Source of the DNA: a virus
Direction: 5' to 3' (one strand)
IMG/VR virus record: IMGVR_UViG_3300029720_000418
Span: 3,344 to 67,343 of that record
DNA: 64,000 bases
In this document: positions 1 to 64,000 of the stretch, piece after piece
Position numbering within the stretch: the stretch's first letter is position 1
How the letters are laid out: each line of letters begins with the position of its first letter
Made by a program: the position numbers and the translations under genes
Notes under the pieces: generated by a model
What the model saw: the letters and a program-made list of their open reading frames with translations, nothing else
What the model was told of the DNA's origin: nothing
Database searches by the model: none

Positions 1-40
1 GATTAAGGAGGAAGTCCTACATGGGCTTCTTTCTTTTGTT

Positions 41-68
41 TTCGCATAAATATCATCCTATTCTATGG
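41..68 (+). promoter_or_regulatory. degenerate copy of the conserved 28-bp promoter-like motif
   Basis: TTCGCATAAATATCATCCTATTCTATGG. Confidence 0.35.
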
Positions 69-80
69 GAGGTGAGAACA

Positions 81-248
81 GTGAAAAACATACTGACGAT
101 TATCATGAGTATAGTATTGGTTCTTATGCTGGCGATTGATATATTTTTCTATCAAAGACCAGAAGGAAGAATGTTTATGCTTATACTCGCAACAATTGGA
201 GGCGTATGCAGCATCATTATGTTTGAACAAGACGAAGCAGAGTCCTAA
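81..248 (+). CDS. small membrane protein (56 aa)
   Basis: GTG start 7 nt after RBS GGGAGGTG. Hydrophobic product. The annotated ATG at 21 lies inside a terminator/promoter cassette. The gene ends in the shared ...EES-stop terminator hairpin. Confidence 0.45.
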   Translation: MKNILTIIMSIVLVLMLAIDIFFYQRPEGRMFMLILATIGGVCSIIMFEQDEAES

Positions 249-267
249 CACGGGCTCTTCTTTTTAT
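237..267 (+). terminator. rho-independent terminator (EES-stop cassette)
   Basis: AGAGTCC-TAACACG-GGCTCT followed by a T-run. The stem encodes the gene's C-terminal E-S-stop. Confidence 0.5.
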
Positions 268-295
268 TTCGCGAAAATTACATACGCTATTATGA
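268..295 (+). promoter_or_regulatory. conserved promoter-like motif copy
   Basis: TTCGCGAAAATTACATACGCTATTATGA. Confidence 0.5.
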
Positions 296-448
296 GAGAA
301 TAAAGTATGTTTGACCGGCCAATTTATAATTGGTGCTTGCGACAAGATAAACAGGAATCGAAGCGCGTACGGAGTGGAACGCTCAATAAAATTTAACGGT
401 ACGTATACAAAGACTCAGGATCAAAAACTTGAGCATTCTCTTTTCTTT

Positions 449-476
449 TTCGCGAAAATTACATTTCCTATTATGA
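449..476 (+). promoter_or_regulatory. conserved promoter-like motif copy
   Basis: TTCGCGAAAATTACATTTCCTATTATGA. Confidence 0.5.
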
Positions 477-505
477 AAAACAATTCATAAAAAGGAGTGA
501 TTTAT

Positions 506-733
506 ATGATGAATTTATATAATTATTTAGCAGTTATGATTACAGAGCGTATGACTGGATTGGATCATACTTGTCTCAAGATTTGGGATTTTTATACATA
601 TGTGTATACATTATCTACAGTTGAGAAAGCTATGAACATTACAATCATAGGTTTGGTATTAATTACTATATGCGTTATAGCAATCATTGTATTAAACAAA
701 TTTGAGAAGAAATTGAAGAGGGAGGAAGCCTAA
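506..733 (+). CDS. small protein with C-terminal TM segment
   Basis: ATG 8 nt after AAGGAG. Followed by a hairpin plus T-run at 721-755. Confidence 0.5.
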   Translation: MMNLYNYLAVMITERMTGLDHTCLKIWDFYTYVYTLSTVEKAMNITIIGLVLITICVIAIIVLNKFEKKLKREEA

Positions 734-878
734 CATGGGCTTCTTCTCTTTTTATTTTTAATCTAGATTAGAATTTTATATTTTACAACACAGACAAACC
801 CATAATAAATGATATTTTGATATTGGAAAAATTCCCGGGTGGGGTTTTCATAAAAACAAAATGGAAGGAGGAAAACAA

Positions 879-1085
879 ATGGTTGCATTAGCGATTACTT
901 TGGTGATTACCAACATTCTTTGGCTTTTATATTTTCAGTGGTGGCGGAAGAAGAAAACATTGGGATCTATCATTATTACGGACGAAGACTCTTTGTACGT
1001 AGAATTGGAAGATCACGAGTCTATGGATAAGATTCATAAGAGTAAAGATGTTATTTTTTCAGTGCATATGGAATCGCGTAAATAA
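879..1085 (+). CDS. small membrane protein (N-terminal TM)
   Basis: RBS GGAAGGAGG upstream of an internal ATG. The first 25 residues are hydrophobic. Confidence 0.5.
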   Translation: MVALAITLVITNILWLLYFQWWRKKKTLGSIIITDEDSLYVELEDHESMDKIHKSKDVIFSVHMESRK

Positions 1086-1125
1086 CGTGGGCTATTATGA
1101 ATAAAATTTAAGGAGGTATAAAGCA

Positions 1126-1482
1126 ATGGACAAAATTAAGGAAGCATTGTGGAATGACTACGAGGAGAAGAAGGGATTATTGAATGACATGGAACCAGGC
1201 TCAGACGAGTATAAGGTTGTTGCATCAGAAGTCGATAATATCCGGAAAGAGCTTATTGATGTCGATAAGACTGTAGCTGAGAACGAATTTAAGGTTACTC
1301 AGGCGGCAGACGATTCGAAGAAAGAGAAGACTCGGAACCGGATTTCTATCGGAACTTTTATTACATCAACCGCATTATCGTTGTATGCCATTGGAAAGAC
1401 ATTCAAATTTGATTCGTCATCGACAGTCACATCCACATTGGGTCGGAATATTTTGAATGCGTTTATTCCAAAGAAGAGATAA
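1126..1482 (+). CDS. hypothetical protein (118 aa), coiled-coil N-terminus and C-terminal TM
   Basis: RBS TAAGGAGG 8 nt upstream of the ATG. Confidence 0.55.
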   Translation: MDKIKEALWNDYEEKKGLLNDMEPGSDEYKVVASEVDNIRKELIDVDKTVAENEFKVTQAADDSKKEKTRNRISIGTFITSTALSLYAIGKTFKFDSSSTVTSTLGRNILNAFIPKKR

Positions 1483-1524
1483 TTATTCAAAACGGGACGC
1501 TGAGGAAACTTGGCGTCTTAGTTT

Positions 1525-1552
1525 TTCGCGAAATAAACATCGACTATTATGA
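1525..1552 (+). promoter_or_regulatory. conserved promoter-like motif copy
   Basis: TTCGCGAAATAAACATCGACTATTATGA. Confidence 0.5.
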
Positions 1553-1625
1553 AAGGATGATATATAATTATTTATATTATTGTCCTTATCTTAACGGAAA
1601 GGGCTTGCTTTAAGGAGGCAGGTAA

Positions 1626-1781
1626 ATGGAAGATAACATGAAAGAATTTGTTGCATTCAGTAGAAAACTACTGAGAAGTTTGAAAGAACTTCGTGAACTT
1701 CTGGCTAAGGACGATAAGGAATTAGCTTTGAAGAAACTCGATGAGTTGATTGACGATACTCAGAAGGATATTGAAGCATAA
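1626..1781 (+). CDS. small helical peptide (51 aa)
   Basis: Below the ORF-track size cut-off. RBS AGGAGG. It lies between promoter copy 1525-1552 and a terminator at ~1795-1840. Confidence 0.4.
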   Translation: MEDNMKEFVAFSRKLLRSLKELRELLAKDDKELALKKLDELIDDTQKDIEA

Positions 1782-1848
1782 TATCAAGTTATCAGAAATG
1801 GCCTGTGGTTGAAAAATCGCAGGCTCTTTCTTTTTTATATATTTTATT

Positions 1849-2208
1849 ATGAGATATCATTACGAAAAACCAGAACTATACAATTCAATATATGGGCAGA
1901 TATACGAATGTAATCACCCAGTCTATAGCAGGTGCACATTATATTTGATAGGTAATAAGGGCTTAGCTGTGATCCAGCAGCGGTATAATCCGGAGAATAA
2001 AACAACTTGGTGGTCGGAGATAGATCCATGGTTGAATAATGCTTTATATTTACATCCAGGATTTAAGAAGTTTTTCGATGAGAGAGCTGGAGAGCCAGTC
2101 GAAGGATTGTATCCGACCGTATCAGTACGGCAAATCATGTGGGCTTTGAAGATGAAACCAATAAAGCGAGAACGATGGGAAACATGTTTTGATCGGCGAT
2201 ATATTTGA
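1849..2208 (+). CDS. hypothetical protein (119 aa)
   Basis: Long ORF immediately after a terminator. No SD: the ATG sits in a TATTATGAGA -10-like box, so the transcript may be leaderless. Confidence 0.4.
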   Translation: MRYHYEKPELYNSIYGQIYECNHPVYSRCTLYLIGNKGLAVIQQRYNPENKTTWWSEIDPWLNNALYLHPGFKKFFDERAGEPVEGLYPTVSVRQIMWALKMKPIKRERWETCFDRRYI

Positions 2209-2209
2209 A

Positions 2210-2238
2210 TTCGCGTAGAAAACAGAGTGTTTTATGGA
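2210..2238 (+). promoter_or_regulatory. conserved promoter-like motif copy (TAGAAAAC variant)
   Basis: TTCGCGTAGAAAACAGAGTGTTTTATGGA. Confidence 0.45.
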
Positions 2239-2248
2239 GGTGATATTT

Positions 2249-2461
2249 ATGCTTGAACGAATTAAGGCTTATAACCGTCTTAGAAAGAGTAATAAATTCT
2301 TAAAGGGGTGTAAAATAATAGCTGAATTAACAAATGATGATCAAATGATAAAAGCAGCTAACGAAGCACTCTACAAGAACGAAATACTTAAAAGAAAAAT
2401 GTGGTATAAGCGAAAAATGGCGGTATCATACAATTTGGAGTCAATAAAGAATGGGCTTTAA
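2249..2461 (+). CDS. hypothetical small basic protein (70 aa)
   Basis: RBS GGAGGTG. The leader (TTTTATGGAGGTGATATTTATG) and the 3' terminator cassette are duplicated verbatim at 26840-27086. Confidence 0.5.
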   Translation: MLERIKAYNRLRKSNKFLKGCKIIAELTNDDQMIKAANEALYKNEILKRKMWYKRKMAVSYNLESIKNGL

Positions 2462-2466
2462 GAAAT

Positions 2467-2510
2467 AAGATCTAAGACTCAGTGTGGAAATACATTGGGT
2501 CTTTTATTTT
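2467..2510 (+). terminator. rho-independent terminator (cassette duplicated at 27042-27086)
   Basis: GATCTAAGACTCAGTGTGGAAATACATTGGGTCTTTTATTTTT. Confidence 0.5.
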
Positions 2511-2537
2511 TCGCGTAGAAAACATACCCCTTTATGA
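2510..2537 (+). promoter_or_regulatory. conserved promoter-like motif copy (variant)
   Basis: TTCGCGTAGAAAACATACCCCTTTATGA. Confidence 0.45.
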
Positions 2538-2572
2538 AAATAAACTACATTACATAAACGGAGGTATGTATT

Positions 2573-2755
2573 ATGAATATTAAGAAAAAAGAAGCAAAGA
2601 AGATGATTAAATTGTTGGATGATAAGGCAAGATATGCATTGCAAAATATGATGTTTGCGATTGAGCATAAATTACCTATTGAATCGCAGTTTAGAGGAGA
2701 GGCTAAAGCTTATTTGGACTTAAGGGACGAATTAATGCGAGGTTTGAAGAAGTAG
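2573..2755 (+). CDS. hypothetical protein (60 aa)
   Basis: RBS ACGGAGG. Preceded by promoter copy 2510-2537. Confidence 0.5.
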   Translation: MNIKKKEAKKMIKLLDDKARYALQNMMFAIEHKLPIESQFRGEAKAYLDLRDELMRGLKK

Positions 2756-2796
2756 TTATTTGGGAGTAGATTCGACAGAGTCTATTCCTTTTCTTT

Positions 2797-2824
2797 TTCG
2801 CGAAAATTACATGCTGTATTATGA
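2797..2824 (+). promoter_or_regulatory. conserved promoter-like motif copy
   Basis: TTCGCGAAAATTACATGCTGTATTATGA. Confidence 0.5.
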
Positions 2825-2853
2825 GGAAATCAAAGAAAGGAAGGTATATTTAT

Positions 2854-3030
2854 ATGATACTTACAACATTATTAATTATTGCAGCTTTAATAACAATAGT
2901 GGTTTTAGCATTTGCGGTATTAGCCGGAGGTGCAGGATTCTTATTGGTGTTTGGAGATGTAATTGTATTTGTATTGGTGATTGTAGGAATTATTAAATCC
3001 TTAACCAGGAGAAAGAAATCCAAGAAATAG
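2854..3030 (+). CDS. extremely hydrophobic peptide (58 aa)
   Basis: RBS AAGGAAGG. Product is a single long TM stretch with a KK-rich tail. Promoter copy at 2797-2824. Confidence 0.45.
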   Translation: MILTTLLIIAALITIVVLAFAVLAGGAGFLLVFGDVIVFVLVIVGIIKSLTRRKKSKK

Positions 3031-3056
3031 GAGAGCTACGGCTCTCTTATTTTTCG
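3031..3056 (+). terminator. rho-independent terminator (duplicated at 3477-3500)
   Basis: GAGAGCTACGGCTCTC followed by TTATTTTT. Confidence 0.55.
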
Positions 3057-3080
3057 CGAAAAATACTTTCACTATTATGA
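3053..3080 (+). promoter_or_regulatory. conserved promoter-like motif copy
   Basis: TTCGCGAAAAATACTTTCACTATTATGA. Confidence 0.5.
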
Positions 3081-3119
3081 CAATAATAACAGTTTTCATA
3101 AATGAAAGGAGAAAACATT

Positions 3120-3329
3120 ATGATTAAAGCATTGAAGGAGTACAAAGACAAGGTATTGAAACCAGAAATAGCATGGCTGAAAAGACACTGGATTGGGTTC
3201 TTAGTGTATTTGGTAATATGCTTTATTACGGGGTTTGTATCAACGATGGTACGTAATATCAAAGAAAAGAAGAAGCATAATGAAGACGATTATTATGAAG
3301 ATCGTTATGGCAAAGAGGAGGAGTCCTAA
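3120..3329 (+). CDS. small membrane protein (69 aa)
   Basis: RBS GAAAGGAG. Central TM segment. The C-terminal EES is encoded by the terminator stem. Confidence 0.5.
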   Translation: MIKALKEYKDKVLKPEIAWLKRHWIGFLVYLVICFITGFVSTMVRNIKEKKKHNEDDYYEDRYGKEEES

Positions 3330-3345
3330 TGGACTCTTCTTTTTC
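3319..3345 (+). terminator. rho-independent terminator
   Basis: GGAGTCC-TAAT-GGACTC followed by TTCTTTTT. Confidence 0.55.
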
Positions 3346-3370
3346 GCGAAATTTACAAAGCCTATTATGA
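3343..3370 (+). promoter_or_regulatory. conserved promoter-like motif copy
   Basis: TTCGCGAAATTTACAAAGCCTATTATGA. Confidence 0.5.
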
Positions 3371-3400
3371 AAACATATAGGAAAGGAGACAAAATAATTT

Positions 3401-3478
3401 ATGAATGCAGTTATAGCAATATTGGCTGGCGCATTAATTTATGCGATCCTGAACAAGGTGGATAAGGATAAGAAATAG
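3401..3478 (+). CDS. 25-aa hydrophobic micro-peptide
   Basis: Has its own promoter copy (3343-3370), RBS GAAAGGAG and terminator. The terminator GAGAGCTACGGCTCTC is identical to the one after 2854-3030. Confidence 0.3.
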   Translation: MNAVIAILAGALIYAILNKVDKDKK

Positions 3479-3500
3479 GAGAGCTACGGCTCTCTTATTT

Positions 3501-3528
3501 TTCGCAAAATTTTCATTGGCTATTATGA
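3501..3528 (+). promoter_or_regulatory. conserved promoter-like motif copy
   Basis: TTCGCAAAATTTTCATTGGCTATTATGA. Confidence 0.45.
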
Positions 3529-3554
3529 AATAATATTTTTAAGGAGGGCTTAGT

Positions 3555-3758
3555 ATGAAAAAGGCTATTAAAATTATCGGAAAGATTACGAAATGGTATT
3601 TAATATTAGATGCGATTGTATGTGCATATATTGGAGTATGCCGGATGATCCATTTGGTTATGAAATATCCCCAAAAATCTATTCTGGAAATAGACGAAAT
3701 AGCTTTGGATGAGGCTGACGCTGAATTCAAAAAATATTATAACAAATATATTAAATAA
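3555..3758 (+). CDS. small membrane protein (67 aa)
   Basis: RBS TAAGGAGGG. N-terminal TM segment. Confidence 0.5.
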   Translation: MKKAIKIIGKITKWYLILDAIVCAYIGVCRMIHLVMKYPQKSILEIDEIALDEADAEFKKYYNKYIK

Positions 3759-3804
3759 GAGGGCTTCGGCTCTCTTATTTTTCAATAAGAAAGGAGATGA
3801 TCTA

Positions 3805-4584
3805 TTGATCAATGCAAAATTATTTCTCAAAAGACACTCTTCAACAATTTTAGCATGTCTTGGATGTGCAGGGGTTATAGTGACTTCTGTAACGGCTGTA
3901 CGAGCAACCCCAAAGGCTATTAAACTATTAGAAGAAGCCGAAGAAAACAAAGGATCTGAATTAACAACATGGGAAAAAGCCAAGACAACGACGAAAGCAT
4001 ATTTACCGTCGATATTGTTTGGTGTTTCAACCATTGCGTGTATTGCCGGTTCTTCGATTCTTTCATATAACACCCAGAAATCTATGGCAAGTGCATACGC
4101 TTTGATAAATCAATCGTATCGAGATTATCGTAGAAAAGCAAAAGATATTTACGGCGAAGATGCAGATAGAAAGATTCTTGATGCGATCATTGCTGAAAAA
4201 GCGAAGACTATGTACGTAGAAGCTCCTGGTATTTGTGATTGTGCGACCTTATACATCGACGAGAATCACGGAGAGAAACGATTGTTCTACGACGAATATG
4301 GCAAGCGATTCTTTGAATCAACGTTGGAGCAAGTTATATCAGCGGAGTATCATACGAACCGTAATTTTGTATTACGCGGATCACAGATGCTAAATGAATT
4401 CTATGGGTTCCTGGGTTTGGAACCTACTGATTTTGGTTGGGAAGCTGGATGGTGTGTTATGGATGAGTTTTATTGGATTGATTTTGATCATAGTGAAATT
4501 GAAATCGATGGCAAGAAATGTATCGTCATTCGGATGCCATGGGAACCTAAAATCGGATACGACGATGATAATTATTACTATTAA
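3805..4584 (+). CDS. paralog A of a two-TM membrane protein family (with 5150-5929 and 7534-8466)
   Basis: TTG start 8 nt after AAGGAG. Shares the N-terminal motif K-HS..IL..LG.AG..V.AA.ATPKA and a second TM. Also shares the C-terminal FYxxxGL...IGW domain. Confidence 0.6.
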   Translation: MINAKLFLKRHSSTILACLGCAGVIVTSVTAVRATPKAIKLLEEAEENKGSELTTWEKAKTTTKAYLPSILFGVSTIACIAGSSILSYNTQKSMASAYALINQSYRDYRRKAKDIYGEDADRKILDAIIAEKAKTMYVEAPGICDCATLYIDENHGEKRLFYDEYGKRFFESTLEQVISAEYHTNRNFVLRGSQMLNEFYGFLGLEPTDFGWEAGWCVMDEFYWIDFDHSEIEIDGKKCIVIRMPWEPKIGYDDDNYYY

Positions 4585-4612
4585 TTCGCGAAAACAACAT
4601 TTACTATTATGA
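4585..4612 (+). promoter_or_regulatory. conserved promoter-like motif copy
   Basis: TTCGCGAAAACAACATTTACTATTATGA. Confidence 0.5.
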
Positions 4613-4636
4613 AAAATGCAAAAGGAGGGTCTTAAT

Positions 4637-4801
4637 ATGAATAAGGCAGATTTGAAGTTTTTGAGAAAGGCAGGATTTAACATTGCTTTCGGAGTTATCG
4701 TGGGTAAAGAATTAGGCGAATTCGTTACGCAGGTAGCTTATCGATTTGCAATTAAAATGATGGCCAAGAAAACGCCAGAATCAACCAAGACTGAAGAGTA
4801 A
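4637..4801 (+). CDS. hypothetical small protein (54 aa)
   Basis: RBS AAAGGAGGG. Promoter copy at 4585-4612. Confidence 0.45.
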   Translation: MNKADLKFLRKAGFNIAFGVIVGKELGEFVTQVAYRFAIKMMAKKTPESTKTEE

Positions 4802-4890
4802 TTTTCAAATAGAGGATTCAATGGAAATATTGGGTCTTCTATTTTTTCAGCACGAAGACATCTGGAATCAATGATATTTTGATAGCGGGA

Positions 4891-4919
4891 TTCGCACGAA
4901 ATACATTGGCTATTATGGA
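4891..4919 (+). promoter_or_regulatory. conserved promoter-like motif copy
   Basis: TTCGCACGAAATACATTGGCTATTATGGA. Confidence 0.45.
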
Positions 4920-4936
4920 AAGGAGGTAAGCTATCT

Positions 4937-5110
4937 ATGAAAGAAAAGTTTAATTCAACGACAGTTTTGAGCGCCGTTGTAACTGCGATGGGAGTGATTG
5001 GAACATTACTTTCATTTAAGGTTCAGAACGATGATCGGGAACTGTTGAAGGAAGAATTAAAAGAAGAGCTTAGAGAAGAGCTTAGCAACGAAGATAAAGA
5101 GGAGTCCTAA
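4937..5110 (+). CDS. small membrane peptide (57 aa) with an EELKEELREEL acidic tail
   Basis: RBS AGGAGGTAAG. Promoter copy at 4891-4919. Ends in the GAGGAGTCCTAA terminator stem. Confidence 0.4.
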   Translation: MKEKFNSTTVLSAVVTAMGVIGTLLSFKVQNDDRELLKEELKEELREELSNEDKEES

Positions 5111-5149
5111 CACGGGCTCTTCTTTTATATTTGATAGGAGGAATCAAAC

Positions 5150-5929
5150 ATGAGTAAAGAATCATTTGCGAGATTTGTGAAAAGCACAAAAAGAGGTCTC
5201 GTAAAACACAGTCCGGAAATCTTAACCGGATTAGGAATCGCAGGAATGATATCATCTGTCGTTCTTGCAGCAAAAGCAACACCTAAAGCACTTCAGTTGA
5301 TTGAAGAAGCGAAGGATAAGGCGGATACAGACAAGCTTACAGTACCAGAAACAATCAAGGCAGCATGGAAGCCATATATTCCAGTTGTACTTACATGTGG
5401 TGCATCCGTAGCTTGTATCATTGGTGCCAATACGGTAAATACACGTCGTAATGCTGCTCTTGCTACAGCATATGAGCTCTCGAGAAATGCTCTGACCGAG
5501 TATAAGGAGCGTGTTGTAGAGGAGATCGGTAAGGAAAAGGAACAGAAGATACAGGAAAAGGTTGCTCAGAAAAAAGTAGACAATACACCTGTTACATCCG
5601 AGGTTATTGTAACTGGAGGCGGGGACATATTGTTCCTTGAACCTGTATCAGAGAGATATTTCAAATCCGATGTTGAGACTATTCGTAGAATCATCAACGA
5701 TTTGAACTATCGATTAATGAATGGCAGCGAGGAGTATGTATCGTTGAGTGATTTCTATGATGAAGTCGGTTTGACTCATACGGCAATCAGTAATGATATT
5801 GGGTGGAATTTGAATCATGATGGTCAGATATCGGTCAGCTTGCCCGCAACAAAGACAGACAAGGGAGAGCCATGCCTGATGTTGGATTATCATGTAGCAC
5901 CGCGGTACGATTATTCAAAATTATCGTAA
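5150..5929 (+). CDS. paralog B of the two-TM membrane protein family
   Basis: RBS GGAGGAAT. N- and C-terminal similarity to 3805-4584 and 7534-8466 is visible by eye. Confidence 0.65.
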   Translation: MSKESFARFVKSTKRGLVKHSPEILTGLGIAGMISSVVLAAKATPKALQLIEEAKDKADTDKLTVPETIKAAWKPYIPVVLTCGASVACIIGANTVNTRRNAALATAYELSRNALTEYKERVVEEIGKEKEQKIQEKVAQKKVDNTPVTSEVIVTGGGDILFLEPVSERYFKSDVETIRRIINDLNYRLMNGSEEYVSLSDFYDEVGLTHTAISNDIGWNLNHDGQISVSLPATKTDKGEPCLMLDYHVAPRYDYSKLS

Positions 5930-5957
5930 TTCGCGAAAAATACAAGCACTATTATGA
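5930..5957 (+). promoter_or_regulatory. conserved promoter-like motif copy
   Basis: TTCGCGAAAAATACAAGCACTATTATGA. Confidence 0.5.
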
Positions 5958-5992
5958 CAGAGTAAAAAATTATATTTAAGGAGGACGAAACT

Positions 5993-6298
5993 ATGTCGAG
6001 AAACAATGTTAAGAACGAGGAAGTAAAGGATGTCGAGGTTGTCGACGAGAAGGATGTTGAAGTTGTAGACAACAACGCAACTGATGAAAACTCAAAGGCT
6101 GATGCCAAGGAGGAATCAAAGGTTAAGAAGATCTTAAATAAGATCAAGAAACCGGTTTCCTACATTGGTGCGGCAGTTGGTGGATTCGCAGTAGCGATGT
6201 TGATCTCAGCAGCAAGACAGGACGAAGATGATCAGGATGGACTGTACTACCTTGAAGGAGACAAAGAGGATGACAGTAGCAAAACAACTGAAGAGTAA
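5993..6298 (+). CDS. acidic/lysine-rich small protein with C-terminal TM segment
   Basis: RBS TAAGGAGG. Promoter copy at 5930-5957. Confidence 0.5.
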   Translation: MSRNNVKNEEVKDVEVVDEKDVEVVDNNATDENSKADAKEESKVKKILNKIKKPVSYIGAAVGGFAVAMLISAARQDEDDQDGLYYLEGDKEDDSSKTTEE

Positions 6299-6377
6299 TT
6301 TGTACGATCAGTCAGAAGGGTGATGCCTATACAAGGCATTTCCCTTTTTCTTTTTTTTTTTGAAGGAGGTTATGTCT

Positions 6378-6569
6378 ATGTATAGATACATATTTGAAGG
6401 TCAGGTTTCAGAATCAAACCATCTTATTACAAATAGATGGAGAGGTGAAACTTGGGCAAATTCAGAAGCCAAAGCCAGAAATAATTTGGCTTATCAATTT
6501 AAGAAAGCCAGTAACAGACCATCGATGGCAAAAATCGTGTTACATGGTCCGATTGTGAAGGCAAGCTAA
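6378..6569 (+). CDS. hypothetical protein (63 aa)
   Basis: RBS GAAGGAGG with an ATG at spacing 8. Confidence 0.45.
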   Translation: MYRYIFEGQVSESNHLITNRWRGETWANSEAKARNNLAYQFKKASNRPSMAKIVLHGPIVKAS

Positions 6570-6582
6570 AGGAGGGTGACAG

Positions 6583-7203
6583 ATGAGTTTAGACATTGAA
6601 TGCAAACCTAACTCACACAAGGCAAAGCAGGAGGCAGCAACAAAAAAGGGTGCTCCGAAGATTAAAAAGGTAGTATCCGGAACTGTCAAAACAAAAAAGA
6701 AGAAAGGAGTAAGTAAGCTTAAGGAAGCATTGATCGCTGATAGTGCAAAAGACGTTGGTTCTCATGCATTTTTGGATGTACTGATTCCAGCAATGAAGAA
6801 GGCATTTTCTGATATTATCAAGGACGGTGTCGACATGATTTTGTACGGCGAAACTCGTGGACGGAAAAGTAGCTCAAACGCTTCTTATGTGTCATATCGA
6901 ACATATTCGGACAGAGATCGAGATAGAAGAGATGATCGCAGATCTTCAAATTCTATATTTAATTTGGACGATATTATCTTGGAATCTCGAGATGATGCAA
7001 ATGATGTATTAGATGCAATGGGCGATCTGATTGAAACTTATGAATCTGTGAGCGTTGCTGATTTATATGATTTGATCGGCATCGATGTGTCCGGTAGATA
7101 TACGTACAACGACTATGGATGGACGAGTCTTAGAAATGCAGATATTGTCTCAGTACGTGATGGATATTGGATCAAGCTTCCTAGACCAAGACCAATTAAG
7201 TAG
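6583..7203 (+). CDS. hypothetical protein: K-rich N-terminus, RD-repeat linker, C-terminus related to the paralog family
   Basis: RBS AAAGGAGGG. The C-terminal LYDLIGID...YNDYGW resembles FYDEVGL...IGW of 5150-5929. Confidence 0.55.
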   Translation: MSLDIECKPNSHKAKQEAATKKGAPKIKKVVSGTVKTKKKKGVSKLKEALIADSAKDVGSHAFLDVLIPAMKKAFSDIIKDGVDMILYGETRGRKSSSNASYVSYRTYSDRDRDRRDDRRSSNSIFNLDDIILESRDDANDVLDAMGDLIETYESVSVADLYDLIGIDVSGRYTYNDYGWTSLRNADIVSVRDGYWIKLPRPRPIK

Positions 7204-7214
7204 GAGAGATACAC

Positions 7215-7529
7215 ATGAATGATATTTTGAAATCTGAATATTCAGAACAGTTTGATAAGGAACGAAAGAGCAGGATTGAAATTTCGTTTCATAAATATGG
7301 TTCAGCAAGAGATAACTTTGCAAGCGGCAGAGTGGACGCACTTGCTACTGCTGAGTTATGTCTGGACGCATTTAAGAAAGATCATAACAGCGAGCATTTG
7401 ATCGATGCTGCAAATTATTTGATGTTCCGGTTTAAGTATCCTATGCCGGGAGATCATTTTACACCGACAGACTCGAGCGGAAGTGTCGGAACAGTTGGTA
7501 CACCAATAAATATGGAAAAGGAGATTTAA
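7215..7529 (+). CDS. hypothetical protein (104 aa)
   Basis: RBS TAGGAGAG. Tightly packed with its neighbours. Confidence 0.5.
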   Translation: MNDILKSEYSEQFDKERKSRIEISFHKYGSARDNFASGRVDALATAELCLDAFKKDHNSEHLIDAANYLMFRFKYPMPGDHFTPTDSSGSVGTVGTPINMEKEI

Positions 7530-7533
7530 TATT

Positions 7534-8466
7534 ATGAAGAATGATTTGAAAAATAAGATGACTCGGTCATTATGTAAGGCAAAGTTTAAGGTTAAAAAGC
7601 ATAGTCCAGAGATCTTGGTTGTTGCAGGCGTGATTGGTACGGTGACAAGTGCTGTGATGGCATGTCGCGCTACAACAAAGCTGAGTAAGATTCTCGATGA
7701 GGCGAAAGAGACAGAGAAGACAATCTCTGAAGGAATGGAAAGTGGATATATCGCAGATCAGGAATACACAGAGGAAGACGGCAAGAAGGATCTCAGAATC
7801 ACAAAGGTTCAGACTGGATTAAAGGTTGTAAAGCTGTATGCACCAGCTGTTATCCTTGGCGGATTATCAATCACAGCCATGCTGACATCTAACAATATTC
7901 TCAGAAAGAGAAACGTATCACTTGCAGCGGCATATGCAGCAGTAGATAAGAGTTTCAAGGAATATCGTGGCAGAGTAAAGGAACGTTTCGGTGAAGAGCT
8001 GGACAAGGAGCTTCGTTACAACATCAAGGCGAAGGAAATCGAAGAAGTAGTTAAGGACGAGAAGACCGGTAAGGAAAAGGTTCAGAAAAAGATCGTGAAC
8101 GTTTCTGATTTTGATGATTGCAGCGAGTACGCAAAGTTTTATGATTGCGGTTGCACTGGATGGACGAAAGATCCAGAATTGAATTTGATGTTTCTTAGAA
8201 AACAGCAGGATTTCTTGAATGATCGGTTAAAGGCTGAGGGTTATCTGTTCTTGAATGACGTGTATGATGCTCTTGGCATTCAGAAAACAAAGATTGGTCA
8301 GATTGCAGGTTGGATTTACGATGAAAAGAATCCAGTCGGAGATAACTATATCGATTTCGGAATTTATGACACTCATCGTGAGGCAAATAGAAGATTTGTA
8401 AACGGTCTTGAGAGAACAATTCTTCTTGATTTCAATTGTGATGGTGACATTCTGGACATGATGTGA
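7534..8466 (+). CDS. paralog C of the two-TM membrane protein family
   Basis: RBS AAAGGAG. Has the KKHSPEILVVAGVIG N-terminus and the IGQIAGW C-terminal motif. Confidence 0.65.
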   Translation: MKNDLKNKMTRSLCKAKFKVKKHSPEILVVAGVIGTVTSAVMACRATTKLSKILDEAKETEKTISEGMESGYIADQEYTEEDGKKDLRITKVQTGLKVVKLYAPAVILGGLSITAMLTSNNILRKRNVSLAAAYAAVDKSFKEYRGRVKERFGEELDKELRYNIKAKEIEEVVKDEKTGKEKVQKKIVNVSDFDDCSEYAKFYDCGCTGWTKDPELNLMFLRKQQDFLNDRLKAEGYLFLNDVYDALGIQKTKIGQIAGWIYDEKNPVGDNYIDFGIYDTHREANRRFVNGLERTILLDFNCDGDILDMM

Positions 8467-8552
8467 ATGACCGGACTCGATAATATTGGGTCTGGAAACC
8501 CATATCGAGATATGTTTGACTATTCAAGGTTTAGCATGTAAGGAGGGCACAT

Positions 8553-8774
8553 ATGAAAGGAAGAGATTTAATCATTTATATTCTTGAAAATCATCTCGAG
8601 GATGAGGATGTGTTAAGTGATTTGAAGAAACTTGGATTATATTCTGTAAGAGAAGTGGCAGCTTTGAACAATGTTGGCGAAGCAACTGTTAAAGCATGGT
8701 GTAGTTTTGGAAGATATAATTATACCACAATTGATGACAGAATATATATCTGGTTGCCAGAAGGAGGTAAGTAA
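8553..8774 (+). CDS. hypothetical protein (73 aa)
   Basis: RBS TAAGGAGGG. Confidence 0.5.
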   Translation: MKGRDLIIYILENHLEDEDVLSDLKKLGLYSVREVAALNNVGEATVKAWCSFGRYNYTTIDDRIYIWLPEGGK

Positions 8775-8776
8775 AA

Positions 8777-9360
8777 TGAACAATGCGATTGAAAAAATTG
8801 CTATGTTTGTCGTTGGAGCCGCAACAGGCTCCTTTGTAACATGGCGAATCATTAAATCAAAGTATGAGCTGGTAGAAAACGGCGAGATTACAGTATATCC
8901 TGCCGAGGAAAAGGATGCGGAAGAGCCAGAGGAAACAGTCGAAGAGAATCCGGAAACCGAAGACAATGATGGAGAACCCGCATTCTCGGCTGAAGAGAAA
9001 AAAGAAGGCGAAAAGGTAATCAAAGACCTTAAATATCGAACATATTCCAACGGCGGAAGTAAAAAAAAACGGAAAAAATCAGTGGATGATGACGACGAAA
9101 TGTTTCCTTATGTTATTCCGCCAGAAGCTGTTGGCGACACTGGTTACGACCTTGTAAATCTCACATTATATTCGAACGGCGTTCTGGTGGATGATCTCGA
9201 CGACGAAGTGATTGAAGACGCAGAACTGCTTATTGGCAATTATGCTATCGATCGTATCGGTGAGTATGAGCCAGATATTATTCATGTAAGAAACGACGAG
9301 CTTCAGAGAGAATATGAGATCTGTCGTGTTGACGAGGAATATGAAACAACGGAGGAATAA
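8777..9360 (+). CDS. highly acidic protein with N-terminal TM (possible DNA-mimic-type early protein)
   Basis: ATG 8 nt after GGAGGTAAG. Very high D/E content (EEPEETVEENPETEDNDGE, DDDDE). Confidence 0.5.
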
Positions 9361-9362
9361 TA

Positions 9363-9929
9363 TTGAGAGGAGAATTTAAGGAAGATGTGCGAAGAGAATA
9401 CTTCGAGTGGCTTTATGATTATGTGTGTGCCGGTAAATTTTCGACAGATAATTCTTTTCGGAAATTATTGGAACATCTTCATGAACTTGAATTCACTTAT
9501 AGTATTCCAAGAGATCGCAACAGAGCTGAAGATGGTGAAAATATGCATTTCAGATTTATTATTGCACATGAGTATGAATATGAGGATATATCTGAAGACA
9601 TATTGGATGTGTTGGATGCACCTTGTAGTGTCCTTGAGATGTTGATCGCGTTGTCTATTCGGTGTGAGGAAACAATCATGGATGACCCAGATGTGGGAGA
9701 TCGAACTGCACAGTGGTTTTGGAATATGATTAACAATCTCGGTCTTGGAGGAATGATTGATTCTCGTTTTGATTGCGACAAAGTCGATCGAATTATATCC
9801 AGATTATTAAGTAGAAGCTATGCTCCGGACGGAACAGGTGGATTGTTTACTATCAAGAACTGCAAGTACGATTTAAGAGATGTTGAGATATGGGTTCAGC
9901 TCTGTTGGTATTTAGACACAATAACATAA
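9363..9929 (+). CDS. hypothetical protein (188 aa)
   Basis: TTG start 7 nt after GGAGGAA. The alternative-frame ORF 9385-9645 is judged spurious. Confidence 0.5.
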   Translation: MRGEFKEDVRREYFEWLYDYVCAGKFSTDNSFRKLLEHLHELEFTYSIPRDRNRAEDGENMHFRFIIAHEYEYEDISEDILDVLDAPCSVLEMLIALSIRCEETIMDDPDVGDRTAQWFWNMINNLGLGGMIDSRFDCDKVDRIISRLLSRSYAPDGTGGLFTIKNCKYDLRDVEIWVQLCWYLDTIT

Positions 9930-9948
9930 TAGGAAAGGAGCTTATATA

Positions 9949-12900
9949 ATGGCTGATTTTTATAGAATAGCTTATCAGAATAAGCAAGGCATGATAGAAA
10001 TATTTCCTAAATTCATTATTGGGAATAGCTCCGATCTTATGATACGAGGTGGCGATTTTTATGCTGTATGGTTGGAAGACAAAGGTCTGTGGTCTACTGA
10101 TGAGCAAGACGTCATTCGAATGATCGACAGAGATCTGGATAAGTATGTCACAGATAATAGTCCAAGGTTCGATACGAACACAAAGATTAAATATATGTGG
10201 GATGCAGAATCTGGATCGATTGACCGATGGCATAAGTATTGTCAGAAACAACAAAGGGACTCATTTCACATGTTGGATGAAAAACTTATATTTTCCAATA
10301 GTGAGACAAACAAGAAAGATTATGCCAGCAAACGATTGAATTATCCATTGGAACCTGGTAAATGTCCAGCTTATGAGAAGATTATATCAACGATATATTC
10401 GGAGGAAGAAAGACATAAGATTGAATGGGCAATCGGGTCTATTGTTACCGGCGATTCCAAGACAATACAGAAATTTCTTGTATTGTATGGCGCTGCTGGT
10501 ACAGGTAAATCAACCATCTTGAACATTATCCAACAGTTATTTGAGGGTTACTATTCGGTATTTGATGCGAAGGCATTGGGGTCGAGTAGTAACTCTTTTG
10601 CGTTAGAGGCATTTAAGTCGAACCCGCTGATTGCAATTCAGCATGATGGAGATCTGTCTAAGATCGAAGATAATACGAGATTAAATAGTCTTGTATCTCA
10701 TGAGATGATGACTGTGAATGAGAAATTCAAGTCAACCTATGCCAGCCAGTTTAAGTGTTTTCTATTCATGGGTACAAACAAGCCAGTACGGATCACAGAT
10801 GCAAAATCAGGTCTTATACGAAGATTGATTGATGTGTCACCTTCCGGAAAGAAAGTTAGCCCTAAAGAATACAACACTTTAATGGAGCAGGTTAAGTTTG
10901 AGCTTGGTGCTATTGCTTGTCATTGCAGAGATGTATATTTGGAAGATCCTGGGTATTATGACACATATCTTCCAATGTCAATGATGAGTGCATCAAATGA
11001 TTTCTACAACTTCATTATTGATTCGTTTCATGTATTCAAAAAAGAAGACGGAACAACGTTAAAGGCAGCATGGGAAATGTACAAAACATATTGTGATGAG
11101 GCAAAAGTTCCATATCCATTTTCTCAGAGAAGTTTTAAAGAAGAGCTTAAAAACTATTTTTGGGATTTTGACGAGGAGATTGATGAGGATGGATCTAAGA
11201 TAAGAAACATTTATCACGGATTTCGAACCGAGAAATTTGAGACTTTTAGTCACAGAAAAAGAGAGGAAAAAAATGTGACTAACTCAGAATCTTGGCTGCA
11301 ATTCATGAATGCTGCAGAAACAACAAAGAGCTTTGATATGGAATGTGAATCATGCCCAGCTCAATATGCAACGGACAAAGAAACCCCAAGTAAATCTTGG
11401 AACCGAGTCACAACCACACTCAAAGACATCGATCCATCGAAACTTCATTATGTCAAGGTTCCAGAGAATCACATAGTTATTGACTTTGATTTGAAGGGCG
11501 ATGACGGCAAAAAATCGTTTGAAAAGAATTTGGAGGCTGCTGCGAAGTGGCCACCTACGTATGCGGAGCTTAGTAAAAGTGAGGCAGGGATCCATCTTCA
11601 TTATATTTATAATGGGGATGTATCAAAATTAAGTCGTATATACGATGAAAACATTGAAATAAAGGTTTTTACAGGTAAGAGTTCTCTTAGACGAAAACTT
11701 ACCAAGTGCAATAATTTATCTGTTGCGATGATAAGCTCCGGACTACCTATGAAAGGAGAAAAGATGATAGATAAAAATATTGTACAATCTGAGAAAGGTC
11801 TCAGAACAACAATTAAAAAATGTCTTAATAAAGAAGTCCACGCTGGTACAAAATCCAATGTGGACTTTATTTATAAGATTTTGGATGATGCTTACAATGG
11901 CGGTCTTCATTATGATGTATCAGACATGAAGAATGAGGTATTAGCATTTGCTGCTAACAGTACCAATCAGGCACCATATTGTATCAAGCTGGCGAGTAAG
12001 ATGAAATTCAAGTCAGAAGAGATATCAGACGGCAAAGCGGATGAAAATGCACCATCGATATTTTATGATATTGAGGTATTTCCGAACTTATTCTTGGTCA
12101 ATTGGAAAATCCAGGGAGAAGGAAACCCCGTAGTTCGAATGATCAATCCAAGTCCAAAAGACATCGAGGATCTGATCAAATACAATCTTGTAGGGTTCAA
12201 CTGTCGAAGATATGATAACCATCTCATCTATGCAAGACTTATGGGATATACGAATGAGGAACTATATAACTTGTCTCAGAAAATTATATCTGGAGATAGA
12301 AATGCGTTCTTTGGGGAAGCTTACAATTTGTCTTATACAGATGTGTATGACTTTGCATCCGCTGGAAACAAAAAGAGCTTGAAGAAGCTTGAAATTGAGA
12401 TGTCGAACAAAGCAAATGACCCTACATCAAAAATGGATGATGGTCTTAGAAAGATGCTCAAGAACATTAAGCATCAGGAGTTGGGTCTGCCTTGGGACCA
12501 GCCGGTTCCGAAAGAATTATGGACCAAAGTTGCAGAGTATTGTGATAATGATGTCATTTCGACCGAGGCAGCATTCTTATATTTGTCTGCGGATTGGACA
12601 GCTAGACAGATTCTGGCGGACTTAGCGGGTATGACTGTAAATGACACGACAAACACTCTTACAACCAGAATTATATTTGGTCGGGAGAAAAATCCACAGA
12701 GTCAGTTCAATTACAGAGATTTGGCAGAACCGGTCACAGAAATGACATTGGAGATGCAGGAATTTTTAAAAGAAGCTTGTCCAGAAATGATAGCTGAACC
12801 ACATGGTGAAGCAAAAAGCATGTTACCTTATTTTCCAGGGTATAAGTACGAAGCCGGTAAATCAACATATCGAGGAGAGGTTGTTGGCGAAGGCGGATAT

Positions 12901-14106
12901 GTATATTCTGAACCAGGTATGTACGGAAACGTAGCATTACTTGATATTGCATCTATGCATCCTCATAGTGCTATCGCAGAGGTATTGTTTGGTGTTAAAT
13001 TTACACAGGCATTTAGAGATATTGTTGAGGGTCGTGTAAGTATCAAACATCAGGCTTGGGATGAGGTAAATCACATGCTTGATGGTAAACTTACGCCTTA
13101 TATTCAGAAAGTCATTGATGGTGAAATGACAGCTAAGCAGCTTGCAAATGCATTGAAGACTGCAATCAACTCTGTATACGGATTAACTTCAGCAAGCTTC
13201 AGCAATGCGTTTAGAGATCCGCGTAATAAGGACAATATTGTAGCTAAACGTGGTGCTTTATTCATGATTGACTTGAAGAATGAGGTGCAGGCAAGAGGAT
13301 TTACAGTTGCTCATATCAAGACGGACTCAATCAAGATTCCAGACGCAACGCCAGAAATCATACAGTTCGTTATGGATTTCGGTAAAAGATATGGTTATAC
13401 ATTTGAGCATGAGGCTACGTATGACAGAATGTGCCTCGTAAATGATGCAGTTTATATCGCAAAGTACAAAGACGCAGAATCATGTCAGGCTATGTATGGT
13501 TATGCGCCAGGAGATAATGCAGATCATGGTAGAGATTGGACTGCAACAGGTAAGCAGTTCGCCGTACCATATTTATTCAAGACATTGTTTAGTCATGAAG
13601 ATATTGAGTTCAACGATATGTGTGAGACGTTTGCAGTGTCTAAGGGTGATTTATATTTAGATATGAATGAGAACTTGCCTGACGTGGCTAAGTACGAAAT
13701 TGAATTAGAGAAGCTTGAGGAACAGTACAAGAAAGGTAAAATCTCGGATGTTATATTTGAATCCGAATCAGCGGGTCTTCCGGAAAAGATCGCAGAAGGA
13801 CATGAAATGCAGTTTGTAGGGAGAGTTGGTCAGTTCTGTCCGATTATGTCTGGAAACAATGGCGGAATTTTATACCGTGTCTGCGATGGTAAGAATTATG
13901 CTGCACCAGGATCGAGTGGATATCGATGGTTGGAATCTGAGACAGTGAAGAGATTAGGTTTGACTGATAACATTGATCGCTCATTCTATGATGCATTAGT
14001 AAACGATGCAGTAGATAGTATATCACAGTATGGAGATTTTGAGTGGTTTGTATCCGACGATCCATATGTAATGAATTTGGACACGTCGAGAATCCCATTC
14101 AAATAA
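9949..14106 (+). CDS. fused replicase: SF3/D5-like P-loop NTPase + AEP primase-polymerase + family-B DNA polymerase
   Basis: Walker A LYGAAGTGKST at ~10478-10516. AEP motifs IVIDFDLKGDDG and SEAGIHLHYIY at ~11469-11612. PolB Exo I FYDIEVFPN at ~12061, Exo II FNCRRYDNH, Exo III YCDNDV. Motif A LLDIASMHPHS at ~12940, motif B KTAINSVYG at ~13158, motif C IKTDS at ~13316. Confidence 0.8.
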   Translation: MADFYRIAYQNKQGMIEIFPKFIIGNSSDLMIRGGDFYAVWLEDKGLWSTDEQDVIRMIDRDLDKYVTDNSPRFDTNTKIKYMWDAESGSIDRWHKYCQKQQRDSFHMLDEKLIFSNSETNKKDYASKRLNYPLEPGKCPAYEKIISTIYSEEERHKIEWAIGSIVTGDSKTIQKFLVLYGAAGTGKSTILNIIQQLFEGYYSVFDAKALGSSSNSFALEAFKSNPLIAIQHDGDLSKIEDNTRLNSLVSHEMMTVNEKFKSTYASQFKCFLFMGTNKPVRITDAKSGLIRRLIDVSPSGKKVSPKEYNTLMEQVKFELGAIACHCRDVYLEDPGYYDTYLPMSMMSASNDFYNFIIDSFHVFKKEDGTTLKAAWEMYKTYCDEAKVPYPFSQRSFKEELKNYFWDFDEEIDEDGSKIRNIYHGFRTEKFETFSHRKREEKNVTNSESWLQFMNAAETTKSFDMECESCPAQYATDKETPSKSWNRVTTTLKDIDPSKLHYVKVPENHIVIDFDLKGDDGKKSFEKNLEAAAKWPPTYAELSKSEAGIHLHYIYNGDVSKLSRIYDENIEIKVFTGKSSLRRKLTKCNNLSVAMISSGLPMKGEKMIDKNIVQSEKGLRTTIKKCLNKEVHAGTKSNVDFIYKILDDAYNGGLHYDVSDMKNEVLAFAANSTNQAPYCIKLASKMKFKSEEISDGKADENAPSIFYDIEVFPNLFLVNWKIQGEGNPVVRMINPSPKDIEDLIKYNLVGFNCRRYDNHLIYARLMGYTNEELYNLSQKIISGDRNAFFGEAYNLSYTDVYDFASAGNKKSLKKLEIEMSNKANDPTSKMDDGLRKMLKNIKHQELGLPWDQPVPKELWTKVAEYCDNDVISTEAAFLYLSADWTARQILADLAGMTVNDTTNTLTTRIIFGREKNPQSQFNYRDLAEPVTEMTLEMQEFLKEACPEMIAEPHGEAKSMLPYFPGYKYEAGKSTYRGEVVGEGGYVYSEPGMYGNVALLDIASMHPHSAIAEVLFGVKFTQAFRDIVEGRVSIKHQAWDEVNHMLDGKLTPYIQKVIDGEMTAKQLANALKTAINSVYGLTSASFSNAFRDPRNKDNIVAKRGALFMIDLKNEVQARGFTVAHIKTDSIKIPDATPEIIQFVMDFGKRYGYTFEHEATYDRMCLVNDAVYIAKYKDAESCQAMYGYAPGDNADHGRDWTATGKQFAVPYLFKTLFSHEDIEFNDMCETFAVSKGDLYLDMNENLPDVAKYEIELEKLEEQYKKGKISDVIFESESAGLPEKIAEGHEMQFVGRVGQFCPIMSGNNGGILYRVCDGKNYAAPGSSGYRWLESETVKRLGLTDNIDRSFYDALVNDAVDSISQYGDFEWFVSDDPYVMNLDTSRIPFK

Positions 14107-14137
14107 AATTATATTTAAGAAAAGGAGATAGAAAATT

Positions 14138-14614
14138 ATGGAAGTAACATTTGCACCGAGAGGTATCTTGCAGATTAATGATGCAAGAATTATTTTTAGA
14201 AATTTTAGAGGAGCTGGACGGGCAGCATACAATCGTGAAGGTGATAGAAACTTTGCAGTATCAATCGATTCGACCGAGTTGGCTGATGAGCTGGTGGCAG
14301 AAGGATGGAATGTTAAGATCAAAGATGCCACAGAGGATGGAGAGATGCCAAGAATGCATCTTCCTGTAAAGGTAAAGTTCAACAACAAGGGGCCTCATGT
14401 GTATCTGAAGACTGGGGATAGAGTAAACAAGCTGGACGAGGATTCAGTAGCCATCCTTGATGATATTGATATTCTCAGCGTCAATCTTGACATTCGCCCT
14501 TATGATTGGGAAGTGAATGGAAAAACTGGACGGGCAGCATATTTACAGTCAATCGAGGTCATTCAGAACATCGATCGGTTTGCAGCCGGATATGACATGC
14601 CAGATGAGGAGTAA
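14138..14614 (+). CDS. putative ssDNA-binding protein (DUF2815-like pattern)
   Basis: Lies directly downstream of the polymerase. A duplicated GRAAY motif and the N-terminal pattern resemble phage SSB-like proteins. RBS AAAGGAG. Confidence 0.5.
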   Translation: MEVTFAPRGILQINDARIIFRNFRGAGRAAYNREGDRNFAVSIDSTELADELVAEGWNVKIKDATEDGEMPRMHLPVKVKFNNKGPHVYLKTGDRVNKLDEDSVAILDDIDILSVNLDIRPYDWEVNGKTGRAAYLQSIEVIQNIDRFAAGYDMPDEE

Positions 14615-14715
14615 AATCAGCAGAGGCTTGATCGTGATCGGTTGAGCCTCTTTCTTTTTAGAGCTTCTTATGATATACTCATTTATATTTTAAGGAGAAA
14701 AAGGAGGATTCTCAT

Positions 14716-15090
14716 ATGAAGAAAAAAGTATTACTGTTGGTTGGTTTAATGTTATGTTTATTACTGGTTGGATGTGGGAAAGAGAAAGAATCCATAGTTA
14801 AACCAGTTAGCATGGTTCCGGATCCAAGCGAATATTTTGCAGGGGCAGAAATTACGTTACTTGTAAACGATGAAGACGGATTTTATTATATGATTAAAAA
14901 ATATAATGATTCAGACTTTGATAAATACGTCGACGCTTGTATGACTGGAATATTTACTGATGTTGATTATAGTACAACTGATGACAAGGGGAAGATTTAT
15001 TATATATATGACTCCGATAAGAAATACAGATTAGATTGTACTATGGACAATGATTTAGAAATCATAAACATAATCTGTAACAAGCAGTAA
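14716..15090 (+). CDS. lipoprotein
   Basis: Signal peptide MKKKVLLLVGLMLCLLLVGC with an L-V-G-C lipobox. RBS AAAGGAGG. Confidence 0.6.
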   Translation: MKKKVLLLVGLMLCLLLVGCGKEKESIVKPVSMVPDPSEYFAGAEITLLVNDEDGFYYMIKKYNDSDFDKYVDACMTGIFTDVDYSTTDDKGKIYYIYDSDKKYRLDCTMDNDLEIINIICNKQ

Positions 15091-15152
15091 CCAACACACC
15101 AAGGACTCTCAGAAATGGGAGTCTTTTTTATTTGCTCAGAAAGGAGATAAAA

Positions 15153-15419
15153 ATGGTAAAGAAATATTTTAGACATGGCGGAACTTGGCAGTACAGCCAT
15201 AATAATGCCACGTTATCTAATTACACTACGGTCAATGTAGGGTTTTCAAGAGACGGAAACGAGGAAGATGAAACTCAGTTTGATATTGAAAAATACAATG
15301 TCGGCGAGCTGAATGAGTTATTCGATGAATTTGTTAAGGAGAATAATTTCTCCAATGTTAAGGTTTTGTATGTTGAAATTGTAAAGACGGCAAGAACAAT
15401 AGAAGAATTGGAGGATTGA
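15153..15419 (+). CDS. hypothetical protein (88 aa)
   Basis: RBS AAAGGAG with an ATG at spacing 7. Confidence 0.5.
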   Translation: MVKKYFRHGGTWQYSHNNATLSNYTTVNVGFSRDGNEEDETQFDIEKYNVGELNELFDEFVKENNFSNVKVLYVEIVKTARTIEELED

Positions 15420-15422
15420 GAT

Positions 15423-15896
15423 ATGGAAGTAAGAATTGAAGAATGGCATGGAATGAATATTCGGTTCGTAAATGTTGATGGTGAATGGTGGTGCGTCTAT
15501 GACGACATCATTAGTATAATAAAGAAATTTAACACCGGATATTGTTCGCATTTTGAAAGGGATCTTATAGATCATAAAAATTTAATACGGCGAATTGATC
15601 TGGATGGAGAGTCGGTGCTCATTGTAAATGAGTTGGGTATATATGAGATATTCTATTTATGCGATGGAATGTTGGAGACAGTAAACTTCAGGCATTGGTC
15701 TGGGGAAATAATGGCTAAGCTCCGTTCAAAGTATGGATTACAGCAATATGAAGTATTACAAATGCTGGACGATGATGTTCAGCAGGACATTAGTAGAATG
15801 ATTGATACTCTGTATTGGGACGATGAGAAAAAAATACTCATGCAGTCAGTGACAGTGCAGGGTGGAGATGTTGAACAAATACCATTTATGGAATAG
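15423..15896 (+). CDS. BRO-N/antirepressor-like domain protein
   Basis: N-terminal NIRFVNVDGEWWCVYDDIISII resembles the Bro-N consensus (IRvv..DGepWFvakDva..L). Confidence 0.45.
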   Translation: MEVRIEEWHGMNIRFVNVDGEWWCVYDDIISIIKKFNTGYCSHFERDLIDHKNLIRRIDLDGESVLIVNELGIYEIFYLCDGMLETVNFRHWSGEIMAKLRSKYGLQQYEVLQMLDDDVQQDISRMIDTLYWDDEKKILMQSVTVQGGDVEQIPFME

Positions 15897-15916
15897 AAGA
15901 ATTGGAGGGTTAAGAT

Positions 15917-16609
15917 ATGAAAAAAGAATTGATCTCTGGTGGGTGTATACTATGTGACGGTCTTACATCGGAAGAACTGATACAATCATTGGATAGACAC
16001 ATATTTCCACGAAAAAAAATTTATGATTTAAGCAAGCTTGAAGTCCATTTTGGCCGGGAATTATTTAATAGATTATGTAATGATGACATAATTAATTATG
16101 ACTCTATTAATCATTCATTTACAGTTACGGTATGTGAAATTCCTTGTCGTTTATCATACGAATGTCCATCTTATGGATATTGTGTATATTTGAAGCATGA
16201 TCACGAAGGCCAGATGGACTCGACGATAGGATTGTTTCAGGATGATATTAAAAGACAGCTTAATGCAGCATTTGGAAGATCGTCTGTACCTATTGATATA
16301 TCCGGAAGAATTAAAAAAGTTATCTTCAACCCACCTGCAACTATTATATTCTGGAAAGATAGTAGTAAAACAGTAGTGAAATGCGACGGCGAAGCTTTTG
16401 ATCCTGAGAAGGGAATGGCTATGGCAATCAGCCGCAAGGTGTTAGGTGATTCCTATGGATATTATAATATATTTGAAAAGTGGTGCAAGAAGTACAAGGA
16501 GCCGGGTAAAAGATCAGGCAAATATCCATGGGGAACAACTCCACAGGAAGTAGCGGCTAAGTATATGCCACTGCCTAATACAGAATCAGGTGATTCAGAT
16601 GCCGACTAA
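15917..16609 (+). CDS. hypothetical protein (230 aa)
   Basis: RBS GGAGGG. Cys-containing N-terminus. Confidence 0.55.
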   Translation: MKKELISGGCILCDGLTSEELIQSLDRHIFPRKKIYDLSKLEVHFGRELFNRLCNDDIINYDSINHSFTVTVCEIPCRLSYECPSYGYCVYLKHDHEGQMDSTIGLFQDDIKRQLNAAFGRSSVPIDISGRIKKVIFNPPATIIFWKDSSKTVVKCDGEAFDPEKGMAMAISRKVLGDSYGYYNIFEKWCKKYKEPGKRSGKYPWGTTPQEVAAKYMPLPNTESGDSDAD

Positions 16610-17846
16610 GCCGTTTCTGTACGATTATCAGATGGATGCTGTAAATCATATGTTCAATGGGTGCATTCTCAATGGTGGTGTTGGATCGGGAAAGAGTAGA
16701 ACCGGATTATATTACTACTTCAAAGAACAAGGCGGTAGTATAAATCCAGACTATAAACCGATGAAAAAACCAAAAGATTTATATATTATCACAACCGCTA
16801 TGAAACGGGACAAGCTTGAATGGGATGGAGAATTAGCAAACTTCTTATTGTCCAGAGACGCTAAGAAGAACACATTGAATGGCAACGTAAAAATCGTTGT
16901 TGATTCGTGGAACAGAGTAAAAAAATACATGGCTGTGGAAAATGCGTTCTTCATATTTGACGAACAAAGGGTTGTTGGATCGGGAACTTGGGTTAAGGCA
17001 TTTTTAAAGATAGCCAAAAACAATGATTGGATATTATTATCAGCAACAGCTGGCGATAAATGGCCTGATTATATTCCGGTATTTATAGCAAACGGTTTTT
17101 ATAAAAATCGATCTGAGTTTATTCGGGAACATATTGTATATTCTCGATATACAAAATATCCACAGATTGATAAGTATTTGAACGTCGGACGTCTAATTCG
17201 ATTAAGGAATAAAATTCTGATTGATATGGAATTTAAACGTCCAACGACAGCTCATCACAATGATATTTATGTAACATATGATGTCACTAAGTACAAATCG
17301 GTTGTAAAAAATAGATGGGATCCGTACAAAAATGAACCCATCCAGCAAGCATCAAGTCTTTGTTATATTCTGAGAAGAATAGTGAATGAAGACGAATCCA
17401 GAATAGTAGCTCTATTGGAGATTCTTGAGAAGACTCCTAGAGCTATTATTTTTTATAATTTTGATTACGAGCGAGAGATGCTATTACATGTTTTCAGCAA
17501 CCACGATGAAACAGATAAAGACTTTGAAGTAGCGGAATGGTCTGGACATGCCCACCAACCTGTGCCAGGAACAAAGCGATGGGTATATTTGGTGCAGTAC
17601 ACGGCTGGATGCGAAGGCTGGAATAGTATTAAGACAGACACGATTATATTCTACTCACAGAATTACAGTTATAAGGTTGTGACACAGGCTGCCGGTCGAA
17701 TTGATCGTCTGAATACGCCATTCAAAGATCTATATTATTATCATCTGAAAAGTCGAAGTGGAATTGACCTCGCCATTAGCAAAGCATTGAAGGAGAAGAA
17801 AAAGTTCAATGAAGCAAAGTGGTGTAAAAATTCATTCGCGAAATAA
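16599..17846 (+). CDS. SF2 (DEAD/DEAH-like) helicase
   Basis: Motif I GGVGSGKS, motif II FIFDEQR, motif III LSATAG, motif VI QAAGRIDR. The start could instead be the GTG at 16590. Confidence 0.7.
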   Translation: MPTKPFLYDYQMDAVNHMFNGCILNGGVGSGKSRTGLYYYFKEQGGSINPDYKPMKKPKDLYIITTAMKRDKLEWDGELANFLLSRDAKKNTLNGNVKIVVDSWNRVKKYMAVENAFFIFDEQRVVGSGTWVKAFLKIAKNNDWILLSATAGDKWPDYIPVFIANGFYKNRSEFIREHIVYSRYTKYPQIDKYLNVGRLIRLRNKILIDMEFKRPTTAHHNDIYVTYDVTKYKSVVKNRWDPYKNEPIQQASSLCYILRRIVNEDESRIVALLEILEKTPRAIIFYNFDYEREMLLHVFSNHDETDKDFEVAEWSGHAHQPVPGTKRWVYLVQYTAGCEGWNSIKTDTIIFYSQNYSYKVVTQAAGRIDRLNTPFKDLYYYHLKSRSGIDLAISKALKEKKKFNEAKWCKNSFAK

Positions 17847-17862
17847 TCATGCCCTTATATGA
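17835..17862 (+). promoter_or_regulatory. conserved promoter-like motif copy (overlaps the helicase stop codon)
   Basis: TTCGCGAAATAATCATGCCCTTATATGA. Confidence 0.45.
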
Positions 17863-17880
17863 GAGGAAAGGAGTGATTAT

Positions 17881-18135
17881 ATGCGAGATTATGAATATTT
17901 AATTTCCATAGCATTGCGAGATAAACTGAAAGAATCAATTAAAGGAAGAGTATTCTGTAAGGTTGAATACGATTATTTATACATATCTATTCAGACAAGA
18001 GAATTAGATAGGTTTGAATATAAGGTATACGATTTTGCGGACAAACTCATAACCGGAAGATTGATTGTAGATGAGATTGCAGCAACTGTGGTAGCTAATT
18101 ATAAGAAATATATATTGGCATATTTCACATATTAG
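17881..18135 (+). CDS. hypothetical protein (84 aa)
   Basis: RBS AAAGGAGTG. Promoter copy 17835-17862 overlaps the helicase stop codon. Confidence 0.5.
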   Translation: MRDYEYLISIALRDKLKESIKGRVFCKVEYDYLYISIQTRELDRFEYKVYDFADKLITGRLIVDEIAATVVANYKKYILAYFTY

Positions 18136-18140
18136 TGGAT

Positions 18141-18176
18141 GAAGACTCGGTGAAAACATCGGGTCTTTTGTTTTTT
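18141..18176 (+). terminator. rho-independent terminator
   Basis: AAGACTCGG...CGGGTCTT followed by TTGTTTTTT. Confidence 0.5.
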
Positions 18177-18195
18177 AGGAGGTATAAATATTTAT

Positions 18196-18441
18196 ATGAC
18201 AATTGAAAGATGGCAACAGGAATTCGCAGATCGTTTACGCGATAAGATGAATGAACGTGGATGGAGCATTCACAAAACAGCAAAGGAATCCGGTTTAAGT
18301 ATCATGACAATATCTAAGTATATAAATGCGCTGGTAGTTCCGAGATGTACGGAATTGATGAAACTTGCTAATGCTTTCAGTGTAAATCCTTCATATTTCA
18401 TAGATTTTGGCGAGTCAGTTGAGTTTTTGATAGGGAGGTGA
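18196..18441 (+). CDS. XRE-family HTH transcriptional regulator
   Basis: HTH SIHKTAKESGLSIMTISKYING, typical of the Cro/CI-type fold. RBS TAGGAGGT. Confidence 0.65.
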   Translation: MTIERWQQEFADRLRDKMNERGWSIHKTAKESGLSIMTISKYINALVVPRCTELMKLANAFSVNPSYFIDFGESVEFLIGR

Positions 18442-18446
18442 TTAAG

Positions 18447-18599
18447 ATGGAGTATGGATATAAAGAAGTTGAGTTCTGGAAATATTGTGAGAAATGTAAG
18501 CACTATGAAGTGGAAGATGTAAAGGATCCATGTAATGATTGCTTAGATGAGCCAGTGAATTTGCATTCAACAAAGCCAGTGTATTTTGAGGAGAAGTAA
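18447..18599 (+). CDS. zinc-ribbon mini-protein (50 aa, CxxC...CxxC)
   Basis: Below the ORF-track cut-off. RBS GGGAGGTG with an ATG at spacing 6. Sequence contains CEKCKHY and CNDC. Confidence 0.35.
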   Translation: MEYGYKEVEFWKYCEKCKHYEVEDVKDPCNDCLDEPVNLHSTKPVYFEEK

Positions 18600-18601
18600 A
18601 T

Positions 18602-18808
18602 ATGGTATGTAAATGTGGTGGTAAACTGATGTCTTGCGATCAGGTACATACGCCAGGGAATAAAATAATTCGGAAACGAAAATGCAAGGAATGTGGAAAA
18701 TTTTCATATTCAGTCGAATTAATTGTTGATTACAATGAAAAGGTAAAACGAGTGTGGAATATGAATCACAGAAAAGCAAAACCAAAAGAGGAGGTAGAAA
18801 AAATATGA
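18602..18808 (+). CDS. zinc-finger small basic protein
   Basis: CKCGG....CKECG pairs. RBS GAGGAG. Confidence 0.45.
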   Translation: MVCKCGGKLMSCDQVHTPGNKIIRKRKCKECGKFSYSVELIVDYNEKVKRVWNMNHRKAKPKEEVEKI

Positions 18809-19155
18809 TACATATATTGGTATTGACAAAAGATCCATGCGAAAAAGCCGTATTTGCTAAACGGGTGCAGTCGGCACTTAATACCTTATGCAGCGTGAAG
18901 CCTGGATTAACCACGAATATTTATGTGAAAGATATAAATATTCAGGTTACGAGTGTCGTTCATAAGACTGGAGATGCTATTGGAGATATTCATTTACAAC
19001 CGGATTATTATATCGATGATTCTGGTGTAAGTCTAAGTGATATTTTAAGTGATTTATGCAGAGGGGCAGAACGATTAAAAAGTGTTGTAGATGTAGTATC
19101 AATTGTAAAAAATCGAGATCATTATGCTAAGCATGAAGCATATAACAGAATTTAA
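18805..19155 (+). CDS. hypothetical protein (116 aa)
   Basis: ATG 7 nt after AGAGGAGGTAG. Its start overlaps the previous stop (ATGA). Confidence 0.5.
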   Translation: MIHILVLTKDPCEKAVFAKRVQSALNTLCSVKPGLTTNIYVKDINIQVTSVVHKTGDAIGDIHLQPDYYIDDSGVSLSDILSDLCRGAERLKSVVDVVSIVKNRDHYAKHEAYNRI

Positions 19156-19169
19156 AAGGGGTGATATTT

Positions 19170-19376
19170 ATGGCGATGGCATTTGTAATCATAGTTATGT
19201 CTGTTTGGATCGGCATTGGTTATTGGCTTGCATACCATGAGGCTCCAGACGGAACTTATATATTGAATAGTAATTATATTTATATAGTTACATTATGGCC
19301 GGTGTATTTGATATTCGCCGGCTTTTATTGGTTGATTTGTGTCGTATGTTGGAAGATCGAGGATTTGAGGAGGTGA
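19170..19376 (+). CDS. small membrane protein (two TM)
   Basis: ATG after GGGGTGA. Hydrophobic. Confidence 0.45.
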   Translation: MAMAFVIIVMSVWIGIGYWLAYHEAPDGTYILNSNYIYIVTLWPVYLIFAGFYWLICVVCWKIEDLRR

Positions 19377-19466
19377 TTAAGATGGAGTTTGACGGAGATT
19401 GGAAATTTCTCAAAAACGACTGCTTCAATCAAAGACTATCACCCATTCGAAAGGAGGGCTAAAAGC

Positions 19467-19697
19467 ATGGATGACAATGAAAATGACGCACTACAAATAG
19501 AAATGAATCAAAGGTTAAGCGTGCTCCAGAACCAGCTTGATTATTTGGTTGGTAACATCAATCGGTTTCCAACGACTCTACAGTTAGAAATACTTGGTTT
19601 TTTGACTTCACTCATGAACACAATGGTATCGACTACAGATGAAGTAGCAGCGTTGTATACAAAAGCAGTAATTGCGTTGGGTGATTTCGAAAAGTAA
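19467..19697 (+). CDS. hypothetical protein (76 aa)
   Basis: ATG after GAAAGGAGGG. The track start 19389 has no RBS. Confidence 0.4.
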   Translation: MDDNENDALQIEMNQRLSVLQNQLDYLVGNINRFPTTLQLEILGFLTSLMNTMVSTTDEVAALYTKAVIALGDFEK

Positions 19698-19722
19698 TTT
19701 ATATTTTATGGAGGGAATAATT

Positions 19723-20616
19723 ATGGCAGAAAAATTTACAGAATTATTTAAAATGTTTTGTGCAGATGTGAAAGATGAAGTGGCTAAGTTATGTGGCTTC
19801 GATGTGGAAGTACGTGACGTTACAAAAAATAACGGTGTGAAGAGAAAGGGATTATACTTTGGAGAGGGGAGATATTCCCCAATTATATATTTAGAGCCTT
19901 ATTTTGACATTAAATTTATCAAAAATAAGGAGGCAATCAATGACATTGCAAACCAGATATACGAGATATATAAGGAAAATAAGGCTGAGACTAAAAAATA
20001 CGATGTTGAAAACGCAGTTGAACATTGGAAAGATGCAATTTACCTCGAAGTTATAAATTATGAGGCAAATAAAGATGTACTGGAATTATGTCCGCATATT
20101 CGTTTTTTAGATTTGGCAATTGTGTTTAGATTGTTATTATATATAGACGAATCTGGTAGAGCATCGGTGCTATTTGATGATATTCCTGATAATAGCAATC
20201 TGGACGAAATGTATAACATTGCTAAAGAAAATACTATTAAGTTCTTTGGTGTGGTTAACAGAAATATCTATGATTTATTATTAAGTATGAATGAAGATAT
20301 TGGGGAATTAATATCTATTGATCGTTCAATGTACGTACTCACAAACAAGACTTTTACTGGAGGAGCAAATTTGATTGTTATCCCTGAGGTATTAAAGGGA
20401 CTTTGTGAGGAATTAGAAATCAATAGTTGCTATATAGTTCCATCTTCAACTAATGAAGTAATTATTATATATGGAAGCGATGCTGATTCTATGACCGAAT
20501 CAATACAGAGCACTATTAAACATATAAATGATAATGAGGTTCCGGACACAAAGGTATTGTCGTATAACTTATATCAGTTCAGCATGGAAACCGGATTGGT
20601 GTCGATCGTGAAGTAA
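19723..20616 (+). CDS. hypothetical protein (297 aa)
   Basis: ATG after GGAGGGAAT. Confidence 0.55.
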   Translation: MAEKFTELFKMFCADVKDEVAKLCGFDVEVRDVTKNNGVKRKGLYFGEGRYSPIIYLEPYFDIKFIKNKEAINDIANQIYEIYKENKAETKKYDVENAVEHWKDAIYLEVINYEANKDVLELCPHIRFLDLAIVFRLLLYIDESGRASVLFDDIPDNSNLDEMYNIAKENTIKFFGVVNRNIYDLLLSMNEDIGELISIDRSMYVLTNKTFTGGANLIVIPEVLKGLCEELEINSCYIVPSSTNEVIIIYGSDADSMTESIQSTIKHINDNEVPDTKVLSYNLYQFSMETGLVSIVK

Positions 20617-20635
20617 ATATATTTTGAAGACTCGG

Positions 20636-20674
20636 TATGGCAGGTATCGGGTCTTTTCTTTTTGAAAGGAGATA
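20636..20674 (+). terminator. rho-independent terminator
   Basis: GAAGACTCGG...CGGGTCTTTTCTTTTT. Confidence 0.5.
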
Positions 20675-20679
20675 ATGAA

Positions 20680-20979
20680 ATGGCAGATAGAAATAATATT
20701 GATGAGTTTGTTAAATTATTTGAGGAGAGGTTGTATGAGAAGCTTCCATTTTCAATATTTCAACATGAGAAGGATGATGAACAGGAATATGTGACGCTTA
20801 AAGTGACTTCGACATATAAGGGCACAATGTACAGATACCGTCATATCATGGATTATGTCGAAATTAATAATTTTTATGATATTATGCATGGTTTGGAGAA
20901 TCTTGCTGATTATGTTGTGGAGCTTTTATATCGTGAATTTTTAGACAAATTTGAAGAGATTCAAAGTACGGAGGAATAG
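20680..20979 (+). CDS. hypothetical acidic protein (99 aa)
   Basis: ATG after AAAGGAGATAATG. A terminator lies upstream at 20636-20674. Confidence 0.5.
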   Translation: MADRNNIDEFVKLFEERLYEKLPFSIFQHEKDDEQEYVTLKVTSTYKGTMYRYRHIMDYVEINNFYDIMHGLENLADYVVELLYREFLDKFEEIQSTEE

Positions 20980-20992
20980 GCCATGAATTTTT

Positions 20993-21199
20993 ATGAATTT
21001 TTATGAATTCAATAGAAAGTTAACTAAGACATTTGGCGATTTCTATATTTTAGCAAAGGATAAAAAGCCTTGCGCTGTTTGCGGAAATCTTACGAATAGA
21101 GTTGATATTCATTATGAGCAGCGGGTTTGTAGCAATCGGTGCAGAAGCATTTTGGATACCGGATTGGCAAAGCAGGAAAGCGAAGGAGAGGTTATATGA
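20993..21199 (+). CDS. small Cys-containing protein (CAVCG...CSNRC)
   Basis: The start lies in a triplicated ATGAATTTTT(A) stretch at 20983-21005. RBS ACGGAGGAA. Confidence 0.45.
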   Translation: MNFYEFNRKLTKTFGDFYILAKDKKPCAVCGNLTNRVDIHYEQRVCSNRCRSILDTGLAKQESEGEVI

Positions 21200-21357
21200 G
21201 TAATGATATTTTCAGCATGTATACGAAAGATCAAAACAAAAAGACAGGACGTAAAGGTTATGGGCAGTGGAAGCATGAAAAAGAAACATTCATCCGTCCT
21301 GCCGATTACGGAAATTATATTTTTGAGAAAAAGAGAGGTAAAAAGAGATGTGGTTAA
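21196..21357 (+). CDS. small basic protein (53 aa)
   Basis: ATG after AGGAGAGG. An overlapping frame, 21203-21403, is judged spurious. Confidence 0.35.
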   Translation: MSNDIFSMYTKDQNKKTGRKGYGQWKHEKETFIRPADYGNYIFEKKRGKKRCG

Positions 21358-21519
21358 TTGGGTTTGTTGTGGTGCTTATTATATGGCTTGGTTTCTACAT
21401 TGAAGAATCTATCATGCATTATTTAACTGGTGTAAGCATCTTAGATCAGATTAAAAAATGGCTAAGAATACAAAGCCCTAGTGGGTGTATGAGTAGTGAT
21501 TGTAAGGAGGTAAAAAGAG

Positions 21520-21780
21520 ATGATTAAATTAAGAGATTTATTACAACAGTGTAGTTGCGATGTTTATATTTTTGGAAATGGTAACTGTCCATGCCCAGAA
21601 ATAAAACTTCCAAAACCGCTTGTGAAGGCGGAAAAATATTTGAATGCTGATATTTTGAATCAGGGTGTGCGGAATATATCCATATGTGATGGACATTTGC
21701 AGGTTTGGCTGGAAGATAAATCTATTCAAGACGTTGTTGATTCTAAGTTAAAAGAAATGGAGGATGAAAGTAATGAGTAA
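21520..21780 (+). CDS. hypothetical Cys-rich protein, paralog of 23488-23685
   Basis: Both proteins start MIKLxDLL and share a ...VWLE C-terminal motif. RBS AAGGAGG. Confidence 0.5.
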   Translation: MIKLRDLLQQCSCDVYIFGNGNCPCPEIKLPKPLVKAEKYLNADILNQGVRNISICDGHLQVWLEDKSIQDVVDSKLKEMEDESNE

Positions 21781-22510
21781 TATGTTAGATTGGGCTAAAA
21801 AGGAAGTTGAAATTGCATGTAAGAAAGAAAATCCAAACAGAAAAGATGGAGAGTTTGATTATGGATGTGCCTGTTACGAGAGCGCATTAAAAGCTTTTCA
21901 AAGCTTATGCGAAGATGATCATTCTGGTTTCAGTATTAGAATGACTCAGGCGATATTGAATCGGCTCATAAATGGTAAACCATTAACACCGATTGAGGAT
22001 ACCGACGAGGTATGGAGTGATATTTCTGATATGAGTGGTCTGAAGGGAGAAGAGCGTAACTATCAGTGCAAACGCATGTTTTCCTTATTTAAGTATGTAT
22101 ATGCTGACGGAACTGTCAAGTACAAGGATAATAACCATTCATACTGTGTCAGCATTCATAACTGCAATGATACATATTCTTTTGTAATGGTTGAAAGAAT
22201 TATTGACGAGATGTTTCCTATAACAATGCCGTATATGCCAGGAAAACCAATCGAAGTTTATTGCGAAGATTTCTTAACAGATAAAAAGAACGGCGATTTT
22301 GATACTGTCGGAGTGTTCTATGCGCTGAAAACAGAGGATGGTAAACAGGAGAAGATTGAGATTAACAGATTCTTCAGAGAACCAGAAGGCGATGAAGAGG
22401 GTAACTGGACTGAGATATCTAAGGAAGAATATTACGAGAGGAAGGAGAGACAGATAACTGCTGCTGATATTTCAAGAGAGATTAAAGAAGCAATGGAGGA
22501 TGAGAAGTAA
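21773..22510 (+). CDS. hypothetical protein (~245 aa)
   Basis: ATG 8 nt after GGAGGA. The alternative start 21764 is in the same frame. Confidence 0.55.
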   Translation: MSNMLDWAKKEVEIACKKENPNRKDGEFDYGCACYESALKAFQSLCEDDHSGFSIRMTQAILNRLINGKPLTPIEDTDEVWSDISDMSGLKGEERNYQCKRMFSLFKYVYADGTVKYKDNNHSYCVSIHNCNDTYSFVMVERIIDEMFPITMPYMPGKPIEVYCEDFLTDKKNGDFDTVGVFYALKTEDGKQEKIEINRFFREPEGDEEGNWTEISKEEYYERKERQITAADISREIKEAMEDEK

Positions 22511-22603
22511 ATGTAATTGAAGCTATATAGAGTCATAACTCGAGTTCATTTTAATGAGTGGATTCGAGTTATTTTTATGCATAGTCAAGAAAGGAGATAA
22601 ACC

Positions 22604-23446
22604 ATGAAAAAATATGAATTAACAAATGAAACAATCGAATATAAAGGAAAAAAATTATATAGAATTAAGGCTCTAATTGATTTTGGAAATGTAGAAAAAG
22701 GAGCTCGTGGTGGGTTCGTTGAAAAAGAGGAAAATCTTAGTATGTCTGGTAATGCTTGGGTATGTGATAATGCTCGGGTATGTGATAATGCTCGGGTATG
22801 TGGAGATGCTAATGTGTGTGGTGATGCTTTTGTGTCTGATAATGCTCAGGTGTCTGGTGATGCTTTTGTGTGTGGTAATGCTTGGGTATGTGATAATGCT
22901 CGGGTATGTGGAGATGCTAATGTGTGTGGTAATGCTTGGGTATGTGATAATGCTCAGGTGTCTGGTGATGCTCGGGTGTCTGGTAATGCTCAGGTGTCTG
23001 GTGATGCTCGGGTATGTGATAATGCTCGGGTATGTGATAATGCTCGGGTATGTGGAGATGCTAATGTGTGTGGTGATGCTTTTGTGTCTGATAATGCTCA
23101 GGTGTCTGGTGATGCTTTTGTGTGTGGTAATGCTTGGGTATGTGGTGGTGCTAATGTGTGTGGAGATGCTAATGTGTGTGGTGATGCTAATGTGTGTGGT
23201 GATGCTCAGGTGGATAAGAGCATCAATTATGCCGTGATCAAAGGTTTCGGCACTTGTTATAGATCTACGACATTTTTCAGATGTCAAGACAAAACAGTAA
23301 AAGTATCCTGCGGATGTTTTTTAGGAACCATCGACGAATTCAGAAATCAAGTAAAAAACACGCGTGGAGGAAAAATTGCAAAAGAATATTTAATGATTGC
23401 TGATCTAATGGAAATACATTTTTCGGAGGATGGATACGATGGTTAA
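22604..23446 (+). CDS. Cys-rich hexapeptide-repeat (left-handed beta-helix-like) protein with a globular C-terminal domain
   Basis: About 27 consecutive hexads of [GDN][DN]A[RWFNQ]V[CS], encoded by 18-bp tandem DNA repeats at 22744-23215. RBS AAAGGAG. Confidence 0.6.
   Translation: MKKYELTNETIEYKGKKLYRIKALIDFGNVEKGARGGFVEKEENLSMSGNAWVCDNARVCDNARVCGDANVCGDAFVSDNAQVSGDAFVCGNAWVCDNARVCGDANVCGNAWVCDNAQVSGDARVSGNAQVSGDARVCDNARVCDNARVCGDANVCGDAFVSDNAQVSGDAFVCGNAWVCGGANVCGDANVCGDANVCGDAQVDKSINYAVIKGFGTCYRSTTFFRCQDKTVKVSCGCFLGTIDEFRNQVKNTRGGKIAKEYLMIADLMEIHFSEDGYDG
22744..23215 (+). repeat. 18-bp tandem repeat array (~27 units) encoding the hexapeptide repeats
   Basis: The unit GG(T/A)(G/A)ATGCTNNNGT(G/A)T(G/C)T recurs. 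A ~140-bp higher-order block (22743-22890) is duplicated at ~23020-23150. Confidence 0.7.
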
Positions 23447-23487
23447 AAAATTTTAAGATGCATCACAGTAGAAAGGAGATGAGAAGA

Positions 23488-23685
23488 ATGATTAAATTAG
23501 AAGATTTACTTGCTGTTGCAAAAAACAATATAGCAATAATGAATGGTAGCTTTCAATCGATTGTGGTTAATGTTTGTCATCTCGAAGACTTGCCGTTACC
23601 TGATAGTCTATTAAAACGTAACATAAAAGAAATGGAAGCAAAAGATGATATTATTTTAGTTTGGTTGGAAGGGTATGGTGATTAG
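23488..23685 (+). CDS. hypothetical protein, paralog of 21520-21780
   Basis: ATG after AGAAAGGAG. Starts MIKLEDLL and contains ...VWLE. Confidence 0.5.
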   Translation: MIKLEDLLAVAKNNIAIMNGSFQSIVVNVCHLEDLPLPDSLLKRNIKEMEAKDDIILVWLEGYGD

Positions 23686-23687
23686 AA

Positions 23688-23963
23688 ATGATTAAATTGG
23701 AAAACGTGGTTCTGGCGAGTCCGGAGCAGATGGATTTTATTATTGAAGGTATGCGGAATCCTATGAATTCGTGGGATAGGAGTGATAGTTATATTGATGC
23801 GCCCAATAAAAATTGTAATGGTCAATCTGGAGATTCTTTCCATGTGTTAGGAGACAACGATCACGACTTGATGCAGCGCTTGGCAGATGCTGGATCGGTT
23901 CATAGAAAGTATATGCGGATGATGCCGGTATATGTGAGAATCACAGCACCTTTATATTGGTAG
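23688..23963 (+). CDS. ThyX-like (flavin-dependent thymidylate synthase family) N-terminal fragment
   Basis: Follows the ThyX N-terminal pattern up to ...VRITAPLYW (compare VKAPIFVARQW). It then hits a stop. The RHR/SxRY core is not present in this ORF. Confidence 0.45.
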   Translation: MIKLENVVLASPEQMDFIIEGMRNPMNSWDRSDSYIDAPNKNCNGQSGDSFHVLGDNDHDLMQRLADAGSVHRKYMRMMPVYVRITAPLYW

Positions 23964-24066
23964 TTCTTTCTGCCAATGAAACACTTTTCCTAGTTATCGC
24001 TAGGGGTCACATTTTGTGGCTAACGGGGAACCACCCATTGGAATCCCGTGGGAAACATTTCAAATA

Positions 24067-24094
24067 TTCGCGAAATTTACAAGGTGTATTATGA
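24067..24094 (+). promoter_or_regulatory. conserved promoter-like motif copy inside the ThyX interruption
   Basis: TTCGCGAAATTTACAAGGTGTATTATGA. Confidence 0.5.
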
Positions 24095-24284
24095 GAGAAT
24101 AGACACTCGAAAGGGCAGTGAAGTTTGAGGATCCAAGCATCATTGGAAACTAATCGGGAAGGAGATAATAGTGAAAACTATGCACGAGGCTAGATCGAAA
24201 GATGAACTATATTGAAAGATATACCATGAGCCTGAGGGAAATATCGGCGTCCTTCGAGTGGAATTGATGTATTCTCTTTTCTTT

Positions 24285-24312
24285 TTCGCGAAAATTACAT
24301 CTCCTATTATGA
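24285..24312 (+). promoter_or_regulatory. conserved promoter-like motif copy inside the ThyX interruption
   Basis: TTCGCGAAAATTACATCTCCTATTATGA. Confidence 0.5.
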
Positions 24313-24326
24313 AAGGAGTGATATTT

Positions 24327-24515
24327 ATGGCAAAAGAATATATTGTTAAAGCGACTAAGTACGGAAGAGACTGGAAAAAAATAGGAGAGGGTATTGATTT
24401 TCTAGAAGATAATAAAAAATATCGACTAGAATTTCATGCTACTGGATTAATCCAGGCTATCCGAGTAAAAATAGCGTTTAAACAAAATAAACGGTTTAAA
24501 TATTACACTTATTGA
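24327..24515 (+). CDS. small protein (62 aa) within the ThyX interruption
   Basis: Has its own promoter copy (24285-24312), RBS AAAGGAGTG and a downstream terminator at ~24520-24560. Confidence 0.4.
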   Translation: MAKEYIVKATKYGRDWKKIGEGIDFLEDNKKYRLEFHATGLIQAIRVKIAFKQNKRFKYYTY

Positions 24516-24756
24516 AAGAGGGACTCAGCAATAACGCTGGGTCTTTTCTCTTTTATATTTTGCGACGAATATCAAAATGAACCTGTAGAGGCTATCCCCT
24601 ATGCCTTCTGGGCGGGGGAGTAGGGCTACTATTGATACGTAGCTGGGTTTTAGGAAACGAAGCCCATGAAAACCGAAATGGTGTCCTATTGTTTATATTA
24701 TTGTGTGTGAAAAATTATGGTGGATTTATATTTTATAGAAAGAGAGGTGATATAGA

Positions 24757-25197
24757 ATGACAGAAAATTATTTAAGTCATCATGGAGTAAAAGGACAGAA
24801 GTGGGGTGTTAGAAAAGAAATATATAATTCGTCAAGTAGATCTCGCAAAAGAGAGATAAGAAAGGAATACTATAAGACCCCAGAAGGACAAATTAAAAAG
24901 GCAACTACTAAAGCTACAATGTTAGGTGGCCCATTGGCTGGTATTATTGCCGGACAAATAACTTTAAGAAAAGTTAGAAGAAAAATAGACGCTACAAAAA
25001 ATAATAAATTGTCATCTGTCGATAAAGACACTATAGAAAAAGGAAAGAAAAAAGTAGAAGCTCTTCCAAATAACCGCAAGATAGAAACAGATGAGCAAAA
25101 GATAAAACGTCTTATGTCAGAAGGGAAAATAAATCCGAAAGCTAATCATATATTTGACCAAAATGGGAATTTGATGATGGTTTACTGGGATGATTAA
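24757..25197 (+). CDS. lysine-rich basic protein, HHGVxGxKWGVR family member 1
   Basis: N-terminal LSHHGVKGQKWGVRK. Paralogs at 35712-36347 and 38137-38676. RBS GAGAGGTGA. Confidence 0.6.
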   Translation: MTENYLSHHGVKGQKWGVRKEIYNSSSRSRKREIRKEYYKTPEGQIKKATTKATMLGGPLAGIIAGQITLRKVRRKIDATKNNKLSSVDKDTIEKGKKKVEALPNNRKIETDEQKIKRLMSEGKINPKANHIFDQNGNLMMVYWDD

Positions 25198-25296
25198 TTA
25201 TGATAAGCACACAAAAACAATAGTAAAAGATAGTCCATTAATGGGAAAGAATTTGATACATATAAGGTAGGTACTGTCGCAAACTCTTGCAGTACG

Positions 25297-25734
25297 ATGC
25301 ACAAGATTGCTGAGAAAGAATTTACGCTGGAAGATTTTAGCTGTGAGCATTTGATTTCAGACTGGATCGGAGATAATAACGATGCTATCTGGTATAAAGA
25401 CCCGCCTAAAAATGGATCGATTGAATGCCCGATAATATTTTCTCCTCTGGATGCTTTAAGAACCACTATTGGAGTATTAAATACGAACCGAGAAGCTTAT
25501 CTTAAAACAAAAGACAAAAAGTTCTGGTGGCAGATGATTCAGCTTCTTCCGAGTAGTTATAACCAGACACGTAATGTCATGATGAATTATGAGGTGCTGG
25601 CAAATATTTATCGGTGGAGAAAAGATCATAAGCTGGACGAATGGCGAGAGTTTTGTAAGTGGATCGAGGGCTTGCCATATGGTGAGCTGATTACTGGATT
25701 ACCTATTGAATCCGATGATGCAGACGAAGATTAA
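25297..25734 (+). CDS. ThyX-like C-terminal fragment
   Basis: LLPSSYNQTRNVMMNYEVLANIYRWRKDHKLDEW aligns with the ThyX segment LPxxxxTxxxxxxNxRxLxNFxxLRxDxHAQxEI. The open frame extends upstream to 25234. Confidence 0.45.
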   Translation: MHKIAEKEFTLEDFSCEHLISDWIGDNNDAIWYKDPPKNGSIECPIIFSPLDALRTTIGVLNTNREAYLKTKDKKFWWQMIQLLPSSYNQTRNVMMNYEVLANIYRWRKDHKLDEWREFCKWIEGLPYGELITGLPIESDDADED

Positions 25735-25745
25735 GGAGGAATATT

Positions 25746-25970
25746 ATGATAGGAGTTAAATTAACTATTGTTCTATTTGTAATAACAGTAGTATCAATAA
25801 TTGTTATTACAGCAGTTGTTAGAGCATTGGATTTTAAAACTAAGTTTTTAATCAGTTTAGGTGAAGGACCAAAATGGCTTGAAAATGTTTTAACATTTCT
25901 AGGGTTCTTGGAGCTTTTAGATTTCATTGGAGTCATATATTCAGTTATATGGCTCTTATTTTTTAGGTAG
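25746..25970 (+). CDS. small membrane protein (2 TM)
   Basis: ATG after GGAGGAATATT. Hydrophobic. Confidence 0.45.
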   Translation: MIGVKLTIVLFVITVVSIIVITAVVRALDFKTKFLISLGEGPKWLENVLTFLGFLELLDFIGVIYSVIWLLFFR

Positions 25971-25981
25971 GAGGAATAATT

Positions 25982-26521
25982 ATGGCAGAATTAAATCCTA
26001 AAACAGATGCGACAAAGAAAGTCATACATTTAATGGTTACACCATTATGTAATAGAAATTGTAGGTATTGTTGTAATAAACAATATGATATAAATGATAT
26101 TTCTTATGTTACCGATGAGGAATTAAGAGAAGCTGAGGTTCTTTGCTTAACGGGCGGGGAACCTTTTTTGTTTACGGATCCATGTTGGATCGCCCGGCAT
26201 TACAAAAGGAGATATTCAAACATAAAAAAAGTATATGTATATACTAATGCCAAAGAATTATATCTTTGGTTAGCGGGTTACAATCTCATACATAATATTG
26301 ACGGCTTGAATGTCTCTATTAAAAACAAAGATGATTTATATTTCTTCAAAGAACTTGTTCACAATTATCAAAATCAAATTTGTGTTGATAATTGCATGAG
26401 TAATCGAGTTTATATTTTTGATAGTTTGATTCCCGATGACCTTGGAATATTTGAACCAATTATTCGGGAATGGCAGGAAGATTTTAAACCAGCGCCTGAT
26501 AGTATATTTAGAAGATTATAA
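25982..26521 (+). CDS. radical SAM enzyme (small, QueE/NrdG-like size class)
   Basis: CxxxCxxC (CNRNCRYC) near the N-terminus. Glycine-rich LTGGEPFL SAM-binding motif. RBS GGAGGAAT. Confidence 0.65.
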   Translation: MAELNPKTDATKKVIHLMVTPLCNRNCRYCCNKQYDINDISYVTDEELREAEVLCLTGGEPFLFTDPCWIARHYKRRYSNIKKVYVYTNAKELYLWLAGYNLIHNIDGLNVSIKNKDDLYFFKELVHNYQNQICVDNCMSNRVYIFDSLIPDDLGIFEPIIREWQEDFKPAPDSIFRRL

Positions 26522-26540
26522 GGAGGAGTAATTATGGCAG

Positions 26541-26819
26541 ATGCAAAAAAAATGTGATAGATGCGGTAAGTTTTATGTTGAGAATAGGCAAGAATTTACA
26601 GGATGTATGTTAAAACATTGCAATTTAATGGCATCAAGTAATATACATTTTGATTTGTGTGACGAATGTATTGGAAAGTTGTGGACTTTTCTTAACTTTC
26701 CGGTCGAGATAGACGATGCGATAGATCATTATAATCAAACAAAGGAAGATGGTAAAGGTTCGGATGACACTTCAACACTCGATACTGTAAAGATGAATGG
26801 ACGTTCCACATCACTTTAA
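26541..26819 (+). CDS. zinc-ribbon protein (CDRCG ... CDEC)
   Basis: RBS AGGAGGAG. Two CxxC pairs. Confidence 0.5.
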   Translation: MQKKCDRCGKFYVENRQEFTGCMLKHCNLMASSNIHFDLCDECIGKLWTFLNFPVEIDDAIDHYNQTKEDGKGSDDTSTLDTVKMNGRSTSL

Positions 26820-26826
26820 ATTGTTT

Positions 26827-26855
26827 TTCGCGTAGAAAACGTACCATTTTATGGA
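26827..26855 (+). promoter_or_regulatory. conserved promoter-like motif copy (variant; duplicate of the 2210 cassette)
   Basis: TTCGCGTAGAAAACGTACCATTTTATGGA. Confidence 0.45.
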
Positions 26856-26865
26856 GGTGATATTT

Positions 26866-27042
26866 ATGAATAAGGATCTAATATATGATACTTTAGATTG
26901 CATGAGAGGTATTAAAAAGAAATATCCGTGGATACCTAAATTTATCATACGGAGAGTTCTTTTTGCAGAAGAATGTTACATGCATAAAATTGGTATTATT
27001 GATTGGAAACCTGATCTAAAAAGTTGGTATTTTAAGAAATAA
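26866..27042 (+). CDS. hypothetical small protein (58 aa)
   Basis: Uses the same promoter/leader/terminator cassette as 2249-2461. Confidence 0.45.
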   Translation: MNKDLIYDTLDCMRGIKKKYPWIPKFIIRRVLFAEECYMHKIGIIDWKPDLKSWYFKK

Positions 27043-27086
27043 GATCTAAGACTCAGTGTAGAAATACATTGGGTCTTTTATTTTTA
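27042..27086 (+). terminator. rho-independent terminator (duplicate of 2467-2510)
   Basis: Identical to the 2467-2510 cassette apart from one base. Confidence 0.5.
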
Positions 27087-27108
27087 TTAATTGGAACGGA
27101 GGTGAATT

Positions 27109-27339
27109 ATGGATATTGTTGATTTTATTGAAAAACTATACCATATCAACTTAATGGAGTATCAGAAGCAACTCGTTCGTAATATATACCATGCGCTCGA
27201 AAATGGAGAAGAAATAAAATGGCTTGTGCCGCCTCGTGGCGGTAGTAGATTTGATCTATCAATACTGCATGGCATAGTCTGTGCAATATATAAAGAGCAA
27301 ATGAAAGGAGACGCAACAAAATGTGGGATAAAGGAATAA
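27109..27339 (+). CDS. hypothetical protein (76 aa)
   Basis: RBS ACGGAGGTGA. Confidence 0.45.
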   Translation: MDIVDFIEKLYHINLMEYQKQLVRNIYHALENGEEIKWLVPPRGGSRFDLSILHGIVCAIYKEQMKGDATKCGIKE

Positions 27340-27563
27340 TTGAAATCGGAAAAAATACGTTTATTTATCATGCAAAAGTATTTGCTTTGCCATCTGAATT
27401 TGGTATTAATTGTGGAAGAATATCGAAATTGGAAATAAGGAGACAGTCTGATGACGCGATTGTTGTTCAGTATGACCGCGAATGGGTTGTTAGACCTAAA
27501 ACAAAAGTAGAAGAGTTAGCACTACAGCGGGTTTTGGATATTTATCCGATAATTGACGAATAG
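27321..27563 (+). CDS. hypothetical protein (80 aa)
   Basis: Overlaps its upstream neighbour by 19 nt. Confidence 0.45.
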   Translation: MWDKGIIEIGKNTFIYHAKVFALPSEFGINCGRISKLEIRRQSDDAIVVQYDREWVVRPKTKVEELALQRVLDIYPIIDE

Positions 27564-27584
27564 ATGTAATATGAAAGGGGAGGT

Positions 27585-27929
27585 ATGGCAGTGGATAATA
27601 TATTTAAGAAATTAGAAGCATTAGGACAGAAAACAAATTGTACTATAAGTCTTGATTTTTATTGTATTGGCAGGTCGCGCCGCAATGTACAAATTGATGA
27701 TTGCGAAACTAAGGAACACTGTTCTTGTGACGTCAACTGGGAATGGTCGGAATATGAAATATTAAGAACTATTACTAATGCTATTGAAGAAATGAAAGCA
27801 CGACCAAAATGTTTCAATTGTAAGCATTATCATCCGGATCCTGGATTTTTTGAAATCTGCGGCTGTGATTGTAATAATTTCAGTAAATATGAAGATAAGA
27901 ATAAGGTGGTGGCGTTTAATGAATTCTAG
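27585..27929 (+). CDS. Cys-rich (metal-binding) protein
   Basis: RBS GGGGAGG. Ten Cys residues including CFNCKHYH and CGCDC. Confidence 0.5.
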   Translation: MAVDNIFKKLEALGQKTNCTISLDFYCIGRSRRNVQIDDCETKEHCSCDVNWEWSEYEILRTITNAIEEMKARPKCFNCKHYHPDPGFFEICGCDCNNFSKYEDKNKVVAFNEF

Positions 27930-28096
27930 TAACTATTCGGCATTCTCCATAAAACGTGGAATATTTTGGCATATTGTATTGATAAACCGTAGACATCCTA
28001 CGGTTTTATTTTTTGCCCGGGCTTTATCAAAGCGTAGGGTAGAAGACAAATTATATAACTGGTGTTTATGTATGAAGATGAATGAGGTGATTGAAT

Positions 28097-28369
28097 ATGA
28101 AGGTAAAAGTTTTTGATTCTCGTAAGAGTATTGATCTGGAGAACCAGATAAATGAATTTATCAAAGATAAAGTTGTTTATGACATTCGGCAGTCAACGTT
28201 TACAGTTCCGGCAAAAATTGATAAGGATGGCAAGACTGTTCGTGTTGATATTTTTAGCAGGGTGATTGTTATGTATGACAATGCTAAGAAGAATGTATTT
28301 AAGTCGAGTAGTTTGAGAAGTACCTTTGGAATATTTGATGATTTTGGAGGGGGTGTGAAGCCAGTATGA
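28097..28369 (+). CDS. hypothetical protein (90 aa)
   Basis: ATG after GAGGTGA. Confidence 0.5.
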   Translation: MKVKVFDSRKSIDLENQINEFIKDKVVYDIRQSTFTVPAKIDKDGKTVRVDIFSRVIVMYDNAKKNVFKSSSLRSTFGIFDDFGGGVKPV

Positions 28370-28554
28370 TAAATCTATTTGTTGAGAGCTATTGTCAGAA
28401 TTGTCCATATTTTGAGCCAGTCGCAGAAAAGCTTGTTGATTATTATGATAGTAGGGCTGTTGAAACTCGAGTTCATTGCTCGGATATGAATAAATGTAAC
28501 ATCATACATAATCAGATTCTTGAAGAACAAGCTAAAAAGTTGGAGACACAGTAA
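28366..28554 (+). CDS. hypothetical Cys-containing protein (62 aa)
   Basis: ATGA overlap with the upstream gene. Confidence 0.45.
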   Translation: MINLFVESYCQNCPYFEPVAEKLVDYYDSRAVETRVHCSDMNKCNIIHNQILEEQAKKLETQ

Positions 28555-28574
28555 AGAAGTAAGAGGTGATTGAT

Positions 28575-28904
28575 ATGACTACTATTGCGGTCTTGTGTAA
28601 GGACAATAAAGATGCCGGGCATTTGTTTTGTGAATTGGTCAACCGACTTAGGGCTGCTGGTATAACGATGAATCGTTTGATATGGCACCAATCAGTTATC
28701 GGGAATAAGAAATGTCGAGTTCGGGTTTATTCTTGTTCAGACGGCAGAGAAGAATGGAGAGGGACTAAGGTAGATATGACATTCGGATTTTCAGTAAAGC
28801 AACAGCATGAAATATTAAAAGAAGGGTGTCAAGCCAGCCGGAAATATATTGAGATGAGGGATGATTATGCAGGGATCTTGAGTGGTTATTTTGGAGCAAA
28901 ATAG
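28575..28904 (+). CDS. hypothetical protein (109 aa)
   Basis: ATG after AAGAGGTGA. Confidence 0.5.
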   Translation: MTTIAVLCKDNKDAGHLFCELVNRLRAAGITMNRLIWHQSVIGNKKCRVRVYSCSDGREEWRGTKVDMTFGFSVKQQHEILKEGCQASRKYIEMRDDYAGILSGYFGAK

Positions 28905-29007
28905 CTTGCATGGATGAAAAACTTGCACGCACAGAAGTTGCATGCACGAAAATACTTGCATGGACGAAAGTTTTTTTAGAGTGATTTTTATGAATTTTTT
29001 GGACGAC

Positions 29008-29021
29008 TTGCATGCGTGCAA
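29008..29021. promoter_or_regulatory. operator-like palindrome O1
   Basis: TTGCATGCGTGCAA (TTGCA-N4-TGCAA). Confidence 0.5.
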
Positions 29022-29067
29022 TTTTGGGCTTCAAAAAACCACGTATTTAAGCCATTTTTGGGCATTA

Positions 29068-29083
29068 CTTGCACGTATGCAAG
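29068..29083. promoter_or_regulatory. operator-like palindrome O2 (perfect 16-mer)
   Basis: CTTGCACGTATGCAAG. Confidence 0.55.
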
Positions 29084-29131
29084 CACCCTTAATCGATATT
29101 AAAAAATATATATTATATAAGAAAATAAGCG

Positions 29132-29147
29132 CTTGCATGTGTGCAAG
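29132..29147. promoter_or_regulatory. operator-like palindrome O3, between the -10 region and the RBS of the HTH gene
   Basis: CTTGCATGTGTGCAAG. Additional half-sites CTTGCA(T/C)G lie at 28905-28965. Confidence 0.55.
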
Positions 29148-29170
29148 TTTTTAGGAGGTGAAAACAAACC

Positions 29171-29401
29171 ATGAGTGAAACTGAATTTATTGACATTTTT
29201 AGTGATAATTTAAGAGATCTTATGATTGAGCGTAATTACACACAAAGATCGTTGGCAAAGGAAGCGGAATTGTCTGAATCAGCCATTACAAGATTTTTAC
29301 AGAAAAAGTCTATGCCGACATTACGAGCAGTTATTAATTTATCTTTGTCGCTCAGTTGTGATGTGGACGATCTGATTCCAACATATGATTATATCAAGTA
29401 G
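29171..29401 (+). CDS. XRE-family HTH regulator (Cro/CI-like), probably autoregulated via the upstream operator array
   Basis: HTH YTQRSLAKEAELSESAITRFL. RBS TAGGAGGTG. Operators lie at 29007-29147. Confidence 0.65.
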   Translation: MSETEFIDIFSDNLRDLMIERNYTQRSLAKEAELSESAITRFLQKKSMPTLRAVINLSLSLSCDVDDLIPTYDYIK

Positions 29402-29416
29402 AAAGGAGACGAGTAA

Positions 29417-29572
29417 ATGATATCACTTGAGTTTGCTGTAAAGTGCGTTACATTACTTATTTGTATTTATCCGCTTAGTATTTATCCAATAGTGGATAGA
29501 ATCTGTAGATGTAAGGAGCAGAAATATGTAAGCGATGTTATTAAGAAAAATACTGATGATAACAAACAGTAA
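29417..29572 (+). CDS. small membrane peptide (51 aa)
   Basis: Below the track cut-off. RBS AAAGGAGACG. Confidence 0.3.
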   Translation: MISLEFAVKCVTLLICIYPLSIYPIVDRICRCKEQKYVSDVIKKNTDDNKQ

Positions 29573-29642
29573 ATTAATATTTAAGAGAGGCGTTGGTTTT
29601 TACTGACGCTTTTCTTTTTGCAATGAAAGGAGAACAAAAATT

Positions 29643-30032
29643 ATGAATTATAAAACAAAACGAGATGGAGTGCGAGTGAGGATTGTAGAAACTGGTGAAG
29701 AGTTCAATTCTATTCGAGCATGCGCATTCAGATTGGGCGTTGATGTTACTTGGCTTGGAAAAGTCACAAGAGGAAATAATGGATTATGTACTTGTAAAGG
29801 TTATCACATTATTCGTGTAGAAGATCCCCGAGCAAATTATGATATTTCGAGAAAAGAATATCGTGGGAGAAAAGGACGAGCTGTTCGGATAGTCGAAACC
29901 GGAGAAACATTTAATTCCATATCTGAATGTGCAGATGCAATTGGTGGTAGCGCTGGAAGTATTTGTGAAATATTGAGAGGTCACAATAGAAGAGCAACGC
30001 ACATGGGTTACCACTTTGAATATGTAAAATGA
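29643..30032 (+). CDS. tandem NUMOD1-like DNA-binding repeats, no nuclease domain
   Basis: Two copies of VRIVETGExFNSIxxCAxxxG......I..LRG......GYHF, as in the DNA-binding modules of GIY-YIG/HNH homing endonucleases. Confidence 0.5.
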   Translation: MNYKTKRDGVRVRIVETGEEFNSIRACAFRLGVDVTWLGKVTRGNNGLCTCKGYHIIRVEDPRANYDISRKEYRGRKGRAVRIVETGETFNSISECADAIGGSAGSICEILRGHNRRATHMGYHFEYVK

Positions 30033-30054
30033 TTCAGTGCGAATAAAACATACC

Positions 30055-30081
30055 CCGCGGAAATATCATGCCCTTTTATGA
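30055..30081 (+). promoter_or_regulatory. variant promoter-like motif (same 3' half as the 17835 copy)
   Basis: CCGCGGAAATATCATGCCCTTTTATGA, followed by a structured ~110-nt leader. Confidence 0.35.
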
Positions 30082-30192
30082 GAGGAAAGTGTGATATTCT
30101 GTATTTCACAACATTTCCTCTTACCTTTGACTTTGGAACGTACTCCGGTGTCCTTCGGGCCCGGGGTCATTTATATTTAAGGAGGGGTTAAA

Positions 30193-30483
30193 GTGAAAGA
30201 GAATAAGTTTCAGGCAGGATTAAAAAAGAAACTTAAAACGATGTTCCCCGGATGTATAGTAACCAAACTTGATTCGAGTGATATCCAAGGCATTCCAGAT
30301 TTACTTGTCTTATATAAAGATAAATGGGCTGCCTTAGAAGTCAAGAAAGAGGCGAAAGCTTCTCATAGACCGAATCAAGATTACTATGTTGAGAAAATGA
30401 ATGAGATGTCATTTTCCAGATTTATATTTCCAGAAAATGAGGAGGACGTATTAAATGAACTTCGTGAAACATTCAAATCTTGA
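30193..30483 (+). CDS. VRR-NUC-like PD-(D/E)xK nuclease
   Basis: GIPDLLVLY...AALEVKK...Q matches the VRR-NUC core. GTG start after AAGGAGGGG. A long structured leader runs from promoter 30055-30081. Confidence 0.5.
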   Translation: MKENKFQAGLKKKLKTMFPGCIVTKLDSSDIQGIPDLLVLYKDKWAALEVKKEAKASHRPNQDYYVEKMNEMSFSRFIFPENEEDVLNELRETFKS

Positions 30484-31009
30484 GGGGCTTCATGCTCCAT
30501 TCAGCGCAAGCCAGTCGGCATGGCTTAGATATGACACTGAAAAAGCACTAACCGTATATGATAATATGCGGGCAAAAGAAAGAGGAACAAAGCTTCATGA
30601 TTGGGCTAAGAGAACTATTGACTTAGGAATCAAGCAGCCCAGATCAAATAAAACCTTGTATGCGTATGTCAATGATGCTATTGGTTTTAAGATGAGTACC
30701 GAAGTGGTGTTATATTATTCGCCATATTTCTTTGGTACAGCTGATGCTATATCATTTAGGAATAATAAATTAAGAATACATGATCTTAAGACTGGAAAGT
30801 CCGGTCATATGGAGCAGCTTGAAGTATACGCTGCTCTTTTTTGTTTGGAGTACAAAATCAAACCAGGAGATATACAGATGGAGTTGCGATTATATAAGGA
30901 CAATGAAGTAATTGTTCATGAGCCAACTGCTGAAGATATTTTACCGATTATGGATAAGATCATGTCTCTTAACAAAGCATTGGAAAACTTTGATGATAGG
31001 GAGGTGTAG
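30455..31009 (+). CDS. PD-(D/E)xK-family nuclease-like protein
   Basis: FGTADAISF...LRIHDLKTGKS...EQLEVY fits a D...D/ExK core. Start uncertain, in the range 30455-30479. Confidence 0.45.
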   Translation: MNFVKHSNLEGLHAPFSASQSAWLRYDTEKALTVYDNMRAKERGTKLHDWAKRTIDLGIKQPRSNKTLYAYVNDAIGFKMSTEVVLYYSPYFFGTADAISFRNNKLRIHDLKTGKSGHMEQLEVYAALFCLEYKIKPGDIQMELRLYKDNEVIVHEPTAEDILPIMDKIMSLNKALENFDDREV

Positions 31010-31012
31010 ATA

Positions 31013-33988
31013 TTGAATCCTATTGCAGAAGAAATTGAATCATATCATGGATGTGGCTCGATGACAACGACTGAATTCCTTGAGCATTATGGAATGCCTA
31101 GAAGATCGGGCAGATATCCATGGGGTTCTGGTGGAGATCCATATCAGCATGAGAGAGACTTCCTTAGTCGAGTTGAAGAATTAAAAGCAACTGGCTGGAC
31201 AGAAACTCCGGAGAATATTAAAGAGACATTCGGATTGACGACAACACAGTATCGTACAGAGAAAGCTCTGGCTAAAGATGAACGAAGAATGTATGACGTA
31301 GCAAGAGCAAAGTCACTCAGAGATGATGGTCTTGGAGCAACAGAGATTGGACGTAAGATGGGTATCAATGAATCGACAGTCAGATCATTACTTAATCCAC
31401 ATTCTGAACAGCGTATGGAGCAGGCGAGAAACACTGCAAAATATTTGAAAGAACAAGTGGATAAGAAAGAAATGGTTGAGGTTGGTACAGGTGTAGAGCG
31501 AGAGCTGAATATTTCAAAGGAGAAATTAGATCAAGCTCTCTATCTGTTGCAGAGAGATGGATATAACGTTTACAAAGGTGGAATACCACAGGCAACCAAC
31601 CCAGGGCAGCAGACAAATCAGAGAGTATTATGTAAGCCTGGAATTGAGCATAAAGAAATATATGATTTCAATAGAGTACAGTCCTTGAAAGATTACATTT
31701 CGAGAGATGGCGGTGATACTTTTGAAAAGAAGTTCCATTATCCAGAGAGCATGGATTCAAGGCGATTGGCTATCCGTTACAAAGAAGATGGGGGAATCGA
31801 CAAGGATGGAGTAGTAGAGCTTCGTCCTGGTGTTGCTGACTTATCGCTTGGCGAATCTCGTTATTCTCAGGTTCGTATTATGGTTGACGGTAAGAAATAC
31901 ATAAAGGGTATGGCTGTTTATGGAGATCCAAAAGATTTTCCCGATGGTGTTGACGCTATCTTCAATACAAACAAATCTAAGTCAGTAGCAAAGATGGATG
32001 TGTTGAAAGACATCAAGAATGATCCAGACAATCCTTTTGGTTCACTCATCAAAGATGCTGATCAAGGAGGTCAGTATTGGTATGATGATCCAAAGACTGG
32101 TAAAAAGAAACTTGGATTAATCAATAAAAGATCCGATGAGGGTGATTGGACTGAATGGAAAGACACGTTACCATCTCAGTTTTTAGCAAAGCAGTCATTG
32201 AGAATGGCGGGTAAACAGCTGGATTTAGCCAAGGCAGACAGAAGAGATGAGTTTGAAGAGATTAAATCTATCACGAACCCTGTGATTAAAAAACATTTCT
32301 TAGAAAAATTTGCTGATAGTTGTGATTCAGCATCAGTTCATTTGAAAGCAGCAGCGTTACCGGGGCAGAAATACCATGTAATACTTCCTATCAATTCTTT
32401 AAAGGAGAACGAAGTGTATGCTCCTGGATATACGCCAGGAACTAAGTTAGCATTGATTCGTTATCCGCATGGTGGAACATTTGAAATTCCAATACTTACT
32501 GTTACTGATAAAAATCCAGAAGGTAGAAGAATAATCGGAACCGAATCTATTGATGCAGTCGGTATTAATCACACGGTTGCTGAGCGTTTATCAGGAGCCG
32601 ATTTTGATGGTGATACTGTTATGTGTATCCCAACACACGACAAAGCAGGAAGGGTTAAGATCGCCTCAACGCCTCCATTAAAAGGTCTTGAGGGATTTGA
32701 TCCAAAAATGTCATACCCAGAACGTCCTGGTATGAAATATATGAAAGACCCAAAGACTGGTAAAGACAATACTCAGAATGAAATGGGGAGAATTTCAAAC
32801 CTTATCAGTGATATGACCTTAGCAGGAGCACCACCAGAAGAAATGGCTAGAGCAGTAAGACATTCTATGGTAGTTATTGATGCTGGAAAACATAAGTTGG
32901 ACTACAAGCAAAGTGAGATTGATAACAACATTAAAGCATTGAGGAAAGAATATCAGGTTAAGACAGATAAGGATGGAAACATTACTGGCTATGGTGGTGC
33001 CGCTACTATCATTTCAAGAAGTAAGGGCGAATCTACAATAAACAAACGCCAAGGTACGCCCAAGATTAATCTTAAGGGTAAAGAATGGTATGACCCAAGC
33101 AGACCTGAAGGTGCACTTATCTATAAAGATGCAGATAACCTATACTACCCAGATCGTAAGCAAGAAAAAGGTATCGTGGAGTTACGTACCGTGGATGGTA
33201 AAAAAGTAACCTACTCCTATGCCGATAAGGATGCGGTAGATAGGTATGCCCCAGTAGAGAGGAGAGACCCTGCTACCGGAAAAGTCACATTCACTAATAA
33301 AGATGGAAGCATAGAGTATCGAACCAAGGTTCATACACAGAAGAGTACCAATATGGCTGATACTGATGATGCATACACTCTAGTATCAAAGGCTAGACAC
33401 CCTATGGAACTTCTATATGCCGATTATGCCAATGATATGAAAGCATTAGCGAATCAGGCACGTGTTGAACTAGCTAATACAAGTAAGGTGGCATATAACC
33501 GAAATGCCAACACAATGTATAAAGCAGAGGTTAAGTCGTTGGATGAGAAACTTAATAATGCATTATTAAATGCTCCTAGAGAGCGTGCCGCGCAACGAAT
33601 GGCTAATGCTGAAGTACAAAAGAAACAATTGGACAATCCTGATTGGAAGTCTGCTGATGTTAAGAAAGCGAGTCAGCAAGCATTAACAAAGTTTCGACAA
33701 GAAGTTGGCTCTGTCTCGAGAAGAGCTCGAAACATACAGATTACAGACAATGAATGGAAAGCTATTCAAGCTGGAGCAATCAGTGAAAGTAAATTAAAGA
33801 AGATTCTTAATAATGCAGACATTGATGAATTGAGACAACGTGCCACACCAAGACAGACAAAAGCTATGACCGAATCTCAAATCAATCGTGCAAAAGCAAT
33901 GTCTTCTTCGAACTTCACATTAAAACAGATCGCAGATGCTTTAGGTGTCTCAACATCAACAGTTTCAAAGTATTTGAAAGGAGCGTGA
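31013..33988 (+). CDS. single-subunit RNA polymerase with beta-prime-type double-psi beta-barrel (YonO/crAss-vRNAP-like), flanked by HTH domains
   Basis: LALIRYPHGGTFEIPIL at ~32455-32500 matches the beta-prime NRAPTLHRLGIQAFEPVL region. GADFDGDTVMCIP at 32594-32632 matches NADFDGDQMAVHVP. Sigma-region-4-like HTHs lie at the N-terminus (~31300-31390) and the extreme C-terminus (~33900-33985). Confidence 0.6.
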   Translation: MNPIAEEIESYHGCGSMTTTEFLEHYGMPRRSGRYPWGSGGDPYQHERDFLSRVEELKATGWTETPENIKETFGLTTTQYRTEKALAKDERRMYDVARAKSLRDDGLGATEIGRKMGINESTVRSLLNPHSEQRMEQARNTAKYLKEQVDKKEMVEVGTGVERELNISKEKLDQALYLLQRDGYNVYKGGIPQATNPGQQTNQRVLCKPGIEHKEIYDFNRVQSLKDYISRDGGDTFEKKFHYPESMDSRRLAIRYKEDGGIDKDGVVELRPGVADLSLGESRYSQVRIMVDGKKYIKGMAVYGDPKDFPDGVDAIFNTNKSKSVAKMDVLKDIKNDPDNPFGSLIKDADQGGQYWYDDPKTGKKKLGLINKRSDEGDWTEWKDTLPSQFLAKQSLRMAGKQLDLAKADRRDEFEEIKSITNPVIKKHFLEKFADSCDSASVHLKAAALPGQKYHVILPINSLKENEVYAPGYTPGTKLALIRYPHGGTFEIPILTVTDKNPEGRRIIGTESIDAVGINHTVAERLSGADFDGDTVMCIPTHDKAGRVKIASTPPLKGLEGFDPKMSYPERPGMKYMKDPKTGKDNTQNEMGRISNLISDMTLAGAPPEEMARAVRHSMVVIDAGKHKLDYKQSEIDNNIKALRKEYQVKTDKDGNITGYGGAATIISRSKGESTINKRQGTPKINLKGKEWYDPSRPEGALIYKDADNLYYPDRKQEKGIVELRTVDGKKVTYSYADKDAVDRYAPVERRDPATGKVTFTNKDGSIEYRTKVHTQKSTNMADTDDAYTLVSKARHPMELLYADYANDMKALANQARVELANTSKVAYNRNANTMYKAEVKSLDEKLNNALLNAPRERAAQRMANAEVQKKQLDNPDWKSADVKKASQQALTKFRQEVGSVSRRARNIQITDNEWKAIQAGAISESKLKKILNNADIDELRQRATPRQTKAMTESQINRAKAMSSSNFTLKQIADALGVSTSTVSKYLKGA

Positions 33989-33993
33989 ATTAA

Positions 33994-34245
33994 ATGAATT
34001 ATCAATCTTTATTGACAACAACAGATAATCCATTCGATCCATTCGAGCAGTTCACGCAATGGCAATTGTTTGATGCTCAAAAAGGAAGAGATACGTGTGG
34101 TTATTTGATGCGAATTGCCAAAATTTCAGATGATATGTCTGAAGTTGAGTGCGATAAAGAAATAAATCGAGCAATTGATGAAATTATTGCAGAAAATCCT
34201 TTAGGAATTTACACAAAAGTTACAAAAGAGCTCGTTTTGGGCTAG
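33994..34245 (+). CDS. hypothetical protein (83 aa)
   Basis: ATG 4 nt after the RNAP stop. Followed by GC hairpins and a T-run. Confidence 0.5.
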   Translation: MNYQSLLTTTDNPFDPFEQFTQWQLFDAQKGRDTCGYLMRIAKISDDMSEVECDKEINRAIDEIIAENPLGIYTKVTKELVLG

Positions 34246-34367
34246 ATATGTGGTGGAAAAAGCATAGAGGGGGGTCTGAAAAAACGCACCCCCTCCCTGC
34301 ATCGCCGCCCTCTTTGAAAATTCCCCGGAGGGATTTTTTATATTTGAGTTTCATGATACTTGTAAGG

Positions 34368-34471
34368 GCTTATGATATGGTCTAATGCACATCTCAATGG
34401 ACCTGCCACCTATTGAGAGTTTGTTAATTTCTCCTTTCTGTTTTGTGCATCCCTCCGCCATATCATAAGTC
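34368..34471. repeat. nested imperfect palindrome immediately upstream of the terS-like gene
   Basis: Outer arms CTTATGATATGG / CCATATCATAAG. Inner arms ATGCACA / TGTGCAT and CTCAATGG / CC(T)ATTGAG. Confidence 0.5.
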
Positions 34472-34523
34472 TTTATAAGTGTTATGAAACAGTATGGAAA
34501 CTATAAGAAAGGAGATCAGAAAC

Positions 34524-34877
34524 ATGGCAAAAGTGAAGCAAACCTCAACCAAAGACACAAAAAAGAGCCTCAGACCAGCTTTAACACCAGAGGCAAGAGA
34601 AAACAGAGCTATTGCTTTGGCTATGGATTTGGTCGAGCAGCGGTTGATTGATGGAACGGCATCATCACAGGAAACAACTCATTTTTTGAAGCTTGGTTCT
34701 GTAAAGAATAAACTCGAGATAGAGAAACTTAAAGCTGAGAATGATCTCATCCACGCAAAAGCAGAAATGGTACGGGCTCAGAAGAATAATGAGGAGATGT
34801 TTAAGGATGCTATCGCGGCAATGAAGGAGTATAGTGGCAATGGAACTATGGAGGATGATGTAGAAGATGAATGTTAA
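34524..34877 (+). CDS. putative terminase small subunit
   Basis: Sits immediately upstream of the HNH and TerL genes. ATG after AGAAAGGAGAT. Small helical protein. Assignment is by position only. Confidence 0.35.
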   Translation: MAKVKQTSTKDTKKSLRPALTPEARENRAIALAMDLVEQRLIDGTASSQETTHFLKLGSVKNKLEIEKLKAENDLIHAKAEMVRAQKNNEEMFKDAIAAMKEYSGNGTMEDDVEDEC

Positions 34878-35286
34878 AAGATATTCAGAACTTATAAAAT
34901 TTCCAACATTCGAAGAAAGATATGACTATCTGAAATTGAATGGTCGAGTCGGTGAAGACACTTTTGGTTTTGATAGATATCTGAATCAAGTTTTTTATCG
35001 ATCAAAAGAATGGCGATCAGTGAGAGATTTTGTTATAGCAAGAGATAACGGATGCGATTTAGCAATTGATGGTCGAGAGATATTTGATAAAATTCTAATA
35101 CATCATATGAATCCGATTACTAAGGATGATGTGCTAAAAAGGCAAGATTATATTTTGAATCCCGAGTATCTGATAACAGTTACAAAGCGTACACATGATG
35201 CAATACATTATGGCGATAAAGAATTGTTATTAAGCACGTCGCCAATTACAAGAACTAAGAATGATACATGTCCATGGAGACATTAA
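34867..35286 (+). CDS. HNH endonuclease (terminase-associated type)
   Basis: H-N-H motif ILIHHMNP ... THDAIH. Located next to the terminase genes. Confidence 0.7.
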   Translation: MNVKRYSELIKFPTFEERYDYLKLNGRVGEDTFGFDRYLNQVFYRSKEWRSVRDFVIARDNGCDLAIDGREIFDKILIHHMNPITKDDVLKRQDYILNPEYLITVTKRTHDAIHYGDKELLLSTSPITRTKNDTCPWRH

Positions 35287-35290
35287 AGTG

Positions 35291-35320
35291 AGAAGCCTGA
35301 CGATAGGCTTCTTTTTTATT
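35291..35320 (+). terminator. rho-independent terminator
   Basis: AGAAGCCTGACGATAGGCTTCT followed by TTTTTTATT. Confidence 0.55.
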
Positions 35321-35337
35321 TGAGAGGAGGTATGCAA

Positions 35338-35715
35338 ATGAGCGAAGTCACAAATGCGAACGACAGCATTCTTACATCAATCAAGAAGATTCTTGGAATA
35401 CCAGAAGAGCATGAACACTTTGATGCGGATATCATTATGCATATCAACACAGTTTTTATGATTCTCAATCAACTTGGTGTCGGACCTGCTTCTGGTTTTA
35501 AGATTCTGGATAAAACTACGATGTGGGACGACTATTTGAAAGATGATAGTCAGTTAGAAGCTGTGAAATCTTATATGGGCTATAAAGTTCGATTGATGTT
35601 TGACCCTCCATCAAGCTCAGCCATCACAGAGTCAATTAATCGTGTTGTTAGTGAGCTTGAATGGCGAATACTTGTGATGGTCGAAAGTAAAAATTCTCGA
35701 GAGGAGGAATCATGA
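35338..35715 (+). CDS. hypothetical protein (125 aa)
   Basis: ATG 7 nt after GAGGAGG. A terminator at 35291-35320 precedes it. Confidence 0.5.
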   Translation: MSEVTNANDSILTSIKKILGIPEEHEHFDADIIMHINTVFMILNQLGVGPASGFKILDKTTMWDDYLKDDSQLEAVKSYMGYKVRLMFDPPSSSAITESINRVVSELEWRILVMVESKNSREEES

Positions 35716-36347
35716 TGTACGAATATGTATTATGCCATCATGGTGTTCTTGGTATGAAATGGGGTGTCCGTAGATACCAGAATGCTGATGGAAGTCTTAC
35801 GTATGCTGGAAAGAAACGAGCATTGAAAATCCAGAATAAATATACAAATTTTACGGAGAATCAAAAGTATCGAAAGAAGAATGGCGACTATACATATGCC
35901 GGTCGTAAGAAGTCTTTGAAGATGCGAGAGAAGTATTCAGCTGTTACTGGCGGAAAGAAGTTGACAAAGTTTGTTCCACCATCACAGCCAGCAAGTTCTG
36001 GAAAACCCAAAACATTAGCAGAAATGTCAAACAAAGAGATCGCAGATAAGATCGATAGAATTAGATTGGAGAATACTCTTAAATCACTTACTCCGCAGAA
36101 AGTTTCAAAAGGTAAAAAATTTGCAGATGGGATGAAGTCGTTAGCGGTTTCGACATTGAAAGGTCCTGCAACAAAAATAGCAAGCGAGTATATCGAAAAG
36201 AAATTACGATCAAAACTTGATTTAGGAGATCCGAATACTAAGAAAAAAGAGTCAGAAAAATTACAGCAGGAAATGTTGGATGCTAGAAATAGATATAATA
36301 TTGAAAACTTCACAAAGTTGTATAACGACTTGAAAAATAAGAAATAG
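35712..36347 (+). CDS. lysine-rich basic protein, HHGVxGxKWGVR family member 2
   Basis: N-terminal LCHHGVLGMKWGVRRY. RBS GAGGAGGAA. Confidence 0.6.
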   Translation: MMYEYVLCHHGVLGMKWGVRRYQNADGSLTYAGKKRALKIQNKYTNFTENQKYRKKNGDYTYAGRKKSLKMREKYSAVTGGKKLTKFVPPSQPASSGKPKTLAEMSNKEIADKIDRIRLENTLKSLTPQKVSKGKKFADGMKSLAVSTLKGPATKIASEYIEKKLRSKLDLGDPNTKKKESEKLQQEMLDARNRYNIENFTKLYNDLKNKK

Positions 36348-36359
36348 GAGTGATTTTAT

Positions 36360-38123
36360 ATGGCATTATCGAACACCGCCACCCCACGATACTACGGCGA
36401 GTTTCGAGATGCCGTACTTCGAGGCGAAATCCCGGTAAATGAAAAAATCGAGATGGAAATGAATCGAATAGACGCGTTGATACAGAATCCTGGCGTCTAC
36501 TACGATGATAAGGCAATAGATGGGTTTATTGCTTATTGTGAAAAAGAATTGGTTCTAACAAATGGCGATGATCTACATTTATTGGATTCATTTAAACTGT
36601 GGGCTGAGCAGATTTTTGGATGGTATTATTTTGTAGAGAGAAGTGTATATGTGCCATCAAAAGATGGACACGGGGGGCACTATGCGAGAAAACGAATTAA
36701 GAAGCGGCTTATAAATAAGCAGTATTTAATAGTTGCAAGAGGTGCAGCAAAATCTATGTATGCTTCCTGCATTCAAAACTATTTCTTGAATGTCGATACA
36801 TCCACAACACATCAGGTCACAACAGCTCCAACAATGCCACAAGCGGAAGAGGTTATGTCACCGATCAAGACAGCCATAACCAGAGCGAGAGGGCCGCTAT
36901 ATCAATTTCTTACTTATGGGTCATTGCAGAATACGACTGGTTCAAAAGCTGACCGAGTAAAGCTTGCCAGCACGAAGAAGGGGATTCAGAATTTCTTGAC
37001 CGGATCATTATTGGAAGTAAGACCAATGTCGATTGACAAGCTTCAGGGTTTACGTGTAAAGATAGCTACTGTGGATGAATGGTTATCAGGAGATGTCCGG
37101 GAAGATGTAATTGGTGCGTTGGAGCAGGGTGCCGCTAAGGAACAGGGCGGAGGAATGAATGACGACTACCTTATTGTAGCGATTTCCTCCGAAGGAACTG
37201 TCCGTAATGGTTCAGGAGATACAATCAAAATGGAATTGATGAGTATATTAAAAGGCGAGTACAATGCTCCGCATACATCGATATGGTGGTATGCTCTTGA
37301 TTCTGTCGATGAAGTATCAGATCCGGATTTATGGATAAAAGCAAATCCAAACCTTGGAAAAACTGTAAGTTATGAAACGTATCAGCTGGATGTCGAGAGA
37401 GCCGAAAAGAATCCGGCAGTTCGGAATGATATTTTGGCAAAGAGATTCGGTATACCCATGGAGGGTTATACATATTACTTCACATATGAAGAAACTCTTC
37501 CGCATAGAAAGAAAGAGTATTGGCAAATGCCATGTTCAATGGGAGCAGATCTTTCTCAGGGCGATGATTTCTGTTCTTTCGCATTTCTATTTCCATTATC
37601 TAATGGAGAATTCGGCGTAAAAACAAGAAACTACATAACCGAGCTTACTTTAAATAAGCTGCCTTCGGCTATGAGAATTAAATATGAAGAATTTATGAAT
37701 GAAGGAAGTCTTATTGTCATGGATGGAAACATTCTCGATATGATGCAGGTATTCGACGATTTGGACGAATACATCCTGTCTATTGGCTACGATGTTCGGT
37801 GTTTTGGATATGATCCATACAATGCTAAAGAATTTGTGGAAAGATGGGCAAGAGAAAATGGTCCATTTGGCATTGAGAAAGTAATACAGGGAACAAAGAC
37901 CGAGTCAGTCCCATTAGGTGAATTAAAGAAGTTATCAGAAGAGAGAATGCTACTGTTCGATGAGAAGCTTATGACCTTTGCGATGGGAAACTGTATTGTC
38001 ATGGAGGATACGAATGGAAACCGTAAGCTTCTGAAGAAACGACATGATGCGAAGATCGATGCTGTAGCGGCTATGATGGATGCCTTTGTCGCATTCAAAC
38101 TGAATCGAGAAGCATTTGAATAA
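36360..38123 (+). CDS. terL: terminase large subunit
   Basis: N-terminal ATPase (VARGAAKS P-loop-like, DEW) and C-terminal RNaseH-like nuclease (KRHDAKIDAVAAMMDAF). Length and position are typical. Confidence 0.8.
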   Translation: MALSNTATPRYYGEFRDAVLRGEIPVNEKIEMEMNRIDALIQNPGVYYDDKAIDGFIAYCEKELVLTNGDDLHLLDSFKLWAEQIFGWYYFVERSVYVPSKDGHGGHYARKRIKKRLINKQYLIVARGAAKSMYASCIQNYFLNVDTSTTHQVTTAPTMPQAEEVMSPIKTAITRARGPLYQFLTYGSLQNTTGSKADRVKLASTKKGIQNFLTGSLLEVRPMSIDKLQGLRVKIATVDEWLSGDVREDVIGALEQGAAKEQGGGMNDDYLIVAISSEGTVRNGSGDTIKMELMSILKGEYNAPHTSIWWYALDSVDEVSDPDLWIKANPNLGKTVSYETYQLDVERAEKNPAVRNDILAKRFGIPMEGYTYYFTYEETLPHRKKEYWQMPCSMGADLSQGDDFCSFAFLFPLSNGEFGVKTRNYITELTLNKLPSAMRIKYEEFMNEGSLIVMDGNILDMMQVFDDLDEYILSIGYDVRCFGYDPYNAKEFVERWARENGPFGIEKVIQGTKTESVPLGELKKLSEERMLLFDEKLMTFAMGNCIVMEDTNGNRKLLKKRHDAKIDAVAAMMDAFVAFKLNREAFE

Positions 38124-38136
38124 AGGAGGAAACACA

Positions 38137-38676
38137 ATGTACGAGAATGAATTATATCATCATGGTGTTCTTGGTATGAAATGGGGTGTTAGAAAAGCAT
38201 ACCATCGAGTAAGCCAAAATGATCGTTTACAGAAGAGAGCTTTTAATTATGATAAAAAGTCTGCTGTAGCAACAAAAAAATCAGAAAAAATACACGCAAA
38301 GAAAGATCTGGCACGATCAAACAGAAATGCAATACGTTCTGCAAAATATGCTAAAAAATCTTCAGTTCTTAATAAAAAAGCTTTGAAACTCGATGACGGG
38401 TATAAGCGAAGTATGCTCGAACGAAAAGCAGCTAATTTAAGTTTTAAATCCGCTAAAAAGAAGATAAAAGCTGATAGAATTTCCAAGACAAAGGGTTACG
38501 GTGCACGGGCGTTAAAGTATTCCATAAAATCAGATAAGTTTATCATGAAAGCACAAAAAATGCGGAAGAAATTGGCTTCTAATAACGCTTATATGGAAAA
38601 AATGAATAGAAAAGTAAACTCGCTTCCAAAAGATAAGATCGAAGAAGTGCGGGCATATATGAACAGTTTTTCGTAA
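38137..38676 (+). CDS. lysine-rich basic protein, HHGVxGxKWGVR family member 3
   Basis: N-terminal LYHHGVLGMKWGVRKAY. RBS AAGGAGG. Confidence 0.6.
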   Translation: MYENELYHHGVLGMKWGVRKAYHRVSQNDRLQKRAFNYDKKSAVATKKSEKIHAKKDLARSNRNAIRSAKYAKKSSVLNKKALKLDDGYKRSMLERKAANLSFKSAKKKIKADRISKTKGYGARALKYSIKSDKFIMKAQKMRKKLASNNAYMEKMNRKVNSLPKDKIEEVRAYMNSFS

Positions 38677-38709
38677 ATTCACAATAACATATAAATAAAG
38701 GAGGTCAAA

Positions 38710-39963
38710 ATGGAATTGAATATTGGATCTAGGCTTAAAAGAGCCTGGAATGCGTTTACTAACCGGGATCCTACAGGTGGCTATAAATCTGTCGGACCCG
38801 GTTATTCTTTATCTCCGAGTAGACCAAGACTATCCAGAGGTAACGAAAAATCTATAGTCAATGCTGTATTAACACGTATTGCGATGGATGCAGCAGCCAT
38901 AGATATTAAGCATTGTCGGTTAGACAAGAATGGACGTTATTTGGAAGACGTTGATTCTCCACTCAACGATTGTTTCAACTTGTCAGCAAATATTGATCAG
39001 ACGGGCAGAGCATTCAAACTGGATATATATCTGTCGTTACTAGACGAGGGTTGTATTGCTCTCGTTCCAATAGACACGACAGATAATCCAGACGATACGA
39101 ATTCCTACGATATTAACTCGATGCGTGTATGTAGGATTCTCGACTGGTATCCTCGACATGTTCGAGTTCTTGCCTACAACGATCGAACTGGCGAAAAAGA
39201 GGAATTGGTGATGCCGAAGAGTCAAGTGGCTATTATCGAGAATCCGGCATATTCAGTTATGAATGAACCTAACTCGACCATGCAACGTCTGAAGAAGAAG
39301 CTTAGTTTGTTGGATGCTACCGATGAACAGTCTGCTTCTGGAAAATTGGATTTAATTATTCAGCTCCCATATGCGGTAAAAGGTGAACTTCGTCGCCAGC
39401 AGGCTGAAGAGCGAAGGAAAGACATCGAAGATCAATTGATGAATGGTAAGTATGGAATTGCCTGGACTGATGGTACTGAGAAAATTACCCAGCTTAATCG
39501 ATCGGTTGAGAACAATCTTATGAAACAGATTGAGTATCTTACCAACCTGTTCTATAGCCAGTTGGGGGTTACTCAGAGTGTTATGGATGGCACCGCTGAT
39601 GAAAAGACGATGCTTAATTACAATAACAGAACAATCGAGCCTTTGGTGGCCGCGGTTGTTGATGAAGTGAAACGAAAGTTTCTTACGAAGACTGCCCGAA
39701 CAAAAGGACAGTCTATTTCTTATTTCACAGACCCATTCAAACTGGTTCCGGTTGATAACATCGCTGAAATAGCAGACAAGTTCACAAGAAATGAAATTAT
39801 GACTTCAAATGAAATCAGACAGATTATCGGAATGAAACCGTCGGATGATCCGAAGGCTGATCAGCTTATAAACAGTAATATCAGCCAACCAAACCAGGGA
39901 GAAGAGTTGGTGGTGGGTGATACAGAAAATGAAGAAAGGAGCGAAGGTCAAAATGGGTATTAA
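38710..39963 (+). CDS. portal protein
   Basis: A 417-aa gene directly after terL. RBS AAAGGAGG. The composition and order are typical of a portal. Confidence 0.6.
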   Translation: MELNIGSRLKRAWNAFTNRDPTGGYKSVGPGYSLSPSRPRLSRGNEKSIVNAVLTRIAMDAAAIDIKHCRLDKNGRYLEDVDSPLNDCFNLSANIDQTGRAFKLDIYLSLLDEGCIALVPIDTTDNPDDTNSYDINSMRVCRILDWYPRHVRVLAYNDRTGEKEELVMPKSQVAIIENPAYSVMNEPNSTMQRLKKKLSLLDATDEQSASGKLDLIIQLPYAVKGELRRQQAEERRKDIEDQLMNGKYGIAWTDGTEKITQLNRSVENNLMKQIEYLTNLFYSQLGVTQSVMDGTADEKTMLNYNNRTIEPLVAAVVDEVKRKFLTKTARTKGQSISYFTDPFKLVPVDNIAEIADKFTRNEIMTSNEIRQIIGMKPSDDPKADQLINSNISQPNQGEELVVGDTENEERSEGQNGY

Positions 39964-41773
39964 TTGCGACTTTAGTGGATGGGCTACCCGAAACGATTTG
40001 TTATGCGGTGACGGTAGAACCATTCGAAAAGACGCCTTTGCACAGAATGATGGGTGTCAGGTTCCTCTTGTTTGGAACCACAAACATGATGACGTGAATG
40101 CCGTGCTTGGACATGCTGTTTTGGAAAATCGACCAGAGGGTGTCTATGCATATGGAGTGTTCAACGACAGCCCGCAGGGACAGAAAGCAAAGGATCTTGT
40201 ACAGAATGGTGATGTTCGATCTTTGTCCATTTGGGCAAATGAACTGAAACAGATTGGAGGAGATGTGATTCACGGAAATATTCGTGAACTCAGTCTTGTA
40301 TTAGCAGGTGCTAATCCCGGAGCATACGTAGATTTCGTAATGGCGCACAGCACTGAGGAAGAGGATAGTTTGTATGCCTCTTGGGACGAAAATATTATGC
40401 TTCATCACTCTGCTGATGGAGAGAAAGGAGATTCAAAAATGGACGGCAACAATAAGCCAGAAGAGAAGAAAAAGGATGTGGCCGAAAAGCCAGAAGAAAA
40501 CAAAGAGAGAACAATTCAGGATGTGATCGACACGATGAATAAAGAACAGCAGGATGTCCTTTACGGATTACTTGCTATGACAGAGGGTGACGATGACGAC
40601 GATGATAGTGAAGGAGGAGATAACTCTATGAAACATAATTTATTTGACAAGAATAATGAAACTGCTCAGCAGAATGTACTTAGCCATTCAGATGAGATGG
40701 CGATCGTCGCACTCGCAAAGCAGAGCGGTGTCGGTAGCCTTCAGCAGGCTATGGCGATTTACGCAGAAGAGAATAAGGATACTTTGTCACACGGTATCTT
40801 TGATGACAGTGTTGAGGAGCTTTTCCCAGAGTATGAGCTTCTCAAGAAGGGTGAACCTGAAACACTTGAGAGAGATCAGAGCTGGATTGGATCTGTAATT
40901 TCTAAGATTCATAAGAGCCCAATCAGCCGTATTCGTACAAGACAGGCGGACGCTCGTATTGCAGAGCTTAGAGCTAGCGGTTATCAGAAGAAGGGAAATT
41001 ACAAGCATGAGTCAGAGCAGATCAAGCTGCTTAGTCGTACAACAGACCCACAGACAATCTACATCAAGGATACAATGCATCGAGACGATATTGTCGACAT
41101 TACAGACTTTGATGTTGTAGCTTATCAGTGGAACATGATGCGTCATGTACTTGATGAGGAAATGGCTATGGCCGCTCTTGTTGGTGATGGTCGTGATGAT
41201 GGTGATCCGGATAAGATCCACGAAGATCATATTCGTTCAGTATGGCATGACGATGAGCTTTATACAATCCATCAGGTTGTGGATTTCGAAACCGCAAAGA
41301 CAAAGCTTCAGGGCACAAATACAGGAGCTAACTTCAGTGAGAACTATATCAAAGCAGAGGCTATGATTGAGTCAGCTTTGTATTCTCGTGAGAAGTTCAA
41401 GGGTTCTGGAACACCAGATTTGTACTGCACACCACATCTTCTTAATGTAATGCTTCTTGCTCGTGACCTTAATGGTCGTCGTATCTATGATTCCAAGGCA
41501 GATCTTGCCAAGGCGCTCAATGTAAATGAAATTCATACTGTTGAGCAGTTCGAGGGACTTGAGAGAACAGCAGATGATGGTAAGAGAAAGCTTCTTGGTT
41601 TGTTTGTCAACATGGCTGATTATCAGTTTGGCGCTACTAAGGGCGGCGAAGTTACAAGATTCTCAGATTTCGATATCGACTTCAACCAGTACAAGTACAT
41701 GCTGGAGACAAGACTTTCTGGAGCACTTACAAAGGTTTACTCTGCAATCGCTCTCGAAGAGAAGGTTTCGTAG
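39953..41773 (+). CDS. prohead protease (HK97 family) - scaffold-like acidic linker - major capsid protein fusion
   Basis: Protease motifs: WNHKHDDVNAVLGHA, GDVRSLSIWA, ELSLVLAGANPGA. Poly-D/E coiled-coil middle region. C-terminal HK97-like capsid domain. Start could be 39917 or 39929. Confidence 0.7.
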   Translation: MGINCDFSGWATRNDLLCGDGRTIRKDAFAQNDGCQVPLVWNHKHDDVNAVLGHAVLENRPEGVYAYGVFNDSPQGQKAKDLVQNGDVRSLSIWANELKQIGGDVIHGNIRELSLVLAGANPGAYVDFVMAHSTEEEDSLYASWDENIMLHHSADGEKGDSKMDGNNKPEEKKKDVAEKPEENKERTIQDVIDTMNKEQQDVLYGLLAMTEGDDDDDDSEGGDNSMKHNLFDKNNETAQQNVLSHSDEMAIVALAKQSGVGSLQQAMAIYAEENKDTLSHGIFDDSVEELFPEYELLKKGEPETLERDQSWIGSVISKIHKSPISRIRTRQADARIAELRASGYQKKGNYKHESEQIKLLSRTTDPQTIYIKDTMHRDDIVDITDFDVVAYQWNMMRHVLDEEMAMAALVGDGRDDGDPDKIHEDHIRSVWHDDELYTIHQVVDFETAKTKLQGTNTGANFSENYIKAEAMIESALYSREKFKGSGTPDLYCTPHLLNVMLLARDLNGRRIYDSKADLAKALNVNEIHTVEQFEGLERTADDGKRKLLGLFVNMADYQFGATKGGEVTRFSDFDIDFNQYKYMLETRLSGALTKVYSAIALEEKVS

Positions 41774-41804
41774 TTGCGTAATTATATAAGGAGGAACATG
41801 GATT

Positions 41805-42080
41805 ATGGAAAAGATCATGGAAAATTCTAGTGACTTACATGTAGTAGCAAGAAAGGTATATGCAAAGCCTAGCGACGCTTATGCTTATTCTGATTCAGAT
41901 TACAAGACAAAGATCTCAGCAGATGAGTTGTATGACACATTTGTTAAAGGGATGATCGTCATCGATGCTGGAGTAGAGTACAAGCCAATCAGCGTTAAGG
42001 TTGCTTCTAAAGTGGCAACTGTGTCATATGTTAAGGCTGGCTCTACAAATCCGGAGATTGCGACTGTTAAGTCTGAGTAG
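41805..42080 (+). CDS. putative head-tail connector/neck protein
   Basis: Small gene between the capsid and tail genes. RBS AAGGAGG. Confidence 0.45.
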   Translation: MEKIMENSSDLHVVARKVYAKPSDAYAYSDSDYKTKISADELYDTFVKGMIVIDAGVEYKPISVKVASKVATVSYVKAGSTNPEIATVKSE

Positions 42081-42099
42081 TTAAGGAGGAAAATTCAAA

Positions 42100-42417
42100 A
42101 TGGGTAAATGGTATGGAAATGTCGGTTTTGCACATACAACTGAAAATAATCCTGGTGAATGGGATTCCGAGATTATCGAGAAATCATATTTCGGAGATAT
42201 TATGGGCAATCGATGGAAACGCCAGAATTCCGGTGGAATAAATGACGATGTCAATATTTCCAACATTATCAGCATTGTTGCTGATTCGTTTGCCAATGAG
42301 AATTGCTCTGAAATTGTGTATGCGGAATTCTTGGGTATAAAGTGGAAGGTTACAGATATCGAGCCACAATACCCAAGATTACTGCTCACATTAGGGGGTG
42401 TGTATAATGGCGAGTAG
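42100..42417 (+). CDS. putative neck/head-closure protein
   Basis: RBS TAAGGAGG. Assignment by position. Confidence 0.45.
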   Translation: MGKWYGNVGFAHTTENNPGEWDSEIIEKSYFGDIMGNRWKRQNSGGINDDVNISNIISIVADSFANENCSEIVYAEFLGIKWKVTDIEPQYPRLLLTLGGVYNGE

Positions 42418-42712
42418 GGTTGATTTACAGGCTAAACTGGAGGAAATCCTTGGGAGCAGAAACGTATATTATAAAGCCCCTGAAAATATTAAGATGAGCT
42501 ATCCAGCAATAATATATTCTCTTAATAATATAGAGGATAGAAACGCAAACAATAGTTCATACATAAGAAATAGAAGTTATAGTGTTACAGTGATATCAAA
42601 GCAATCAGATCCGGAAGTAATAAACAAATTGTTGGAACTTCCATACTGTTCTTTTGACAGACCATATGTATCTAATAATTTGAATCATTATGTATTCACT
42701 TTGTATTGGTAA
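42407..42712 (+). CDS. putative tail-completion/neck protein
   Basis: Overlaps its upstream neighbour. Followed by a terminator at 42715-42744. Confidence 0.45.
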   Translation: MASRVDLQAKLEEILGSRNVYYKAPENIKMSYPAIIYSLNNIEDRNANNSSYIRNRSYSVTVISKQSDPEVINKLLELPYCSFDRPYVSNNLNHYVFTLYW

Positions 42713-42714
42713 TT

Positions 42715-42744
42715 AAGAGCTCATAATATGGGCTCTTTTTTATT
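42715..42744 (+). terminator. rho-independent terminator upstream of the major tail gene
   Basis: AGAGCTCATAATATGGGCTCT followed by TTTTTTATT. Confidence 0.55.
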
Positions 42745-42774
42745 ACCTAAAATTATAAAAAGGAGGACGGATAT

Positions 42775-43566
42775 ATGTCTAAGATTAAATGGGATGAAAC
42801 CGGAGAGCGTTTATTTGAAACTGGTGTGGAAAATGGAGCGTTGTTTGTACAGGACAATAGCGGAACTTATGAAAAAGGTGTGTCTTGGAATGGACTTACG
42901 AACGTAAGTGAGAGTCCGGAAGGTGGAGAAGTCACAACGTTGTATGCAGACGATGTAGCATACTTGGATCTTATCTCAGTAGAGAAGTACAAGTACACAA
43001 TCGAAGCATATGCTTCACCTGTTGAGTTTGATGCTTGTGATGGAACAACAAGTATTGCTAAGGGTGTTACGATTGGCCAGCAGTCTCGTAAGAAGTTTGG
43101 ATTCGCATACAAGTCACGTATCGGAAATGATATTGAAGGCTCCGATTTCGGATACAAGCTGCATATTGTGTATAACAGCTTGGCTTCTCCATCTGAGCGG
43201 TCACATGCATCCATTAATGATAGCCCAGAGGCAGAGACGTTGTCTTGGTCAGCTAGTTCGACAGCAGTAAATGTTGCCGGTCATAAGCCAACATCTACAG
43301 TAGTGATTAATAGCACAACAGCAGATCCTGCTAAGCTGGCTATTCTTGAGAATATTCTGTACGGAAAGGATAATGAGCTTACCAAGACTGAGCCTAAGAA
43401 CTGGTCAACAGATTACAAGAAGTATTATACAAAGTCTGGAGATAAGTTCGAAGCAGTTACTGGTGAATCTGCACCGACTTGGGAAGAGAACAAGTATTAC
43501 GACGAGGCGACAGAACCGAGATTACCACTCCCTGATGAGATCATGGAAATCATGGGACAGGAGTAG
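42775..43566 (+). CDS. major tail protein
   Basis: N-terminal KWDETGERLFETGVENGALF...WNGLTNVSESPEGGEVTTLYADDVAY is typical of siphovirus tail-tube proteins. Strong RBS and terminators on both sides, consistent with a highly expressed gene. Confidence 0.55.
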   Translation: MSKIKWDETGERLFETGVENGALFVQDNSGTYEKGVSWNGLTNVSESPEGGEVTTLYADDVAYLDLISVEKYKYTIEAYASPVEFDACDGTTSIAKGVTIGQQSRKKFGFAYKSRIGNDIEGSDFGYKLHIVYNSLASPSERSHASINDSPEAETLSWSASSTAVNVAGHKPTSTVVINSTTADPAKLAILENILYGKDNELTKTEPKNWSTDYKKYYTKSGDKFEAVTGESAPTWEENKYYDEATEPRLPLPDEIMEIMGQE

Positions 43567-43578
43567 AATATTAACCAT

Positions 43579-43613
43579 GGGACCTCACGATAATAGTGGG
43601 GTCTCTTTTTTAT
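43579..43613 (+). terminator. rho-independent terminator downstream of the major tail gene
   Basis: GGGACCTCACGATAATAGTGGGGTCTC followed by TTTTTTAT. Confidence 0.55.
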
Positions 43614-43629
43614 AAAAAGGAGGAGACCT

Positions 43630-44046
43630 ATGTTAAAGAAGACAATAACATATACAGATTTTAATGGCACAGAAAGAACGGAGGATTATTACTTCAATCT
43701 GAGTAAAGCAGAATTATTGGAGATGGAAGTTGGTACCACTGGCGGTTATGCCGAAAAGGTGCAGGCAATCATCGACGCAAAGGATTCACCTGACATCATG
43801 AAGATCTTCAAGGAGTTGTTACTTAAGGCGTACGGCGAGAAGTCAGCAGACGGAAAGCGGTTTATTAAGATTGACGACAATGGACGTCCATTAGCAATCG
43901 CGTTCGAGCAGACACCGGCATATTCCGAGATTTTCATGGAGCTTGCAACAGATGCAGACGCTGGCGCAGCGTTTATCAATGGTATTCTTCCGGCTGATTT
44001 GATCAAAGAAGCAAACAAGGCGGCGTTACCGAAGGCTGCTAATTAA
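43630..44046 (+). CDS. tail assembly chaperone (gpG-like)
   Basis: Acidic ~138-aa protein between the major tail protein and the tape measure. RBS AAAGGAGGAG. Confidence 0.45.
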   Translation: MLKKTITYTDFNGTERTEDYYFNLSKAELLEMEVGTTGGYAEKVQAIIDAKDSPDIMKIFKELLLKAYGEKSADGKRFIKIDDNGRPLAIAFEQTPAYSEIFMELATDADAGAAFINGILPADLIKEANKAALPKAAN

Positions 44047-44065
44047 TACGTCAAAATTGAGATGA

Positions 44066-44605
44066 ATGAGAATGCTTTCGATTATGATACCCGGGAGAGA
44101 GTGGTTTGATGAAGAAAAGAATGAGTTTGTGACCACGACGAGTACGACTATTCAAATGGAGCATTCTCTTCTTTCTCTTCATGAATGGGAAAAGAAATGG
44201 AAAAAACCATTTTTCTCTGATAAAGAAAAAACAACAGAAGAAGTGCTGGATTATTTTAGATGTATGACACTTACTCCGGATGTTGGTGATGATATTTTTC
44301 GTGGTCTTACGAATGAAAACATAGAGACAATCTGGAATTATATTAATGATTCGATGACTGCTACTACGTTTTCTGACAGAGAAAATCGTAAGTTCAATAG
44401 AGAGATAATAACCAGTGAGATTATTTATTATTGGATGATATCCCTAAACATTCCCGTGGAGTTTGAGAGATGGCATCTGAATAGTCTCATCACATTAATT
44501 AGAGTTTGTAATGTTAAGAATCAACCACCAAAGAAGATGAGTAAGAATGAGGTTCTTAATCATTATTCAGCTCTAAATGCAAGTAGAAGAAAGAAGTTTA
44601 AGTAA
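44066..44605 (+). CDS. hypothetical protein in gpT-like position (no frameshift fusion evident)
   Basis: Its frame begins at a stop codon 3 nt upstream, so it cannot be a -1 fusion to 43630-44046. Confidence 0.4.
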   Translation: MRMLSIMIPGREWFDEEKNEFVTTTSTTIQMEHSLLSLHEWEKKWKKPFFSDKEKTTEEVLDYFRCMTLTPDVGDDIFRGLTNENIETIWNYINDSMTATTFSDRENRKFNREIITSEIIYYWMISLNIPVEFERWHLNSLITLIRVCNVKNQPPKKMSKNEVLNHYSALNASRRKKFK

Positions 44606-44620
44606 AACGGAGGTATAGAT

Positions 44621-45679
44621 ATGTCAATGAACGGAATCGATATTAGTGCATGGCAGAGAGGGATTAATTTAAATAATGTCCCATTCGACTTTGTAATTGT
44701 AAAAGCAACCGAAGGAACGAAGTATATCAATGGCGTATGTGACAGTCATTGCGATGATGTACTTCGACTAGGTAAATGTCTGGGAATGTATCACTATGCA
44801 AATGGCGGAGATTACAAGCAGGAGGCGGATTTCTTCTTAGAGAAGATAAAGAAGTATGTTGGAAAAGCGCTGCTTGTTCTTGACTGGGAGAGTCAGAACA
44901 ATTCGCAGTTTGGTAAAACGGACCGCGAATGGGTTAAGAACTGGTGCGATTATGTGTATACCCAGACTGGCATTAAGCCAGTTATCTATGTATCTAAGAG
45001 TTTCATGTCTATGTTGGACGGACTTGGATATGAATTCTGGATCGCACAGTATGCAAATAACAAACCTACCGGATATCAGGAGAAGCCGTGGAATGATGGC
45101 GTGTATCCGTGCCTTATCAGACAGTACGCAATGACAGGACGTCTTACCGGTTATTCAGGAGATTTGGATCTGAATAAGTTTTATGGCACAGCAGAAGAAT
45201 GGAATGCACGAGTATCAGTTACTAAACCAGCTCCAGCTCCAGCGCCAGTTCCGGCCGTGTCTCCAACAGGTACAACCATCGAGCTTGTGGTAGCAACATT
45301 GCAGAATAAGTATGGCGTAGGCGATGAGCGTAAGCAGAAGCTGGGAACTCGATATGACGAGGTTCAGAAATTTATTGATTATGTAGCAAATGCTTCGATT
45401 GATCAGCTGGTAGCAGAAACAAAGGCTGGTGATTATGGTAATGGCGAAACTCGTAAGATTATTCTCGGAGCATTCAATAAGTACGATGCTGTTCAGAATA
45501 AGATCAATGCCGAGAATACAGCCAAGGCTAGTTCGGCAGCTATTTACGTAGTTAAGAGTGGAGACACGCTCTCTGACATTGCTGCGAAGTACAAAACAAC
45601 ATATCAGGCATTACAGAAGCTGAATGGTATTCCGGATCCAAACAAAATTTATCCGGGTCAGAAATTAAAAATTAGATAA
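44621..45679 (+). CDS. lysin: GH25 muramidase + 2x CW_7 repeats + LysM
   Basis: [28 protein letters not shown] (GH25). Two CW_7 motifs ([19 protein letters not shown] and [23 protein letters not shown]). PAPAPAPVP linker. C-terminal Lys[17 protein letters not shown]...PGQKLKI. Confidence 0.8.
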
Positions 45680-45689
45680 TGAAAGGGTG

Positions 45690-46073
45690 ATGCAGGTGAT
45701 CACATTTAAGCAGAAGGGCGATTTCTCCAAACTGAATAGTTTCTTTGAAAAAATTAAAGAAACTGTCAAAATAGGAGATCTCGATAAGTATGGACGAGCT
45801 GGTGTCGAAGCACTTGCATCTGCCACACCAAAGGAATCTGGAAAAACTGCAGATTCTTGGTACTACACAATTGAACATGAAAATGGAAAATCGTCGATTA
45901 ATTTTCTTAATTCGAACATTAATGACGGTGTTCCGATTGCAATCATATTACAGTACGGGCATGGTACTGGAACTGGAGGCTGGGTCGAAGGAAGAGATTA
46001 TATCAATCCTGCGGTTCAGCCTCTTTTTGATAAGATTGCCGACGATGCTTGGAAGGAGGTTACTAGATTATGA
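45690..46073 (+). CDS. hypothetical protein (127 aa)
   Basis: Lies between the lysin and the tape measure. Its stop overlaps the tape-measure start. Confidence 0.5.
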   Translation: MQVITFKQKGDFSKLNSFFEKIKETVKIGDLDKYGRAGVEALASATPKESGKTADSWYYTIEHENGKSSINFLNSNINDGVPIAIILQYGHGTGTGGWVEGRDYINPAVQPLFDKIADDAWKEVTRL

Positions 46074-49000
46074 GTAAGCAGGTTGACGAAAGAGTTGTTA
46101 CGATGCAATTCGACAACAGGCAGTTTGAAGACAACGTTAAAACTTCCATGTCTACCATAGATAAACTGAAAAAAGCGTTAAATTTCGAAAAAGCTGGCGA
46201 AGGTCTCGAGAAAGTCAAAGATTCAATAAACTTAAACAAAATCAATATTACTGGATTAAGCGGAGCTATCGACCAAGTAAATGCTAAATTCTCAGCACTT
46301 CAGGTAATAGGTGTTACGGCGTTATCAAATATTACAAATCAAGCGATGAGTATGAGTAAGAAAATGATTTCAGCTCTTACTATAAATCCTGTTAAGGATG
46401 GCTTGAAAGAGTATGAAACACAGATGAATGCGGTTCAGACAATCCTGGCAAATACTCAAAAAGAAGGCACTAACGTAAAAATTGTAAATAAAGCATTAGA
46501 TGAATTAAACGCTTATGCTGATAAAACAATATACAATTTTACAGAGATGACTCGTAATATTGGTACGTTCACAGCTGCTGGCGTTAAACTTGATACGTCC
46601 GTATCTGCCATCAAAGGTATTGCTAACTTGGCTGCTATATCTGGCTCGACGTCACAGCAAGCATCAACGGCAATGTACCAGCTTTCCCAAGCACTTGCAT
46701 CTGGTACTGTAAAACTTATGGACTGGAACTCAGTTGTTAATGCTGGTATGGGTGGTCAGGTATTTCAGGATGCGTTAACAAGAACATCAGAACATTTACA
46801 AACAGGTGCAAAAGCGGCGATCGAAGCAAAAGGCTCATTTCGGGAATCACTGCAAACAGGATGGCTCACGACTGAAGTTCTTACACAAACGCTTGATCAG
46901 TTTTCAACTGCCGCAGATACGCAGGCTGAATACGAAGCTGCTGTGAAGAAATTCGTTAGTCAGGGATATAGTAAAGAAGAGGCGAAGCAATTAGCCGATA
47001 TGGCAAAAACAGCAGGCGAAGCTGCAACAAAGGTAAAGACATTTACACAGCTTATTGACACATTAAAGGAAGCTCTTGGTTCTGGTTGGACAACAACATG
47101 GCGTTTAATTATCGGCGATTTCGAGGAAGCTCGAAACATGTGGACGAACGTAAGTGATGTACTCGGTGGGTTTATCAATAAAATGTCTGATGCTAGAAAT
47201 GCCGTTCTTGAAAGTGCGATGGGAAAAGGTTTATCTGGTATTGCAGACAAAATCAATTCTATTGTTGAACCGTTTCAGAAAGCCGCATCAACTGTTACAA
47301 AAACTGTAGACGCAGTTTCTGATTTAGGCGATGTTGTTGATGATGTTATACTCGGAAAATTTGGAAATGGAACCGAAAGAGTAACTGCTCTTACTGAAGC
47401 TGGACTAAACTATTATAGGGTTCAAAATAGAGTAAATGAAGTATTGAATAATAGCTTTCGATTCACAGAAAAACAAATAGAGGAACAGGATAAACTCCTT
47501 GGAATAAACGCAAAATCAACAGACGTAACAAAAGAAGAAACAAAAGAAACTGATAAATTAGCAGATTCCAAGAAAGAATTGATTAAACAATTTGCTAATA
47601 TGTCAGATGCTCAATTGCGTTCTATAGGACTTAGTCCATCAGAAATAGCATCGTTTCGAGAATTGAGAAATATGGCAGACATGCTTGGCATGTCTTTGGA
47701 TGATGTCATCGATAATATGGATCATTTGAATGGACGATGGCTTCTTATGCAATCATTTTCCAACATAGGGCATAATATCATAACGATATTCAAATCCATT
47801 GGGGAGGCGTGGAAGGAAGTATTTCCTCCAGTAACTGCTGATAATTTGTTCAGTCTCTTAGCGGGATTTTACAAATTGACAACAAGTATGAAAATAACAG
47901 ACGAAGAAGCAGATAAATTAAAACGAGCCTTCAAGGGTCTTTTTGCAGTATTGGATCTGGTTAGCACTCTTGTTGGCGGTGGTTTGAGATTAGCATTAAA
48001 AGTTACGTCTTACATACTTAGTCTTTTCAATTTATCGTTATTGGATGTTGCGGCAATTCTCGGTGATGTCCTTGTTAAATTCAGAGATTGGGTTAAAGGT
48101 AATAACCTAATTACAAAAGCATTCAAAACTATGGCTCCATATTTGAAGGAGTTTGTTTTATTAATCGTCGATGGCATTATTGCTATCAAGGATTGGGTCG
48201 TTGCCAACGAAAAAATAACTCAAGGGTTTAAGAATATTCTTTCATATCTTAAAGAAGCTGGAGCGGGATTCAAGGCATGGATCGAAGGTGCTAGAGAAGC
48301 TGAGAATATACCAGTCTACATAATTCAGGGATTGGTAAACGGTTTGAAGAACGGAATTTCAACTGTGGCATCTATCGTTATAGAACTTGCAAAATCAATA
48401 ATCGAAACTATCTGCGGTGTGCTTGGTATTCATTCACCTTCGGTCGTGTTCTTTGCAATAGGTTCATTTATTGTTCTTGGATTGGTTGCAGGAATACAAT
48501 CTGAACTTCCGGGCGTTTGGGAAACTGTAAAATCACTTGCAACAGGATTGGTAGAAATAATAAGCAATATTAATTTCGGCGCAATATTTGCAGGAATGAT
48601 GGGACTGGGAACAATACTGTTGTTGAAGAAGATAGCTGACGCGTTTGAAATAATATCTGGACCTATAGAGGGTGTTAGTCATATTCTGAATGGCTTTGGT
48701 TCAATTCTTGATAGTGTCGCTAAAAACATTAAAGCTTCTGCGTTTAAGAAAAAGTCAGTTGCTATTCGAAATTTTGCAATTTCATTAGGAATATTGGCCG
48801 CATCTTTATTGGTAATATCAAAAATACCAGTACAAGATTTGATAAAAGCTGGAGTAGCTATCACTGTAATGGCTGGAGTGCTTATTGGGTTGTCATATGC
48901 AATAAGCGTTCTCAATGTGGTGACTAAAGGCGGACTTGATACATCAGGTAGGAAAATCGCAGTTATGCTTGTTGGTGTTGGCGTTGCGTTATATATGATG

Positions 49001-52000
49001 GCAAAAGTAGCAAGAGCTGTAGGCGAACTTAAATGGGAGCAGATAGCCAAAGGGCTTGTGTTTATGGGAGTTCTTGAGTTATTCGTTGTGACTCTTATAG
49101 CGGTATCCGAATCTGCGGGAGAACATGCGGACAAGGCCGGAAAGATGATTTATAAGATCGCTGGTGCATTATTAATAATGACGCTTGTCGCAAAAATCGC
49201 AGGAAATCTTAAGCCACAGGAAATGAAAAATGGTTTGAAATTTATTGCTGTTGTTGGGACGTTTGTTATCGCATTGGTTGGTATATCATTGTTGGCTGGC
49301 GAGCATGCAGACAGTGCTGCCAAGATGATACAGAAGTTTGCAAATGCCTTACTTATATTAGCCATAACAGCGAAAATAGTAGGGAATTTAAGTCCCGAAG
49401 AGTGGTTAAAAGCCATTGGCTTTATAGGTATGATTTCGTTATTTATTGTCGGTCTTATAGCAGTATCCGAATTTGCGGGCGAGCATGCCAATGAAGCAGG
49501 AAAGATGTTAGAGAGAATTTCGTTTGCTCTTCTCGTTATGGCAGCTACAACAAAAATAGTGGGTAGTATGAAAGCTGACGAATTGGGGAAAGGATTAATT
49601 TTTATAGGAGTTCTTTCTTTATTTATTGCAGGAATAGTTGCAGTGTCTAAATATGCCGGGGAGAATATCGCAAAAGCCGGTGCAATGCTCTTAGGCGTTG
49701 CCGCAGCAATTGGAGTGATGGGTCTGGTCATCAAAATGGTTGGAACCATGGAAACTAAAGATCTGTTAAAAGGTATTGCGGTAGTGGCGGTATTAGAAAG
49801 TTTCATCATAGGTATGATTGCAGTATCAAAACTTGCTGGAGAAAATGCAGTAAAAGCCGGATCTATGGTCTTGAAGATTTCTGCATCATTACTGATCATG
49901 ACAGCAGCATTATTCTTAATTGGACAAATGGATACTAAGAAGCTCTGGAAAGCGGTTGGTGTTATTGCAATATTGGAAGCTTTGTTTGCTGGGTTAATCG
50001 CAGTGTCAAAACTCGCAGGAGATTGTAATAAAACCATAATCACAATAACGATATGCGTTGCAACGTTAGCTGCTATGATGGGCGTACTTACAATGCTGGA
50101 TCAGGAGAAACTTCTTAAATCAGCAGAATCTTTATCTATGGTTATGGTAGCGATGGCAGCAATGATCGCAGCAACCGGGCAAATTAAGAATACTGAAGGA
50201 GCGACGAAGGTTCTTCTTCAGATTTCGTTGGTGGTTCTCATGTTGGTCGGTGTTCTTGGAATGATTCAGGCACTTAATATAGAAGGAAATATGGGTGCAG
50301 TTGCTTCAATCTCCGTATTGTTGGTTTCTATGGCAGCGTCATTAGCTCTCTTGGGAAATACGAAGGATATATCGCTTAAGGCTGTTGGTGCCATGGCATT
50401 GATGGGATTGGTCGTTGCAGAATTAGCGGTTGTAACGAAAGCAATGGATAAACTCAATATTGATGTGTCTACAAAGACTGTTGCTCAATTGTCAGCTTTA
50501 CTTCTTGCTATGTCTGGCGCATTAGTGATTCTGACTGTTGTCGGAATCGGTGGTGCCGCTGCATTTGTGGGGATTGGTGCGTTAGTGACATTGATAGCCG
50601 CAGTTGGTGGCTTGATGATAGCGATAGGTGCATTAAATGATGAATTTCCAGCTGTCGCTGATTTTGTACATAATAGTATCCCAATTCTTCAAGATATGGG
50701 CGAAGGCCTCGGTAATTTCATCGGTGGTTTAGTCGGTGGTGTTATTGCTGGTGCTATTGATAGTCTTGCTGGCATAGGCACAAGTCTTAGTACATTCATG
50801 GAAAATCTTCAGCCGTTTATCGAGAAGGTATCGGCTATTGATCCAGATGCTATGGCTGGTGGAGAAGCGTTGGCAAAGATGCTACTTACTCTTACGGCCG
50901 CAGAGCTTGTTAGTGGATTATCCAAATTTTTGGGAGTAAAAGATTTAGGAAATCTTGGATCCCAACTTTCGGATTTCGGCGATGCAATTATTGCATTTTC
51001 AGACAAGCTTAATAATAGCGATGGTATAAACGATAAAGCTGTCCAAAAAGCTGCAAAAGCAGGTGAGATGATGGCTAAGCTTCAAAATAGCTTATATGGA
51101 ACTGGTGGATTAAAACAAGATATATTTGGCAAAAAAGATTTGGGCGACTTTGGACAGCAGATGAGTGATTTTGCAGATGGAATTATTGCGTTTGCCGCTA
51201 AGATCGAAGCTGCAAAAATTAACCAAGATTCTGTTGACGCGGCAGCTTATGCTGGTGAAACCATGGCTACTCTTCAGAGCAAGATCAAAAGTCAAAATGG
51301 AGCACTTCAAGACATCTTTGGTTCTCAAGATCTTGGCGATTTCGGATCGCAGATGAGTAACTTTGCAGATGGGGTTGTTAATTTTGATAAGAAACTTAAG
51401 GCTAATGATGGGATTAGCTCAGACCTTGCCGATCAAGCTGCTTATGCAGGAAACGTAATGGCAGAGTTACAAAATAATACTGGAGCTATTGGTGGTGTAG
51501 TAAAATATTTTGCTGGTGAAAAGAATCTAGGTACTTTCGGAACCCAAATTGCACTTTATGGCTCAGCTTTAGCCGCATTTTCTCAGGTATTGTCAGAAAA
51601 CCCGGTAGACACAACAACAGTTTCAATAGCTAAGGACTGTGGATTATTGATGACAGAACTTCAGACGGCTTTGCCAGAGACTCATCTATTCGATGGAAAG
51701 ATGGATCTGGATGATTTCGGAGCTAAGCTAATGTCATTTGGTAAATATATGGGTGTGTTTGCCAATATGACAGCTCAAATGGATGTATCAAATCTCACGA
51801 CAGTTAGTATGGCGGCTAAAAGACTTGGCGAAATGACTCAGTCAATCAGCACAGTAGATCAAACAAAGATCGACGAATTCGATTTCGAGGGTATTGGAAA
51901 CAGCATAAAGACATTCTGTGATTCATTTGATAACGTCGACGCTTCAAAGGTTGAAACAGCAATCAACTCAATCAATAAGTTGGTTAACACAATCAAGAGC

Positions 52001-53011
52001 ATGGATGGGTTGAACGCCAATGGAGTAAACACCTTTAAGGGAATTCTTAATTCACTCAGCGGTGACGCAGTAAATCTTAAGGGTATTGGTAATTCATTCT
52101 CAGACGATCAGGTTGCATCATTCAACTCAATCGGCTCAAGCGTCGTAAACGCGATCGCTTCAGGCATGAAGAGCAAGTCAAGTGAATTTACGAGTATCGG
52201 GCATTCAATACTTAGCAGCATCAAGAGTTCTCTGAATTATAATGTTCAGCAGTTCAAAACCAGCGGAGAGACAATCATGTCGAACTTTGTTAGCGGAATA
52301 AAAGGTTCAAGAAATACGGCATCATCAGCATTTACATCAATGATGGCATTCATCACTCTGAGTCTGAAGGGATATTATAATAACTTCTACACTATTGGAG
52401 GTTATCTTGTTACGGGATTCGCAAATGGCATATCGGCTAGTGCATATAAAGCTAAAGCAAAAGCTAAGGACATGGCCAAAGATGCGGAGAAGGCTGCACG
52501 AGAAGAATTGCAAGTTCATTCACCATCTAAGAAGTTAGACAAAGTTGGACAGTATTTCGGCATGGGATTTGCTAATGGTATTGATAAGAAATCACATCTC
52601 AGTGTTCAAGCAGCAAAGACTATGGCCGCATCAGCTATCGACAGTACAAAGCAGACAATCTCGAGATTAAGTCAGATGCTTGCAATGGATGTTGATGCTC
52701 AGCCTACAATCAGACCAGTAATGGATTTGAGCGATATTAATTCTGGCGTAGCAACTATGAATGGGATGCTTGCTATGAATCCATCTGTTGGTGTAATGAC
52801 AAATATTGGAGCAATAAACGCATCAATGAGAAATCGTCAAAATGGAAATGCAAATGATGTGATATCAGCTATCAATACACTTGGTAAAACACTCGGTAAT
52901 ACACGAGGCGATACATACATTATTGATGGCATTACGTATGATGACGGAAGCGGCATAAACGATGCAGTTCAAACACTCATTAGAGCAGCTAGAATAGAGA
53001 GGAGGATGTAA
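46070..53011 (+). CDS. tape measure protein (2313 aa)
   Basis: Giant gene in the canonical position. Internal arrays of ~59-aa hydrophobic repeats (AGEHADxAxKM...) and ~60-aa DLGDFGxQMSxFADG repeats. Minus-strand ORFs inside it are repeat artefacts. Confidence 0.8.
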   Translation: MSKQVDERVVTMQFDNRQFEDNVKTSMSTIDKLKKALNFEKAGEGLEKVKDSINLNKINITGLSGAIDQVNAKFSALQVIGVTALSNITNQAMSMSKKMISALTINPVKDGLKEYETQMNAVQTILANTQKEGTNVKIVNKALDELNAYADKTIYNFTEMTRNIGTFTAAGVKLDTSVSAIKGIANLAAISGSTSQQASTAMYQLSQALASGTVKLMDWNSVVNAGMGGQVFQDALTRTSEHLQTGAKAAIEAKGSFRESLQTGWLTTEVLTQTLDQFSTAADTQAEYEAAVKKFVSQGYSKEEAKQLADMAKTAGEAATKVKTFTQLIDTLKEALGSGWTTTWRLIIGDFEEARNMWTNVSDVLGGFINKMSDARNAVLESAMGKGLSGIADKINSIVEPFQKAASTVTKTVDAVSDLGDVVDDVILGKFGNGTERVTALTEAGLNYYRVQNRVNEVLNNSFRFTEKQIEEQDKLLGINAKSTDVTKEETKETDKLADSKKELIKQFANMSDAQLRSIGLSPSEIASFRELRNMADMLGMSLDDVIDNMDHLNGRWLLMQSFSNIGHNIITIFKSIGEAWKEVFPPVTADNLFSLLAGFYKLTTSMKITDEEADKLKRAFKGLFAVLDLVSTLVGGGLRLALKVTSYILSLFNLSLLDVAAILGDVLVKFRDWVKGNNLITKAFKTMAPYLKEFVLLIVDGIIAIKDWVVANEKITQGFKNILSYLKEAGAGFKAWIEGAREAENIPVYIIQGLVNGLKNGISTVASIVIELAKSIIETICGVLGIHSPSVVFFAIGSFIVLGLVAGIQSELPGVWETVKSLATGLVEIISNINFGAIFAGMMGLGTILLLKKIADAFEIISGPIEGVSHILNGFGSILDSVAKNIKASAFKKKSVAIRNFAISLGILAASLLVISKIPVQDLIKAGVAITVMAGVLIGLSYAISVLNVVTKGGLDTSGRKIAVMLVGVGVALYMMAKVARAVGELKWEQIAKGLVFMGVLELFVVTLIAVSESAGEHADKAGKMIYKIAGALLIMTLVAKIAGNLKPQEMKNGLKFIAVVGTFVIALVGISLLAGEHADSAAKMIQKFANALLILAITAKIVGNLSPEEWLKAIGFIGMISLFIVGLIAVSEFAGEHANEAGKMLERISFALLVMAATTKIVGSMKADELGKGLIFIGVLSLFIAGIVAVSKYAGENIAKAGAMLLGVAAAIGVMGLVIKMVGTMETKDLLKGIAVVAVLESFIIGMIAVSKLAGENAVKAGSMVLKISASLLIMTAALFLIGQMDTKKLWKAVGVIAILEALFAGLIAVSKLAGDCNKTIITITICVATLAAMMGVLTMLDQEKLLKSAESLSMVMVAMAAMIAATGQIKNTEGATKVLLQISLVVLMLVGVLGMIQALNIEGNMGAVASISVLLVSMAASLALLGNTKDISLKAVGAMALMGLVVAELAVVTKAMDKLNIDVSTKTVAQLSALLLAMSGALVILTVVGIGGAAAFVGIGALVTLIAAVGGLMIAIGALNDEFPAVADFVHNSIPILQDMGEGLGNFIGGLVGGVIAGAIDSLAGIGTSLSTFMENLQPFIEKVSAIDPDAMAGGEALAKMLLTLTAAELVSGLSKFLGVKDLGNLGSQLSDFGDAIIAFSDKLNNSDGINDKAVQKAAKAGEMMAKLQNSLYGTGGLKQDIFGKKDLGDFGQQMSDFADGIIAFAAKIEAAKINQDSVDAAAYAGETMATLQSKIKSQNGALQDIFGSQDLGDFGSQMSNFADGVVNFDKKLKANDGISSDLADQAAYAGNVMAELQNNTGAIGGVVKYFAGEKNLGTFGTQIALYGSALAAFSQVLSENPVDTTTVSIAKDCGLLMTELQTALPETHLFDGKMDLDDFGAKLMSFGKYMGVFANMTAQMDVSNLTTVSMAAKRLGEMTQSISTVDQTKIDEFDFEGIGNSIKTFCDSFDNVDASKVETAINSINKLVNTIKSMDGLNANGVNTFKGILNSLSGDAVNLKGIGNSFSDDQVASFNSIGSSVVNAIASGMKSKSSEFTSIGHSILSSIKSSLNYNVQQFKTSGETIMSNFVSGIKGSRNTASSAFTSMMAFITLSLKGYYNNFYTIGGYLVTGFANGISASAYKAKAKAKDMAKDAEKAAREELQVHSPSKKLDKVGQYFGMGFANGIDKKSHLSVQAAKTMAASAIDSTKQTISRLSQMLAMDVDAQPTIRPVMDLSDINSGVATMNGMLAMNPSVGVMTNIGAINASMRNRQNGNANDVISAINTLGKTLGNTRGDTYIIDGITYDDGSGINDAVQTLIRAARIERRM

Positions 53012-53013
53012 AG

Positions 53014-55539
53014 ATGGCTAATTCGCCACGTATCACAGGTTTCGGAACGGTAGACCCCAAAGGAACTATGTTATATGCCACATGGTCGTGGCCATATGAC
53101 CATATCGACCATTTCGAAGTAAAATGGGAGTATAATATGGGCGCTGCCATAAATGATGATGGTAACGTAGTTTGGATTGTTGGAAATTCTGGAACTACAA
53201 CAGAGAAAACATCCACCTACAGTATACCTAGTGACGCAAGAGCAGTAAGGTTTAAGGTAAAACCAGTAGCACAAACGCATGAGGTAAACAAAGTTCAAGT
53301 TGCATATTGGAATGCTGATTGGTCTGTAGAAAAGACTTATTGGAATACACCAGAAGAAGAAAGAATTCAGGTGCCAGATGTTCCTACAGTATCAATTGAC
53401 AAGTATACGATCACAGCAAAAATTGGCGGTAAAGAATTGAATACCAATCGTGTTCAGTTTGAGCTTTGGGCACCGGGGTATTATCTTGACACATCTTACT
53501 CTCGTAAAACAGTTATGTTGCTTCAAGATAACGCAGCATCTTGTACATTCAACATAGTACCGGGATATATCTATAAAGTTAGATGTAGAAGTTTGAATGG
53601 TGATCTTGCAGCAAATTCTCCAATTATAGAAGACTGGTGCAGTGATTGGTCAGACTTTTCAGAAGAAATAAAATCTGCACCGGCCGCCTCTGGCGGAATA
53701 ACGACTTGCCGAGCGGAATCTGAAACTTCTGTATATCTTGTATGGTCGGCAGCCACGGGAGCGAAAACATACGAAATTGAATACTCACCGAATAAAGATT
53801 ACTTTGACAGGACAGATCAGACTACTAAACAATCAGGAATTGAAAATTCGTATTATTTGGTGGTTGGTCTGGAAACAGGACAGGAGTATTTCTTCAGAGT
53901 GAGAGCTGTTAATGACCAGGGTGAATCTGCGTGGTCTGGTGTAGTGTCTGTTGTAATAGGTAAGTCACCAGCCGCGCCGACCACATGGTCGTCGACTACC
54001 ACTTTAATTAGCGGTGAGAAATTGATGTTATATTGGGTTCATAATTCAGCGGATTCATCAAGTCAGACGTATGCCGAACTTGAGATAATAATCAATGGGA
54101 AAAAGCAAACTCAAACAATCAAGAATGATAGATCAGACGACGATAAGGATAAGACGAGCTCTTACGAGTTAGACACGTTAAGTTTAACCGAAGGCGCTAC
54201 AATACAATGGCGAGTTAGAACCGCAGGAGTCACAAATAAGTATGGAGATTGGTCAGTACAGCGAGAAATAAAAGTGTACGCTCCACCAACATTAAAGTTG
54301 AATTTATCAGATGCATACAACAATGATTTATCAATTCTTACTTCATTTCCGTTTCATATTTCTGGTATTGCGGGACCAAATACTCAAGTTCCAACAGGAT
54401 ATCATGTAACTATTAAAGCTATGAGTTCTTATGAGACTATCGATAACATCGGTAATCAGAGAATTGTGAGTGCCAATCAAGAGGTATTTTCTAAATTTTA
54501 TGATACTAAAACATCTCTTGATATTACACTTTCAGCGAATGATGTCGACCTGGTGAACAATGTTTCATATCGAGTTGAAGTGGTGGTATCTATGAACACG
54601 GGTCTTACATGTACAGAAACTCGCATCTTTCGGGTTCAATGGTTTGAATATGATTTGACACCAAATGCACAGATAACATTTGATAGTAAAACCATGTCCA
54701 CATACATCAATCCATATTGTGAAAGATATATGATCACAGCCTACCGAGTTGATTATTCGGAGGAAACGGGATACGAAAAGACAGAAGAAGAGGTTGAATT
54801 AGTCAGAACATTGTATCTTCCAACCAGAGAACGAACCACAACGGGTGAAGATGTGATGCGGGCTGTTTTAACAACAGGCGAAGAAGCATATGTTTGTTAT
54901 TCGGTCAAAAAGGAGCTGCCATCTAACTGTACATTATCCGTGTATAGACGCGAATTTGATGGTACGTTTACAGAGATAGAAACTGGACTTGATAATTCGA
55001 AAACAACGTATGCGACAGATCCACACCCATCATTGGATATAGCGAGATATAGAATCGTAGCCATATTAAAAGATACTGGTGCTGTTGGGTATTCGGATTT
55101 AACTGGGTATCCCATTGGCGAAAAGGCTGTAATTATACAGTGGGATGAGAAGTGGTCTTGGTTTGATACTGATGATGCAGGAGAATTAGCCACACCGCCT
55201 TGGTCTGGCTCCATGCTAAGGCTTCCTTATAATATAGATGTCTCTGATAAAAACAGTCCAGACAGTACATTGGTGAAGTATCAAGGACGAACTTCTCCGG
55301 TAAGTTATTACGGTACACAGGTAACAACATCATCTTCATGGAAGGTAGATATTCCTAAAACGGATAAGGAAACGTTATATGCCATAAGACGATTATCTAT
55401 ATGGAAAGGAGATGTCTATGTCCGAGAACCATCTGGAACAGGGTATTGGGCTAATATATCAGTATCATATAACGTAAACCATGATTCATTGGTCATTCCG
55501 GTGTCTTTTGAAATTACAAAGGTCGAAGGAGGAGTATAA
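53014..55539 (+). CDS. tail/baseplate protein with fibronectin type III domains (evolved distal-tail-protein candidate)
   Basis: Immediately follows the tape measure protein. FN3-like segments (SVYLVWSAATGAKTYEIEYS...YFFRVRAVNDQGESAWS). Confidence 0.6.
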   Translation: MANSPRITGFGTVDPKGTMLYATWSWPYDHIDHFEVKWEYNMGAAINDDGNVVWIVGNSGTTTEKTSTYSIPSDARAVRFKVKPVAQTHEVNKVQVAYWNADWSVEKTYWNTPEEERIQVPDVPTVSIDKYTITAKIGGKELNTNRVQFELWAPGYYLDTSYSRKTVMLLQDNAASCTFNIVPGYIYKVRCRSLNGDLAANSPIIEDWCSDWSDFSEEIKSAPAASGGITTCRAESETSVYLVWSAATGAKTYEIEYSPNKDYFDRTDQTTKQSGIENSYYLVVGLETGQEYFFRVRAVNDQGESAWSGVVSVVIGKSPAAPTTWSSTTTLISGEKLMLYWVHNSADSSSQTYAELEIIINGKKQTQTIKNDRSDDDKDKTSSYELDTLSLTEGATIQWRVRTAGVTNKYGDWSVQREIKVYAPPTLKLNLSDAYNNDLSILTSFPFHISGIAGPNTQVPTGYHVTIKAMSSYETIDNIGNQRIVSANQEVFSKFYDTKTSLDITLSANDVDLVNNVSYRVEVVVSMNTGLTCTETRIFRVQWFEYDLTPNAQITFDSKTMSTYINPYCERYMITAYRVDYSEETGYEKTEEEVELVRTLYLPTRERTTTGEDVMRAVLTTGEEAYVCYSVKKELPSNCTLSVYRREFDGTFTEIETGLDNSKTTYATDPHPSLDIARYRIVAILKDTGAVGYSDLTGYPIGEKAVIIQWDEKWSWFDTDDAGELATPPWSGSMLRLPYNIDVSDKNSPDSTLVKYQGRTSPVSYYGTQVTTSSSWKVDIPKTDKETLYAIRRLSIWKGDVYVREPSGTGYWANISVSYNVNHDSLVIPVSFEITKVEGGV

Positions 55540-56598
55540 ATGACTAATTGGTTAGAGTCGATGACTCAGACATTTGAGTATTATACTGTTGACCCAAATA
55601 CTTGGATGGATGACGAGCGGATGCGAAACGTGACTGCGTGTAAAATTACGCGAGACAGTACATCGGATACATTGGCGTCGGCTACATTTGATGTGAAGGA
55701 TTTCACTGGAGAGTGCTACATTCGAGTGTACCTTATTACAATTCAAAATGGAGAAAGATCGAAGTATCCATTAGGCACATTCTTAGTGCAAACCCCTTCG
55801 TCAGATTATGACGGAAAGGTGAGCACAGTATCTATGGATGCGTATTCCCCATTATTGGAATTATCTGAGAAAAAACCAGACATAGGATATTCGTTATTTA
55901 AAAACGATAACATCGTGGAAAATGCATATAGGATTGCCAGAAGCAATATGAGAGCCCCGGTTGTAAGAGTCGAAACAAACGACAAATTGACCGGGGATTT
56001 TGTTTCGTCAACGGATGATACATGGCTTGCATTTCTTTCCGATCTATTAAGCAATGCAAAATATGAATTGGATCTTGACGAGCTAGGAAAGGTACTGTTT
56101 GCACCAAAGCAAGAACTTGTTGCATTACAACCAGTATGGACATACAACGACGACAACAGTTCGATTTTATACCCGGAAGTAAGTTTGAGTCATGATTTGT
56201 ATGGGGTTCCAAATGTTGTAGAGGTTCTTTATTCGAGCGGTAATGACAATTACTATTCGAGAATCGTAAATGATGATGAAAACAGCCCCACATCAACAGT
56301 AAAACGAGGACGAGAAATTGTGTATCGTGAAACTTCACCGTCTTTTGCAGGTTCTCCTTCACAGGCTCAGGTCGATGAGTATGCTGAGAAACTATTGAAA
56401 AGCTTATCTTCGGTTGAATACACAGTGAGTTATACACATGCTTACTGTCCAGTCAGAGTTGGTGACTGTGTGCGACTGAATTATTCAAGAGCTGGATTGG
56501 AAAATGTAAAAGCTAAAGTGATAAGTCAATCAATAACATGCGAGAGCGGGTGCCCGGTATCCGAAAAAGCAGTATTTACAACAAATTTATGGAGGTGA
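55540..56598 (+). CDS. tail protein (Dit/Tal-N-terminal-like)
   Basis: ATG 1 nt after the previous stop. 352 aa. Assignment by position within the baseplate module. Confidence 0.5.
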   Translation: MTNWLESMTQTFEYYTVDPNTWMDDERMRNVTACKITRDSTSDTLASATFDVKDFTGECYIRVYLITIQNGERSKYPLGTFLVQTPSSDYDGKVSTVSMDAYSPLLELSEKKPDIGYSLFKNDNIVENAYRIARSNMRAPVVRVETNDKLTGDFVSSTDDTWLAFLSDLLSNAKYELDLDELGKVLFAPKQELVALQPVWTYNDDNSSILYPEVSLSHDLYGVPNVVEVLYSSGNDNYYSRIVNDDENSPTSTVKRGREIVYRETSPSFAGSPSQAQVDEYAEKLLKSLSSVEYTVSYTHAYCPVRVGDCVRLNYSRAGLENVKAKVISQSITCESGCPVSEKAVFTTNLWR

Positions 56599-56604
56599 TA
56601 AGTA

Positions 56605-59283
56605 GTGACATTGTCTAATGATTTGGCGAGTCAATTCGCAAAATTACTAAACGATGGCAACGATAAAAAGCCAAAAGAGACATCTATGTATGGAACATTT
56701 GTCGAGAGTGATAAAAAAAAATACGTGAAGTTGGATGGATCTGAGTTGCTTACTCCTGTAATACAGACTGCTGCGGCTAAGGATGGAGAGCGTGTCACGG
56801 TTACAGTAAAGAATCGTACTGCCGTTGTTACAGGAAACCTGTCGTCTCCCGCTGCTAGATTAGGAGACGTGGAAGATCTCTCAGCAAAAGTACTGTCTGT
56901 CGAAGAGCTCATGGCGAAGAAAGTATCAACTGATGAACTTGAGGCTACGATTGGTAGAATAGAAACTCTCGAAACTGACAATGCGACGATTAGAGATACT
57001 CTGACAGCTCAATCAGCAAAGATCGATGATCTCGAAGCTGATAATGCGACCATTAATGGCACTCTGACTGCTCAATCAGCAAAGATTGACAATCTCGAAA
57101 CAACTAAGCTTAGTGCAGAGATTGCTGAAATAACCTATGCAACAATCACGAATTTGGATGCAACAAATGTAGCGATACGTAATTTGAATGTTGATTATGG
57201 CAAGTTTAAAGATGCAACAGTTGAGTCGTTTAGGGCAACGGAAGCTTCTATTGAATCGTTAAATACAACGAAATTATCGGCAGAACAAGCAGATATTCGA
57301 TATGCAAATATTGATTTCTCGAATATTGGTAAGGCTGCGATTGAACAGTTCTATGCAACATCCGGCATTATTAAAGATTTGGTTATCGGAGATCAGACAG
57401 TCACGGGAGAATTGGTTGGCGTTACAATCAAGGGTGATCTGATTGAGGGTAATACCATTAAAGCAGATAAACTGGTGGTAAAGGGTTCTGACGGACTATA
57501 TTACAAGCTCAATGTATCTGCTGAGACCGTAGAAACAGAGCAGACAGATCAAAATAGCTTGAATGGAAACATTATCACGGCAAAGTCTATAACCGCTACT
57601 AAGATTAGCGTAGAAGATTTAGTCGCTTTCGATGCAACAATCGGCGGTTTTAATATCACCAACAACGCTATATATTCGGGAGTAAAAAGTTCTGTCGACA
57701 ACACAACAAGAGGAATCTATCAGGATAAGGATGGACAGATTGCTTTTGGCGATGGAGATAGTTTCCTAAAGTATTTTAAGGATAAAGACGGAAAATATAA
57801 GCTGGCAATATCAGCAGACAACATTAAATTTAGCGCAAGTAATAAAGATCTGGATACGGTGCTTGGTTCCACAATAACCAGTGCCATCGAGGAATTCTAT
57901 TTATCTAAATCGCCTACGTCATTATCTGGCGGATCATGGTCAAAAACACAGCCAACATGGACAGAAGGAAAGTATATATGGAGAAGAACTGCGGTAACAT
58001 ATGGAGATGGAAGTTCTGAATATATGCCATCGCCAAATGGTGTGTGCATTACTGGTAATACCGGAGCCAAAGGAGATACTGGTGAGGGTATCAAATCTAC
58101 GGCAGTAACATACCAAGCTGGAGCATCAGGAACTACGGTTCCAACTGGGACGTGGTCTGCGTCGATACCGGCTGCGGACACATCAAAGCCATATCTTTGG
58201 ACGAGGACAATTATTACCTACACTGATAATACGACATCTACATCATACAGTGTAGGTGCTACACCAGAAGGAATGGTTCAAAAGAAAAAGATTATTTCTG
58301 AAATCAACCAGTCGGCAGAGGAGATTTCGATCAAGGCTGAAAAAATCAGTCTCGAAGGTCTTGTCACTGCCAATCAGAATTTTAAGGTGCTGGAAGATGG
58401 CTCAATAGAGGCAGTTAATGGTAAGTTTACTGGCGAGATATATGCTACGAGCGGTAAATTCGAGGGCGAAATAGTCTCATCTAAGGCGACTATTACTGGC
58501 GGAAGTGTAAATATTACTAGCGATGGAAGTTATTCGGCATATATGACTATAACAGCCACTAATATACCTACTGGTTATGGTGAACATATGGGAACAGTTA
58601 CAACAAATATTGATGCCGGTGGAATGAAAATAACATCTGGTGATTTCTTATCCCATTATGGAGGTTTAGGGCTAGATGTAACTGAAGGAACTACAACGTA
58701 TTTTTCAGCAGGCCCCGACAGAACATATGCACTTGTATTAGAAACGCTTGAAGCGCATGTGACCGGTAACCTCACCGTCTCCGGAACAATCAATGGTGTG
58801 AAATGGAATTGGTCTGGACAAGGCGGACAGCCAAGCTGGTTGTGGGGCGGAAACGATGGTGCAAACATGTATGTATATAATCCATCGAACTTTAGCGTAA
58901 ATTATGCCAAATCTGCGAATTATGCTAATAGCGCAGGAGGTATTTCGGCTCCCATATATGGATATGACAAGAATGTTAATATTACTTGTGGAGGATGGAG
59001 CACGCCGGCTAGTGTGACACTTCCTGCCGGAACATATATCGGAATGGTGTTTGCAAAGATGTATGGAACTCCTGCGTCCAGAATGGTTATGGTTTTTTCA
59101 ACTAATAGTGGAGCTACTGATGCGGGGGCTTATATGTCAGATGATAATATGGATAGGGCATGCTGTAGTTCTCCGGTTGTTATAAACATCAGTGGTAACA
59201 CTAATTTTTATTTGAGGGTATACAACAGTATGTCAGGAGTTAGAGCATGTCATTGCGGGTGGTACTTAGTAAAAGTTAAATAA
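56605..59283 (+). CDS. tail fibre / receptor-binding protein
   Basis: GTG start after GGAGGTGA. Repeated coiled-coil units (DNATIxxTLTAQSAKIDxLE). Short collagen-like GNTGAKGDTGEG stretch. Beta-rich C-terminus. Confidence 0.6.
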   Translation: MTLSNDLASQFAKLLNDGNDKKPKETSMYGTFVESDKKKYVKLDGSELLTPVIQTAAAKDGERVTVTVKNRTAVVTGNLSSPAARLGDVEDLSAKVLSVEELMAKKVSTDELEATIGRIETLETDNATIRDTLTAQSAKIDDLEADNATINGTLTAQSAKIDNLETTKLSAEIAEITYATITNLDATNVAIRNLNVDYGKFKDATVESFRATEASIESLNTTKLSAEQADIRYANIDFSNIGKAAIEQFYATSGIIKDLVIGDQTVTGELVGVTIKGDLIEGNTIKADKLVVKGSDGLYYKLNVSAETVETEQTDQNSLNGNIITAKSITATKISVEDLVAFDATIGGFNITNNAIYSGVKSSVDNTTRGIYQDKDGQIAFGDGDSFLKYFKDKDGKYKLAISADNIKFSASNKDLDTVLGSTITSAIEEFYLSKSPTSLSGGSWSKTQPTWTEGKYIWRRTAVTYGDGSSEYMPSPNGVCITGNTGAKGDTGEGIKSTAVTYQAGASGTTVPTGTWSASIPAADTSKPYLWTRTIITYTDNTTSTSYSVGATPEGMVQKKKIISEINQSAEEISIKAEKISLEGLVTANQNFKVLEDGSIEAVNGKFTGEIYATSGKFEGEIVSSKATITGGSVNITSDGSYSAYMTITATNIPTGYGEHMGTVTTNIDAGGMKITSGDFLSHYGGLGLDVTEGTTTYFSAGPDRTYALVLETLEAHVTGNLTVSGTINGVKWNWSGQGGQPSWLWGGNDGANMYVYNPSNFSVNYAKSANYANSAGGISAPIYGYDKNVNITCGGWSTPASVTLPAGTYIGMVFAKMYGTPASRMVMVFSTNSGATDAGAYMSDDNMDRACCSSPVVINISGNTNFYLRVYNSMSGVRACHCGWYLVKVK

Positions 59284-59344
59284 TAAAGACCTTGGAGAGG
59301 GTCTATAAACACTACTACTTTATGAAGCGAGGAGTCAAAACATT

Positions 59345-59725
59345 ATGAAAAAATACATTACAACATTAAGCAAACTGTTTGATATTCGTCAGTTGATCGC
59401 CAATAATGGCATCTTAGATCTTGCGTTCTCGCGTAAGGCAGGACTGTCAGTTGCACGAAATATTAAGAAAATCGACAATGAACTTGCAGAGTATGACAAG
59501 TCTCGTGATGAGCTGATTCGAAAGTATTCTGATAACGGAGTTACTATGAACCGTTCGAATCCGAACTGGAACGAGTTCATCAAAGAGTTTAATGAGATCG
59601 GTTCAGTCGAAGCGTCATTGGAAATCAACATGATTACAGATGATGATCTGCCGGAGAACATTACGCCATCGGCATGCATGGCAATCGAATTCATGATCGA
59701 AGATCCAGTAGAAATTGTAGAATAG
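59345..59725 (+). CDS. hypothetical protein (126 aa)
   Basis: RBS GCGAGGAG. Confidence 0.5.
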   Translation: MKKYITTLSKLFDIRQLIANNGILDLAFSRKAGLSVARNIKKIDNELAEYDKSRDELIRKYSDNGVTMNRSNPNWNEFIKEFNEIGSVEASLEINMITDDDLPENITPSACMAIEFMIEDPVEIVE

Positions 59726-59738
59726 GGAGGAAGTCAAA

Positions 59739-60017
59739 ATGGATATTAAAGATTTTGTTATTATTATACCAATCATGGTTATTTGTTATCTTATCGGTAT
59801 GGGGCTTAAAGCATGGAGCTATGTGAATGATGTATGTATCCCGGTGTTAGTCGGAGCTATTGGCGGTGTTCTTGGTGTTGTCGCAATGTTTACAATGCCG
59901 AGTTTCCCAGCAAATGACATACTTACGGCAATTGCTATTGGTATTATGAGTGGGTTAGCGTCCACAGGAAGCAATCAGATTTACAAACAGTTACAGAAGT
60001 TTTTCAAAGGGGAGTAG
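59739..60017 (+). CDS. holin
   Basis: 92 aa with 2-3 TM segments and a charged C-terminus. RBS GGGAGGAAG. Located at the end of the late operon. Confidence 0.55.
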   Translation: MDIKDFVIIIPIMVICYLIGMGLKAWSYVNDVCIPVLVGAIGGVLGVVAMFTMPSFPANDILTAIAIGIMSGLASTGSNQIYKQLQKFFKGE

Positions 60018-60020
60018 TCG

Positions 60021-60323
60021 ATGATCAAATTCACAGTATCTTCAGACACGATACTCCTTATTTGCTCGTTGATAGCAGCCTTATGGGGGGTGTATAAAAT
60101 CGTGAAGGAAGTAAAGAAACCAAGTAAAGATTTACAGGAGACTGTAGATAAGCATTCAAAACTTCTTGATTCGGACAATGTTCGACTCAAGGAGGTTGAA
60201 GAATCCAACAAGATGATTCTACAATGCTTATTAGTAATAATCAATCACGATATTACAGGTAACGGAATCGACAATCTCAAAGACACAAGAGATAAGCTCC
60301 AGCAATATTTGATTGATAAGTAG
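60021..60323 (+). CDS. lysis-associated membrane protein (N-terminal TM + coiled coil)
   Basis: Tightly coupled to the holin gene. Topology resembles holin-associated or XhlA-like proteins. Confidence 0.45.
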   Translation: MIKFTVSSDTILLICSLIAALWGVYKIVKEVKKPSKDLQETVDKHSKLLDSDNVRLKEVEESNKMILQCLLVIINHDITGNGIDNLKDTRDKLQQYLIDK

Positions 60324-60335
60324 GGAGGTCGCATC

Positions 60336-60632
60336 ATGAATGAAATTAGTAAGAAGATTATTATGGATGAAATCAAGGGATTAATGAGTGGTATTTCAGC
60401 CATCGTTAGTTCTTCAGCAATGGTAGCAATGCCAATGGGGTATTCGAATGATTCAGCAGTAACAGTTTCAAGTGTTTCCGAAATTACTACAAAAGCAAAA
60501 AGTATTAAAGCTTACGTAGCTAAGATTGAGGAAAAGACAAAGCTCCTTGAAGAAGATTTAGCATTTGATAATACGGAAGTAGAATTCGATCAGACAAGCA
60601 CCGAGGATTTAACATCTGAATCAAACAAATAA
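60336..60632 (+). CDS. hypothetical protein (98 aa)
   Basis: RBS GGGAGGTCG. This is the last gene before the terminator at 60641-60675. Confidence 0.45.
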   Translation: MNEISKKIIMDEIKGLMSGISAIVSSSAMVAMPMGYSNDSAVTVSSVSEITTKAKSIKAYVAKIEEKTKLLEEDLAFDNTEVEFDQTSTEDLTSESNK

Positions 60633-60640
60633 CAAAGACA

Positions 60641-60675
60641 AAGGCTCCGTCATATCGACAGGGCCTTTTCTTTTT
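60641..60675 (+). terminator. terminator at the end of the late/lysis operon
   Basis: AAGGCTCCGTCATATCGACAGGGCCTT followed by TTCTTTTT. Confidence 0.55.
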
Positions 60676-60835
60676 ACTAATGTTTAGTTTCAAGTAATGG
60701 CAATAAAAAGCGGTTTATTTGACCATTATTTGACACTTTATACCGTATAAATGGCTTAAAACCTAGACTTTCTGTTTCTGTTGAGGAAGCAGCAAAGGCT
60801 GGAAAGTTCTAGAGACAATGAGCCGTGCATAACGG

Positions 60836-60895
60836 ATAAAAAAATGGCTGGTCAAGCTTGCTTGAAACCAGTCATTTTTTTATCCGTTTATATAG
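60836..60895. repeat. long inverted repeat / stem-loop (~20-bp arms)
   Basis: CGGATAAAAAAATGGCTGGT ... ACCAGTCATTTTTTTATCCG, with one mismatch. Confidence 0.6.
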
Positions 60896-61065
60896 GGCGA
60901 ATGCCCGAGACCGACTCGAAGCGAAGCGCAGAGGAGGTTGCACGGCGAATGATTTCCTGTTTATTTTTTATTCTAAGTATTCTCTAAGCCATTCCACAAC
61001 GTTTGCCGTGTATGTGGATTCGGTTATATCTTGTATATTATTTTCCACAAAATGTAAATCTGGGC

Positions 61066-61380
61066 TCGCGGGAGAGAAATTAAGCGGAAAAACCCACGAC
61101 GTGGGCGTAGGCGGAGAAAAGCAAGCAGAAAAACCCAAACCGGAAGCTAATCGGAAAGATACGGAGATGAAGCTGGGTGTGAGGGAGAGAAATTAAGCAG
61201 AACCCCCCACGATATGGGCGTAGGTGGAGAAAAGCAAGCAGAAAAACCCAAACCGGAAACTGATCGGAAAGATACGGAGATGAAACTGGGTGTGAGGGAG
61301 AGAAATTAAGCAGAAAAACCCACGACGTGGGCGTAGGCGGAGAAAAGCAAGCAAGAAAACCCAAACAGGAAATTAATATA
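61066..61380. repeat. ~115-bp tandem repeat, about 2.7 copies, each with a CCCACGACGTGGG hairpin
   Basis: Units begin near 61071, 61183 and 61296 (GGGAGAGAAATTAAGC...GGCGTAGGCGGAGAAAAGCAAGCAGAAAAACCCAAACCGGAA...). Confidence 0.65.
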
Positions 61381-61522
61381 GTAAATATCTGGAAATCAGG
61401 GTTGAAATCATATCCATGACAGAAGAAAATTACACATTGTTATTTCCATATATGTATGATAGTGTTAAAATGAATGAAAGAATTTTACAACAATCCTTTG
61501 TATATTTGGGAGGAGGGAAAAT

Positions 61523-62233
61523 ATGTCATTAAAGTTAAAAGATGAGGATTCCACAAAACGCATGAAAGATATGCAGGAAGAATTAAAAGATCCTTCACTG
61601 GGGGAGTTTAGCGATTTAGAACAGGATCCATATGTCATTGAATCCAAAAGGACAACTCCAATCGATAAGCCTGTTTATCAACCGGATGGAAAGCTTTCAT
61701 CTGCAATAGATAGAAATCCATATATTTTGTCAGAGGAAAAACAAGCGCGAATCTTTGGAGAAGATTTAGGTGACAAAGAAATAAGAAAAAAGTCCGTCCG
61801 TAAGGAAGTGATGATAGTTATGTTTGTCGGGCTGGCTTTGTTGTTCGCGGGACTTGCGGCATATGTACATAATGATCTGTTTTTAAGAAAAGCTGAGACC
61901 GTACCAGGTATTGTAACAGAAAAACGTATGCATAGAAATCATGCAACTTGCACCATCTTTGTGGATTATGAAGTAGATGGAAAAACATATAATGAGATAT
62001 ATGTGGGTGATGGACATGATATGCAGATAGGGCAGAAGGTAACGGTATATTATGATCCGGAGAAACCAACCAAAATAACGGATGGAAGGAAAATCCCGAC
62101 AATGTCTGTCTATCTTGTTATAATAGGAGGGGCTTTGTTCCTGATAGGCGGTTATCTCGTATTCTGGATGAACCAGAATCCTGACAAGGGAATTGAGATT
62201 TATAACAGGATATTCAAGAAGCGTGACAAATAA
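61523..62233 (+). CDS. DUF3592-like membrane protein (host-like)
   Basis: Two TM helices flank a beta domain (GIVTEKRM....CTIFVDYEVDGKTY....VGQKVTVYYDPEKP). RBS GGGAGGAGGG. Confidence 0.55.
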   Translation: MSLKLKDEDSTKRMKDMQEELKDPSLGEFSDLEQDPYVIESKRTTPIDKPVYQPDGKLSSAIDRNPYILSEEKQARIFGEDLGDKEIRKKSVRKEVMIVMFVGLALLFAGLAAYVHNDLFLRKAETVPGIVTEKRMHRNHATCTIFVDYEVDGKTYNEIYVGDGHDMQIGQKVTVYYDPEKPTKITDGRKIPTMSVYLVIIGGALFLIGGYLVFWMNQNPDKGIEIYNRIFKKRDK

Positions 62234-62488
62234 ACAGAATCTGTGTGTAATAGAAGAAGTTTTGTAAAACTTTAAACTATAAGTACATAGATAATTAATC
62301 GATTCCTTAATGAAAAATGCATTATTGTACAGAAAATGTACGAAAAATGCAGAAAAATGTAATAGTGATTTTCACACATACATGGTACAATATTGAATAG
62401 ATGCAGGAATGTGAATTTTGCACCAAAGAAAATATGCGATCTGAGTCGCATAGCAATCAATTAACTTGTTGTTAGGGAGGGTTTTTGT

Positions 62489-64000
62489 ATGTCAGGTTCA
62501 ACAATTGCTATTATTATCATTATCGTGGCATTGCTGGTCATTTTATTTACCAGTTATGTCAAATCACCACCGGATAAGGCGTATATCATTTCCGGTTTAA
62601 GAAAGACACCGAAGATTCTGATTGGTAAAGCAGGCTTGAAGCTTCCGTTCTTCGAGCGGAAGGATGAACTGTTGATCAAGCAGATCAGTATCGATATCAA
62701 GACGGATGATTATGTTCCGACACTGGATTTCATCGGTGTTAACATTGATGCAGTTGCGAAAGTTAAGATCCGTACGGATGAAGAAGGTATGCAACTTGCC
62801 ATGAAGAATTTCCTGAATATGAAGGAACCGCAGATTATGGAAGCACTGGTGGATTCTCTGCAGGGTAATATGCGTGAGATTATCGGTACGATCAGTCTGA
62901 AGGAGTTGTGTAACGATCGTAAGTCCTTCGGTGATCAGGTGCAGGAGAAGGCGCAGGTGGATATGAATCGTCTGGGTATTGAGATTATTTCCTGCAACAT
63001 CCAGCATGTAGAGGATCAGAATGACCTGATTATCGCGCTTGGTCAGGATAACATGGCAGCAATCCAGAAGAATGCAAGTATCGCCAAGGCAAACGCAGAC
63101 CGTGATGTAGCGATCGCACAGGCACAGGCGAGAAAAGAAGCGAACGATGCAAAGGTATTATCCGATACGGAAATTGCCGTGAAGCAGAATGAGCTTTCTA
63201 TCAAGAAGGCAGAATTAAAGACAATCGAAGATACGAAGAATGCGGAAGCAGATGCGGCTTACGAGATTCAGAAGGAAGCACAGCGTAAGACAATCGAGGT
63301 TACAAAGACCGAGGCAGATATCGCACGTCAGGAGAAGGAAGTTGACCTGAAGAAGAAGGAAGCCGAGGTTATGGAGCAGTCCCTCGATGCGGATATTCGT
63401 AAGAAAGCGGAGGCGGACAAGTTCGCAAGACAGCAGCAGGCAGATGCGGAGCTTTACAAGCGTCAGAGAAATGCCGAGGCAGATAAGTTTGAGAAGCAGC
63501 AGGAAGCTGAGGCGAAGAAGGCACAGGCAGAGGCAGAGCTTTTCGCAAAGCAGCAGGAGGCAGCAGGTATCCGTGCAGTCGGCGAGGCAGAGGCGAAGGC
63601 AATCGAAGCCAAAGGTCTTGCAGAGGCAGAAGCCTTAGAGAAGAAAGCCGAAGCGATGAAGAAGTATGGTCAGGCAGCGATGGTGGAAATGATCGTGAAG
63701 GCATTGCCGGAGATGGCAAAGGCAATCGCAGAGCCACTCTCTACAATCGACAAGGTTACGATCATCGACGGCAACGGCGAAGGTTCCGGTGTCGGTTCGA
63801 TGGGGTCGTATGTGCCACAAGTCCTTGCAAAGACAATGGAGTCTGTGAAGGAAGTAACAGGTATCGATATCGCGGATATTATGCGTGCAAATACATACGA
63901 TGCAAAGGTTAACAAGAATGTGAACATCACAGGCCTGGATGGAATCAAGGTAGAAGCTCCTGCAGAGGCGGGAACTTCCGTAGATACAACTGTGGAGTAA
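62489..64000 (+). CDS. flotillin / SPFH (band-7) family protein
   Basis: N-terminal TM. SPFH domain. Long A/E/K-rich coiled-coil repeats (AEAEAKAIEAKGLAEAEAL). GC content is clearly higher than in the phage region. Confidence 0.75.
   Translation: MSGSTIAIIIIIVALLVILFTSYVKSPPDKAYIISGLRKTPKILIGKAGLKLPFFERKDELLIKQISIDIKTDDYVPTLDFIGVNIDAVAKVKIRTDEEGMQLAMKNFLNMKEPQIMEALVDSLQGNMREIIGTISLKELCNDRKSFGDQVQEKAQVDMNRLGIEIISCNIQHVEDQNDLIIALGQDNMAAIQKNASIAKANADRDVAIAQAQARKEANDAKVLSDTEIAVKQNELSIKKAELKTIEDTKNAEADAAYEIQKEAQRKTIEVTKTEADIARQEKEVDLKKKEAEVMEQSLDADIRKKAEADKFARQQQADAELYKRQRNAEADKFEKQQEAEAKKAQAEAELFAKQQEAAGIRAVGEAEAKAIEAKGLAEAEALEKKAEAMKKYGQAAMVEMIVKALPEMAKAIAEPLSTIDKVTIIDGNGEGSGVGSMGSYVPQVLAKTMESVKEVTGIDIADIMRANTYDAKVNKNVNITGLDGIKVEAPAEAGTSVDTTVE

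Follow-up and report, generated by a model that had tools for sequence, protein, structure and literature searches.

A strand-specific 28-bp repeat ahead of the early genes of a gut phage, a probable promoter of the phage's own two-barrel RNA polymerase

The window analysed here, 64,000 nucleotides of a gut phage (IMG/VR record IMGVR_UViG_3300029720_000418, positions 3,344 to 67,343), carries 19 copies of a 28-bp element, TTCGCGAAAATTACAT-N4-TATTATGA, all on the + strand and confined to 1–30.1 kb, where they precede the phage's early genes. The exact consensus, which contains the 8-bp palindrome TTCGCGAA, occurs at 268..295, 449..476, 2797..2824 and 24285..24312. Variant copies lie at 41..68 (TTCGCATAAATATCATCCTATTCTATGG, with a terminator hairpin at 5–35 directly upstream), 1073..1100 (ATCGCGTAAATAACGTGGGCTATTATGA), 2210..2237 and 26827..26854 (both TTTTATGG, with the same leader), 2510..2537 (CTTTATGA), 17835..17862 (TTATATGA, overlapping the end of a helicase ORF) and 30054..30081 (CCCGCGGAAATATCATGCCCTTTTATGA), and further copies at 1525..1552, 3053..3080, 3343..3370, 3501..3528, 4585..4612, 4891..4918, 5930..5957 and 24067..24094. 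Two pairs of stretches, the copies at 2210 and 26827 and the segments 3031–3080 and 3479–3528, are near-identical over >40 nt, leader included.

A sequence-only reading had recognised the motif and its 14-nt gap between TTCGCG and TATTAT correctly, but wrote it with an N6 spacer, a pattern that has no match in the window even with three mismatches; the N4 form has 11 matches at ≤3 mismatches (0.00 expected from shuffles), and TTCGC-N15-TATTATG has 15 (0.46 expected). The motif is present at all 18 positions listed in that reading, though the last copy, which begins CCCGCG, starts at 30054 rather than 30055, and the copy at 1073 had been missed. When both strands were scanned with a position weight matrix (PWM), with 20 shuffles as control, the 19 sites scored 28–47 bits, the best shuffle 9.9 and the best minus-strand match in the window 16.7; no copy was found at 31–64 kb, among the late genes.

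The 30054 copy heads an operon on the + strand that comprises a VRR-Nuc-type endonuclease (30193–30483), a Cas4-like exonuclease (30455–31009; the pair spans 30193..31009) and a 991-aa single-chain protein (31013..33988), the candidate reader of the motif. Its position is kept in phages FP_oengus and KeaneyLin and in about 70 viral contigs. Judged from its predicted fold, ORF 31013–33988 is a two-barrel RNA polymerase of the QDE-1/YonO type: it contains a GADFDGD loop, and Foldseek with its AF2 model (pLDDT 77.6) placed QDE-1 and RDR2 on top (probability 1.0), followed by the largest subunits of Pol II and Pol III, with no sequence-level match among solved structures. A link to RdRP by HHpred has been described (bioRxiv 10.1101/842583). 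The protein carries helix-turn-helix (HTH) domains near its N-terminus (~aa 100–127) and C-terminus (~aa 950–990), and these are the main DNA-binding domains among the ~50 window ORFs (~40 of them early or middle) scanned against Pfam or PHROGs, which gave no sigma-factor or MotA/AsiA-family match. Downstream on the + strand, a small conserved ORF (33994..34245, phrog_4303) follows the polymerase gene in all relatives examined.

The surroundings of the copies were less uniform than had been proposed. They were said to stand usually right after a terminator hairpin, an overstatement, as a strong hairpin with a T-run lies directly 5′ of only 8–9 of the 19; the remaining sites are preceded by a stop codon or weak structure. 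Intrinsic-terminator-like hairpins are nevertheless enriched on the + strand (23 versus 8.7 and 19 versus 9.6 in shuffles). An RBS and start codon do follow most copies, as claimed, with the exception of those at 268 and 24067, which have no downstream ORF and head units of ~155 nt (ending in a hairpin and T-run before the 449 copy) and ~190 nt, respectively. Counted from the G of TATG, window RBSs begin after 0–27 nt, and start codons after 11–41 nt at 16 sites and after 75 nt at 1525. Some leaders are very short: GGAGG begins at G27 itself in the 2210 copy, with ATG 13 nt after G27, and at 24285 the Shine–Dalgarno sequence (SD) and ATG lie 2 and 16 nt after it. More broadly, in 47 of 185 sites the SD starts 0–4 nt past G27, with start codons 13–17 nt past it, and in FP_oengus a tRNA begins 1 nt after G27. 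(That tRNA has an odd anticodon loop and is called “tRNA-???” by ARAGORN, a caveat to its use.) Both ORF-less units, moreover, carry a 5′ GAGAGAAUA that pairs with 3′-terminal sequence ahead of the U-run. Because SDs and a tRNA follow G27 so closely, and because of this 5′ pairing, the transcription start should lie at or before G27–G28.

This geometry bears on the proposal that TATTAT is a -10 element with a start ~7 nt downstream, which the comparative data do not support. At the position corresponding to A-11, 13 of the 19 window sites carry A, and only 29% of 164 related sites do; in the latter set T23, A25 and T26 reach 98–99% and G27 85%. As that set was PWM-selected, absolute conservation is inflated, while the columns can still be compared with one another. 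FP_oengus has CTTTAT at the hexamer in essentially every copy, and the conserved stretch extends past it to include G27 and the purines that follow, unchanged in form between hosts of two phyla. On this evidence, “TATTAT” is not a sigma-A -10. The companion claim, that the upstream half is not a canonical sigma-A -35, holds: a sigma-70 scan called no site with its own TTCGCG/TATTAT (the one call, at 1540, rests on different hexamers) and found no enrichment in the window over shuffles.

Relatives that bear the polymerase share a common architecture, tCGC(G/A)-N5-tACA-N5-T.T(A/T)(A/G)TG(A/G)(A/G)A, at 5–15 copies per genome, and infect Faecalibacterium, Lactococcus, Arthrobacter, Gordonia, Rhodococcus and Streptomyces. 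Copies number ~15 in FP_oengus, 9–11 in Lactococcus phage P078 and 11 in Lactococcus phage 1706, 8 in Arthrobacter phage KeaneyLin, 10–11 in Gordonia phage Kerry, 14 in Rhodococcus phage ReqiPepy6 and 4–5 in Streptomyces phage Bilo (60% GC), with the same spacing, on the gene strand only and in the early/middle region. Across 80 IMG/VR loci that encode polymerase homologs, 184 copies lie on the polymerase strand and none on the opposite one; where the flank is long enough, almost every locus has one copy ~0.9–1 kb 5′ of the polymerase gene, and only 3 copies lie downstream of it. When 50,697 phage genomes were searched with the window motif as a 39-nt consensus, 44 records were retrieved, with sites mostly in unannotated spacers, and 41 of these belong to Arthrobacter, Gordonia or Streptomyces phages—genera that also have polymerase homologs—or to gut “Bacteriophage sp.” The strict consensus has no match in 185,579 bacterial species genomes. 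As phages of Actinobacteria and Firmicutes share the architecture although their polymerases are only 39–48% identical, it is ancient rather than recent.

The element is promoter-like, as had been suggested, in being strand-specific and set ahead of genes, and the comparative data favour the earlier suggestion that a dedicated factor reads it, here the phage's own RNA polymerase, perhaps brought in with the DNA; recognition of the motif by this enzyme we infer from their co-occurrence. Because phages of very different bacteria share the motif, always together with the polymerase, it is most likely that polymerase's own promoter, and we consider it probable that the 28-bp element is read by the phage enzyme from a start near G27. 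The element would thus be an early/middle promoter of this phage lineage, served by the 31013–33988 polymerase and not by sigma-A holoenzyme. The HTH domains would bind the upstream half as duplex (invariant C3-G4-C5, the A-rich tract, A13-C14-A15), melting would occur at the T-rich T21.T23-T24-A25-T26, and RNA would start at or next to G27, much as T7-type promoters have an AT-rich block abutting +1. Each early gene would form a short unit of promoter, RBS and small ORF, about half of which would end in a hairpin and U-run. With one copy apparently driving the nuclease–polymerase operon, the enzyme would be needed from the start of infection. It is possibly virion-delivered, since its full-length homolog in phage 1706 (orf75, 39% identical) is annotated “structural protein”; entry with the virion would be its most likely source, with leaky host transcription as the alternative. 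Late genes, which have no copy, would be expressed some other way.

Several observations run against a phage-polymerase promoter and suit an account in which host RNAP–sigma-A uses TAT(A/T)AT as a -10 while a phage protein on TCGCG...ACA replaces the -35, a role to which the HTH-bearing polymerase-like protein could itself be limited (cf. T4 MotA/AsiA). Copies in actinophages and Lactococcus phages have a perfect TATAAT, usable by host sigma-A, which as a -10 would put the upstream box at about -32 to -17; the units end in + strand-enriched hairpins with U-runs, typical of bacterial RNAP units; the polymerase gene adjoins the late module; and the characterised relative YonO serves late genes, not early ones. 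We still regard this account as unlikely, given the variable A-11 and the CTTTAT of FP_oengus, conservation that extends to G27 and the following purines in phages of two host phyla, and the lack of a MotA/AsiA-like protein among the ~50 scanned ORFs. A start 6–8 nt past the hexamer would also truncate the many SDs, or the tRNA, that begin 0–4 nt past it.

The near-identity of the 2210/26827 and 3031–3080/3479–3528 pairs suggests duplication, and the whole family could be ordinary strong host promoters kept uniform by recent within-phage cassette duplication; lack of a -35, zero strict matches in bacterial genomes and the same architecture across Actinobacteria and Firmicutes phages with such divergent polymerases make this improbable. 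We give similarly little credence to an operator in the upstream half, bound by a phage repressor or regulator and overlapping a promoter. The TTCGCGAA palindrome in the window consensus and the temperate, integrase-bearing FP_oengus speak for it, but the palindrome is lost in relatives, which weakens the case: Gordonia, Rhodococcus and Streptomyces phages have TCGCAG (TCGCAGAA in the first two and TCGCACGT in the third), and it is degenerate in Lactococcus phages. Most relatives, moreover, are lytic, and the stretches of them that were examined hold neither an integrase nor a repressor gene; the most conserved bases span 27 bp in fixed phase with no dyad. Least credible is a repeat that serves mainly as a recombination or cassette-boundary signal for small-gene shuffling, with a secondary promoter role. 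The genes between copies are indeed small and vary greatly (of 120 motif-bearing loci in bacterial genomes, only 39 have any homolog in common with the window), and the terminator–promoter junction resembles T4-type PeSL cassettes. Yet the strand bias is strict, the RBS distance fixed and a copy conserved before the non-variable nuclease–polymerase operon, and repeated promoters could give rise to shuffling as a side effect.

Among known systems, the promoters of T7-type single-subunit RNAPs (~23 bp, -17 to +6) are likewise long, highly conserved, strand-specific, repeated ahead of phage genes and co-inherited with the gene of their polymerase, and the resemblance may extend to an upstream duplex-binding part and an AT-rich block abutting the start. 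The window polymerase, however, is two-barrel and unrelated to T7 RNAP, its motif would drive early/middle genes including the polymerase gene, and recognition would probably rely on appended HTH domains in place of a specificity loop. T4 MotA-dependent middle promoters also have a box near -30 that replaces the -35 before a TAnnnT-like box; here the -10-defining A is variable, the start-site geometry incompatible, and no MotA/AsiA homologs were found among the scanned ORFs. PeSL cassettes of T4-type phages, reportedly described by Arbiol et al. in 2010, are said to join a terminator hairpin to a sigma-70 early promoter. Hairpin–promoter junctions in the window similarly border small ORFs that vary, within an early region that is likewise plastic, although only 8–9 of 19 copies carry the hairpin.

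Promoters of the N4 virion RNAP are DNA hairpins; the window motif, a 28-bp consensus of duplex type, has no conserved hairpin. Virion RNAPs (phi14:2 gp66, the TMP-fused RNAP of P23-45, N4 vRNAP) are packaged and transcribe early genes independently of the host, and the “structural protein” of phage 1706 is a point of likeness, but the window enzyme is smaller (~990 versus 2,000–3,500 aa) and its virion delivery putative. The QDE-1-like gp66 of crAss-like phi14:2 serves early transcripts without a common upstream motif (bioRxiv 10.1101/2020.03.07.982082). YonO of the Bacillus prophage SPbeta, the only characterised relative, transcribes one late operon from a promoter that is undefined (PMC5467207); it shares with the window enzyme a ~100 kDa single chain, a DxDGD loop, distant kinship with multisubunit RNAPs and a gene adjoining the late module, while the window family differs in its N- and C-terminal HTH domains and multi-copy early/middle motif.

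A cos-like genome terminus lies on the + strand at 34267..34311 (a G-run, TCTGAAAAAACGCAC, CCCCT-CCCTGCAT and CGCCGCCCT), and the loop between its G-run and C-run is similar to the motif's upstream half, weakly here and strongly in many relatives.

The motif is real in the window, in a form other than that first written down. The sequence-only reading had placed six nucleotides between its two halves, a consensus with no match in the window; with a 4-nt spacer (i.e., TTCGCGAAAATTACAT-N4-TATTATGA, 28 bp) the window has 11 matches when ≤3 mismatches are allowed, as opposed to 0.00 in shuffled sequence, and the looser TTCGC-N15-TATTATG gives 15 against 0.46. All 18 positions listed earlier do bear the motif (the last starts at 30054 and reads CCCGCG), and a 19th copy, absent from that list, lies at 1073. 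A position weight matrix (PWM) made from the 19 window sites, and compared with 20 shuffles and the minus strand, scores these sites at 28–47 bits, the top shuffle reaching 9.9 and the top minus-strand match 16.7; the window's 31–64 kb hold no site. Numbering bases within the motif, information is highest at C3-G4-C5, at C14 and at the T-A-T-G of positions 24–27. The TTCGCG and TATTAT boxes lie 14 bp apart, and just 13 of 19 copies have an A in second place in "TATTAT" (variants TTTTATG, CTTTATG, TTATATG, and TTCTATG).

Each copy had been said to precede a ribosome-binding site, usually right after a terminator hairpin, and both parts of this description hold for some copies only. A Shine–Dalgarno sequence (SD) follows 16 copies, beginning 0–27 nt past G27, and copies 268 and 24067 have no ORF behind them; a strong hairpin with a T-run stands directly upstream of 8–9 of the 19 and is missing from the rest. 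Terminator-like hairpins as a class are enriched on the + strand when the window is scanned against shuffles. A degenerate copy at ~1826–1858, behind a terminator at 1800–1825, has TATTATGAGA and lacks the upstream TTCGCG/ACA half.

The same motif architecture recurs in phages that carry a homolog of the polymerase encoded by ORF 31013–33988. Using de novo dyad counts, intergenic reading and PWM iteration, we recovered it from 9 of 9 polymerase-bearing reference phages examined. Specifically, FP_oengus (Faecalibacterium) has ~15 copies of aCGCGAAAAAT(G/A)CAG-N4-CTTTATGGAAGG; KeaneyLin (Arthrobacter) 8 of TTCGCGTAAATTACA(C/A)GGGC-TATAATGA; Kerry (Gordonia) 10–11 of TCGCAGAAATTACACGTCC-TATAATGAGACCCCTA; ReqiPepy6 (Rhodococcus) 14 of TCGCAGAAAAAACACRCCC-TATAATGAGACC; Bilo (Streptomyces, 60% GC) 4–5 of TCGCACGTTTTACATGGCT-TATAATGAGACCCCTAC; and, among Lactococcus phages, P078 has 9–11 of TTTTACATACCC-TATAATGA(A/G)AGG and 1706 has 11 of (T)CGCA-N5-TACATAyAC-TATAGTAGAAAG. 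Spacing is identical in all of these (tCGC-N6-tACA-N5-TAT...), and the copies lie without exception in the early/middle region on the gene strand. The family PWM gave no matches in Bilo and P078, since their upstream halves differ, and copies there were located by dyad counts, intergenic reading and regular expressions. The unverified scaffold MT835495, whose polymerase is 60% identical, has two clear copies only.

Larger collections repeat this association. Across 80 IMG/VR loci fetched via polymerase homologs, all 184 copies found by the family PWM lie on the same strand as the polymerase gene; almost every sufficiently flanked locus has one copy 0.9–1.0 kb 5' of the polymerase start, and just three copies lie downstream of the gene. 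The nuclease–polymerase operon has a copy ahead of it in the window, and likewise in FP_oengus and KeaneyLin. A BLAST search with the 39-nt consensus of the window motif against 50,697 phage genomes returned 44 records, 41 of which come from polymerase-bearing groups (phages of Arthrobacter, Gordonia or Streptomyces and gut phage scaffolds), with the matches mostly in unannotated spacers. Searching 185,579 bacterial species genomes with the strict consensus gave no match; a degenerate pattern matches at least 120 stretches there, against a roughly estimated chance expectation of <10, mostly on MAG contigs of gut Clostridia, of which several are phage-sized, and 81 of these loci lack a homolog of any window ORF within 8 kb. 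From these sequence comparisons, the motif appears to accompany the polymerase gene from genome to genome and to be absent elsewhere, as for the T7-like promoter class.

The putative polymerase is a 991-aa product encoded behind the copy at 30054, after genes for a VRR-Nuc endonuclease and a Cas4-like exonuclease. It has the metal-binding DxDGD loop (SGADFDGDTV, aa 527–536), invariant in six cross-phylum homologs (six phage groups) and in 55 metagenomic sequences, matches phrog_4291 over its full length, and gives generic helix-turn-helix (HTH) matches near aa 105–127 and 950–990. A sequence search against PDB chains found nothing significant, and a fold search was therefore needed. With an AlphaFold2 model (mean pLDDT 77.6), Foldseek against the PDB placed QDE-1 first (7y7s, E 3e-6, probability 1.0), then plant RDR2 and the largest subunits of Pol II/III and bacterial RNAP (beta'); TM-scores are low (0.24–0.29), so the structural match covers the core and not the whole chain. 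The model thus predicts a two double-psi beta-barrel fold of the QDE-1/YonO-like kind. The protein was flagged earlier as a putative YonO/RdRP-like polymerase with an HTH at both ends, and as the signature gene of an actinophage supercluster and of Lactococcus and Faecalibacterium phages (Koert et al., bioRxiv 10.1101/842583). Homologs occur in 250 sequenced phages (tblastn) and in at least 8,000 metagenomic protein clusters at 90% identity, usually annotated merely as "HTH DNA-binding protein"; the searchable literature yielded no biochemical data, activity or promoter for the family. The HTH recognition helix reads SPGSVTNYA in P078, whose upstream box is degenerate, versus an NES(S/T)(V/I)R type in the other five; we dropped this covariation as evidence, P078 being the sole informative lineage and the case too thin.

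If host sigma-A read the motif, TATTAT would be its −10 box, as was proposed at first, and the actinophage and Lactococcus copies do carry a TAnnnT hexamer (TATAAT or TATAGT). The set as a whole does not: the FP_oengus hexamer is CTTTAT, and no other register yields TAnnnT. Nor is there a −35 hexamer (TTGACA-like, 16–18 bp 5' of the −10). A sigma-70 scan called no copy with its own TTCGCG/TATTAT boxes, its sole call, at 1540, pairing other hexamers, and found no enrichment over shuffles (83 vs. 75, 66 vs. 72). In 164 unique related sites, which were PWM-selected so that we use the column-to-column contrast alone, the would-be A−11 is A in 29%, T in 57% and G in 14%, against 98–99% conservation of T23, A25 and T26 and 85% of G27. 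The SD begins 0–4 nt past G27 in 47 of 185 sites, and start codons stand 13–17 nt past it (e.g., TTTTAT|GGAGGTGATATTT|ATG at window 2210 and 26827). A start 6–8 nt past the hexamer would remove this SD, and the sequence geometry thus argues against a sigma-A start; with A−11 so poorly kept, the reading of TATTAT as a −10 box is not supported. Transfer RNAs also stand directly behind copies in relatives, one in FP_oengus (ARAGORN, L001 2935–3006) beginning 1 nt past G27 of copy 2908 and one in ReqiPepy6 (L208 14409–14483) 8 nt behind a copy. Behind copies 268 and 24067 lie two ORF-less units (294–448, ~155 nt; 24093–24284, ~190 nt), candidate small RNAs with a folding z of about −1.8 each, in both of which GAGAGAAUA, as predicted 5' end, pairs with UAUUCUC right before the terminal U-run, a pairing only suggestive as to the start site. 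Given the missing −35, the poor A−11, the positions of the SD and of the FP_oengus tRNA and this pairing, transcription most likely starts right at the edge of the T-rich block, an arrangement like that of T7-type promoters.

Two further systems offer themselves. A T4 MotA-type middle promoter would involve an activator/co-activator pair, and among ~50 ORFs scanned with Pfam or PHROGs, many small ones having no annotation, we found neither a MotA/AsiA-like protein nor a sigma factor. The N4-type virion-RNAP promoter is a DNA hairpin with a 5–7 bp stem and a 3-nt loop; the motif has only a loopless 8-bp palindrome, TTCGCGAA, which is not kept in relatives. The reading best supported, and the one towards which we lean, is that a dedicated factor recognizes the motif, probably the phage RNAP and perhaps delivered with the DNA, because the motif tracks the polymerase across relatives.

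The operon encoding the polymerase itself carries a motif copy, which raises the question of where the first enzyme comes from. Lactococcus phage 1706 encodes a homolog (orf75, 39% identical over the full length) that is labelled "structural protein" in EU081845, a label repeated in the note to ReqiPepy6 gp106. The depositing laboratory of 1706 presumably uses this term for proteins detected in virions, and the label would fit a virion-delivered polymerase. The crAss-like phage phi14:2 offers a precedent for a virion enzyme with its gp66, but its early transcripts share no common motif (bioRxiv 10.1101/2020.03.07.982082); pointing the other way, YonO transcribes a late operon from a promoter that is undefined (PMC5467207).

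Window 34267–34311 reads GAGGGGGG-TCTGAAAAAACGCAC-CCCCT-CCCTGCAT-CGCCGCCCT, a cos-like terminus made of a G-run hairpin, then CTGCAT, then the CGCCGCCCT overhang. Bilo, KeaneyLin, Kerry and P078 have a matching sequence at their physical right ends, the 9-nt 3' cos overhang annotated for ReqiPepy6 also matches, and ~20 viral contigs (IMG/VR loci) terminate inside the element. The element is thus conserved between phages of Actinobacteria and Lactococcus, and its match means that no large gene follows that of the polymerase before the right end of the virion DNA; the late genes start just across cos. Between the G-run and C-run, the loop of many relatives reads TCGC(G/A)AAAAnnnCAC, followed by CCCCT, corresponding to the high-information promoter positions 2–21; 61% of element windows (redundantly counted) score above the 99th percentile of background windows, and the window's own loop resembles the promoter weakly. 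On this likeness, the polymerase may bind the hairpin loop at the DNA terminus. It is conceivable, if rather unlikely as a whole, that early transcription is started, independently of host sigma, by a ~990-aa QDE-1/YonO-like virion polymerase which recognizes promoters through HTH domains of its own; this enzyme may then be tethered to the promoter-like half-site at the right terminus beside cos and, jointly with virion delivery and just as tentatively, would act from a 28-bp promoter still recognizable in phages of Firmicutes and Actinobacteria. Behind the polymerase gene and cos, a search for a late promoter turned up neither a motif copy nor a convincing sigma-A site. The HNH endonuclease gene and the first virion gene (35320) are separated by a strong terminator-like hairpin at 35290–35313 that leaves no room for a promoter, so that the late genes need read-through or another signal.

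The polymerase family is already known, as is the general idea of phage-polymerase promoters. In the searchable literature we found neither the promoter consensus nor its two-phylum conservation nor the link to the polymerase, and publications on clusters AM/DJ/BI/CC, ReqiPepy6 and FP_oengus yielded no description of the motif. For promoter recognition by single-chain two-barrel RNA polymerases, a cross-phylum, multi-copy consensus is a template directly testable in vitro, with cultivable carriers in Lactococcus phages 1706 and P078 and in phages of Gordonia, Arthrobacter, Streptomyces and Rhodococcus. Confirmation would define a compact, host-independent polymerase/promoter pair, re-annotate hundreds of genomes and help account for related phages functioning in hosts of two phyla. 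Were the virion-polymerase scenario above true, this would be the first defined promoter consensus for its class, and a mechanistic reason why the lineage could cross phyla and keep its GC far below that of its hosts.

The window itself has no tRNA, and Rfam found no family in it. Several gut phage contigs (L016, L031–L039, L041–L043) have a tRNA ~50–60 nt behind the polymerase-operon copy, mostly Met and in L042 Thr; tRNAs beside copies in 60 viral loci, considered as a guide to the start site, were set aside as unconstraining at ~54 nt or more downstream. A near-identity search of 20 kb of the window against sequenced phages gave a single 9% match, hence no close isolate. Polymerases 95–99% identical to the window's (P0001–P0003) sit on contigs of 97–224 kb; as these exceed a ~60-kb phage genome and a joined cos lies inside the window, the DNA probably stems from a prophage, a concatemer or a circular assembly. 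All substantial ORFs lie on the + strand. Small, often membrane-type ORFs at 1–6 kb are accompanied by three DUF6353 paralogs (3709–4584, 5150–5929, and 7534–8466; FP_oengus also has three), and replication genes follow at 6–30 kb (primase-polymerase 9949–14106, SSB, helicase). Behind the polymerase gene come a small conserved ORF (33994–34245) and, after ~34.3 kb, the cos-like site and the HNH, terminase, portal, capsid, tail, and lysis genes. In the middle region, ORF 21764–22510 matches Pfam Tad3, a type I Thoeris inhibitor (E 3e-32), and is likely an anti-defence gene. ORF 22604–23446 encodes YdcK beta-solenoid/bactofilin-like repeats, which probably explain the 18-bp periodic ATGCT signal that tops the window's dyad counts.

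Follow-up and report, generated by a model that had tools for sequence, protein, structure and literature searches.

The replicase locus

The DNA analysed here, hereafter the window, is a viral stretch of 64,000 nucleotides. In the ORF listing and translation, 9949..14106 is a single unbroken ORF with an ATG start that encodes 1385 amino acids (hereafter the query), and the features in and around this gene are collected in Table 1. The preceding ORF stops at 9929, upstream of the replicase gene. A strong ribosome-binding site precedes the replicase ORF. An earlier note, made from the letters, had described the product as an SF3 helicase, an archaeo-eukaryotic primase (AEP) and a proofreading family-B DNA polymerase (PolB) fused in that order. 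The motifs that it quoted were all located in the translation, namely LYGAAGTGKST (aa 179-189), IVIDFD (509-514), SEAGIHLHY (544-552), FYDIEVF (705-711), YCDNDV (864-869), LLDIASMHPHS (997-1007), KTAINSVYG (1070-1078) and KTDS (1124-1127). The ORF, its motifs and its homologues showed the fusion to be real. The order of domains given in the note was right, the exonuclease is intact, and every catalytic motif is conserved. Helicase matches covered aa 120-435, AEP matches approximately 465-600 and PolB matches 683-1385, all within the one ORF.

Table 1. Features of the replicase gene and its downstream neighbours, in window coordinates; domain assignments are predictions on the basis given.
Feature	Position	Strand	Basis and remarks
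Shine-Dalgarno GGAAAGGAG	9932..9940	+	Read from the sequence; 8 nt 5' of the ATG at 9949
Whole gene, HelPrimPolB / GP55-type four-in-one replicase (probable)	9949..14106	+	ORF, PHROG 4210, colinearity with 1706 gp55 and FP_oengus gp28; stop codon 14104-14106
N-terminal region, aa 1-119	9949..10305	+	Family-conserved P20, D29, G34, F37, Y38, A39, W48, D60 (invariant alignment columns)
SF3 (D5/P4-type) helicase, aa 120-435, with helical C-terminal part	10306..11253	+	DUF5906, TIGR01613, D5-like PHROGs, motifs
Linker, aa ~436-464	11254..11340	+	Poorly conserved, variable length, indels in alignment; pLDDT <50
PriS-like AEP primase catalytic domain, aa ~465-600	11341..11748	+	Motifs, Foldseek, GP55 mutagenesis
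Alpha-helix domain (aHD), aa ~601-688	11749..12012	+	Four long helices; Y655 and F667 present
PolB 3'-5' exonuclease subdomain, aa ~689-900	12013..12648	+	Motif conservation, phrog_1252, Foldseek
PolB palm, fingers and thumb, aa ~901-1385	12649..14103	+	Pol II matches, Foldseek, motifs
ssDNA-binding / annealing protein, 1706 gp66 homologue, same replication module	14138..14614	+	Pfam PF24083 2e-39; phrog_4787; tblastn to 1706 gp66 region 2e-20
SF2 helicase, homologue of 1706 gp67 and FP_oengus gp35	16590..17846	+	phrog_62 8e-56; 61% identity to FP_oengus, 38% to 1706

The replication module is syntenic with those of Lactococcus phage 1706 (gp55, gp66, gp67, gp69, gp75) and Faecalibacterium phage FP_oengus. 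The 1706 neighbours that match those of the query are an ssDNA-binding protein, an SF2 helicase, an exonuclease and a large RNA polymerase. The closest homologue from a cultured phage is FP_oengus gp28 (Oengusvirus), 57.5% identical over 99% of the protein and annotated as 'helicase/polymerase' or 'DNA polymerase'. Some of the insertions found in the query's clade are absent from it; the entire early/replication module of FP_oengus is colinear with that of the query, including three DUF6353 paralogues upstream. The source is best read as an uncultured gut siphovirus related to FP_oengus.

Full-length relationship to GP55

The query aligned with 1706 gp55 colinearly over aa 3-1363 in BLASTP (857 bits, 38% identity). 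A helicase, primase and PolB in a single chain were reported for this protein in 2016 (Kazlauskas et al. 2016, PMC4889955), the group was named HelPrimPolB in 2020 (Kazlauskas et al. 2020, PMC7544198), and its type member, GP55, was purified in 2025 as a 'four-in-one replicase' that acts as a UTP/dTTP-dependent helicase, an RNA primase, a family-B polymerase and a 3'-5' exonuclease (Zhang et al., NAR 2025, PMC12205980). As the GP55-type design has been described, named and tested, the query adds a further gut-phage member to a family already known. The design that the earlier note called very unusual is real and had already been described, and the closest analogue of the query is therefore GP55 itself, with which it is colinear, rather than the primer-independent polymerases (piPolBs) or D5-like primase-helicases that had been proposed. 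The remark that a helicase preceding a primase is atypical agrees with the literature, in which 94% of primase-helicase fusions have the primase at the N-terminus (PMC4889955).

GP55 has the same order of domains as the query (SF3 helicase, PriS-like AEP, aHD, PolB with exonuclease) and the same unusual polymerase motif C, H-x-K-T-D-S. Substitutions in GP55 abolished unwinding (K189A), primer synthesis (D509A), exonuclease activity (D712A/E714A) and polymerisation (D949A), and its aHD, two helix pairs between AEP and PolB, was required for primase activity, with Tyr655 and Phe667 essential (PMC12205980). All of these residues are kept in the query, where they correspond to K187, D514, D707/E709, D999, Y655 and F667, respectively. 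Domain order and full-length colinear homology place the query in HelPrimPolB. The two proteins differ in host, that of the query being probably gut Firmicutes-like, and at AEP position 545, which is Glu in the query and Gly in GP55. The query is also 68 residues longer because of four clade-specific insertions in the polymerase part that are absent from GP55, at aa ~819-839 (exonuclease), 929-961, ~1178-1192 and ~1245-1285. These insertions and the Gly-to-Glu change in AEP motif II are the only local peculiarities.

The only other single-chain design of this kind reported is Pas55 of Actinoplanes phage phiAsp2, which joins an SF3 helicase, a DnaG primase and PolA (PMC4889955). Its TOPRIM/DnaG primase and family A polymerase are not homologous to those of the query, and Pas55 appears to be an analogous solution and not a relative.

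N-terminal region and helicase

Conservation was assessed in 112 representatives that are mutually no more than 50% identical. From approximately residue 44 the family aligns with the segment preceding the ATPase core of solved primase-helicases. When the 112-sequence profile was compared with PDB sequences, its positions 44-439 matched residues 380-774 of 7ola_A (E 1.7e-17), and the NrS-1 helicase was matched at 2e-6.

The helicase motifs comprise a Walker A at G181-T189 (G181-x2-G-x-G-K187-S-T), Walker B D233, sensor-1 N277 and the arginine finger R291/R292. These residues are invariant or nearly so, with K187, N277 and R292 found in 112/112 representatives. Pfam DUF5906 matched aa 179-292 above its cutoff (E 1.7e-13, 51.7 bits against 27.6), TIGR01613, the P4-family primase C-terminal region, matched aa 137-394 below its cutoff (6e-17, 61 bits against 108.7), and D5-like primase PHROGs matched across aa 120-435. 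The motif set is that expected of an SF3 helicase of the D5 / P4 gp-alpha type, which this segment is predicted to be.

Primase and alpha-helix domain

The AEP motifs are D512-x-D514 (motif I), S542..G547-x-H549, with H551 (motif II), and E570 (motif III); R581/R582 are conserved as well. D512, D514, S542, H549, E570, R581 and R582 occur in 112/112 representatives. Motif II of the query reads S-K-S-E-A-G-I-H, with Glu545 where 109/112 relatives have Gly. Curated AEP profiles gave no match above threshold: Pfam Prim-Pol (PF09250) scored E 0.24 for the query and 0.0046 at best, and was seen, always sub-threshold, in 8/11 members. The match of phrog_3022 to the region had an E of 0.0025, NCBIfam and Pfam scans of the AEP segment fell short of significance for an AEP assignment, and PDB sequence searches with 11-sequence and 112-sequence full-length profiles returned no AEP. 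Sequence profiles do not reach so divergent a domain, and its assignment consequently rests on motifs, fold and the mutagenesis of GP55.

The AlphaFold2 (AF2) model of the core has a beta-alpha-beta-beta-beta topology. Foldseek searches of the PDB with the AEP segment gave just six hits at E < 0.01 (4e-4 to 4e-3), all of them entries for the phage NrS-1 primase-polymerase N300, and every further match lay above 0.1; the AEP catalytic fold of this enzyme (NrSPol) is the query's only significant AEP structural match. Motifs I-III and the modelled RRM-like beta-sheet core are consistent with membership of the AEP superfamily, save at position 545. NrSPol and primase-helicases of the D5 / P4 gp-alpha types have an SF3 helicase related to that of the query; unlike the query, they carry the primase N-terminal to the helicase and have no PolB. 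A single AEP site primes and polymerises in NrSPol, which has a helix-bundle domain instead of the aHD (PMC12205980). The AEP module of GP55 is an RNA primase only and does not use dNTPs (PMC12205980), which tells against the 'primase-polymerase' label that the earlier note gave the AEP. The note's inventory of helicase, AEP and PolB was sound, and overlooked a fourth domain, the aHD. Four helices were modelled at aa 615-683 with pLDDT 85-95, and Y655 and F667 are at least 90% conserved, which points to an aHD of the HelPrimPolB / GP55 type.

Replacement of Gly545 by Glu, at a position where Gly is kept by 109/112 representatives, raises the alternative of a degenerate member in which the AEP is impaired, so that the protein would serve just as helicase and polymerase and priming would come from elsewhere; the FP_oengus homologue is indeed annotated merely as 'helicase/polymerase'. 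Against this, nothing is altered at D512, D514, H549 and E570, which serve in metal binding and catalysis, or at Y655 and F667 of the aHD, and no second primase turned up in those window ORFs that were scanned. The SEAG variant is common to clusters P0001, P0002 and P0045, and hence persists across the sub-clade with everything else conserved. Loss of priming is improbable on this evidence, and a working primase remains the preferred reading.

Polymerase and exonuclease

The exonuclease motifs are D707/E709 (Exo I), N751..Y755-D756 (Exo II) and Y864..D868 (Exo III), and all 112 representatives carry D707, E709, Y755, D756, Y864 and D868. Polymerase motif A contains D999, motif B K1070..N1074..Y1077-G1078 and motif C H1122-x-K1124-T-D1126-S. 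Conservation is again complete (112/112) for D999, K1070, N1074, Y1077, G1078, H1122 and D1126, and K1124 occurs in 109/112. Where the canonical motif begins with Asp (DTDS) the query has Lys (KTDS), and this Asp is missing throughout the family, including the active GP55; a divergent motif C without the first Asp is, together with a divergent KxY motif, a feature of HelPrimPolB membership.

The phrog_1252 DNA polymerase profile matched aa 683-1176 (4e-44), and E. coli Pol II was matched at E 2e-5 by sequence and 3.6e-6 with a profile. The AF2 models were of moderate quality (pLDDT 62 and 70.5), with low confidence after motif C. Foldseek matched 109 PDB PolB structures at E <= 1e-3 with probability 1.00, and the alignments covered the whole model. 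Exo I-III, motifs A-C and the modelled PolB fold indicate a putative proofreading family-B polymerase with a deviant motif C.

Motif C without its first Asp is also seen in piPolBs (PMC7544198), as would be expected if this were a primer-independent or protein-primed polymerase, kin to piPolB or phi29, with an accessory AEP domain. That reading is very improbable. GP55 depends on its AEP domain and on NTPs for de novo synthesis, and with the D509A substitution it cannot start chains (PMC12205980). The best 50 structural matches were all RNA/DNA-primed PolBs (archaeal B, ASFV, Pol alpha and Pol II) and the sequence matches were Pol II and Pol alpha, with no phi29- or piPolB-type enzyme among either. 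In published phylogeny HelPrimPolB falls among the primed PolBs, within their EpsilonN-like clade, and from its full-length homology to gp55, the sole basis used, we infer that the query's polymerase belongs to the HelPrimPolB branch of that clade.

Gene integrity and extent of the family

A check for frameshifts or merged genes found none, and the possibility that assembly joined two or three adjacent genes (a helicase-primase and a polymerase) into one ORF, for which nothing speaks beyond some shorter database entries, is effectively refuted: an independent cluster (P0001; 273 member sequences from several contigs) is identical to the query at 1367/1374 aligned residues with zero gaps and differences confined to the last ~10-20 residues, the same full-length gene occurs in 252 finished phage genomes, of the 150 best representatives at 50% identity 111 measure 1200-1550 aa and have their middle domain in the same position, the short entries begin and stop at scattered positions like fragments, and GP55 could be produced and purified as one chain of 1317 aa. 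Natural split variants were also considered; the boundaries of the 39 representatives below 1200 aa are scattered and these look like fragments. The seemingly split gene of Streptomyces phage Bing (two tblastn pieces) is an intact 1350-aa gene and a small separate AAA-ATPase ORF.

PHROG 4210 matched end to end with 1969 bits (query aa 3-1376, profile positions 2-1293 of 1304), tblastn found 252 phage records with at least 80% of the protein covered, and matches at E <= 1e-10 extended to more than 8000 clusters at 90% identity, the limit of the search. At 50% identity the clusters number approximately 465. By these sequence measures the level of matching is far beyond chance. Gut-clade relatives 65-99% identical to the query were among the matches listed in the cluster searches. 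Proteins annotated as 'DNA primase/polymerase' in actinobacteriophages (Gordonia, Arthrobacter, Streptomyces, Rhodococcus and Curtobacterium phages) have the same full-length architecture, 44-49% identity to the query and, like it, invariant catalytic residues. They differ in an insertion of ~18 aa before the AEP core, in the absence of the gut-clade insertions and in their high G+C hosts. Matches to a Proteus phage and Lactobacillus phiadh covered the helicase part only, and these are not family members.

Proposed function and significance

The gene most probably specifies a four-in-one replicase of the GP55 (HelPrimPolB) type, which serves a tailed phage from a gut-type community as its replicative enzyme (probability roughly 0.9). 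The basis here is architecture, homology, catalytic-residue conservation, fold support and synteny; it is from GP55 that the four activities are known and which residues are essential, and by homology we infer the same activities, nucleotide preference and oligomeric state for its 38%-identical orthologue. The SF3 helicase (aa ~120-435) would hydrolyse NTP (UTP/dTTP in GP55) and unwind the duplex, giving strand displacement. On the exposed single strand the PriS-like AEP (aa ~465-600) and the four-helix aHD (~601-688) would make short RNA primers de novo, which the family-B polymerase (aa ~689-1385) would extend with dNTPs while its 3'-5' exonuclease proofreads. Together with the adjacent ssDNA-binding protein, the replicase probably supplies most of the phage's own replication machinery.

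Discovery value is small, since the single-chain helicase-primase-polymerase replicase and the enzymology of its type member are already published. The gain is in annotation, where the name GP55-type / HelPrimPolB four-in-one replicase can be given with confidence to a gene that public records list just as 'hypothetical protein', 'EcfA2' or plain 'DNA polymerase'. A self-priming, strand-displacing, proofreading enzyme is of practical interest for isothermal DNA amplification, and diverse members such as the query are candidates to screen for better amplification properties. More tentatively, and with low odds, the gut-phage sub-clade may represent a variant of the GP55 replicase that differs in function, marked by the four insertions in exonuclease, palm and thumb and by the Gly545-to-Glu change. 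If so, its members could differ from the lactococcal enzyme in the specificity of primer initiation, in processivity, in the partners they bind or in oligomeric state. The cluster counts at both identity levels show that this type of replicase is abundant in human-associated phages.

Integrity of the gene and its known relatives

The replicase gene is a single unbroken ORF of 1385 codons that starts with ATG. A Shine-Dalgarno sequence, GGAAAGGAG, lies 8 nt 5' of this codon, and the preceding ORF ends at 9929. All eight motifs quoted in the earlier note were found in its translation, in the order stated there. A check for a frameshift or a merger of separate genes revealed no artefact. PHROG 4210 aligned with the protein end to end (residues 3-1376 to profile positions 2-1293 of 1304, 1969 bits). 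A tblastn search of 50,697 phage records matched 261, with at least 80% of the protein covered in 252; the matches were to phages of Arthrobacter, Gordonia, Streptomyces, Rhodococcus, Curtobacterium, Microbacterium, Lactococcus and Faecalibacterium, and to human gut and oral contigs. At least 8000 clusters in a collection of 5.8 billion proteins matched at E <= 1e-10, and alignment with the best of these, P0001 (273 member sequences), gave 1367 identities over 1374 positions and no gaps. When only the middle segment (aa 436-700) was compared by phmmer with 1.84 billion 50%-identity representatives, 465 proteins were matched. Among the best 150 of these, 111 had lengths of 1200-1550 aa and carried the segment at about positions 440-700, and the remaining entries had scattered, fragment-like ends. 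The full-length matches, the gap-free P0001 and the consistent lengths show that this gene is normally a fusion and is conserved as such.

The protein joins an already known replicase family, and its exact architecture is already in the literature. Among primase-helicase fusions, 94% carry the primase N-terminally (Kazlauskas et al. 2016, PMC4889955). The group name HelPrimPolB comes from Kazlauskas et al., NAR 2020 (PMC7544198), who assigned the group to the EpsilonN-like PolB clade as a divergent member, noted that its motif C and KxY motif are unusual, and described it as common in metagenomes. Its type member, GP55 of Lactococcus phage 1706, has been purified and four activities demonstrated (Zhang, Lu, Zhu and Huang, NAR 2025, PMC12205980). 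In that work, the helicase was UTP/dTTP-dependent and inactive as K189A. RNA primers were made jointly by a PriS-like domain and a newly described alpha-helix domain, preferentially at 5'-CCAAC-3' with a GTP start and without use of dNTPs, and priming was lost in D509A, Y655 and F667 mutants. The family-B polymerase was inactivated by D949A and the 3'-5' exonuclease by D712A/E714A, and strand displacement needed the helicase domain. GP55 was a dimer by SEC-MALS, fully replicated ssM13 de novo, and had more than 1000 homologues, mainly from human-associated phages (PMC12205980). The earlier note had called the design very unusual and had placed it nearest to piPolBs and D5-like primase-helicases. 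Both the rarity claim and the choice of relatives were wrong, because the family is already described, named and biochemically characterised (PMC4889955, PMC7544198, PMC12205980); GP55 is colinear with the protein (residues 3-1363, 38% identity, 857 bits).

Domain composition and conservation

The helicase module was recognized by Pfam DUF5906 (aa 179-292, 51.7 bits against a cutoff of 27.6) and, under its cutoff, by TIGR01613, the P4-family primase C-terminal region (aa 137-394, 6e-17). The C-terminal halves of several D5-like primase PHROGs aligned to aa 120-435. With a profile of 112 family sequences, the solved primase-helicase 7OLA was matched in its helicase half (1.7e-17), as was the helicase domain of NrS-1 (2e-6). 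For the C-terminal module, phrog_1252 matched aa 683-1176 (4e-44) and E. coli Pol II was a sequence-level match. The AlphaFold2 model built for aa 680-1385 (pLDDT 70.5) matched family-B polymerases in the PDB, 109 of them at E <= 1e-3 and probability 1.00, in alignments covering both the exonuclease and polymerase parts. The best 50 of these 109 were all RNA/DNA-primed enzymes (archaeal PolB, ASFV, Pol alpha, Pol II).

The primase is the weakest of the modules by sequence. Pfam Prim-Pol stayed under threshold: 8 of the 11 family members scanned gave a match, the best at E 0.0046, and family profile searches found no archaeo-eukaryotic primase (AEP) among PDB sequences. The AlphaFold2 model of aa 436-700 (pLDDT 62) has a beta-alpha-beta-beta-beta core bearing the DxD and HxH motifs, followed C-terminally by a confident four-helix domain. 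In Foldseek comparisons with the PDB, only the top six matches had E < 0.01, and each of them was to the AEP domain of the primase-polymerase from phage NrS-1; all others had E > 0.1. Model confidence was low for aa 465-505, yet A471, Q472, W484 and H500 are invariant, and this stretch is probably a structured portion of the primase domain; the genuinely variable linker is about aa 436-464. The helicase-primase-PolB reading of the earlier note was essentially borne out by DUF5906, the NrS-1 AEP fold match, phrog_1252 and the 109 PolB structures.

Conservation was assessed in an alignment of the protein with 111 full-length representatives of at most 50% pairwise identity. Strong purifying selection on each of the four catalytic centres argues that all are active, a prediction from sequence. 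Polymerase motif C reads H-x-K-T-D-S, with Lys in place of the canonical first Asp in 109 of 112. AEP motif II, SKSEAGIH, carries Glu545 where 109 of 112 representatives have Gly, the first of the motif; this variant is common to a small sub-clade comprising the protein and clusters P0001, P0002 and P0045. Compared with GP55, the protein has an insertion within the exonuclease domain (aa ~819-839), one preceding the palm (aa 929-961) and two more at aa ~1178-1192 and ~1245-1285. These insertions and Glu545 are minor features.

By homology with GP55, for which each step has been shown, the helicase module would unwind DNA and support strand displacement, the AEP and alpha-helix domains would lay short RNA primers on exposed ssDNA, and the PolB module would extend and proofread them. 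The modules may work together, in cis or in trans, in an oligomer joined via the helicase domain.

Features of the window and of the replicase
Feature	Window position (strand)	Identical in 112/112	GP55 residue (aligned residue)
Replicase gene	9949-14106 (+)		
Helicase		G186, K187 (Walker A), N277 (sensor 1), R292 (arginine finger)	K189 (K187)
AEP; priming residues of GP55		D512, D514, S542, H549, E570, R581, R582	D509 (D514), Y655 (Y655), F667 (F667)
Glu545 codon	11581-11583		
Exonuclease		D707, E709, Y755, D756, Y864, D868	D712/E714 (D707/E709)
Polymerase		D999, K1070, N1074, Y1077, G1078, H1122, D1126	D949 (D999)
DUF6353/phrog_2152 paralogues	3709-4584, 5150-5929, 7534-8466 (+)		
184-aa ORF	30455-31009 (+)		
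991-aa protein	31013-33988 (+)		
2313-aa ORF	46070-53011 (+)		

Genome setting and relatives

Taken as a whole, the window looks like the genome of a tailed phage. All genes are on the + strand, G+C is about 38%, GC skew is positive, and large terminase, portal, protease/capsid and tail genes are present; a scan of the 64 kb found no tRNA genes. The 2313-aa ORF within the tail-gene region is presumably the tape-measure protein.

The replicase belongs to a gut-metagenome clade, with relatives 65-99% identical among the matches listed. The closest cultured phage is Faecalibacterium phage FP_oengus, whose replicase is 57.5% identical. The window is colinear with FP_oengus across gp09, three DUF6353 paralogues, gp20, gp25/26, gp28 (the replicase), gp35 and gp54, and with 1706 across gp43, gp51, gp55, gp66 (ssDNA-binding protein), gp67 (SF2 helicase), gp69 (exonuclease) and gp75 (large RNA polymerase). 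The three DUF6353 paralogues upstream of the replicase likewise form a triplet in FP_oengus (gp15, gp18, gp22), and 1706 has a single homologue (gp51). The 991-aa protein shares 39% identity with 1706 orf75 and scored 1209 bits against PHROG 4291 ('RNA-dependent RNA polymerase'); from Pfam it showed only C-terminal HTH/sigma-70 region-4-like motifs. It is probably a single-subunit phage RNA polymerase with an RdRp-like two-barrel architecture and a fused DNA-binding HTH. The 184-aa ORF directly 5' of it is a homologue of the 'exonuclease' 1706 gp69 and FP_oengus gp54 (44-51% identity).

Streptomyces phage Bing has an intact 1350-aa primase/polymerase gene (3206-7258 of its record) and, about 2.3 kb upstream, a separate 151-aa 'AAA-ATPase' ORF (483-938) that resembles the N-terminal part of the replicase and may be a partial duplication of it. 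Two full-length homologues, P0081 and P0164, are named 'energy-coupling factor transporter ATP-binding protein EcfA2' by JGI, a mis-annotation due to the Walker A motif. Four homologues of 67-73% identity (P0209, P0097, P0109 and P0182) lie on contigs of 130-405 kb, which suggests that they are prophage copies integrated into bacterial genomes; such copies could reveal the host.

Follow-up and report, generated by a model that had tools for sequence, protein, structure and literature searches.

A long, cysteine-rich member of a large YdcK-like phage solenoid family whose hexapeptide array varies in length between related phages

The open reading frame studied here is a genuine gene of a gut phage. 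Its product is a new, unusually long and cysteine-rich allele of an already catalogued and very large protein family, in which a solenoid of the type described by the Pfam family PF18836 precedes a C-terminal domain with a C-G-C-F motif (CGCF domain). We are highly confident of this identity and of the anatomy of the protein as a YdcK-type solenoid joined to a CGCF domain. The number of repeats differs between near-identical phages while the end domains remain fixed, an observation that is supported. Taken as a whole, our best explanation is that of a family gene encoding a length-variable rod with conserved ends, which would act as an early scaffold or adaptor; we put it forward tentatively, giving it a little less than an even chance. 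The features discussed below are listed in Table 1, with coordinates referring to the window, i.e., the whole stretch of 64,000 nucleotides of viral DNA that was analyzed.

Table 1. Position of the repeat gene, its parts and its upstream surroundings in the window
Feature	Position	Strand	Basis
Upstream neighbour, 248-aa Tad3-family protein (Type I Thoeris inhibitor family)	21764..22510	+	PF25185, E=3.3e-32; PHROG 24386, E=3.7e-100
Terminator-like hairpin between the Tad3-like and repeat genes, 17-bp stem followed by a T run	22535..22572	+	Pattern scan; -25 kcal/mol, z=-3.8
Ribosome-binding site AAGGAG, 7 nt 5' of the ATG	22591..22596	+	Read from sequence
Repeat gene, coding for the 280-aa YdcK-like beta-solenoid protein (with stop codon)	22604..23446	+	ORF list, PF18836, PHROG 7964/5070
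N-terminal cap (aa 1-46) made of two beta-hairpin strands and a GGxVExxxNLS motif, in common with YdcK	22604..22741	+	
Array of 26 x 18-bp units encoding 26 hexads, aa 47-202, beta-helix rod	22742..23209	+	Tandem Repeats Finder, unit map, per-position variability
Perfect 135-bp higher-order repeat, copy 1	22758..22892	+	Exact match extension
Perfect 135-bp higher-order repeat, copy 2; missing in the 18-unit allele of contigs L001 and L064	23010..23144	+	Match extension, unit comparison
C-terminal domain (aa 203-280), with four strands followed by two helices	23210..23443	+	

The gene runs from an ATG to a TAA codon in the list of open reading frames. Two other frames overlap it, one on the minus strand (22673-23287) and one on the plus strand (22707-23237), and are putative by-products of the 18-bp repeat being read in other frames. 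The hexad pattern of the product is far beyond chance. The original prediction of about 27 repeats covering some 160 residues was essentially right: the 26 hexads follow one another without interruption in the form V-[C/S]-[G/D]-[D/N/G]-A-x. Eighteen of them begin with V-C and seven with V-S, and the first one begins with M-S, which brings the hexads with Ser at position 2 to eight. Tandem Repeats Finder gave a period of 18 bp with 26.1 copies at 22743-23212 (score 359), and nested periods of 36 and 108 bp within the array. Only 14 distinct 18-bp units are used, in the order HAABDEFCABCIGJGAABDEFCKLMN. The higher-order duplication that had been announced was also recovered, as a perfect repeat of seven and a half units with an offset of 252 bp between its two copies.

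The comparison of the units indicates where change is allowed. The amino acids at position 1 (Val, or Met in the first unit) and position 5 (Ala) are constant, and the variation is concentrated in codons 2, 3, 4, and 6; the last of these, at the most variable position of the hexad, varies at all three nucleotide positions and the other three mainly at one each. In a beta-helix, Val and Ala would pack in the core and position 6 would face the solvent. We read this variability as that of a putative beta-helix, in which the core is fixed and the surface is free to change, rather than that of a DNA-level element. Iterons or a replication origin inside the gene were considered because the units are 18 bp long and replication genes lie nearby. 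We rejected them as the primary reading, given that the variation between units follows the logic of the protein and that the hexads are kept across phyla despite diverged DNA.

Family alignments reveal the same three-part build throughout, with an N-cap, a hexad array, and a C-domain. The N-cap spans 46-54 aa with the motif [YF]-x-[LMI]…[YFH]-[RQK]-I-x-[AS]…GG-x-V/I-E-x-x-x-N-L, the array has the consensus V-[YSCF]-G-[ND]-A-[RWKEQ], and the C-domain of about 75 aa follows the pattern GFG..R.TTFF…V.CGCF.GT..EFR..V..T…A.EYL..ADL.E.HF. in which C236, G237, C238, and F239 are invariant (encoded at 23309-23320). In our protein this domain amounts to 78 non-repetitive residues with 4 Cys, in agreement with the Cys-containing C-terminal domain that had been predicted. 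It corresponds to no Pfam family and has no significant match among solved structures. A profile made from this domain alone matched 2,588 cluster representatives when searched against 1.84 billion proteins. In these matches the domain is nearly always C-terminal, and hexads precede it wherever the match is complete. Four proteins (P0146, P0170, P0176, and P0210) have the CGCF domain after an HTH or Bro-N DNA-binding domain, which replaces the N-cap or is added to it; these rare proteins could be true fusions, or else assembly or frameshift artefacts.

The structure prediction that had been proposed as a check was informative for part of the protein. AlphaFold2 modelled the two ends of the full-length protein with pLDDT values of 81-95 and the repeats with values below 45, which we attribute to the gappy alignment in that region. 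In contrast to these repeats, a 160-aa orthologue with 6 hexads was modelled at a pLDDT of 83.9. The full-length model of the repeats being unusable, the geometry of the rod was taken from this short orthologue and from YdcK. The N-cap and the beta-helix superpose on the structure of YdcK (PDB 2F9C), and YdcK, not a bactofilin, is the solved structure that matches. A beta-helix of hexads rises by roughly 4.8 Å per 18-residue coil, so that 26 hexads would make about 8.7 coils and a rod of roughly 4 nm. A beta-helix-like fibre with a ladder of Cys residues had been foreseen; the beta-helical rod stands, but for an object of this length the word fibre is too strong, and the Cys ladder belongs to this allele only.

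This last point follows from the composition of hexad position 2, which across the family is Y in 33% of the cases, S in 26%, C in 15%, and F in 10%, as compared with a Cys share of 69% in the window protein. We thus discarded the idea of a conserved Cys ladder or metal solenoid. The invariant C-G-C of the C-domain may nonetheless bind a metal. A column of Cys along a beta-helix is also found in the insect antifreeze protein TmAFP, which has 12-residue repeats and disulfides and is secreted. The window protein differs from it in being cytoplasmic and in the lack of conservation of the Cys position, and disulfides are not expected in the ladder because of the cytoplasmic location. We found neither a signal peptide nor a membrane segment in the protein (maximal Kyte-Doolittle hydropathy of 0.9 over 19 residues), and its N-terminus is hydrophilic (mean hydropathy of -0.76). 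Judging from its sequence, the product is expected to be a soluble, cytoplasmic protein. The absence of these signals led us to reject a secreted or surface fibre, and it makes the receptor-masking or superinfection-exclusion fibre suggested in the original prediction unlikely.

The assignment to the family is given by several profile searches. PF18836 (B_solenoid_ydck) matched nine stretches of the protein with 79 bits, relative to a cutoff of 30 (E=6.6e-23). Two PHROG families, both labelled 'unknown function', gave very strong matches: PHROG 7964 (E=1.9e-92, best stretch aa 90-275) and PHROG 5070 (E=1.5e-89, best stretch aa 2-147). Members of these two families, such as Sfi19 orf229 and phiRM10 gp34, have the same architecture over their full length and 44-57% identity to the window protein, which has the most hexads seen (26, where the median over the best 120 matches is 16). 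The relation to YdcK itself, known from Salmonella and E. coli (PDB 2F9C and 2PIG), is more distant. The N-cap is shared, but the score against the YdcK equivalog NF040481 is 79.1 bits for a curated cutoff of 350, with only aa 3-104 aligned, and the window protein is not a YdcK orthologue. YdcK is a chromosomal protein of roughly 326 aa with irregular coils and is not known to carry the CGCF domain.

The family is large and broadly distributed. We searched 5.8 billion proteins and scored 8,000 candidates, 7,821 of which had E values up to 1e-5, so that the family has at least this number of homologues. The best 120 matches are 154-404 aa long, most have PF18836, and their source names are only generic, e.g., 'isoleucine patch superfamily'. 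Using tblastn, we found full-length relatives in GenBank phages of very different hosts, including Ruminococcus gnavus phiRM10 (gp34, 56% identity), Streptococcus phage Sfi19 (orf229) and many Javan prophages, as well as phages of Bacteroides, Xanthomonas, Mycobacterium, Bacillus, and Liberibacter. Representative bacterial genomes added Clostridia, Bacilli, Fusobacteria, and Bartonella, with no close relatives among them, and a megablast search of the region against GenBank phages returned no match. Two to six paralogues of the hexad family, at times adjacent, were seen in five of the viral loci (L019, L020, L029, L031, and L035), in Lactobacillus phage LfeInf and in Bacillus phage KLEB27-3. 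None of the PADLOC defence models matched the protein at E values up to 0.01. Literature searches on YdcK and the family names, hexapeptide repeats, Tad3, bactofilin, and Sfi19 orf229 returned no functional study of the family.

The generic names carried by these homologues raise the question of whether the protein is an enzyme, either a left-handed beta-helix acyltransferase or a carbonic-anhydrase-like protein. Homologues in phage records and at JGI are called 'putative acyltransferase' or 'isoleucine patch superfamily', there is weak similarity to models of LpxA, LpxD, GlmU, and PaaY (E from 1e-8 to 0.08), and the acyltransferases LpxA, LpxD, and GlmU are likewise built on hexapeptides whose first residue is aliphatic and whose fifth is small. 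We nevertheless regard this possibility as highly improbable. The Pfam model Hexapep (PF00132) reaches 13.3 bits for a cutoff of 27, and all enzyme-family NCBIfam models score far below their curated cutoffs. The rod is made of perfect repeats that no loop interrupts, it lacks a conserved catalytic residue, and it varies between 5 and 26 hexads in near-identical phages with no constraint to whole turns, which is hard to fit with a fixed active site.

Other homologues are named 'polymer-forming cytoskeletal protein' by NCBI, and the Pfam Bactofilin model (PF04519) gave 31 bits, marginally above its cutoff of 27.9. Bactofilins have a beta-helical core and a repetitive hydrophobic pattern, like the rod described here. 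A self-polymerising filament of this kind might organise the replication of phage DNA or disturb host division. However, the Bactofilin match overlaps the much stronger one to PF18836, and the match among solved structures is YdcK. Bactofilins polymerise via the uncapped ends of their helices, whereas conserved globular domains cap both ends of the rod in this family. A bactofilin-like filament therefore appears improbable to us.

The original prediction had proposed that the number of repeats varies among related phages, and this was borne out. Nineteen contigs of the same lineage, mostly from human-gut metagenome or viral-contig assemblies, have between 5 and 20 hexads, with identical N-caps (except for one that has diverged) and near-identical C-domains. 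The counts are 5, 6, 14, 15, 15, 17 (six contigs), 18 (two), 19, and 20, to be compared with 26 in the window. They include six IMG/VR contigs (L001-L004, L011, and L024) with the same gene order and flanks that are mostly 83-98% identical in DNA. The first five of these have 18, 17, 17, 17, and 6 hexads, respectively, an identical N-cap, and C-domains that are 97-100% identical; the sixth, L024, ends inside the array with 100% identity. Exact-pattern scans added eight human-gut metagenome contigs. Two further alleles, with 19 and 15 hexads, occur on contigs that are 445 kb and 199 kb long, which makes a prophage state probable for this phage.

The unit strings form a nested series, from HAABDEFCABCIGJGKLN to HAABDEFCIGJGKLN, then HABDEFCIGJGKLN, and finally HIGKLN or HAABN. 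The window array corresponds to the 18-unit allele with AABDEFC present twice and one further unit added. This nested pattern suggests that length changes may arise by unequal recombination or replication slippage. In 131 of the 152 proteins compared across the family, the distance from the N-terminal motif to the CGCF motif belongs to a single class modulo 6, and modulo 18 these proteins are split over three classes (42/52/37). We conclude that the unit of change is one hexad and that the number of complete coils is unconstrained, and we reject a whole-turn constraint on the length of the rod. As in the tandem repeats of contingency loci, the length changes by whole DNA repeat units; the resemblance does not extend to phase-variable switching, which is not evidenced for the window gene.

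All these alleles come from metagenome or viral-contig assemblies, which we assume to be made of short reads, and the unit count of the window could be that of a chimeric path through strain variants. The 26-unit array would then be an expansion produced by the assembly and the true gene would be shorter, e.g., with 18 units. The perfect 135-bp repeat is about as long as a short read, no other contig examined has the 26-unit allele, which is the longest we saw, and a related contig (L024) breaks within the array. On the other hand, the junctions G-A, C-K, and L-M-N are missing in the 18-unit allele, and reads carrying them must exist. Some unit strings are also identical in contigs that were assembled separately (L001 and L064, L003 and L062, L004 and L063), which argues against random misassembly. 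We consider an artefact of this kind unlikely, and the gene and the family-wide variation in length stand even if the count is wrong.

The position of the gene in the phage genome is also informative. All open reading frames of at least 150 aa in the window are on the plus strand, once those overlapping a longer plus-strand frame are excluded. The replication module includes a primase/helicase-type protein with DUF5906 (9949-14106), a helicase (16590-17846), and a single-stranded DNA-binding protein. The large terminase gene is at 36360-38123 and, given its size and position, a frame of 2,313 aa probably encodes the tape-measure protein. The repeat gene is among small open reading frames between the replication and packaging modules. 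We found no promoter-like site before it in a pattern scan. The Tad3-family gene just upstream is also present upstream of the repeat gene in L002-L004, L024, L040, and L041, and absent in L001, L011, and unrelated phages. More generally, no neighbour is conserved beyond the lineage among 37 viral loci.

What is conserved outside the lineage is the type of location. Unrelated prophages have an integrase and a CI-like repressor on one strand. On the opposite strand come a Cro-like gene, in some cases with a Bro-N antirepressor after it, then small open reading frames, the family gene, and more small frames. These are followed by recombination genes (ERF, Gp157, SSB, or Gam) and finally by a primase and a helicase. 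This arrangement was found in phiRM10 and in three unrelated prophages, and in part at the locus of Liberibacter phage SC1. Such a stereotyped slot is that of an early lytic operon and is not typical of a moron expressed in lysogeny, which renders doubtful the 'moron-like' region in which the gene had been placed. The suggestion of a diversity-generating locus did not hold either. We rejected a diversity-generating retroelement, as the window has no template repeat for the array (no match of 16 nt or more outside it) and no reverse-transcriptase motif; the only [YF]xDD in reading frames of at least 250 aa belongs to a frame of 271 aa at 42943, within the structural region.

Some of the neighbouring genes have peculiarities of their own. 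The downstream gene (23688-25734, PHROG 6721) is intact in relatives, where it encodes 252-262 aa, and is split here, with residues 1-91 encoded at 23688-23960 and residues 93-257, in another frame, at 25246-25731. The inserted DNA, of about 1.28 kb, has two open reading frames, one at 24258-24515 and the other, whose N-terminus has a DUF7211 motif, at 24757-25197. Two pieces of the insert (24016-24067 and 24575-24715) are 94-98% identical in the diverged contigs L025 and L036, as against only 75-80% for the segments of the gene. The insert has the appearance of a mobile intron or insertion, yet searches with Rfam identified no group I or group II intron in it, even at E values up to 1. The gene at 25982-26521 (179 aa), also present in the relative L040, has a sub-threshold radical-SAM match (Pfam, 25.5 bits versus 29.5) and a weak match to the PADLOC model pVip (prokaryotic viperin, E=9.6e-7). 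For the protein of 991 aa encoded at 31013-33988, the domain matches are limited to short segments of HTH and sigma-70 region 4, found near residue 105 and at the very C-terminus. Its gene, which shortly precedes the packaging genes, is kept in L040 and L041, and the protein may be a late-gene regulator.

How the protein works can be approached from the contrast between its parts. The rod would be a non-catalytic element, either a spacer that tolerates changes in length or a scaffold for oligomerisation, and the function would reside in the conserved end domains. We propose that the protein is made early in lytic growth and acts on a partner from the host or the phage, as an accessory factor of host takeover or anti-defence. 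We see this scaffold or adaptor mechanism as possible rather than likely. Anti-defence or host takeover is our best guess because of the Tad3-family neighbour and the position of the gene. Against anti-defence stand the absence of this neighbour from L001, L011, and unrelated phages and the lack of a PADLOC match for the protein.

The acidity of the array invites another interpretation, in which the rod has the width of DNA and mimics a nucleic acid, in the manner of Qnr and MfpA, so as to titrate a DNA-targeting enzyme or a defence system of the host. These pentapeptide-repeat proteins are also regular beta-helices of short perfect repeats and are possible functional analogues, and pentapeptide proteins of BFVD gave weak fold matches (E around 3e-4). 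The array has a pI of 4.05, with 20 Asp and Glu versus 7 Lys and Arg, and 79% of the arrays of the family are net negative. In phiRM10 the family gene is two genes upstream of a Gam-like gene, and the tolerance of any length would fit with a decoy. Yet, the net charge averages only -0.26 per hexad and the remaining 21% of the arrays are neutral or basic, so the charge of such arrays is not consistently DNA-like, and both the length of the repeat and the geometry of the helix differ from those of Qnr and MfpA. The G-[N/D]-A residues of the turns are probably structural rather than exposed, and mimicry leaves unexplained the strict conservation of both end domains. We give this interpretation little credence, and retain the scaffold or adaptor as the working explanation.

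These results place the gene in a family that is among the commoner uncharacterised accessory proteins of temperate phages, with at least 7,821 clusters at 90% identity, a C-domain matched by 2,588 clusters at 50%, and a range that covers phages of Firmicutes, Proteobacteria, Bacteroidetes, and Actinobacteria with a conserved slot in the early operon. To what was already catalogued, this work adds a clean series of lengths and the description of the CGCF domain as one that is new to Pfam and to the solved structures. The natural series from 5 to 26 hexads with fixed ends provides a ready-made experiment on the length of the rod, and the adjacency of a Tad3-family gene gives a concrete and testable hypothesis on the role that these proteins may have in their phages.

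Follow-up and report, generated by a model that had tools for sequence, protein, structure and literature searches.

The td intron of phage T4, a group I intron of subclass IA2 that carries I-TevI, and the intron described here each split a phage gene that encodes a protein with a fold of nucleotide-metabolism type. The ORFs within T4 introns have promoters of their own. In the IStrons of Clostridioides difficile a group I intron is fused to an IS605-family transposon, the cargo, located at the 3' end, being a transposase/TnpB module that moves the element. Transposon-encoded introns are the subject of PMC10690162.

The DNA analysed here, referred to as the window, is a stretch of 64,000 nt from the IMG/VR virus record IMGVR_UViG_3300029720_000418 (positions 3,344 to 67,343). 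Its segment 23962-25243 is very probably a mobile intron of group I whose IA2-like core is related to that of T4 td; it is inserted within a Trp codon of a phage gene for a protein with a ThyX-like fold. A first-pass annotation had interpreted the interruption as a cargo-bearing self-splicing intron or mobile insertion, and this proposal is supported by a covariation-backed group I-type core and by endonucleases in some members of the family.

Insertion site and interrupted gene

The position of the insertion was determined by comparison with about 60 intron-less loci, in which the alignment stops at 23961 and restarts at 25244 with adjacent subject coordinates, so that the insertion is exactly 23962-25243 (plus strand, 1,282 nt), starting with AGTTC and ending with ...ATTAATG, the terminal G being 25243. 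The boundaries initially assigned, 23964-25296, are thus replaced. A Trp codon is split between the exons: its first base, T23961, is the last of exon 1 (23688-23961, plus strand), and GG25244-45, which finish it, open exon 2 (25244-25734, plus strand), where they are followed by KEFDTYKVGTVANSCSTMH... up to the stop codon. Joining T23961 to GG25244-45 restores ...APLYW-W-KEFDTYKVGTVANSCSTMH, giving a predicted spliced product of 254 aa. The predicted ligated-exon junction is CCTTTATATTGGTGGAAAGAATTTG, that is, ...CCTTTATATTGGT|GGAAAGAATTTGATAC, and an intron-less allele reads ...TATATTGGTGGAAAGAATTTG... across the same site.

As the first-pass annotation had noticed, ORF 23688-23963 ends abruptly at ITAPLYW, and the C-terminal part of the gene lies in a downstream frame, which we find after the stop 25231-25233. 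The two pieces match the same family, phrog_6721, the N-terminal piece at profile positions 7-82 and the C-terminal piece at positions 101-215. About 20 residues carrying the catalytic motif had been thought missing from both pieces, but the fused exons encode a seamless protein with gapless alignment to intact homologues, and the codons for the stretch KEFDTYKVGTVANSCST lie at 25246-25296, ahead of the ATG chosen by ORF callers. In the unspliced RNA, the first two intron bases (AG) create an in-frame TAG after exon 1.

This TAG, together with the 91-aa and 145-aa ORFs listed by gene callers on many contigs, would fit an inert DNA insertion that either broke the gene, leaving a pseudogene, or divided it into two polypeptides of 91 aa and 145 aa. 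We regard such an insertion as very unlikely. For two polypeptides, the 17 codons from 25246 to ATG 25297 would be untranslated, yet they keep the family-invariant columns, and no ribosome-binding site was seen before ATG 25297. Against an inert insertion in general stand the dN/dS values of 0.10-0.15 between intron-bearing alleles and the conserved, covarying RNA structure of the insertion itself. Continuous fused frames and a conserved junction motif were found in nearly all of the approximately 50 intron-bearing alleles with a placeable junction, and the earlier suggestion of a pseudogenised or repurposed thyX is not supported. The comparison with intact genes of related phages, which the first-pass annotation had recommended, shows one continuous gene in the intron-less loci, the site being empty at 23961|25244.

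The product of the interrupted gene has a ThyX-like fold, and to this extent its initial identification as ThyX-like is retained. Pfam Thy1 (PF02511) gave no match at E<=10 in 35 family members, and the Thy1 profile gave none at E<=1 for the two gene halves. PDB sequence searches with profiles A1 and A2 gave no match for the protein family, NCBIfam gave none for the fused protein, and the identity to ThyX (flavin-dependent thymidylate synthase) is 8-12%. Splicing had been expected to create RHR codons, but none arise at the junction. At the positions, placed by eye, of the ThyX signature RHR...SxRY, all aligned homologues carry TYK...STMH instead. Its family, of ThyX fold and unannotated, is large, exceeding 8,000 members, and the persistence of a homing intron in the gene points to the importance of the protein.

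The same site is occupied by the same intron family in about 50 other phage or prophage alleles, with lengths from 262 nt to 2.3 kb, including compact, cargo-free versions of 262-277 nt, among them L174 (262 nt) and L108 (269 nt). Hosts of the family, which belongs to phages and prophages of gut Clostridia, include Blautia, Lachnospiraceae and Oscillospiraceae; one member, L180, is a prophage of Blautia glucerasea MSK.18.94. L008, L010 and L029, which are most closely related to the window phage, lack the intron. The identity of the intron core is 84-99% (92-99% except for one comparison) where exons are just 64-74% identical, although this apparent core conservation is inflated by the collection of family members with exact intron patterns of 22-26 nt. 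Three genome matches (L183, L185 and L186) were discarded as chance matches to the 3' pattern. A core segment, segment C, occurs alone in L012 and L047, and was considered as a free-standing small-RNA gene; this was dropped, since the compact introns show it to be the 3' half of the ribozyme, the orphan copies probably being remnants of recombination. No GenBank phage matched the region in a Megablast search, and a scan for tRNA and tmRNA found none.

The polymorphism at one position (about 60 empty against about 50 occupied sites) and the endonuclease ORFs of relatives are both features of a mobile intron. In the P6 loop of some family members a GIY-YIG+NUMOD ORF is found, and in that of others an ORF resembling HNH or "intron encoded nuclease". 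Homing endonucleases of either type, GIY-YIG or HNH-like, would enable the intron of these relatives to invade empty alleles. The 233-aa nuclease-like ORF of the relative L158 gave no match in NCBIfam. In the window copy neither a homing endonuclease nor a transposase is present.

Core structure of the intron RNA

The check proposed at the outset, a search with Rfam group I and group II models, was negative. The whole window gave nothing at the gathering threshold; the Rfam group I model RF00028 matched neither the window region nor compact members L119 and L144 at E<=1, and at E<=10 it still missed the window intron and L045. As positive controls in the same scan, T4 td was detected with an E-value of 9e-8 (40 bits) and nrdB with 2e-6. 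Weak Rfam matches in E-value mode, to a CRISPR repeat, a snoRNA and small RNAs, are due to chance. For group II, there was no Rfam match, the intron ends are AGUUC/UAAUG against the required 5' GUGYG and 3' AY, and no reverse-transcriptase domain is present in the intron ORFs. Taken alone, the Rfam check would wrongly have spoken against an intron. Because the Rfam group I model misses the family, intron-bearing genes are annotated as two unrelated ORFs.

A secondary structure was instead established by comparison of 24 family members. Pairing was found in 97.9% of cells in this set and in 38-49% for slid controls, and compensatory changes are seen in 31 of the 76 model pairs, P3 included; in the window copy all 76 pairs are standard. 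In the helix order, P3 and P7 form a pseudoknot whose 5' strands flank P4-P5-P6 and whose 3' strands flank P8. Compensatory changes support P3, P5, P6 and P8, while P7 and P4 are invariant or nearly so; P4, P7 and P1/P10 are unproven by covariation because of little or no variation there.

At the 5' splice site, P1 (23956-23977) is formed between exon ATTGGT (23956-61) and the internal guide GCCAAT (23972-77), with a U23961·G23972 pair at the splice site that is present in 24 of 24 members. The adjacent P1-loop strand TTCTTTCT (23964-71) pairs with exon 2 GGAAAGAA (25244-51) over 8 bp to form P10. The paired fractions of P1 and P10 in the 24 members are 93.8% and 97.4%, respectively. The 5' strand of P3, ACACU (23981-23985), pairs with GGUGU (24680-24684), and is supported by two compensatory pairs (UA/CG 13:11 and AU/GC 19:5) with 100% pairing. 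Between this strand and P4, two hairpins were identified at 23989-24021, h2 (23989-93/24000-04) with four compensatory pairs and h3 (24005-10/24016-21) with three; the h3 loop is the site of cargo insertion in relatives such as L045.

The P4-P5 hairpin, ACGGGG-AA-CCA(cccat)UGG-AA-UCCCGU (24023-24049), is supported by its likeness to td and by covariation in P5 (CCA/UGG, CCC/GGG, CUU/AAG and CUA/UAG), P4 being invariant throughout the analysed set. P6 (24050-24584) pairs GGG (24050-52) with CCU (24582-84), and its stem is extended by CAUUU (24056-60)/AAAUG (24575-79) and AUAUUCG (24064-70)/CGAAUAU (24566-72); in compact relatives P6 is a short hairpin. The 5' strand of P7, G-A(bulge)-GGCUAU (24588-24595), pairs with AUAGUCC (25230-25236), with G24588-C25236, bulged A24589 and G24590-C25235, and is invariant except for one A/G position that remains paired (AU/GU). 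Together with J8/7 (UAAAAG) this arrangement resembles that of td, and G24590-C25235 is a candidate for the guanosine-binding pair. Three covarying hairpins occupy 24596-24666, between the P7 5' strand and the P3 3' strand: the P7.1-like h6 (24596-24618; four compensatory pairs), the P7.2-like h7 (24625-24643; three) and the extra h8 (24644-24666; four). P8 (24686-25223) consists of CUAUUGUUU (24686-94) and UUGUGUGU (24701-08) paired with GCACACAA (25207-14) and AAACAAUAG (25215-23). The 3' end (25224-25243) comprises J8/7, the P7 3' strand and a 7-nt tail to G25243, the last intron base. Two other pairings were dropped: GGGCTA at 24623 as P7, its bases forming the covarying h7, and CCCC/GGGG as P3, both strands of which covary locally as h6. 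Isolated folds of 24560-24715 and 24095-24285 gave unremarkable z-scores of -1.6 and -1.4.

From this structure, the following pathway can be proposed for group I splicing. After transcription, the internal guide would pair with the last six bases of exon 1 and the adjacent strand with the first eight bases of exon 2, and the core would fold through the P3/P7 pseudoknot, P4-P5, P6, the P7.1/P7.2-like hairpins and P8. A guanosine would then be bound at P7, and two transesterifications would join T23961 to G25244 for production of the 254-aa protein. Insertions are tolerated in three terminal loops, those of h3, P6 and P8.

Two features depart from the canonical design: the P3 5' strand lies ahead of h2 and h3, out of the canonical group I strand order, and P9 is absent, just 7 nt separating P7 from the terminal G. 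These features, and the absence of Rfam matches even for compact members, might indicate a ribozyme class distinct from group I and merely resembling it. Such a class is highly improbable, given the blocks resembling T4 td in P4/P5, P7/P7.1, the P3 3' strand and J8/7 with the P7 3' strand, and given the pseudoknot, the order of P4-P6 and P8, the U·G site, P10 and the terminal G, all of which are group I-like. We therefore treat the core as clearly of group I, rearranged by a displaced P3 strand, an extra hairpin and the loss of P9, and as such informative on the tolerance of the fold. Members of 262-269 nt should be convenient for ribozyme or structural work.

Gene cassettes within the loops

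The insertion had been described as containing GC-richer segments, two promoter copies, a 62-aa ORF and an HHGV paralog, and all of these were located. Segments 23950-24100 and 24550-24700 have a GC content of 0.43-0.46, compared with 0.28-0.35 for the cargo. All cargo elements lie on the plus strand. The P6-loop block (24058-24574) contains two promoter-like repeats (24058-24111 and 24276-24329), a 170-nt non-coding segment (24100-24275), the 62-aa ORF (24327-24515) and an intrinsic terminator, consisting of a stem-loop and a T-run, on the sense strand (24518-24547). In the window as a whole the promoter-like repeat occurs about 16 times. The P8 loop holds the DUF7211 or "HHGV" gene of 146 aa (24757-25197; Pfam E-value 2.4e-8), with paralogues in the window at 35712 and 38116. 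NCBIfam gave no match for the cargo ORFs, and a literature search on DUF7211 found nothing.

The same cassettes are found in other contexts. The HHGV cassette is in the same P8 loop in four relatives (L091, L134, L142 and L101), the 62-aa ORF cassette is free-standing in L014 and L025, and the entire P6 cargo block is swapped in L188/L192, in which the exon-1 product is identical. The P6 and P8 loops of the window copy hold ordinary early-gene cassettes of the phage lineage, one with repeat, small ORF and terminator and the other with the DUF7211 gene, presumably captured by recombination. The use of three loops for ordinary phage cassettes with their own promoter-like repeats and terminators would be an unusual route for accessory genes.

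The location of the terminator raises a concrete question, that of transcription termination inside the intron: it lies upstream of the P6 3' strand, P7, the P3 3' strand, P8 and exon 2. It is conceivable, though we consider it unlikely, that the family is a true intron family of which the window copy has little or no splicing activity, serving mainly as a carrier of cassettes; with 1 kb of cargo and a sense-strand terminator, the ThyX-fold gene would then be largely silenced in this prophage. The terminator precedes half of the core as well as exon 2, the cargo has its own promoter-like repeats, and the exact fused protein is absent from a collection of 15 billion proteins, a look-up that serves as a proxy for spliced RNA assemblies. 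In contrast, the core pairs are all intact in the window copy, long closing stems flank both cargo blocks, the exons are intact with a dN/dS of about 0.1 against other cargo-bearing alleles, and terminators of this type are common among family members whose exons are still intact.

A further possibility, put forward tentatively and with small probability, is that the intron is a docking platform for promoter-ORF-terminator cassettes. The terminators would cut the ribozyme transcript in the P6 loop, and the exons would be ligated either through phage antitermination or by bimolecular (trans) splicing, with the long P6 or P8 stems joining the 5' transcript to a second one started at an internal promoter. 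If so, expression of the ThyX-fold protein would be tied to the transcription programme of the phage.

Comparison with the T4 td intron and IStrons

The widespread family defined here in phages and prophages of gut Clostridia, with about 50 copies fetched, is best compared with T4 td. A U paired to G precedes the 5' splice site in both, and G is the last base of both introns. The td block AACGGGGAACC...AAUCCCGUG is nearly identical to the P4-P5 hairpin of the window, the P7 plus P7.1 block ACUAUCCC..GGGGAGUAGGG is shared, as are CGAAA before the P3 3' strand and AGAUA..GUC, and P7 of td, GACUAU...AUAGUC, is similar to that of the window. In both introns hairpins separate P7 from the P3 3' strand and the P6 loop contains an ORF, and in some relatives of the window intron this loop encodes a GIY-YIG endonuclease, as in td. 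RF00028 detects td at 40 bits but misses the present family. In contrast to td, P1 of the window intron is followed immediately by the P3 5' strand and only then by two hairpins, a third hairpin precedes the P3 3' strand, and P9, P9.1 and P9.2 are all lacking; the window copy also has unrelated gene cassettes in two loops and no endonuclease.

The likeness to IStrons is that both are group I introns in Clostridia with cargo other than a homing endonuclease. Unlike IStrons, the family described here has no transposase, and its cargo consists of small promoter-ORF-terminator cassettes within the loops of h3, P6 and P8.

Exons and integrity of the split gene

The N-terminal piece of the gene is an ORF of 91 aa (23688-23963), terminating ...VRITAPLYW-stop, while the C-terminal piece is the frame past the stop at 25231-25233, which reads SINGKEFDTYKVGTVANSCSTMHKIAEKEF... 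and extends up to 25734. Both pieces matched phrog_6721 (profile positions 7-82 for the N-terminal and 101-215 for the C-terminal piece), and neither matched Pfam Thy1. The first-pass annotation had described a ThyX-like gene split by an insertion at 23964-25296, with about 20 residues missing from both pieces. The split is real, and its details were revised as follows. Intact homologues in three related loci (L002, L003 and L001) carry ...TAPLYWWKEADTYSVGT... and ...TAPMYWWKEYDTYKVGTVANSTSTMH... and are continuous here, indicating that a single Trp codon, not about 20 residues, lies between the window pieces. When window 23400-26000 was compared by blastn with 80 loci fetched via the protein family, the alignments to about 60 intron-less loci halted at 23961 and restarted at 25244, the two subject coordinates being adjacent (for instance, 4256/4257 in L010 and 4271/4272 in L004), and therefore the insertion is 23962-25243, 1,282 nt in length. 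Joining of T23961 with GG25244-45 gives TGG, and the fused product of 254 aa aligns to the homologues without gaps. L008, L010 and L029, which are most closely related to the window phage, have the empty site.

The alternative that thyX has been pseudogenised is unsupported, because the fused exons form a continuous frame in nearly all of about 50 intron-bearing alleles with a placeable junction (some frames in this survey are truncated where the contig stops, or have no start detected), and because dN/dS of the window against other alleles that bear the intron is 0.10-0.15, an approximate value given synonymous sites near saturation. The conserved motif APLYWWKEFDTYKVGT.ANS.STMH is kept in all those alleles. 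The 17 codons from the 3' splice site to the first ATG of 'ORF 2' include invariant family columns, and no ribosome-binding site was seen ahead of this ATG, which argues against a pseudogene and also against a gene for two polypeptides.

The relationship of the host protein to ThyX is invisible to sequence methods. By eye, we take its TYK...STMH to be the counterpart of the ThyX signature RHR...SxRY. The protein thus has the fold of ThyX, and it is very unlikely to act as a thymidylate synthase. The neighbours of this gene differ among phages. In the window, a Tad3 anti-Thoeris gene is located 1.2 kb upstream (21764-22510; E 3.3e-32 to Pfam Tad3, type I Thoeris inhibitor), and 41 of the fetched related loci contain Tad3 homologues. 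A beta-solenoid (YdcK-repeat) protein is encoded at 22604-23446 by strictly 18-nt periodic DNA with 22 repeat copies. The second gene downstream from the ThyX-fold gene (25982-26521) encodes a small radical-SAM-like protein of 179 aa, found together with the ThyX-fold gene in only 3 of 80 protein-anchored related loci.

Core structure and distribution of the intron

A model of 76 pairs in 13 helices was tested on an alignment of 24 distinct members, in which three variable loops were replaced by N. Standard pairs occupied 97.9% of cells, and 38-49% when partners were slid by 1-3 columns; 31 pairs showed changes on both sides, the covariation score was reached by none of 500 shuffles, and in the window copy every one of the 76 model pairs is standard. 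P1 (23956-61/23972-77) includes U23961·G23972, and P10 pairs 23964-71 with 25244-51. P3 (23981-85/24680-84) is followed by hairpins h2 (23989-93/24000-04) and h3 (24005-10/24016-21), and then by P4 (24023-28/24044-49), P5 (24031-33/24039-41) and P6 (24050-52/24582-84), the last with extensions 24056-60/24575-79 and 24064-70/24566-72. Between P7 (24588-95, with A24589 bulged, /25230-36) and the P3 3' strand are located h6 (24596-24618), h7 (24625-43) and h8 (24644-66), while P8 pairs 24686-94 and 24701-08 with 25207-14 and 25215-23. Two P3 pairs are compensatory (UA/CG 13:11 and AU/GC 19:5). P4, P7, P1 and P10 are nearly invariant, and so are supported by sequence and position, not by covariation.

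A 26-mer from the GC-rich 5' segment matched 62 viral contigs exactly, and a 3'-end pattern added about 30 further loci as well as seven genuine copies in prophages, hosted by Blautia glucerasea MSK.18.94, Lachnospiraceae, Oscillospiraceae, Pilosibacter, Clostridia and one 'Bacilli' MAG. A further three 3'-pattern matches were chance, not intron copies, and a few loci carry core fragments only. Every copy with both ends locatable occupies the same site, ...TGGT/A...AATG/GGAARGA.... The length ranges from 262-277 nt (L174, L168, L108, L144 and L087) to 2,277 nt (L134). Window segments 23962-24010, 24016-24063, 24575-24708 and 25204-25243 are conserved and are contiguous in the compact members, the longer members differing only by insertions at the h3, P6 and P8 loops. 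Core identity is 92-99% (84% in L158), as inflated by fishing members with exact intron patterns, against 64-74% for the exons there; this difference fits horizontal spread. Orphans of the ribozyme 3' half, starting with the P7 5' strand and ending with that of P8, were detected in L012 (5540-5670) and L047 (5521-5654), 96-98% identical. In both loci they are flanked by gene cassettes and follow an intron-less allele at a distance of about 0.8 kb; these are probably recombination relics.

Cargo of the intron loops

The P6 loop hosts two unrelated candidate homing endonucleases, in different members of the family. One, in L146 and L152, is a GIY-YIG plus NUMOD-like protein (Pfam E 5.7e-13). The other is a 233-aa ORF in L158, L164, L155, L166, L171, L088, L093 and L124, in which zinc-ribbon-like CxC...CGC motifs recur; it has no match in Pfam and matches PHROGs whose annotation is HNH, homing or intron-encoded nuclease (E 1e-30 to 3e-19). 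An endonuclease is absent from the window copy, whose P6 loop (24058-24574) contains two promoter-like repeats, a 170-nt non-coding stretch, an ORF of 62 aa and, at 24518-24547, an intrinsic terminator, and whose P8 loop contains a 146-aa DUF7211 gene, a cassette found also in the P8 loops of L091, L134, L142 and L101. The 62-aa cassette stands free in L014 and L025, immediately upstream of an intron-less allele. An identical exon-1 product is encoded on contigs with either of two P6-loop blocks, that of the window in L187 (100% identical to the window over 23600-25800) and another, with ORFs of 63 aa and 65 aa, in L188 and L192. We infer that cassettes are shuffled in and out of the loops by recombination at common promoter-like and terminator sequences. 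L187 is ENA ERZ27256490, contig k119_208221, of 318 kb, and its identity makes it probable that the window belongs to a prophage within a bacterial contig. For other contigs encoding this exon-1 product, the sample label is human gut metagenome.

A promoter-like repeat lies ahead of the non-coding stretch (24100-24275), which contains three GAAA-capped hairpins and is closed by CACTCGAAAGG/CCTTCGAGTG. None of the fetched loci has a homologue of this stretch, a possible small RNA. The P6-loop terminator is on the sense strand, and similar ones are found in many relatives just before the core resumes. If efficient, these would block synthesis of the ribozyme 3' half and exon 2; leaky termination, antitermination or two-piece splicing are possible ways past them.

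The promoter-like repeat, TTCGCGAAAATTACA-N6-7-TATTATGA with an internal palindrome TTCGCGAA, is present about 16 times across the window, with most copies in the early region at 0.2-6 kb (10 copies at 259-5974; others at 17832, 24064, 24282, 26828 and 30055), and is usually followed by AAGGAG and then ATG. The early region is composed of promoter-ORF-terminator cassettes. The repeat was not called in a sigma-70 consensus scan and could therefore be an operator, or else a promoter specific to the phage. Elsewhere in the window, a 55-nt terminator-like sequence occurs twice (2457-2511 and 27031-27085; 98% identity, 24.6 kb apart), DUF7211 paralogues (35712-36347 and 38116-38676; 88% mutual identity over the first 66 nt) flank the terminase large-subunit gene (36360-38123), and tandem repeats are located at 56967-57092 (63 nt, 2 copies) and 61057-61395 (113 nt, 3 copies).

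Comparison with group I introns

The first-pass reading of an intron was right, given the group I topology and the covarying core, while the Rfam search it proposed detected no intron family in the window, in L045 (a related locus) or in compact members (E<=1 to 10). The same scan identified RF00028 in T4 td (40.3 bits, E 9e-8) and in the nrdB intron (35.7 bits, E 2e-6). As in group I, the splice sites are marked by P1 with U·G, P10 and a terminal G, and P3 and P7 form a pseudoknot whose 5' strands enclose P4-P5-P6 and whose 3' strands enclose P8; the bulged A of P7 adjoins a G-C pair. The P4/P5 block is CUAACGGGGAACC...AAUCCCGUG in the window intron and CUAAACGGGGAACC...AAUCCCGUG in T4 td, the P7 plus P7.1 block is RCUAUCCCC...GGGGGAGUAGGG and GACUAUCCC...GGGGAGUAGGG, and the block from J8/7 to the P7 3' strand is AAAGAUAGUC and GAGAUAUAGUC, respectively; CGAAA ahead of the P3 3' strand is common to both. 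The core is therefore IA2-like.

In contrast to the order P1-P2-P3-J3/4-P4 of T4 td, the P3 5' strand of the window intron comes right after P1, before two hairpins. Also unlike T4 td, a third hairpin, h8, follows two P7.1/P7.2-like hairpins, and P9 is absent, with 7 nt from P7 to the terminal G. To our knowledge, no described group I subgroup has such an arrangement. The window intron represents a new group I member of atypical structure, with non-endonuclease cargo.
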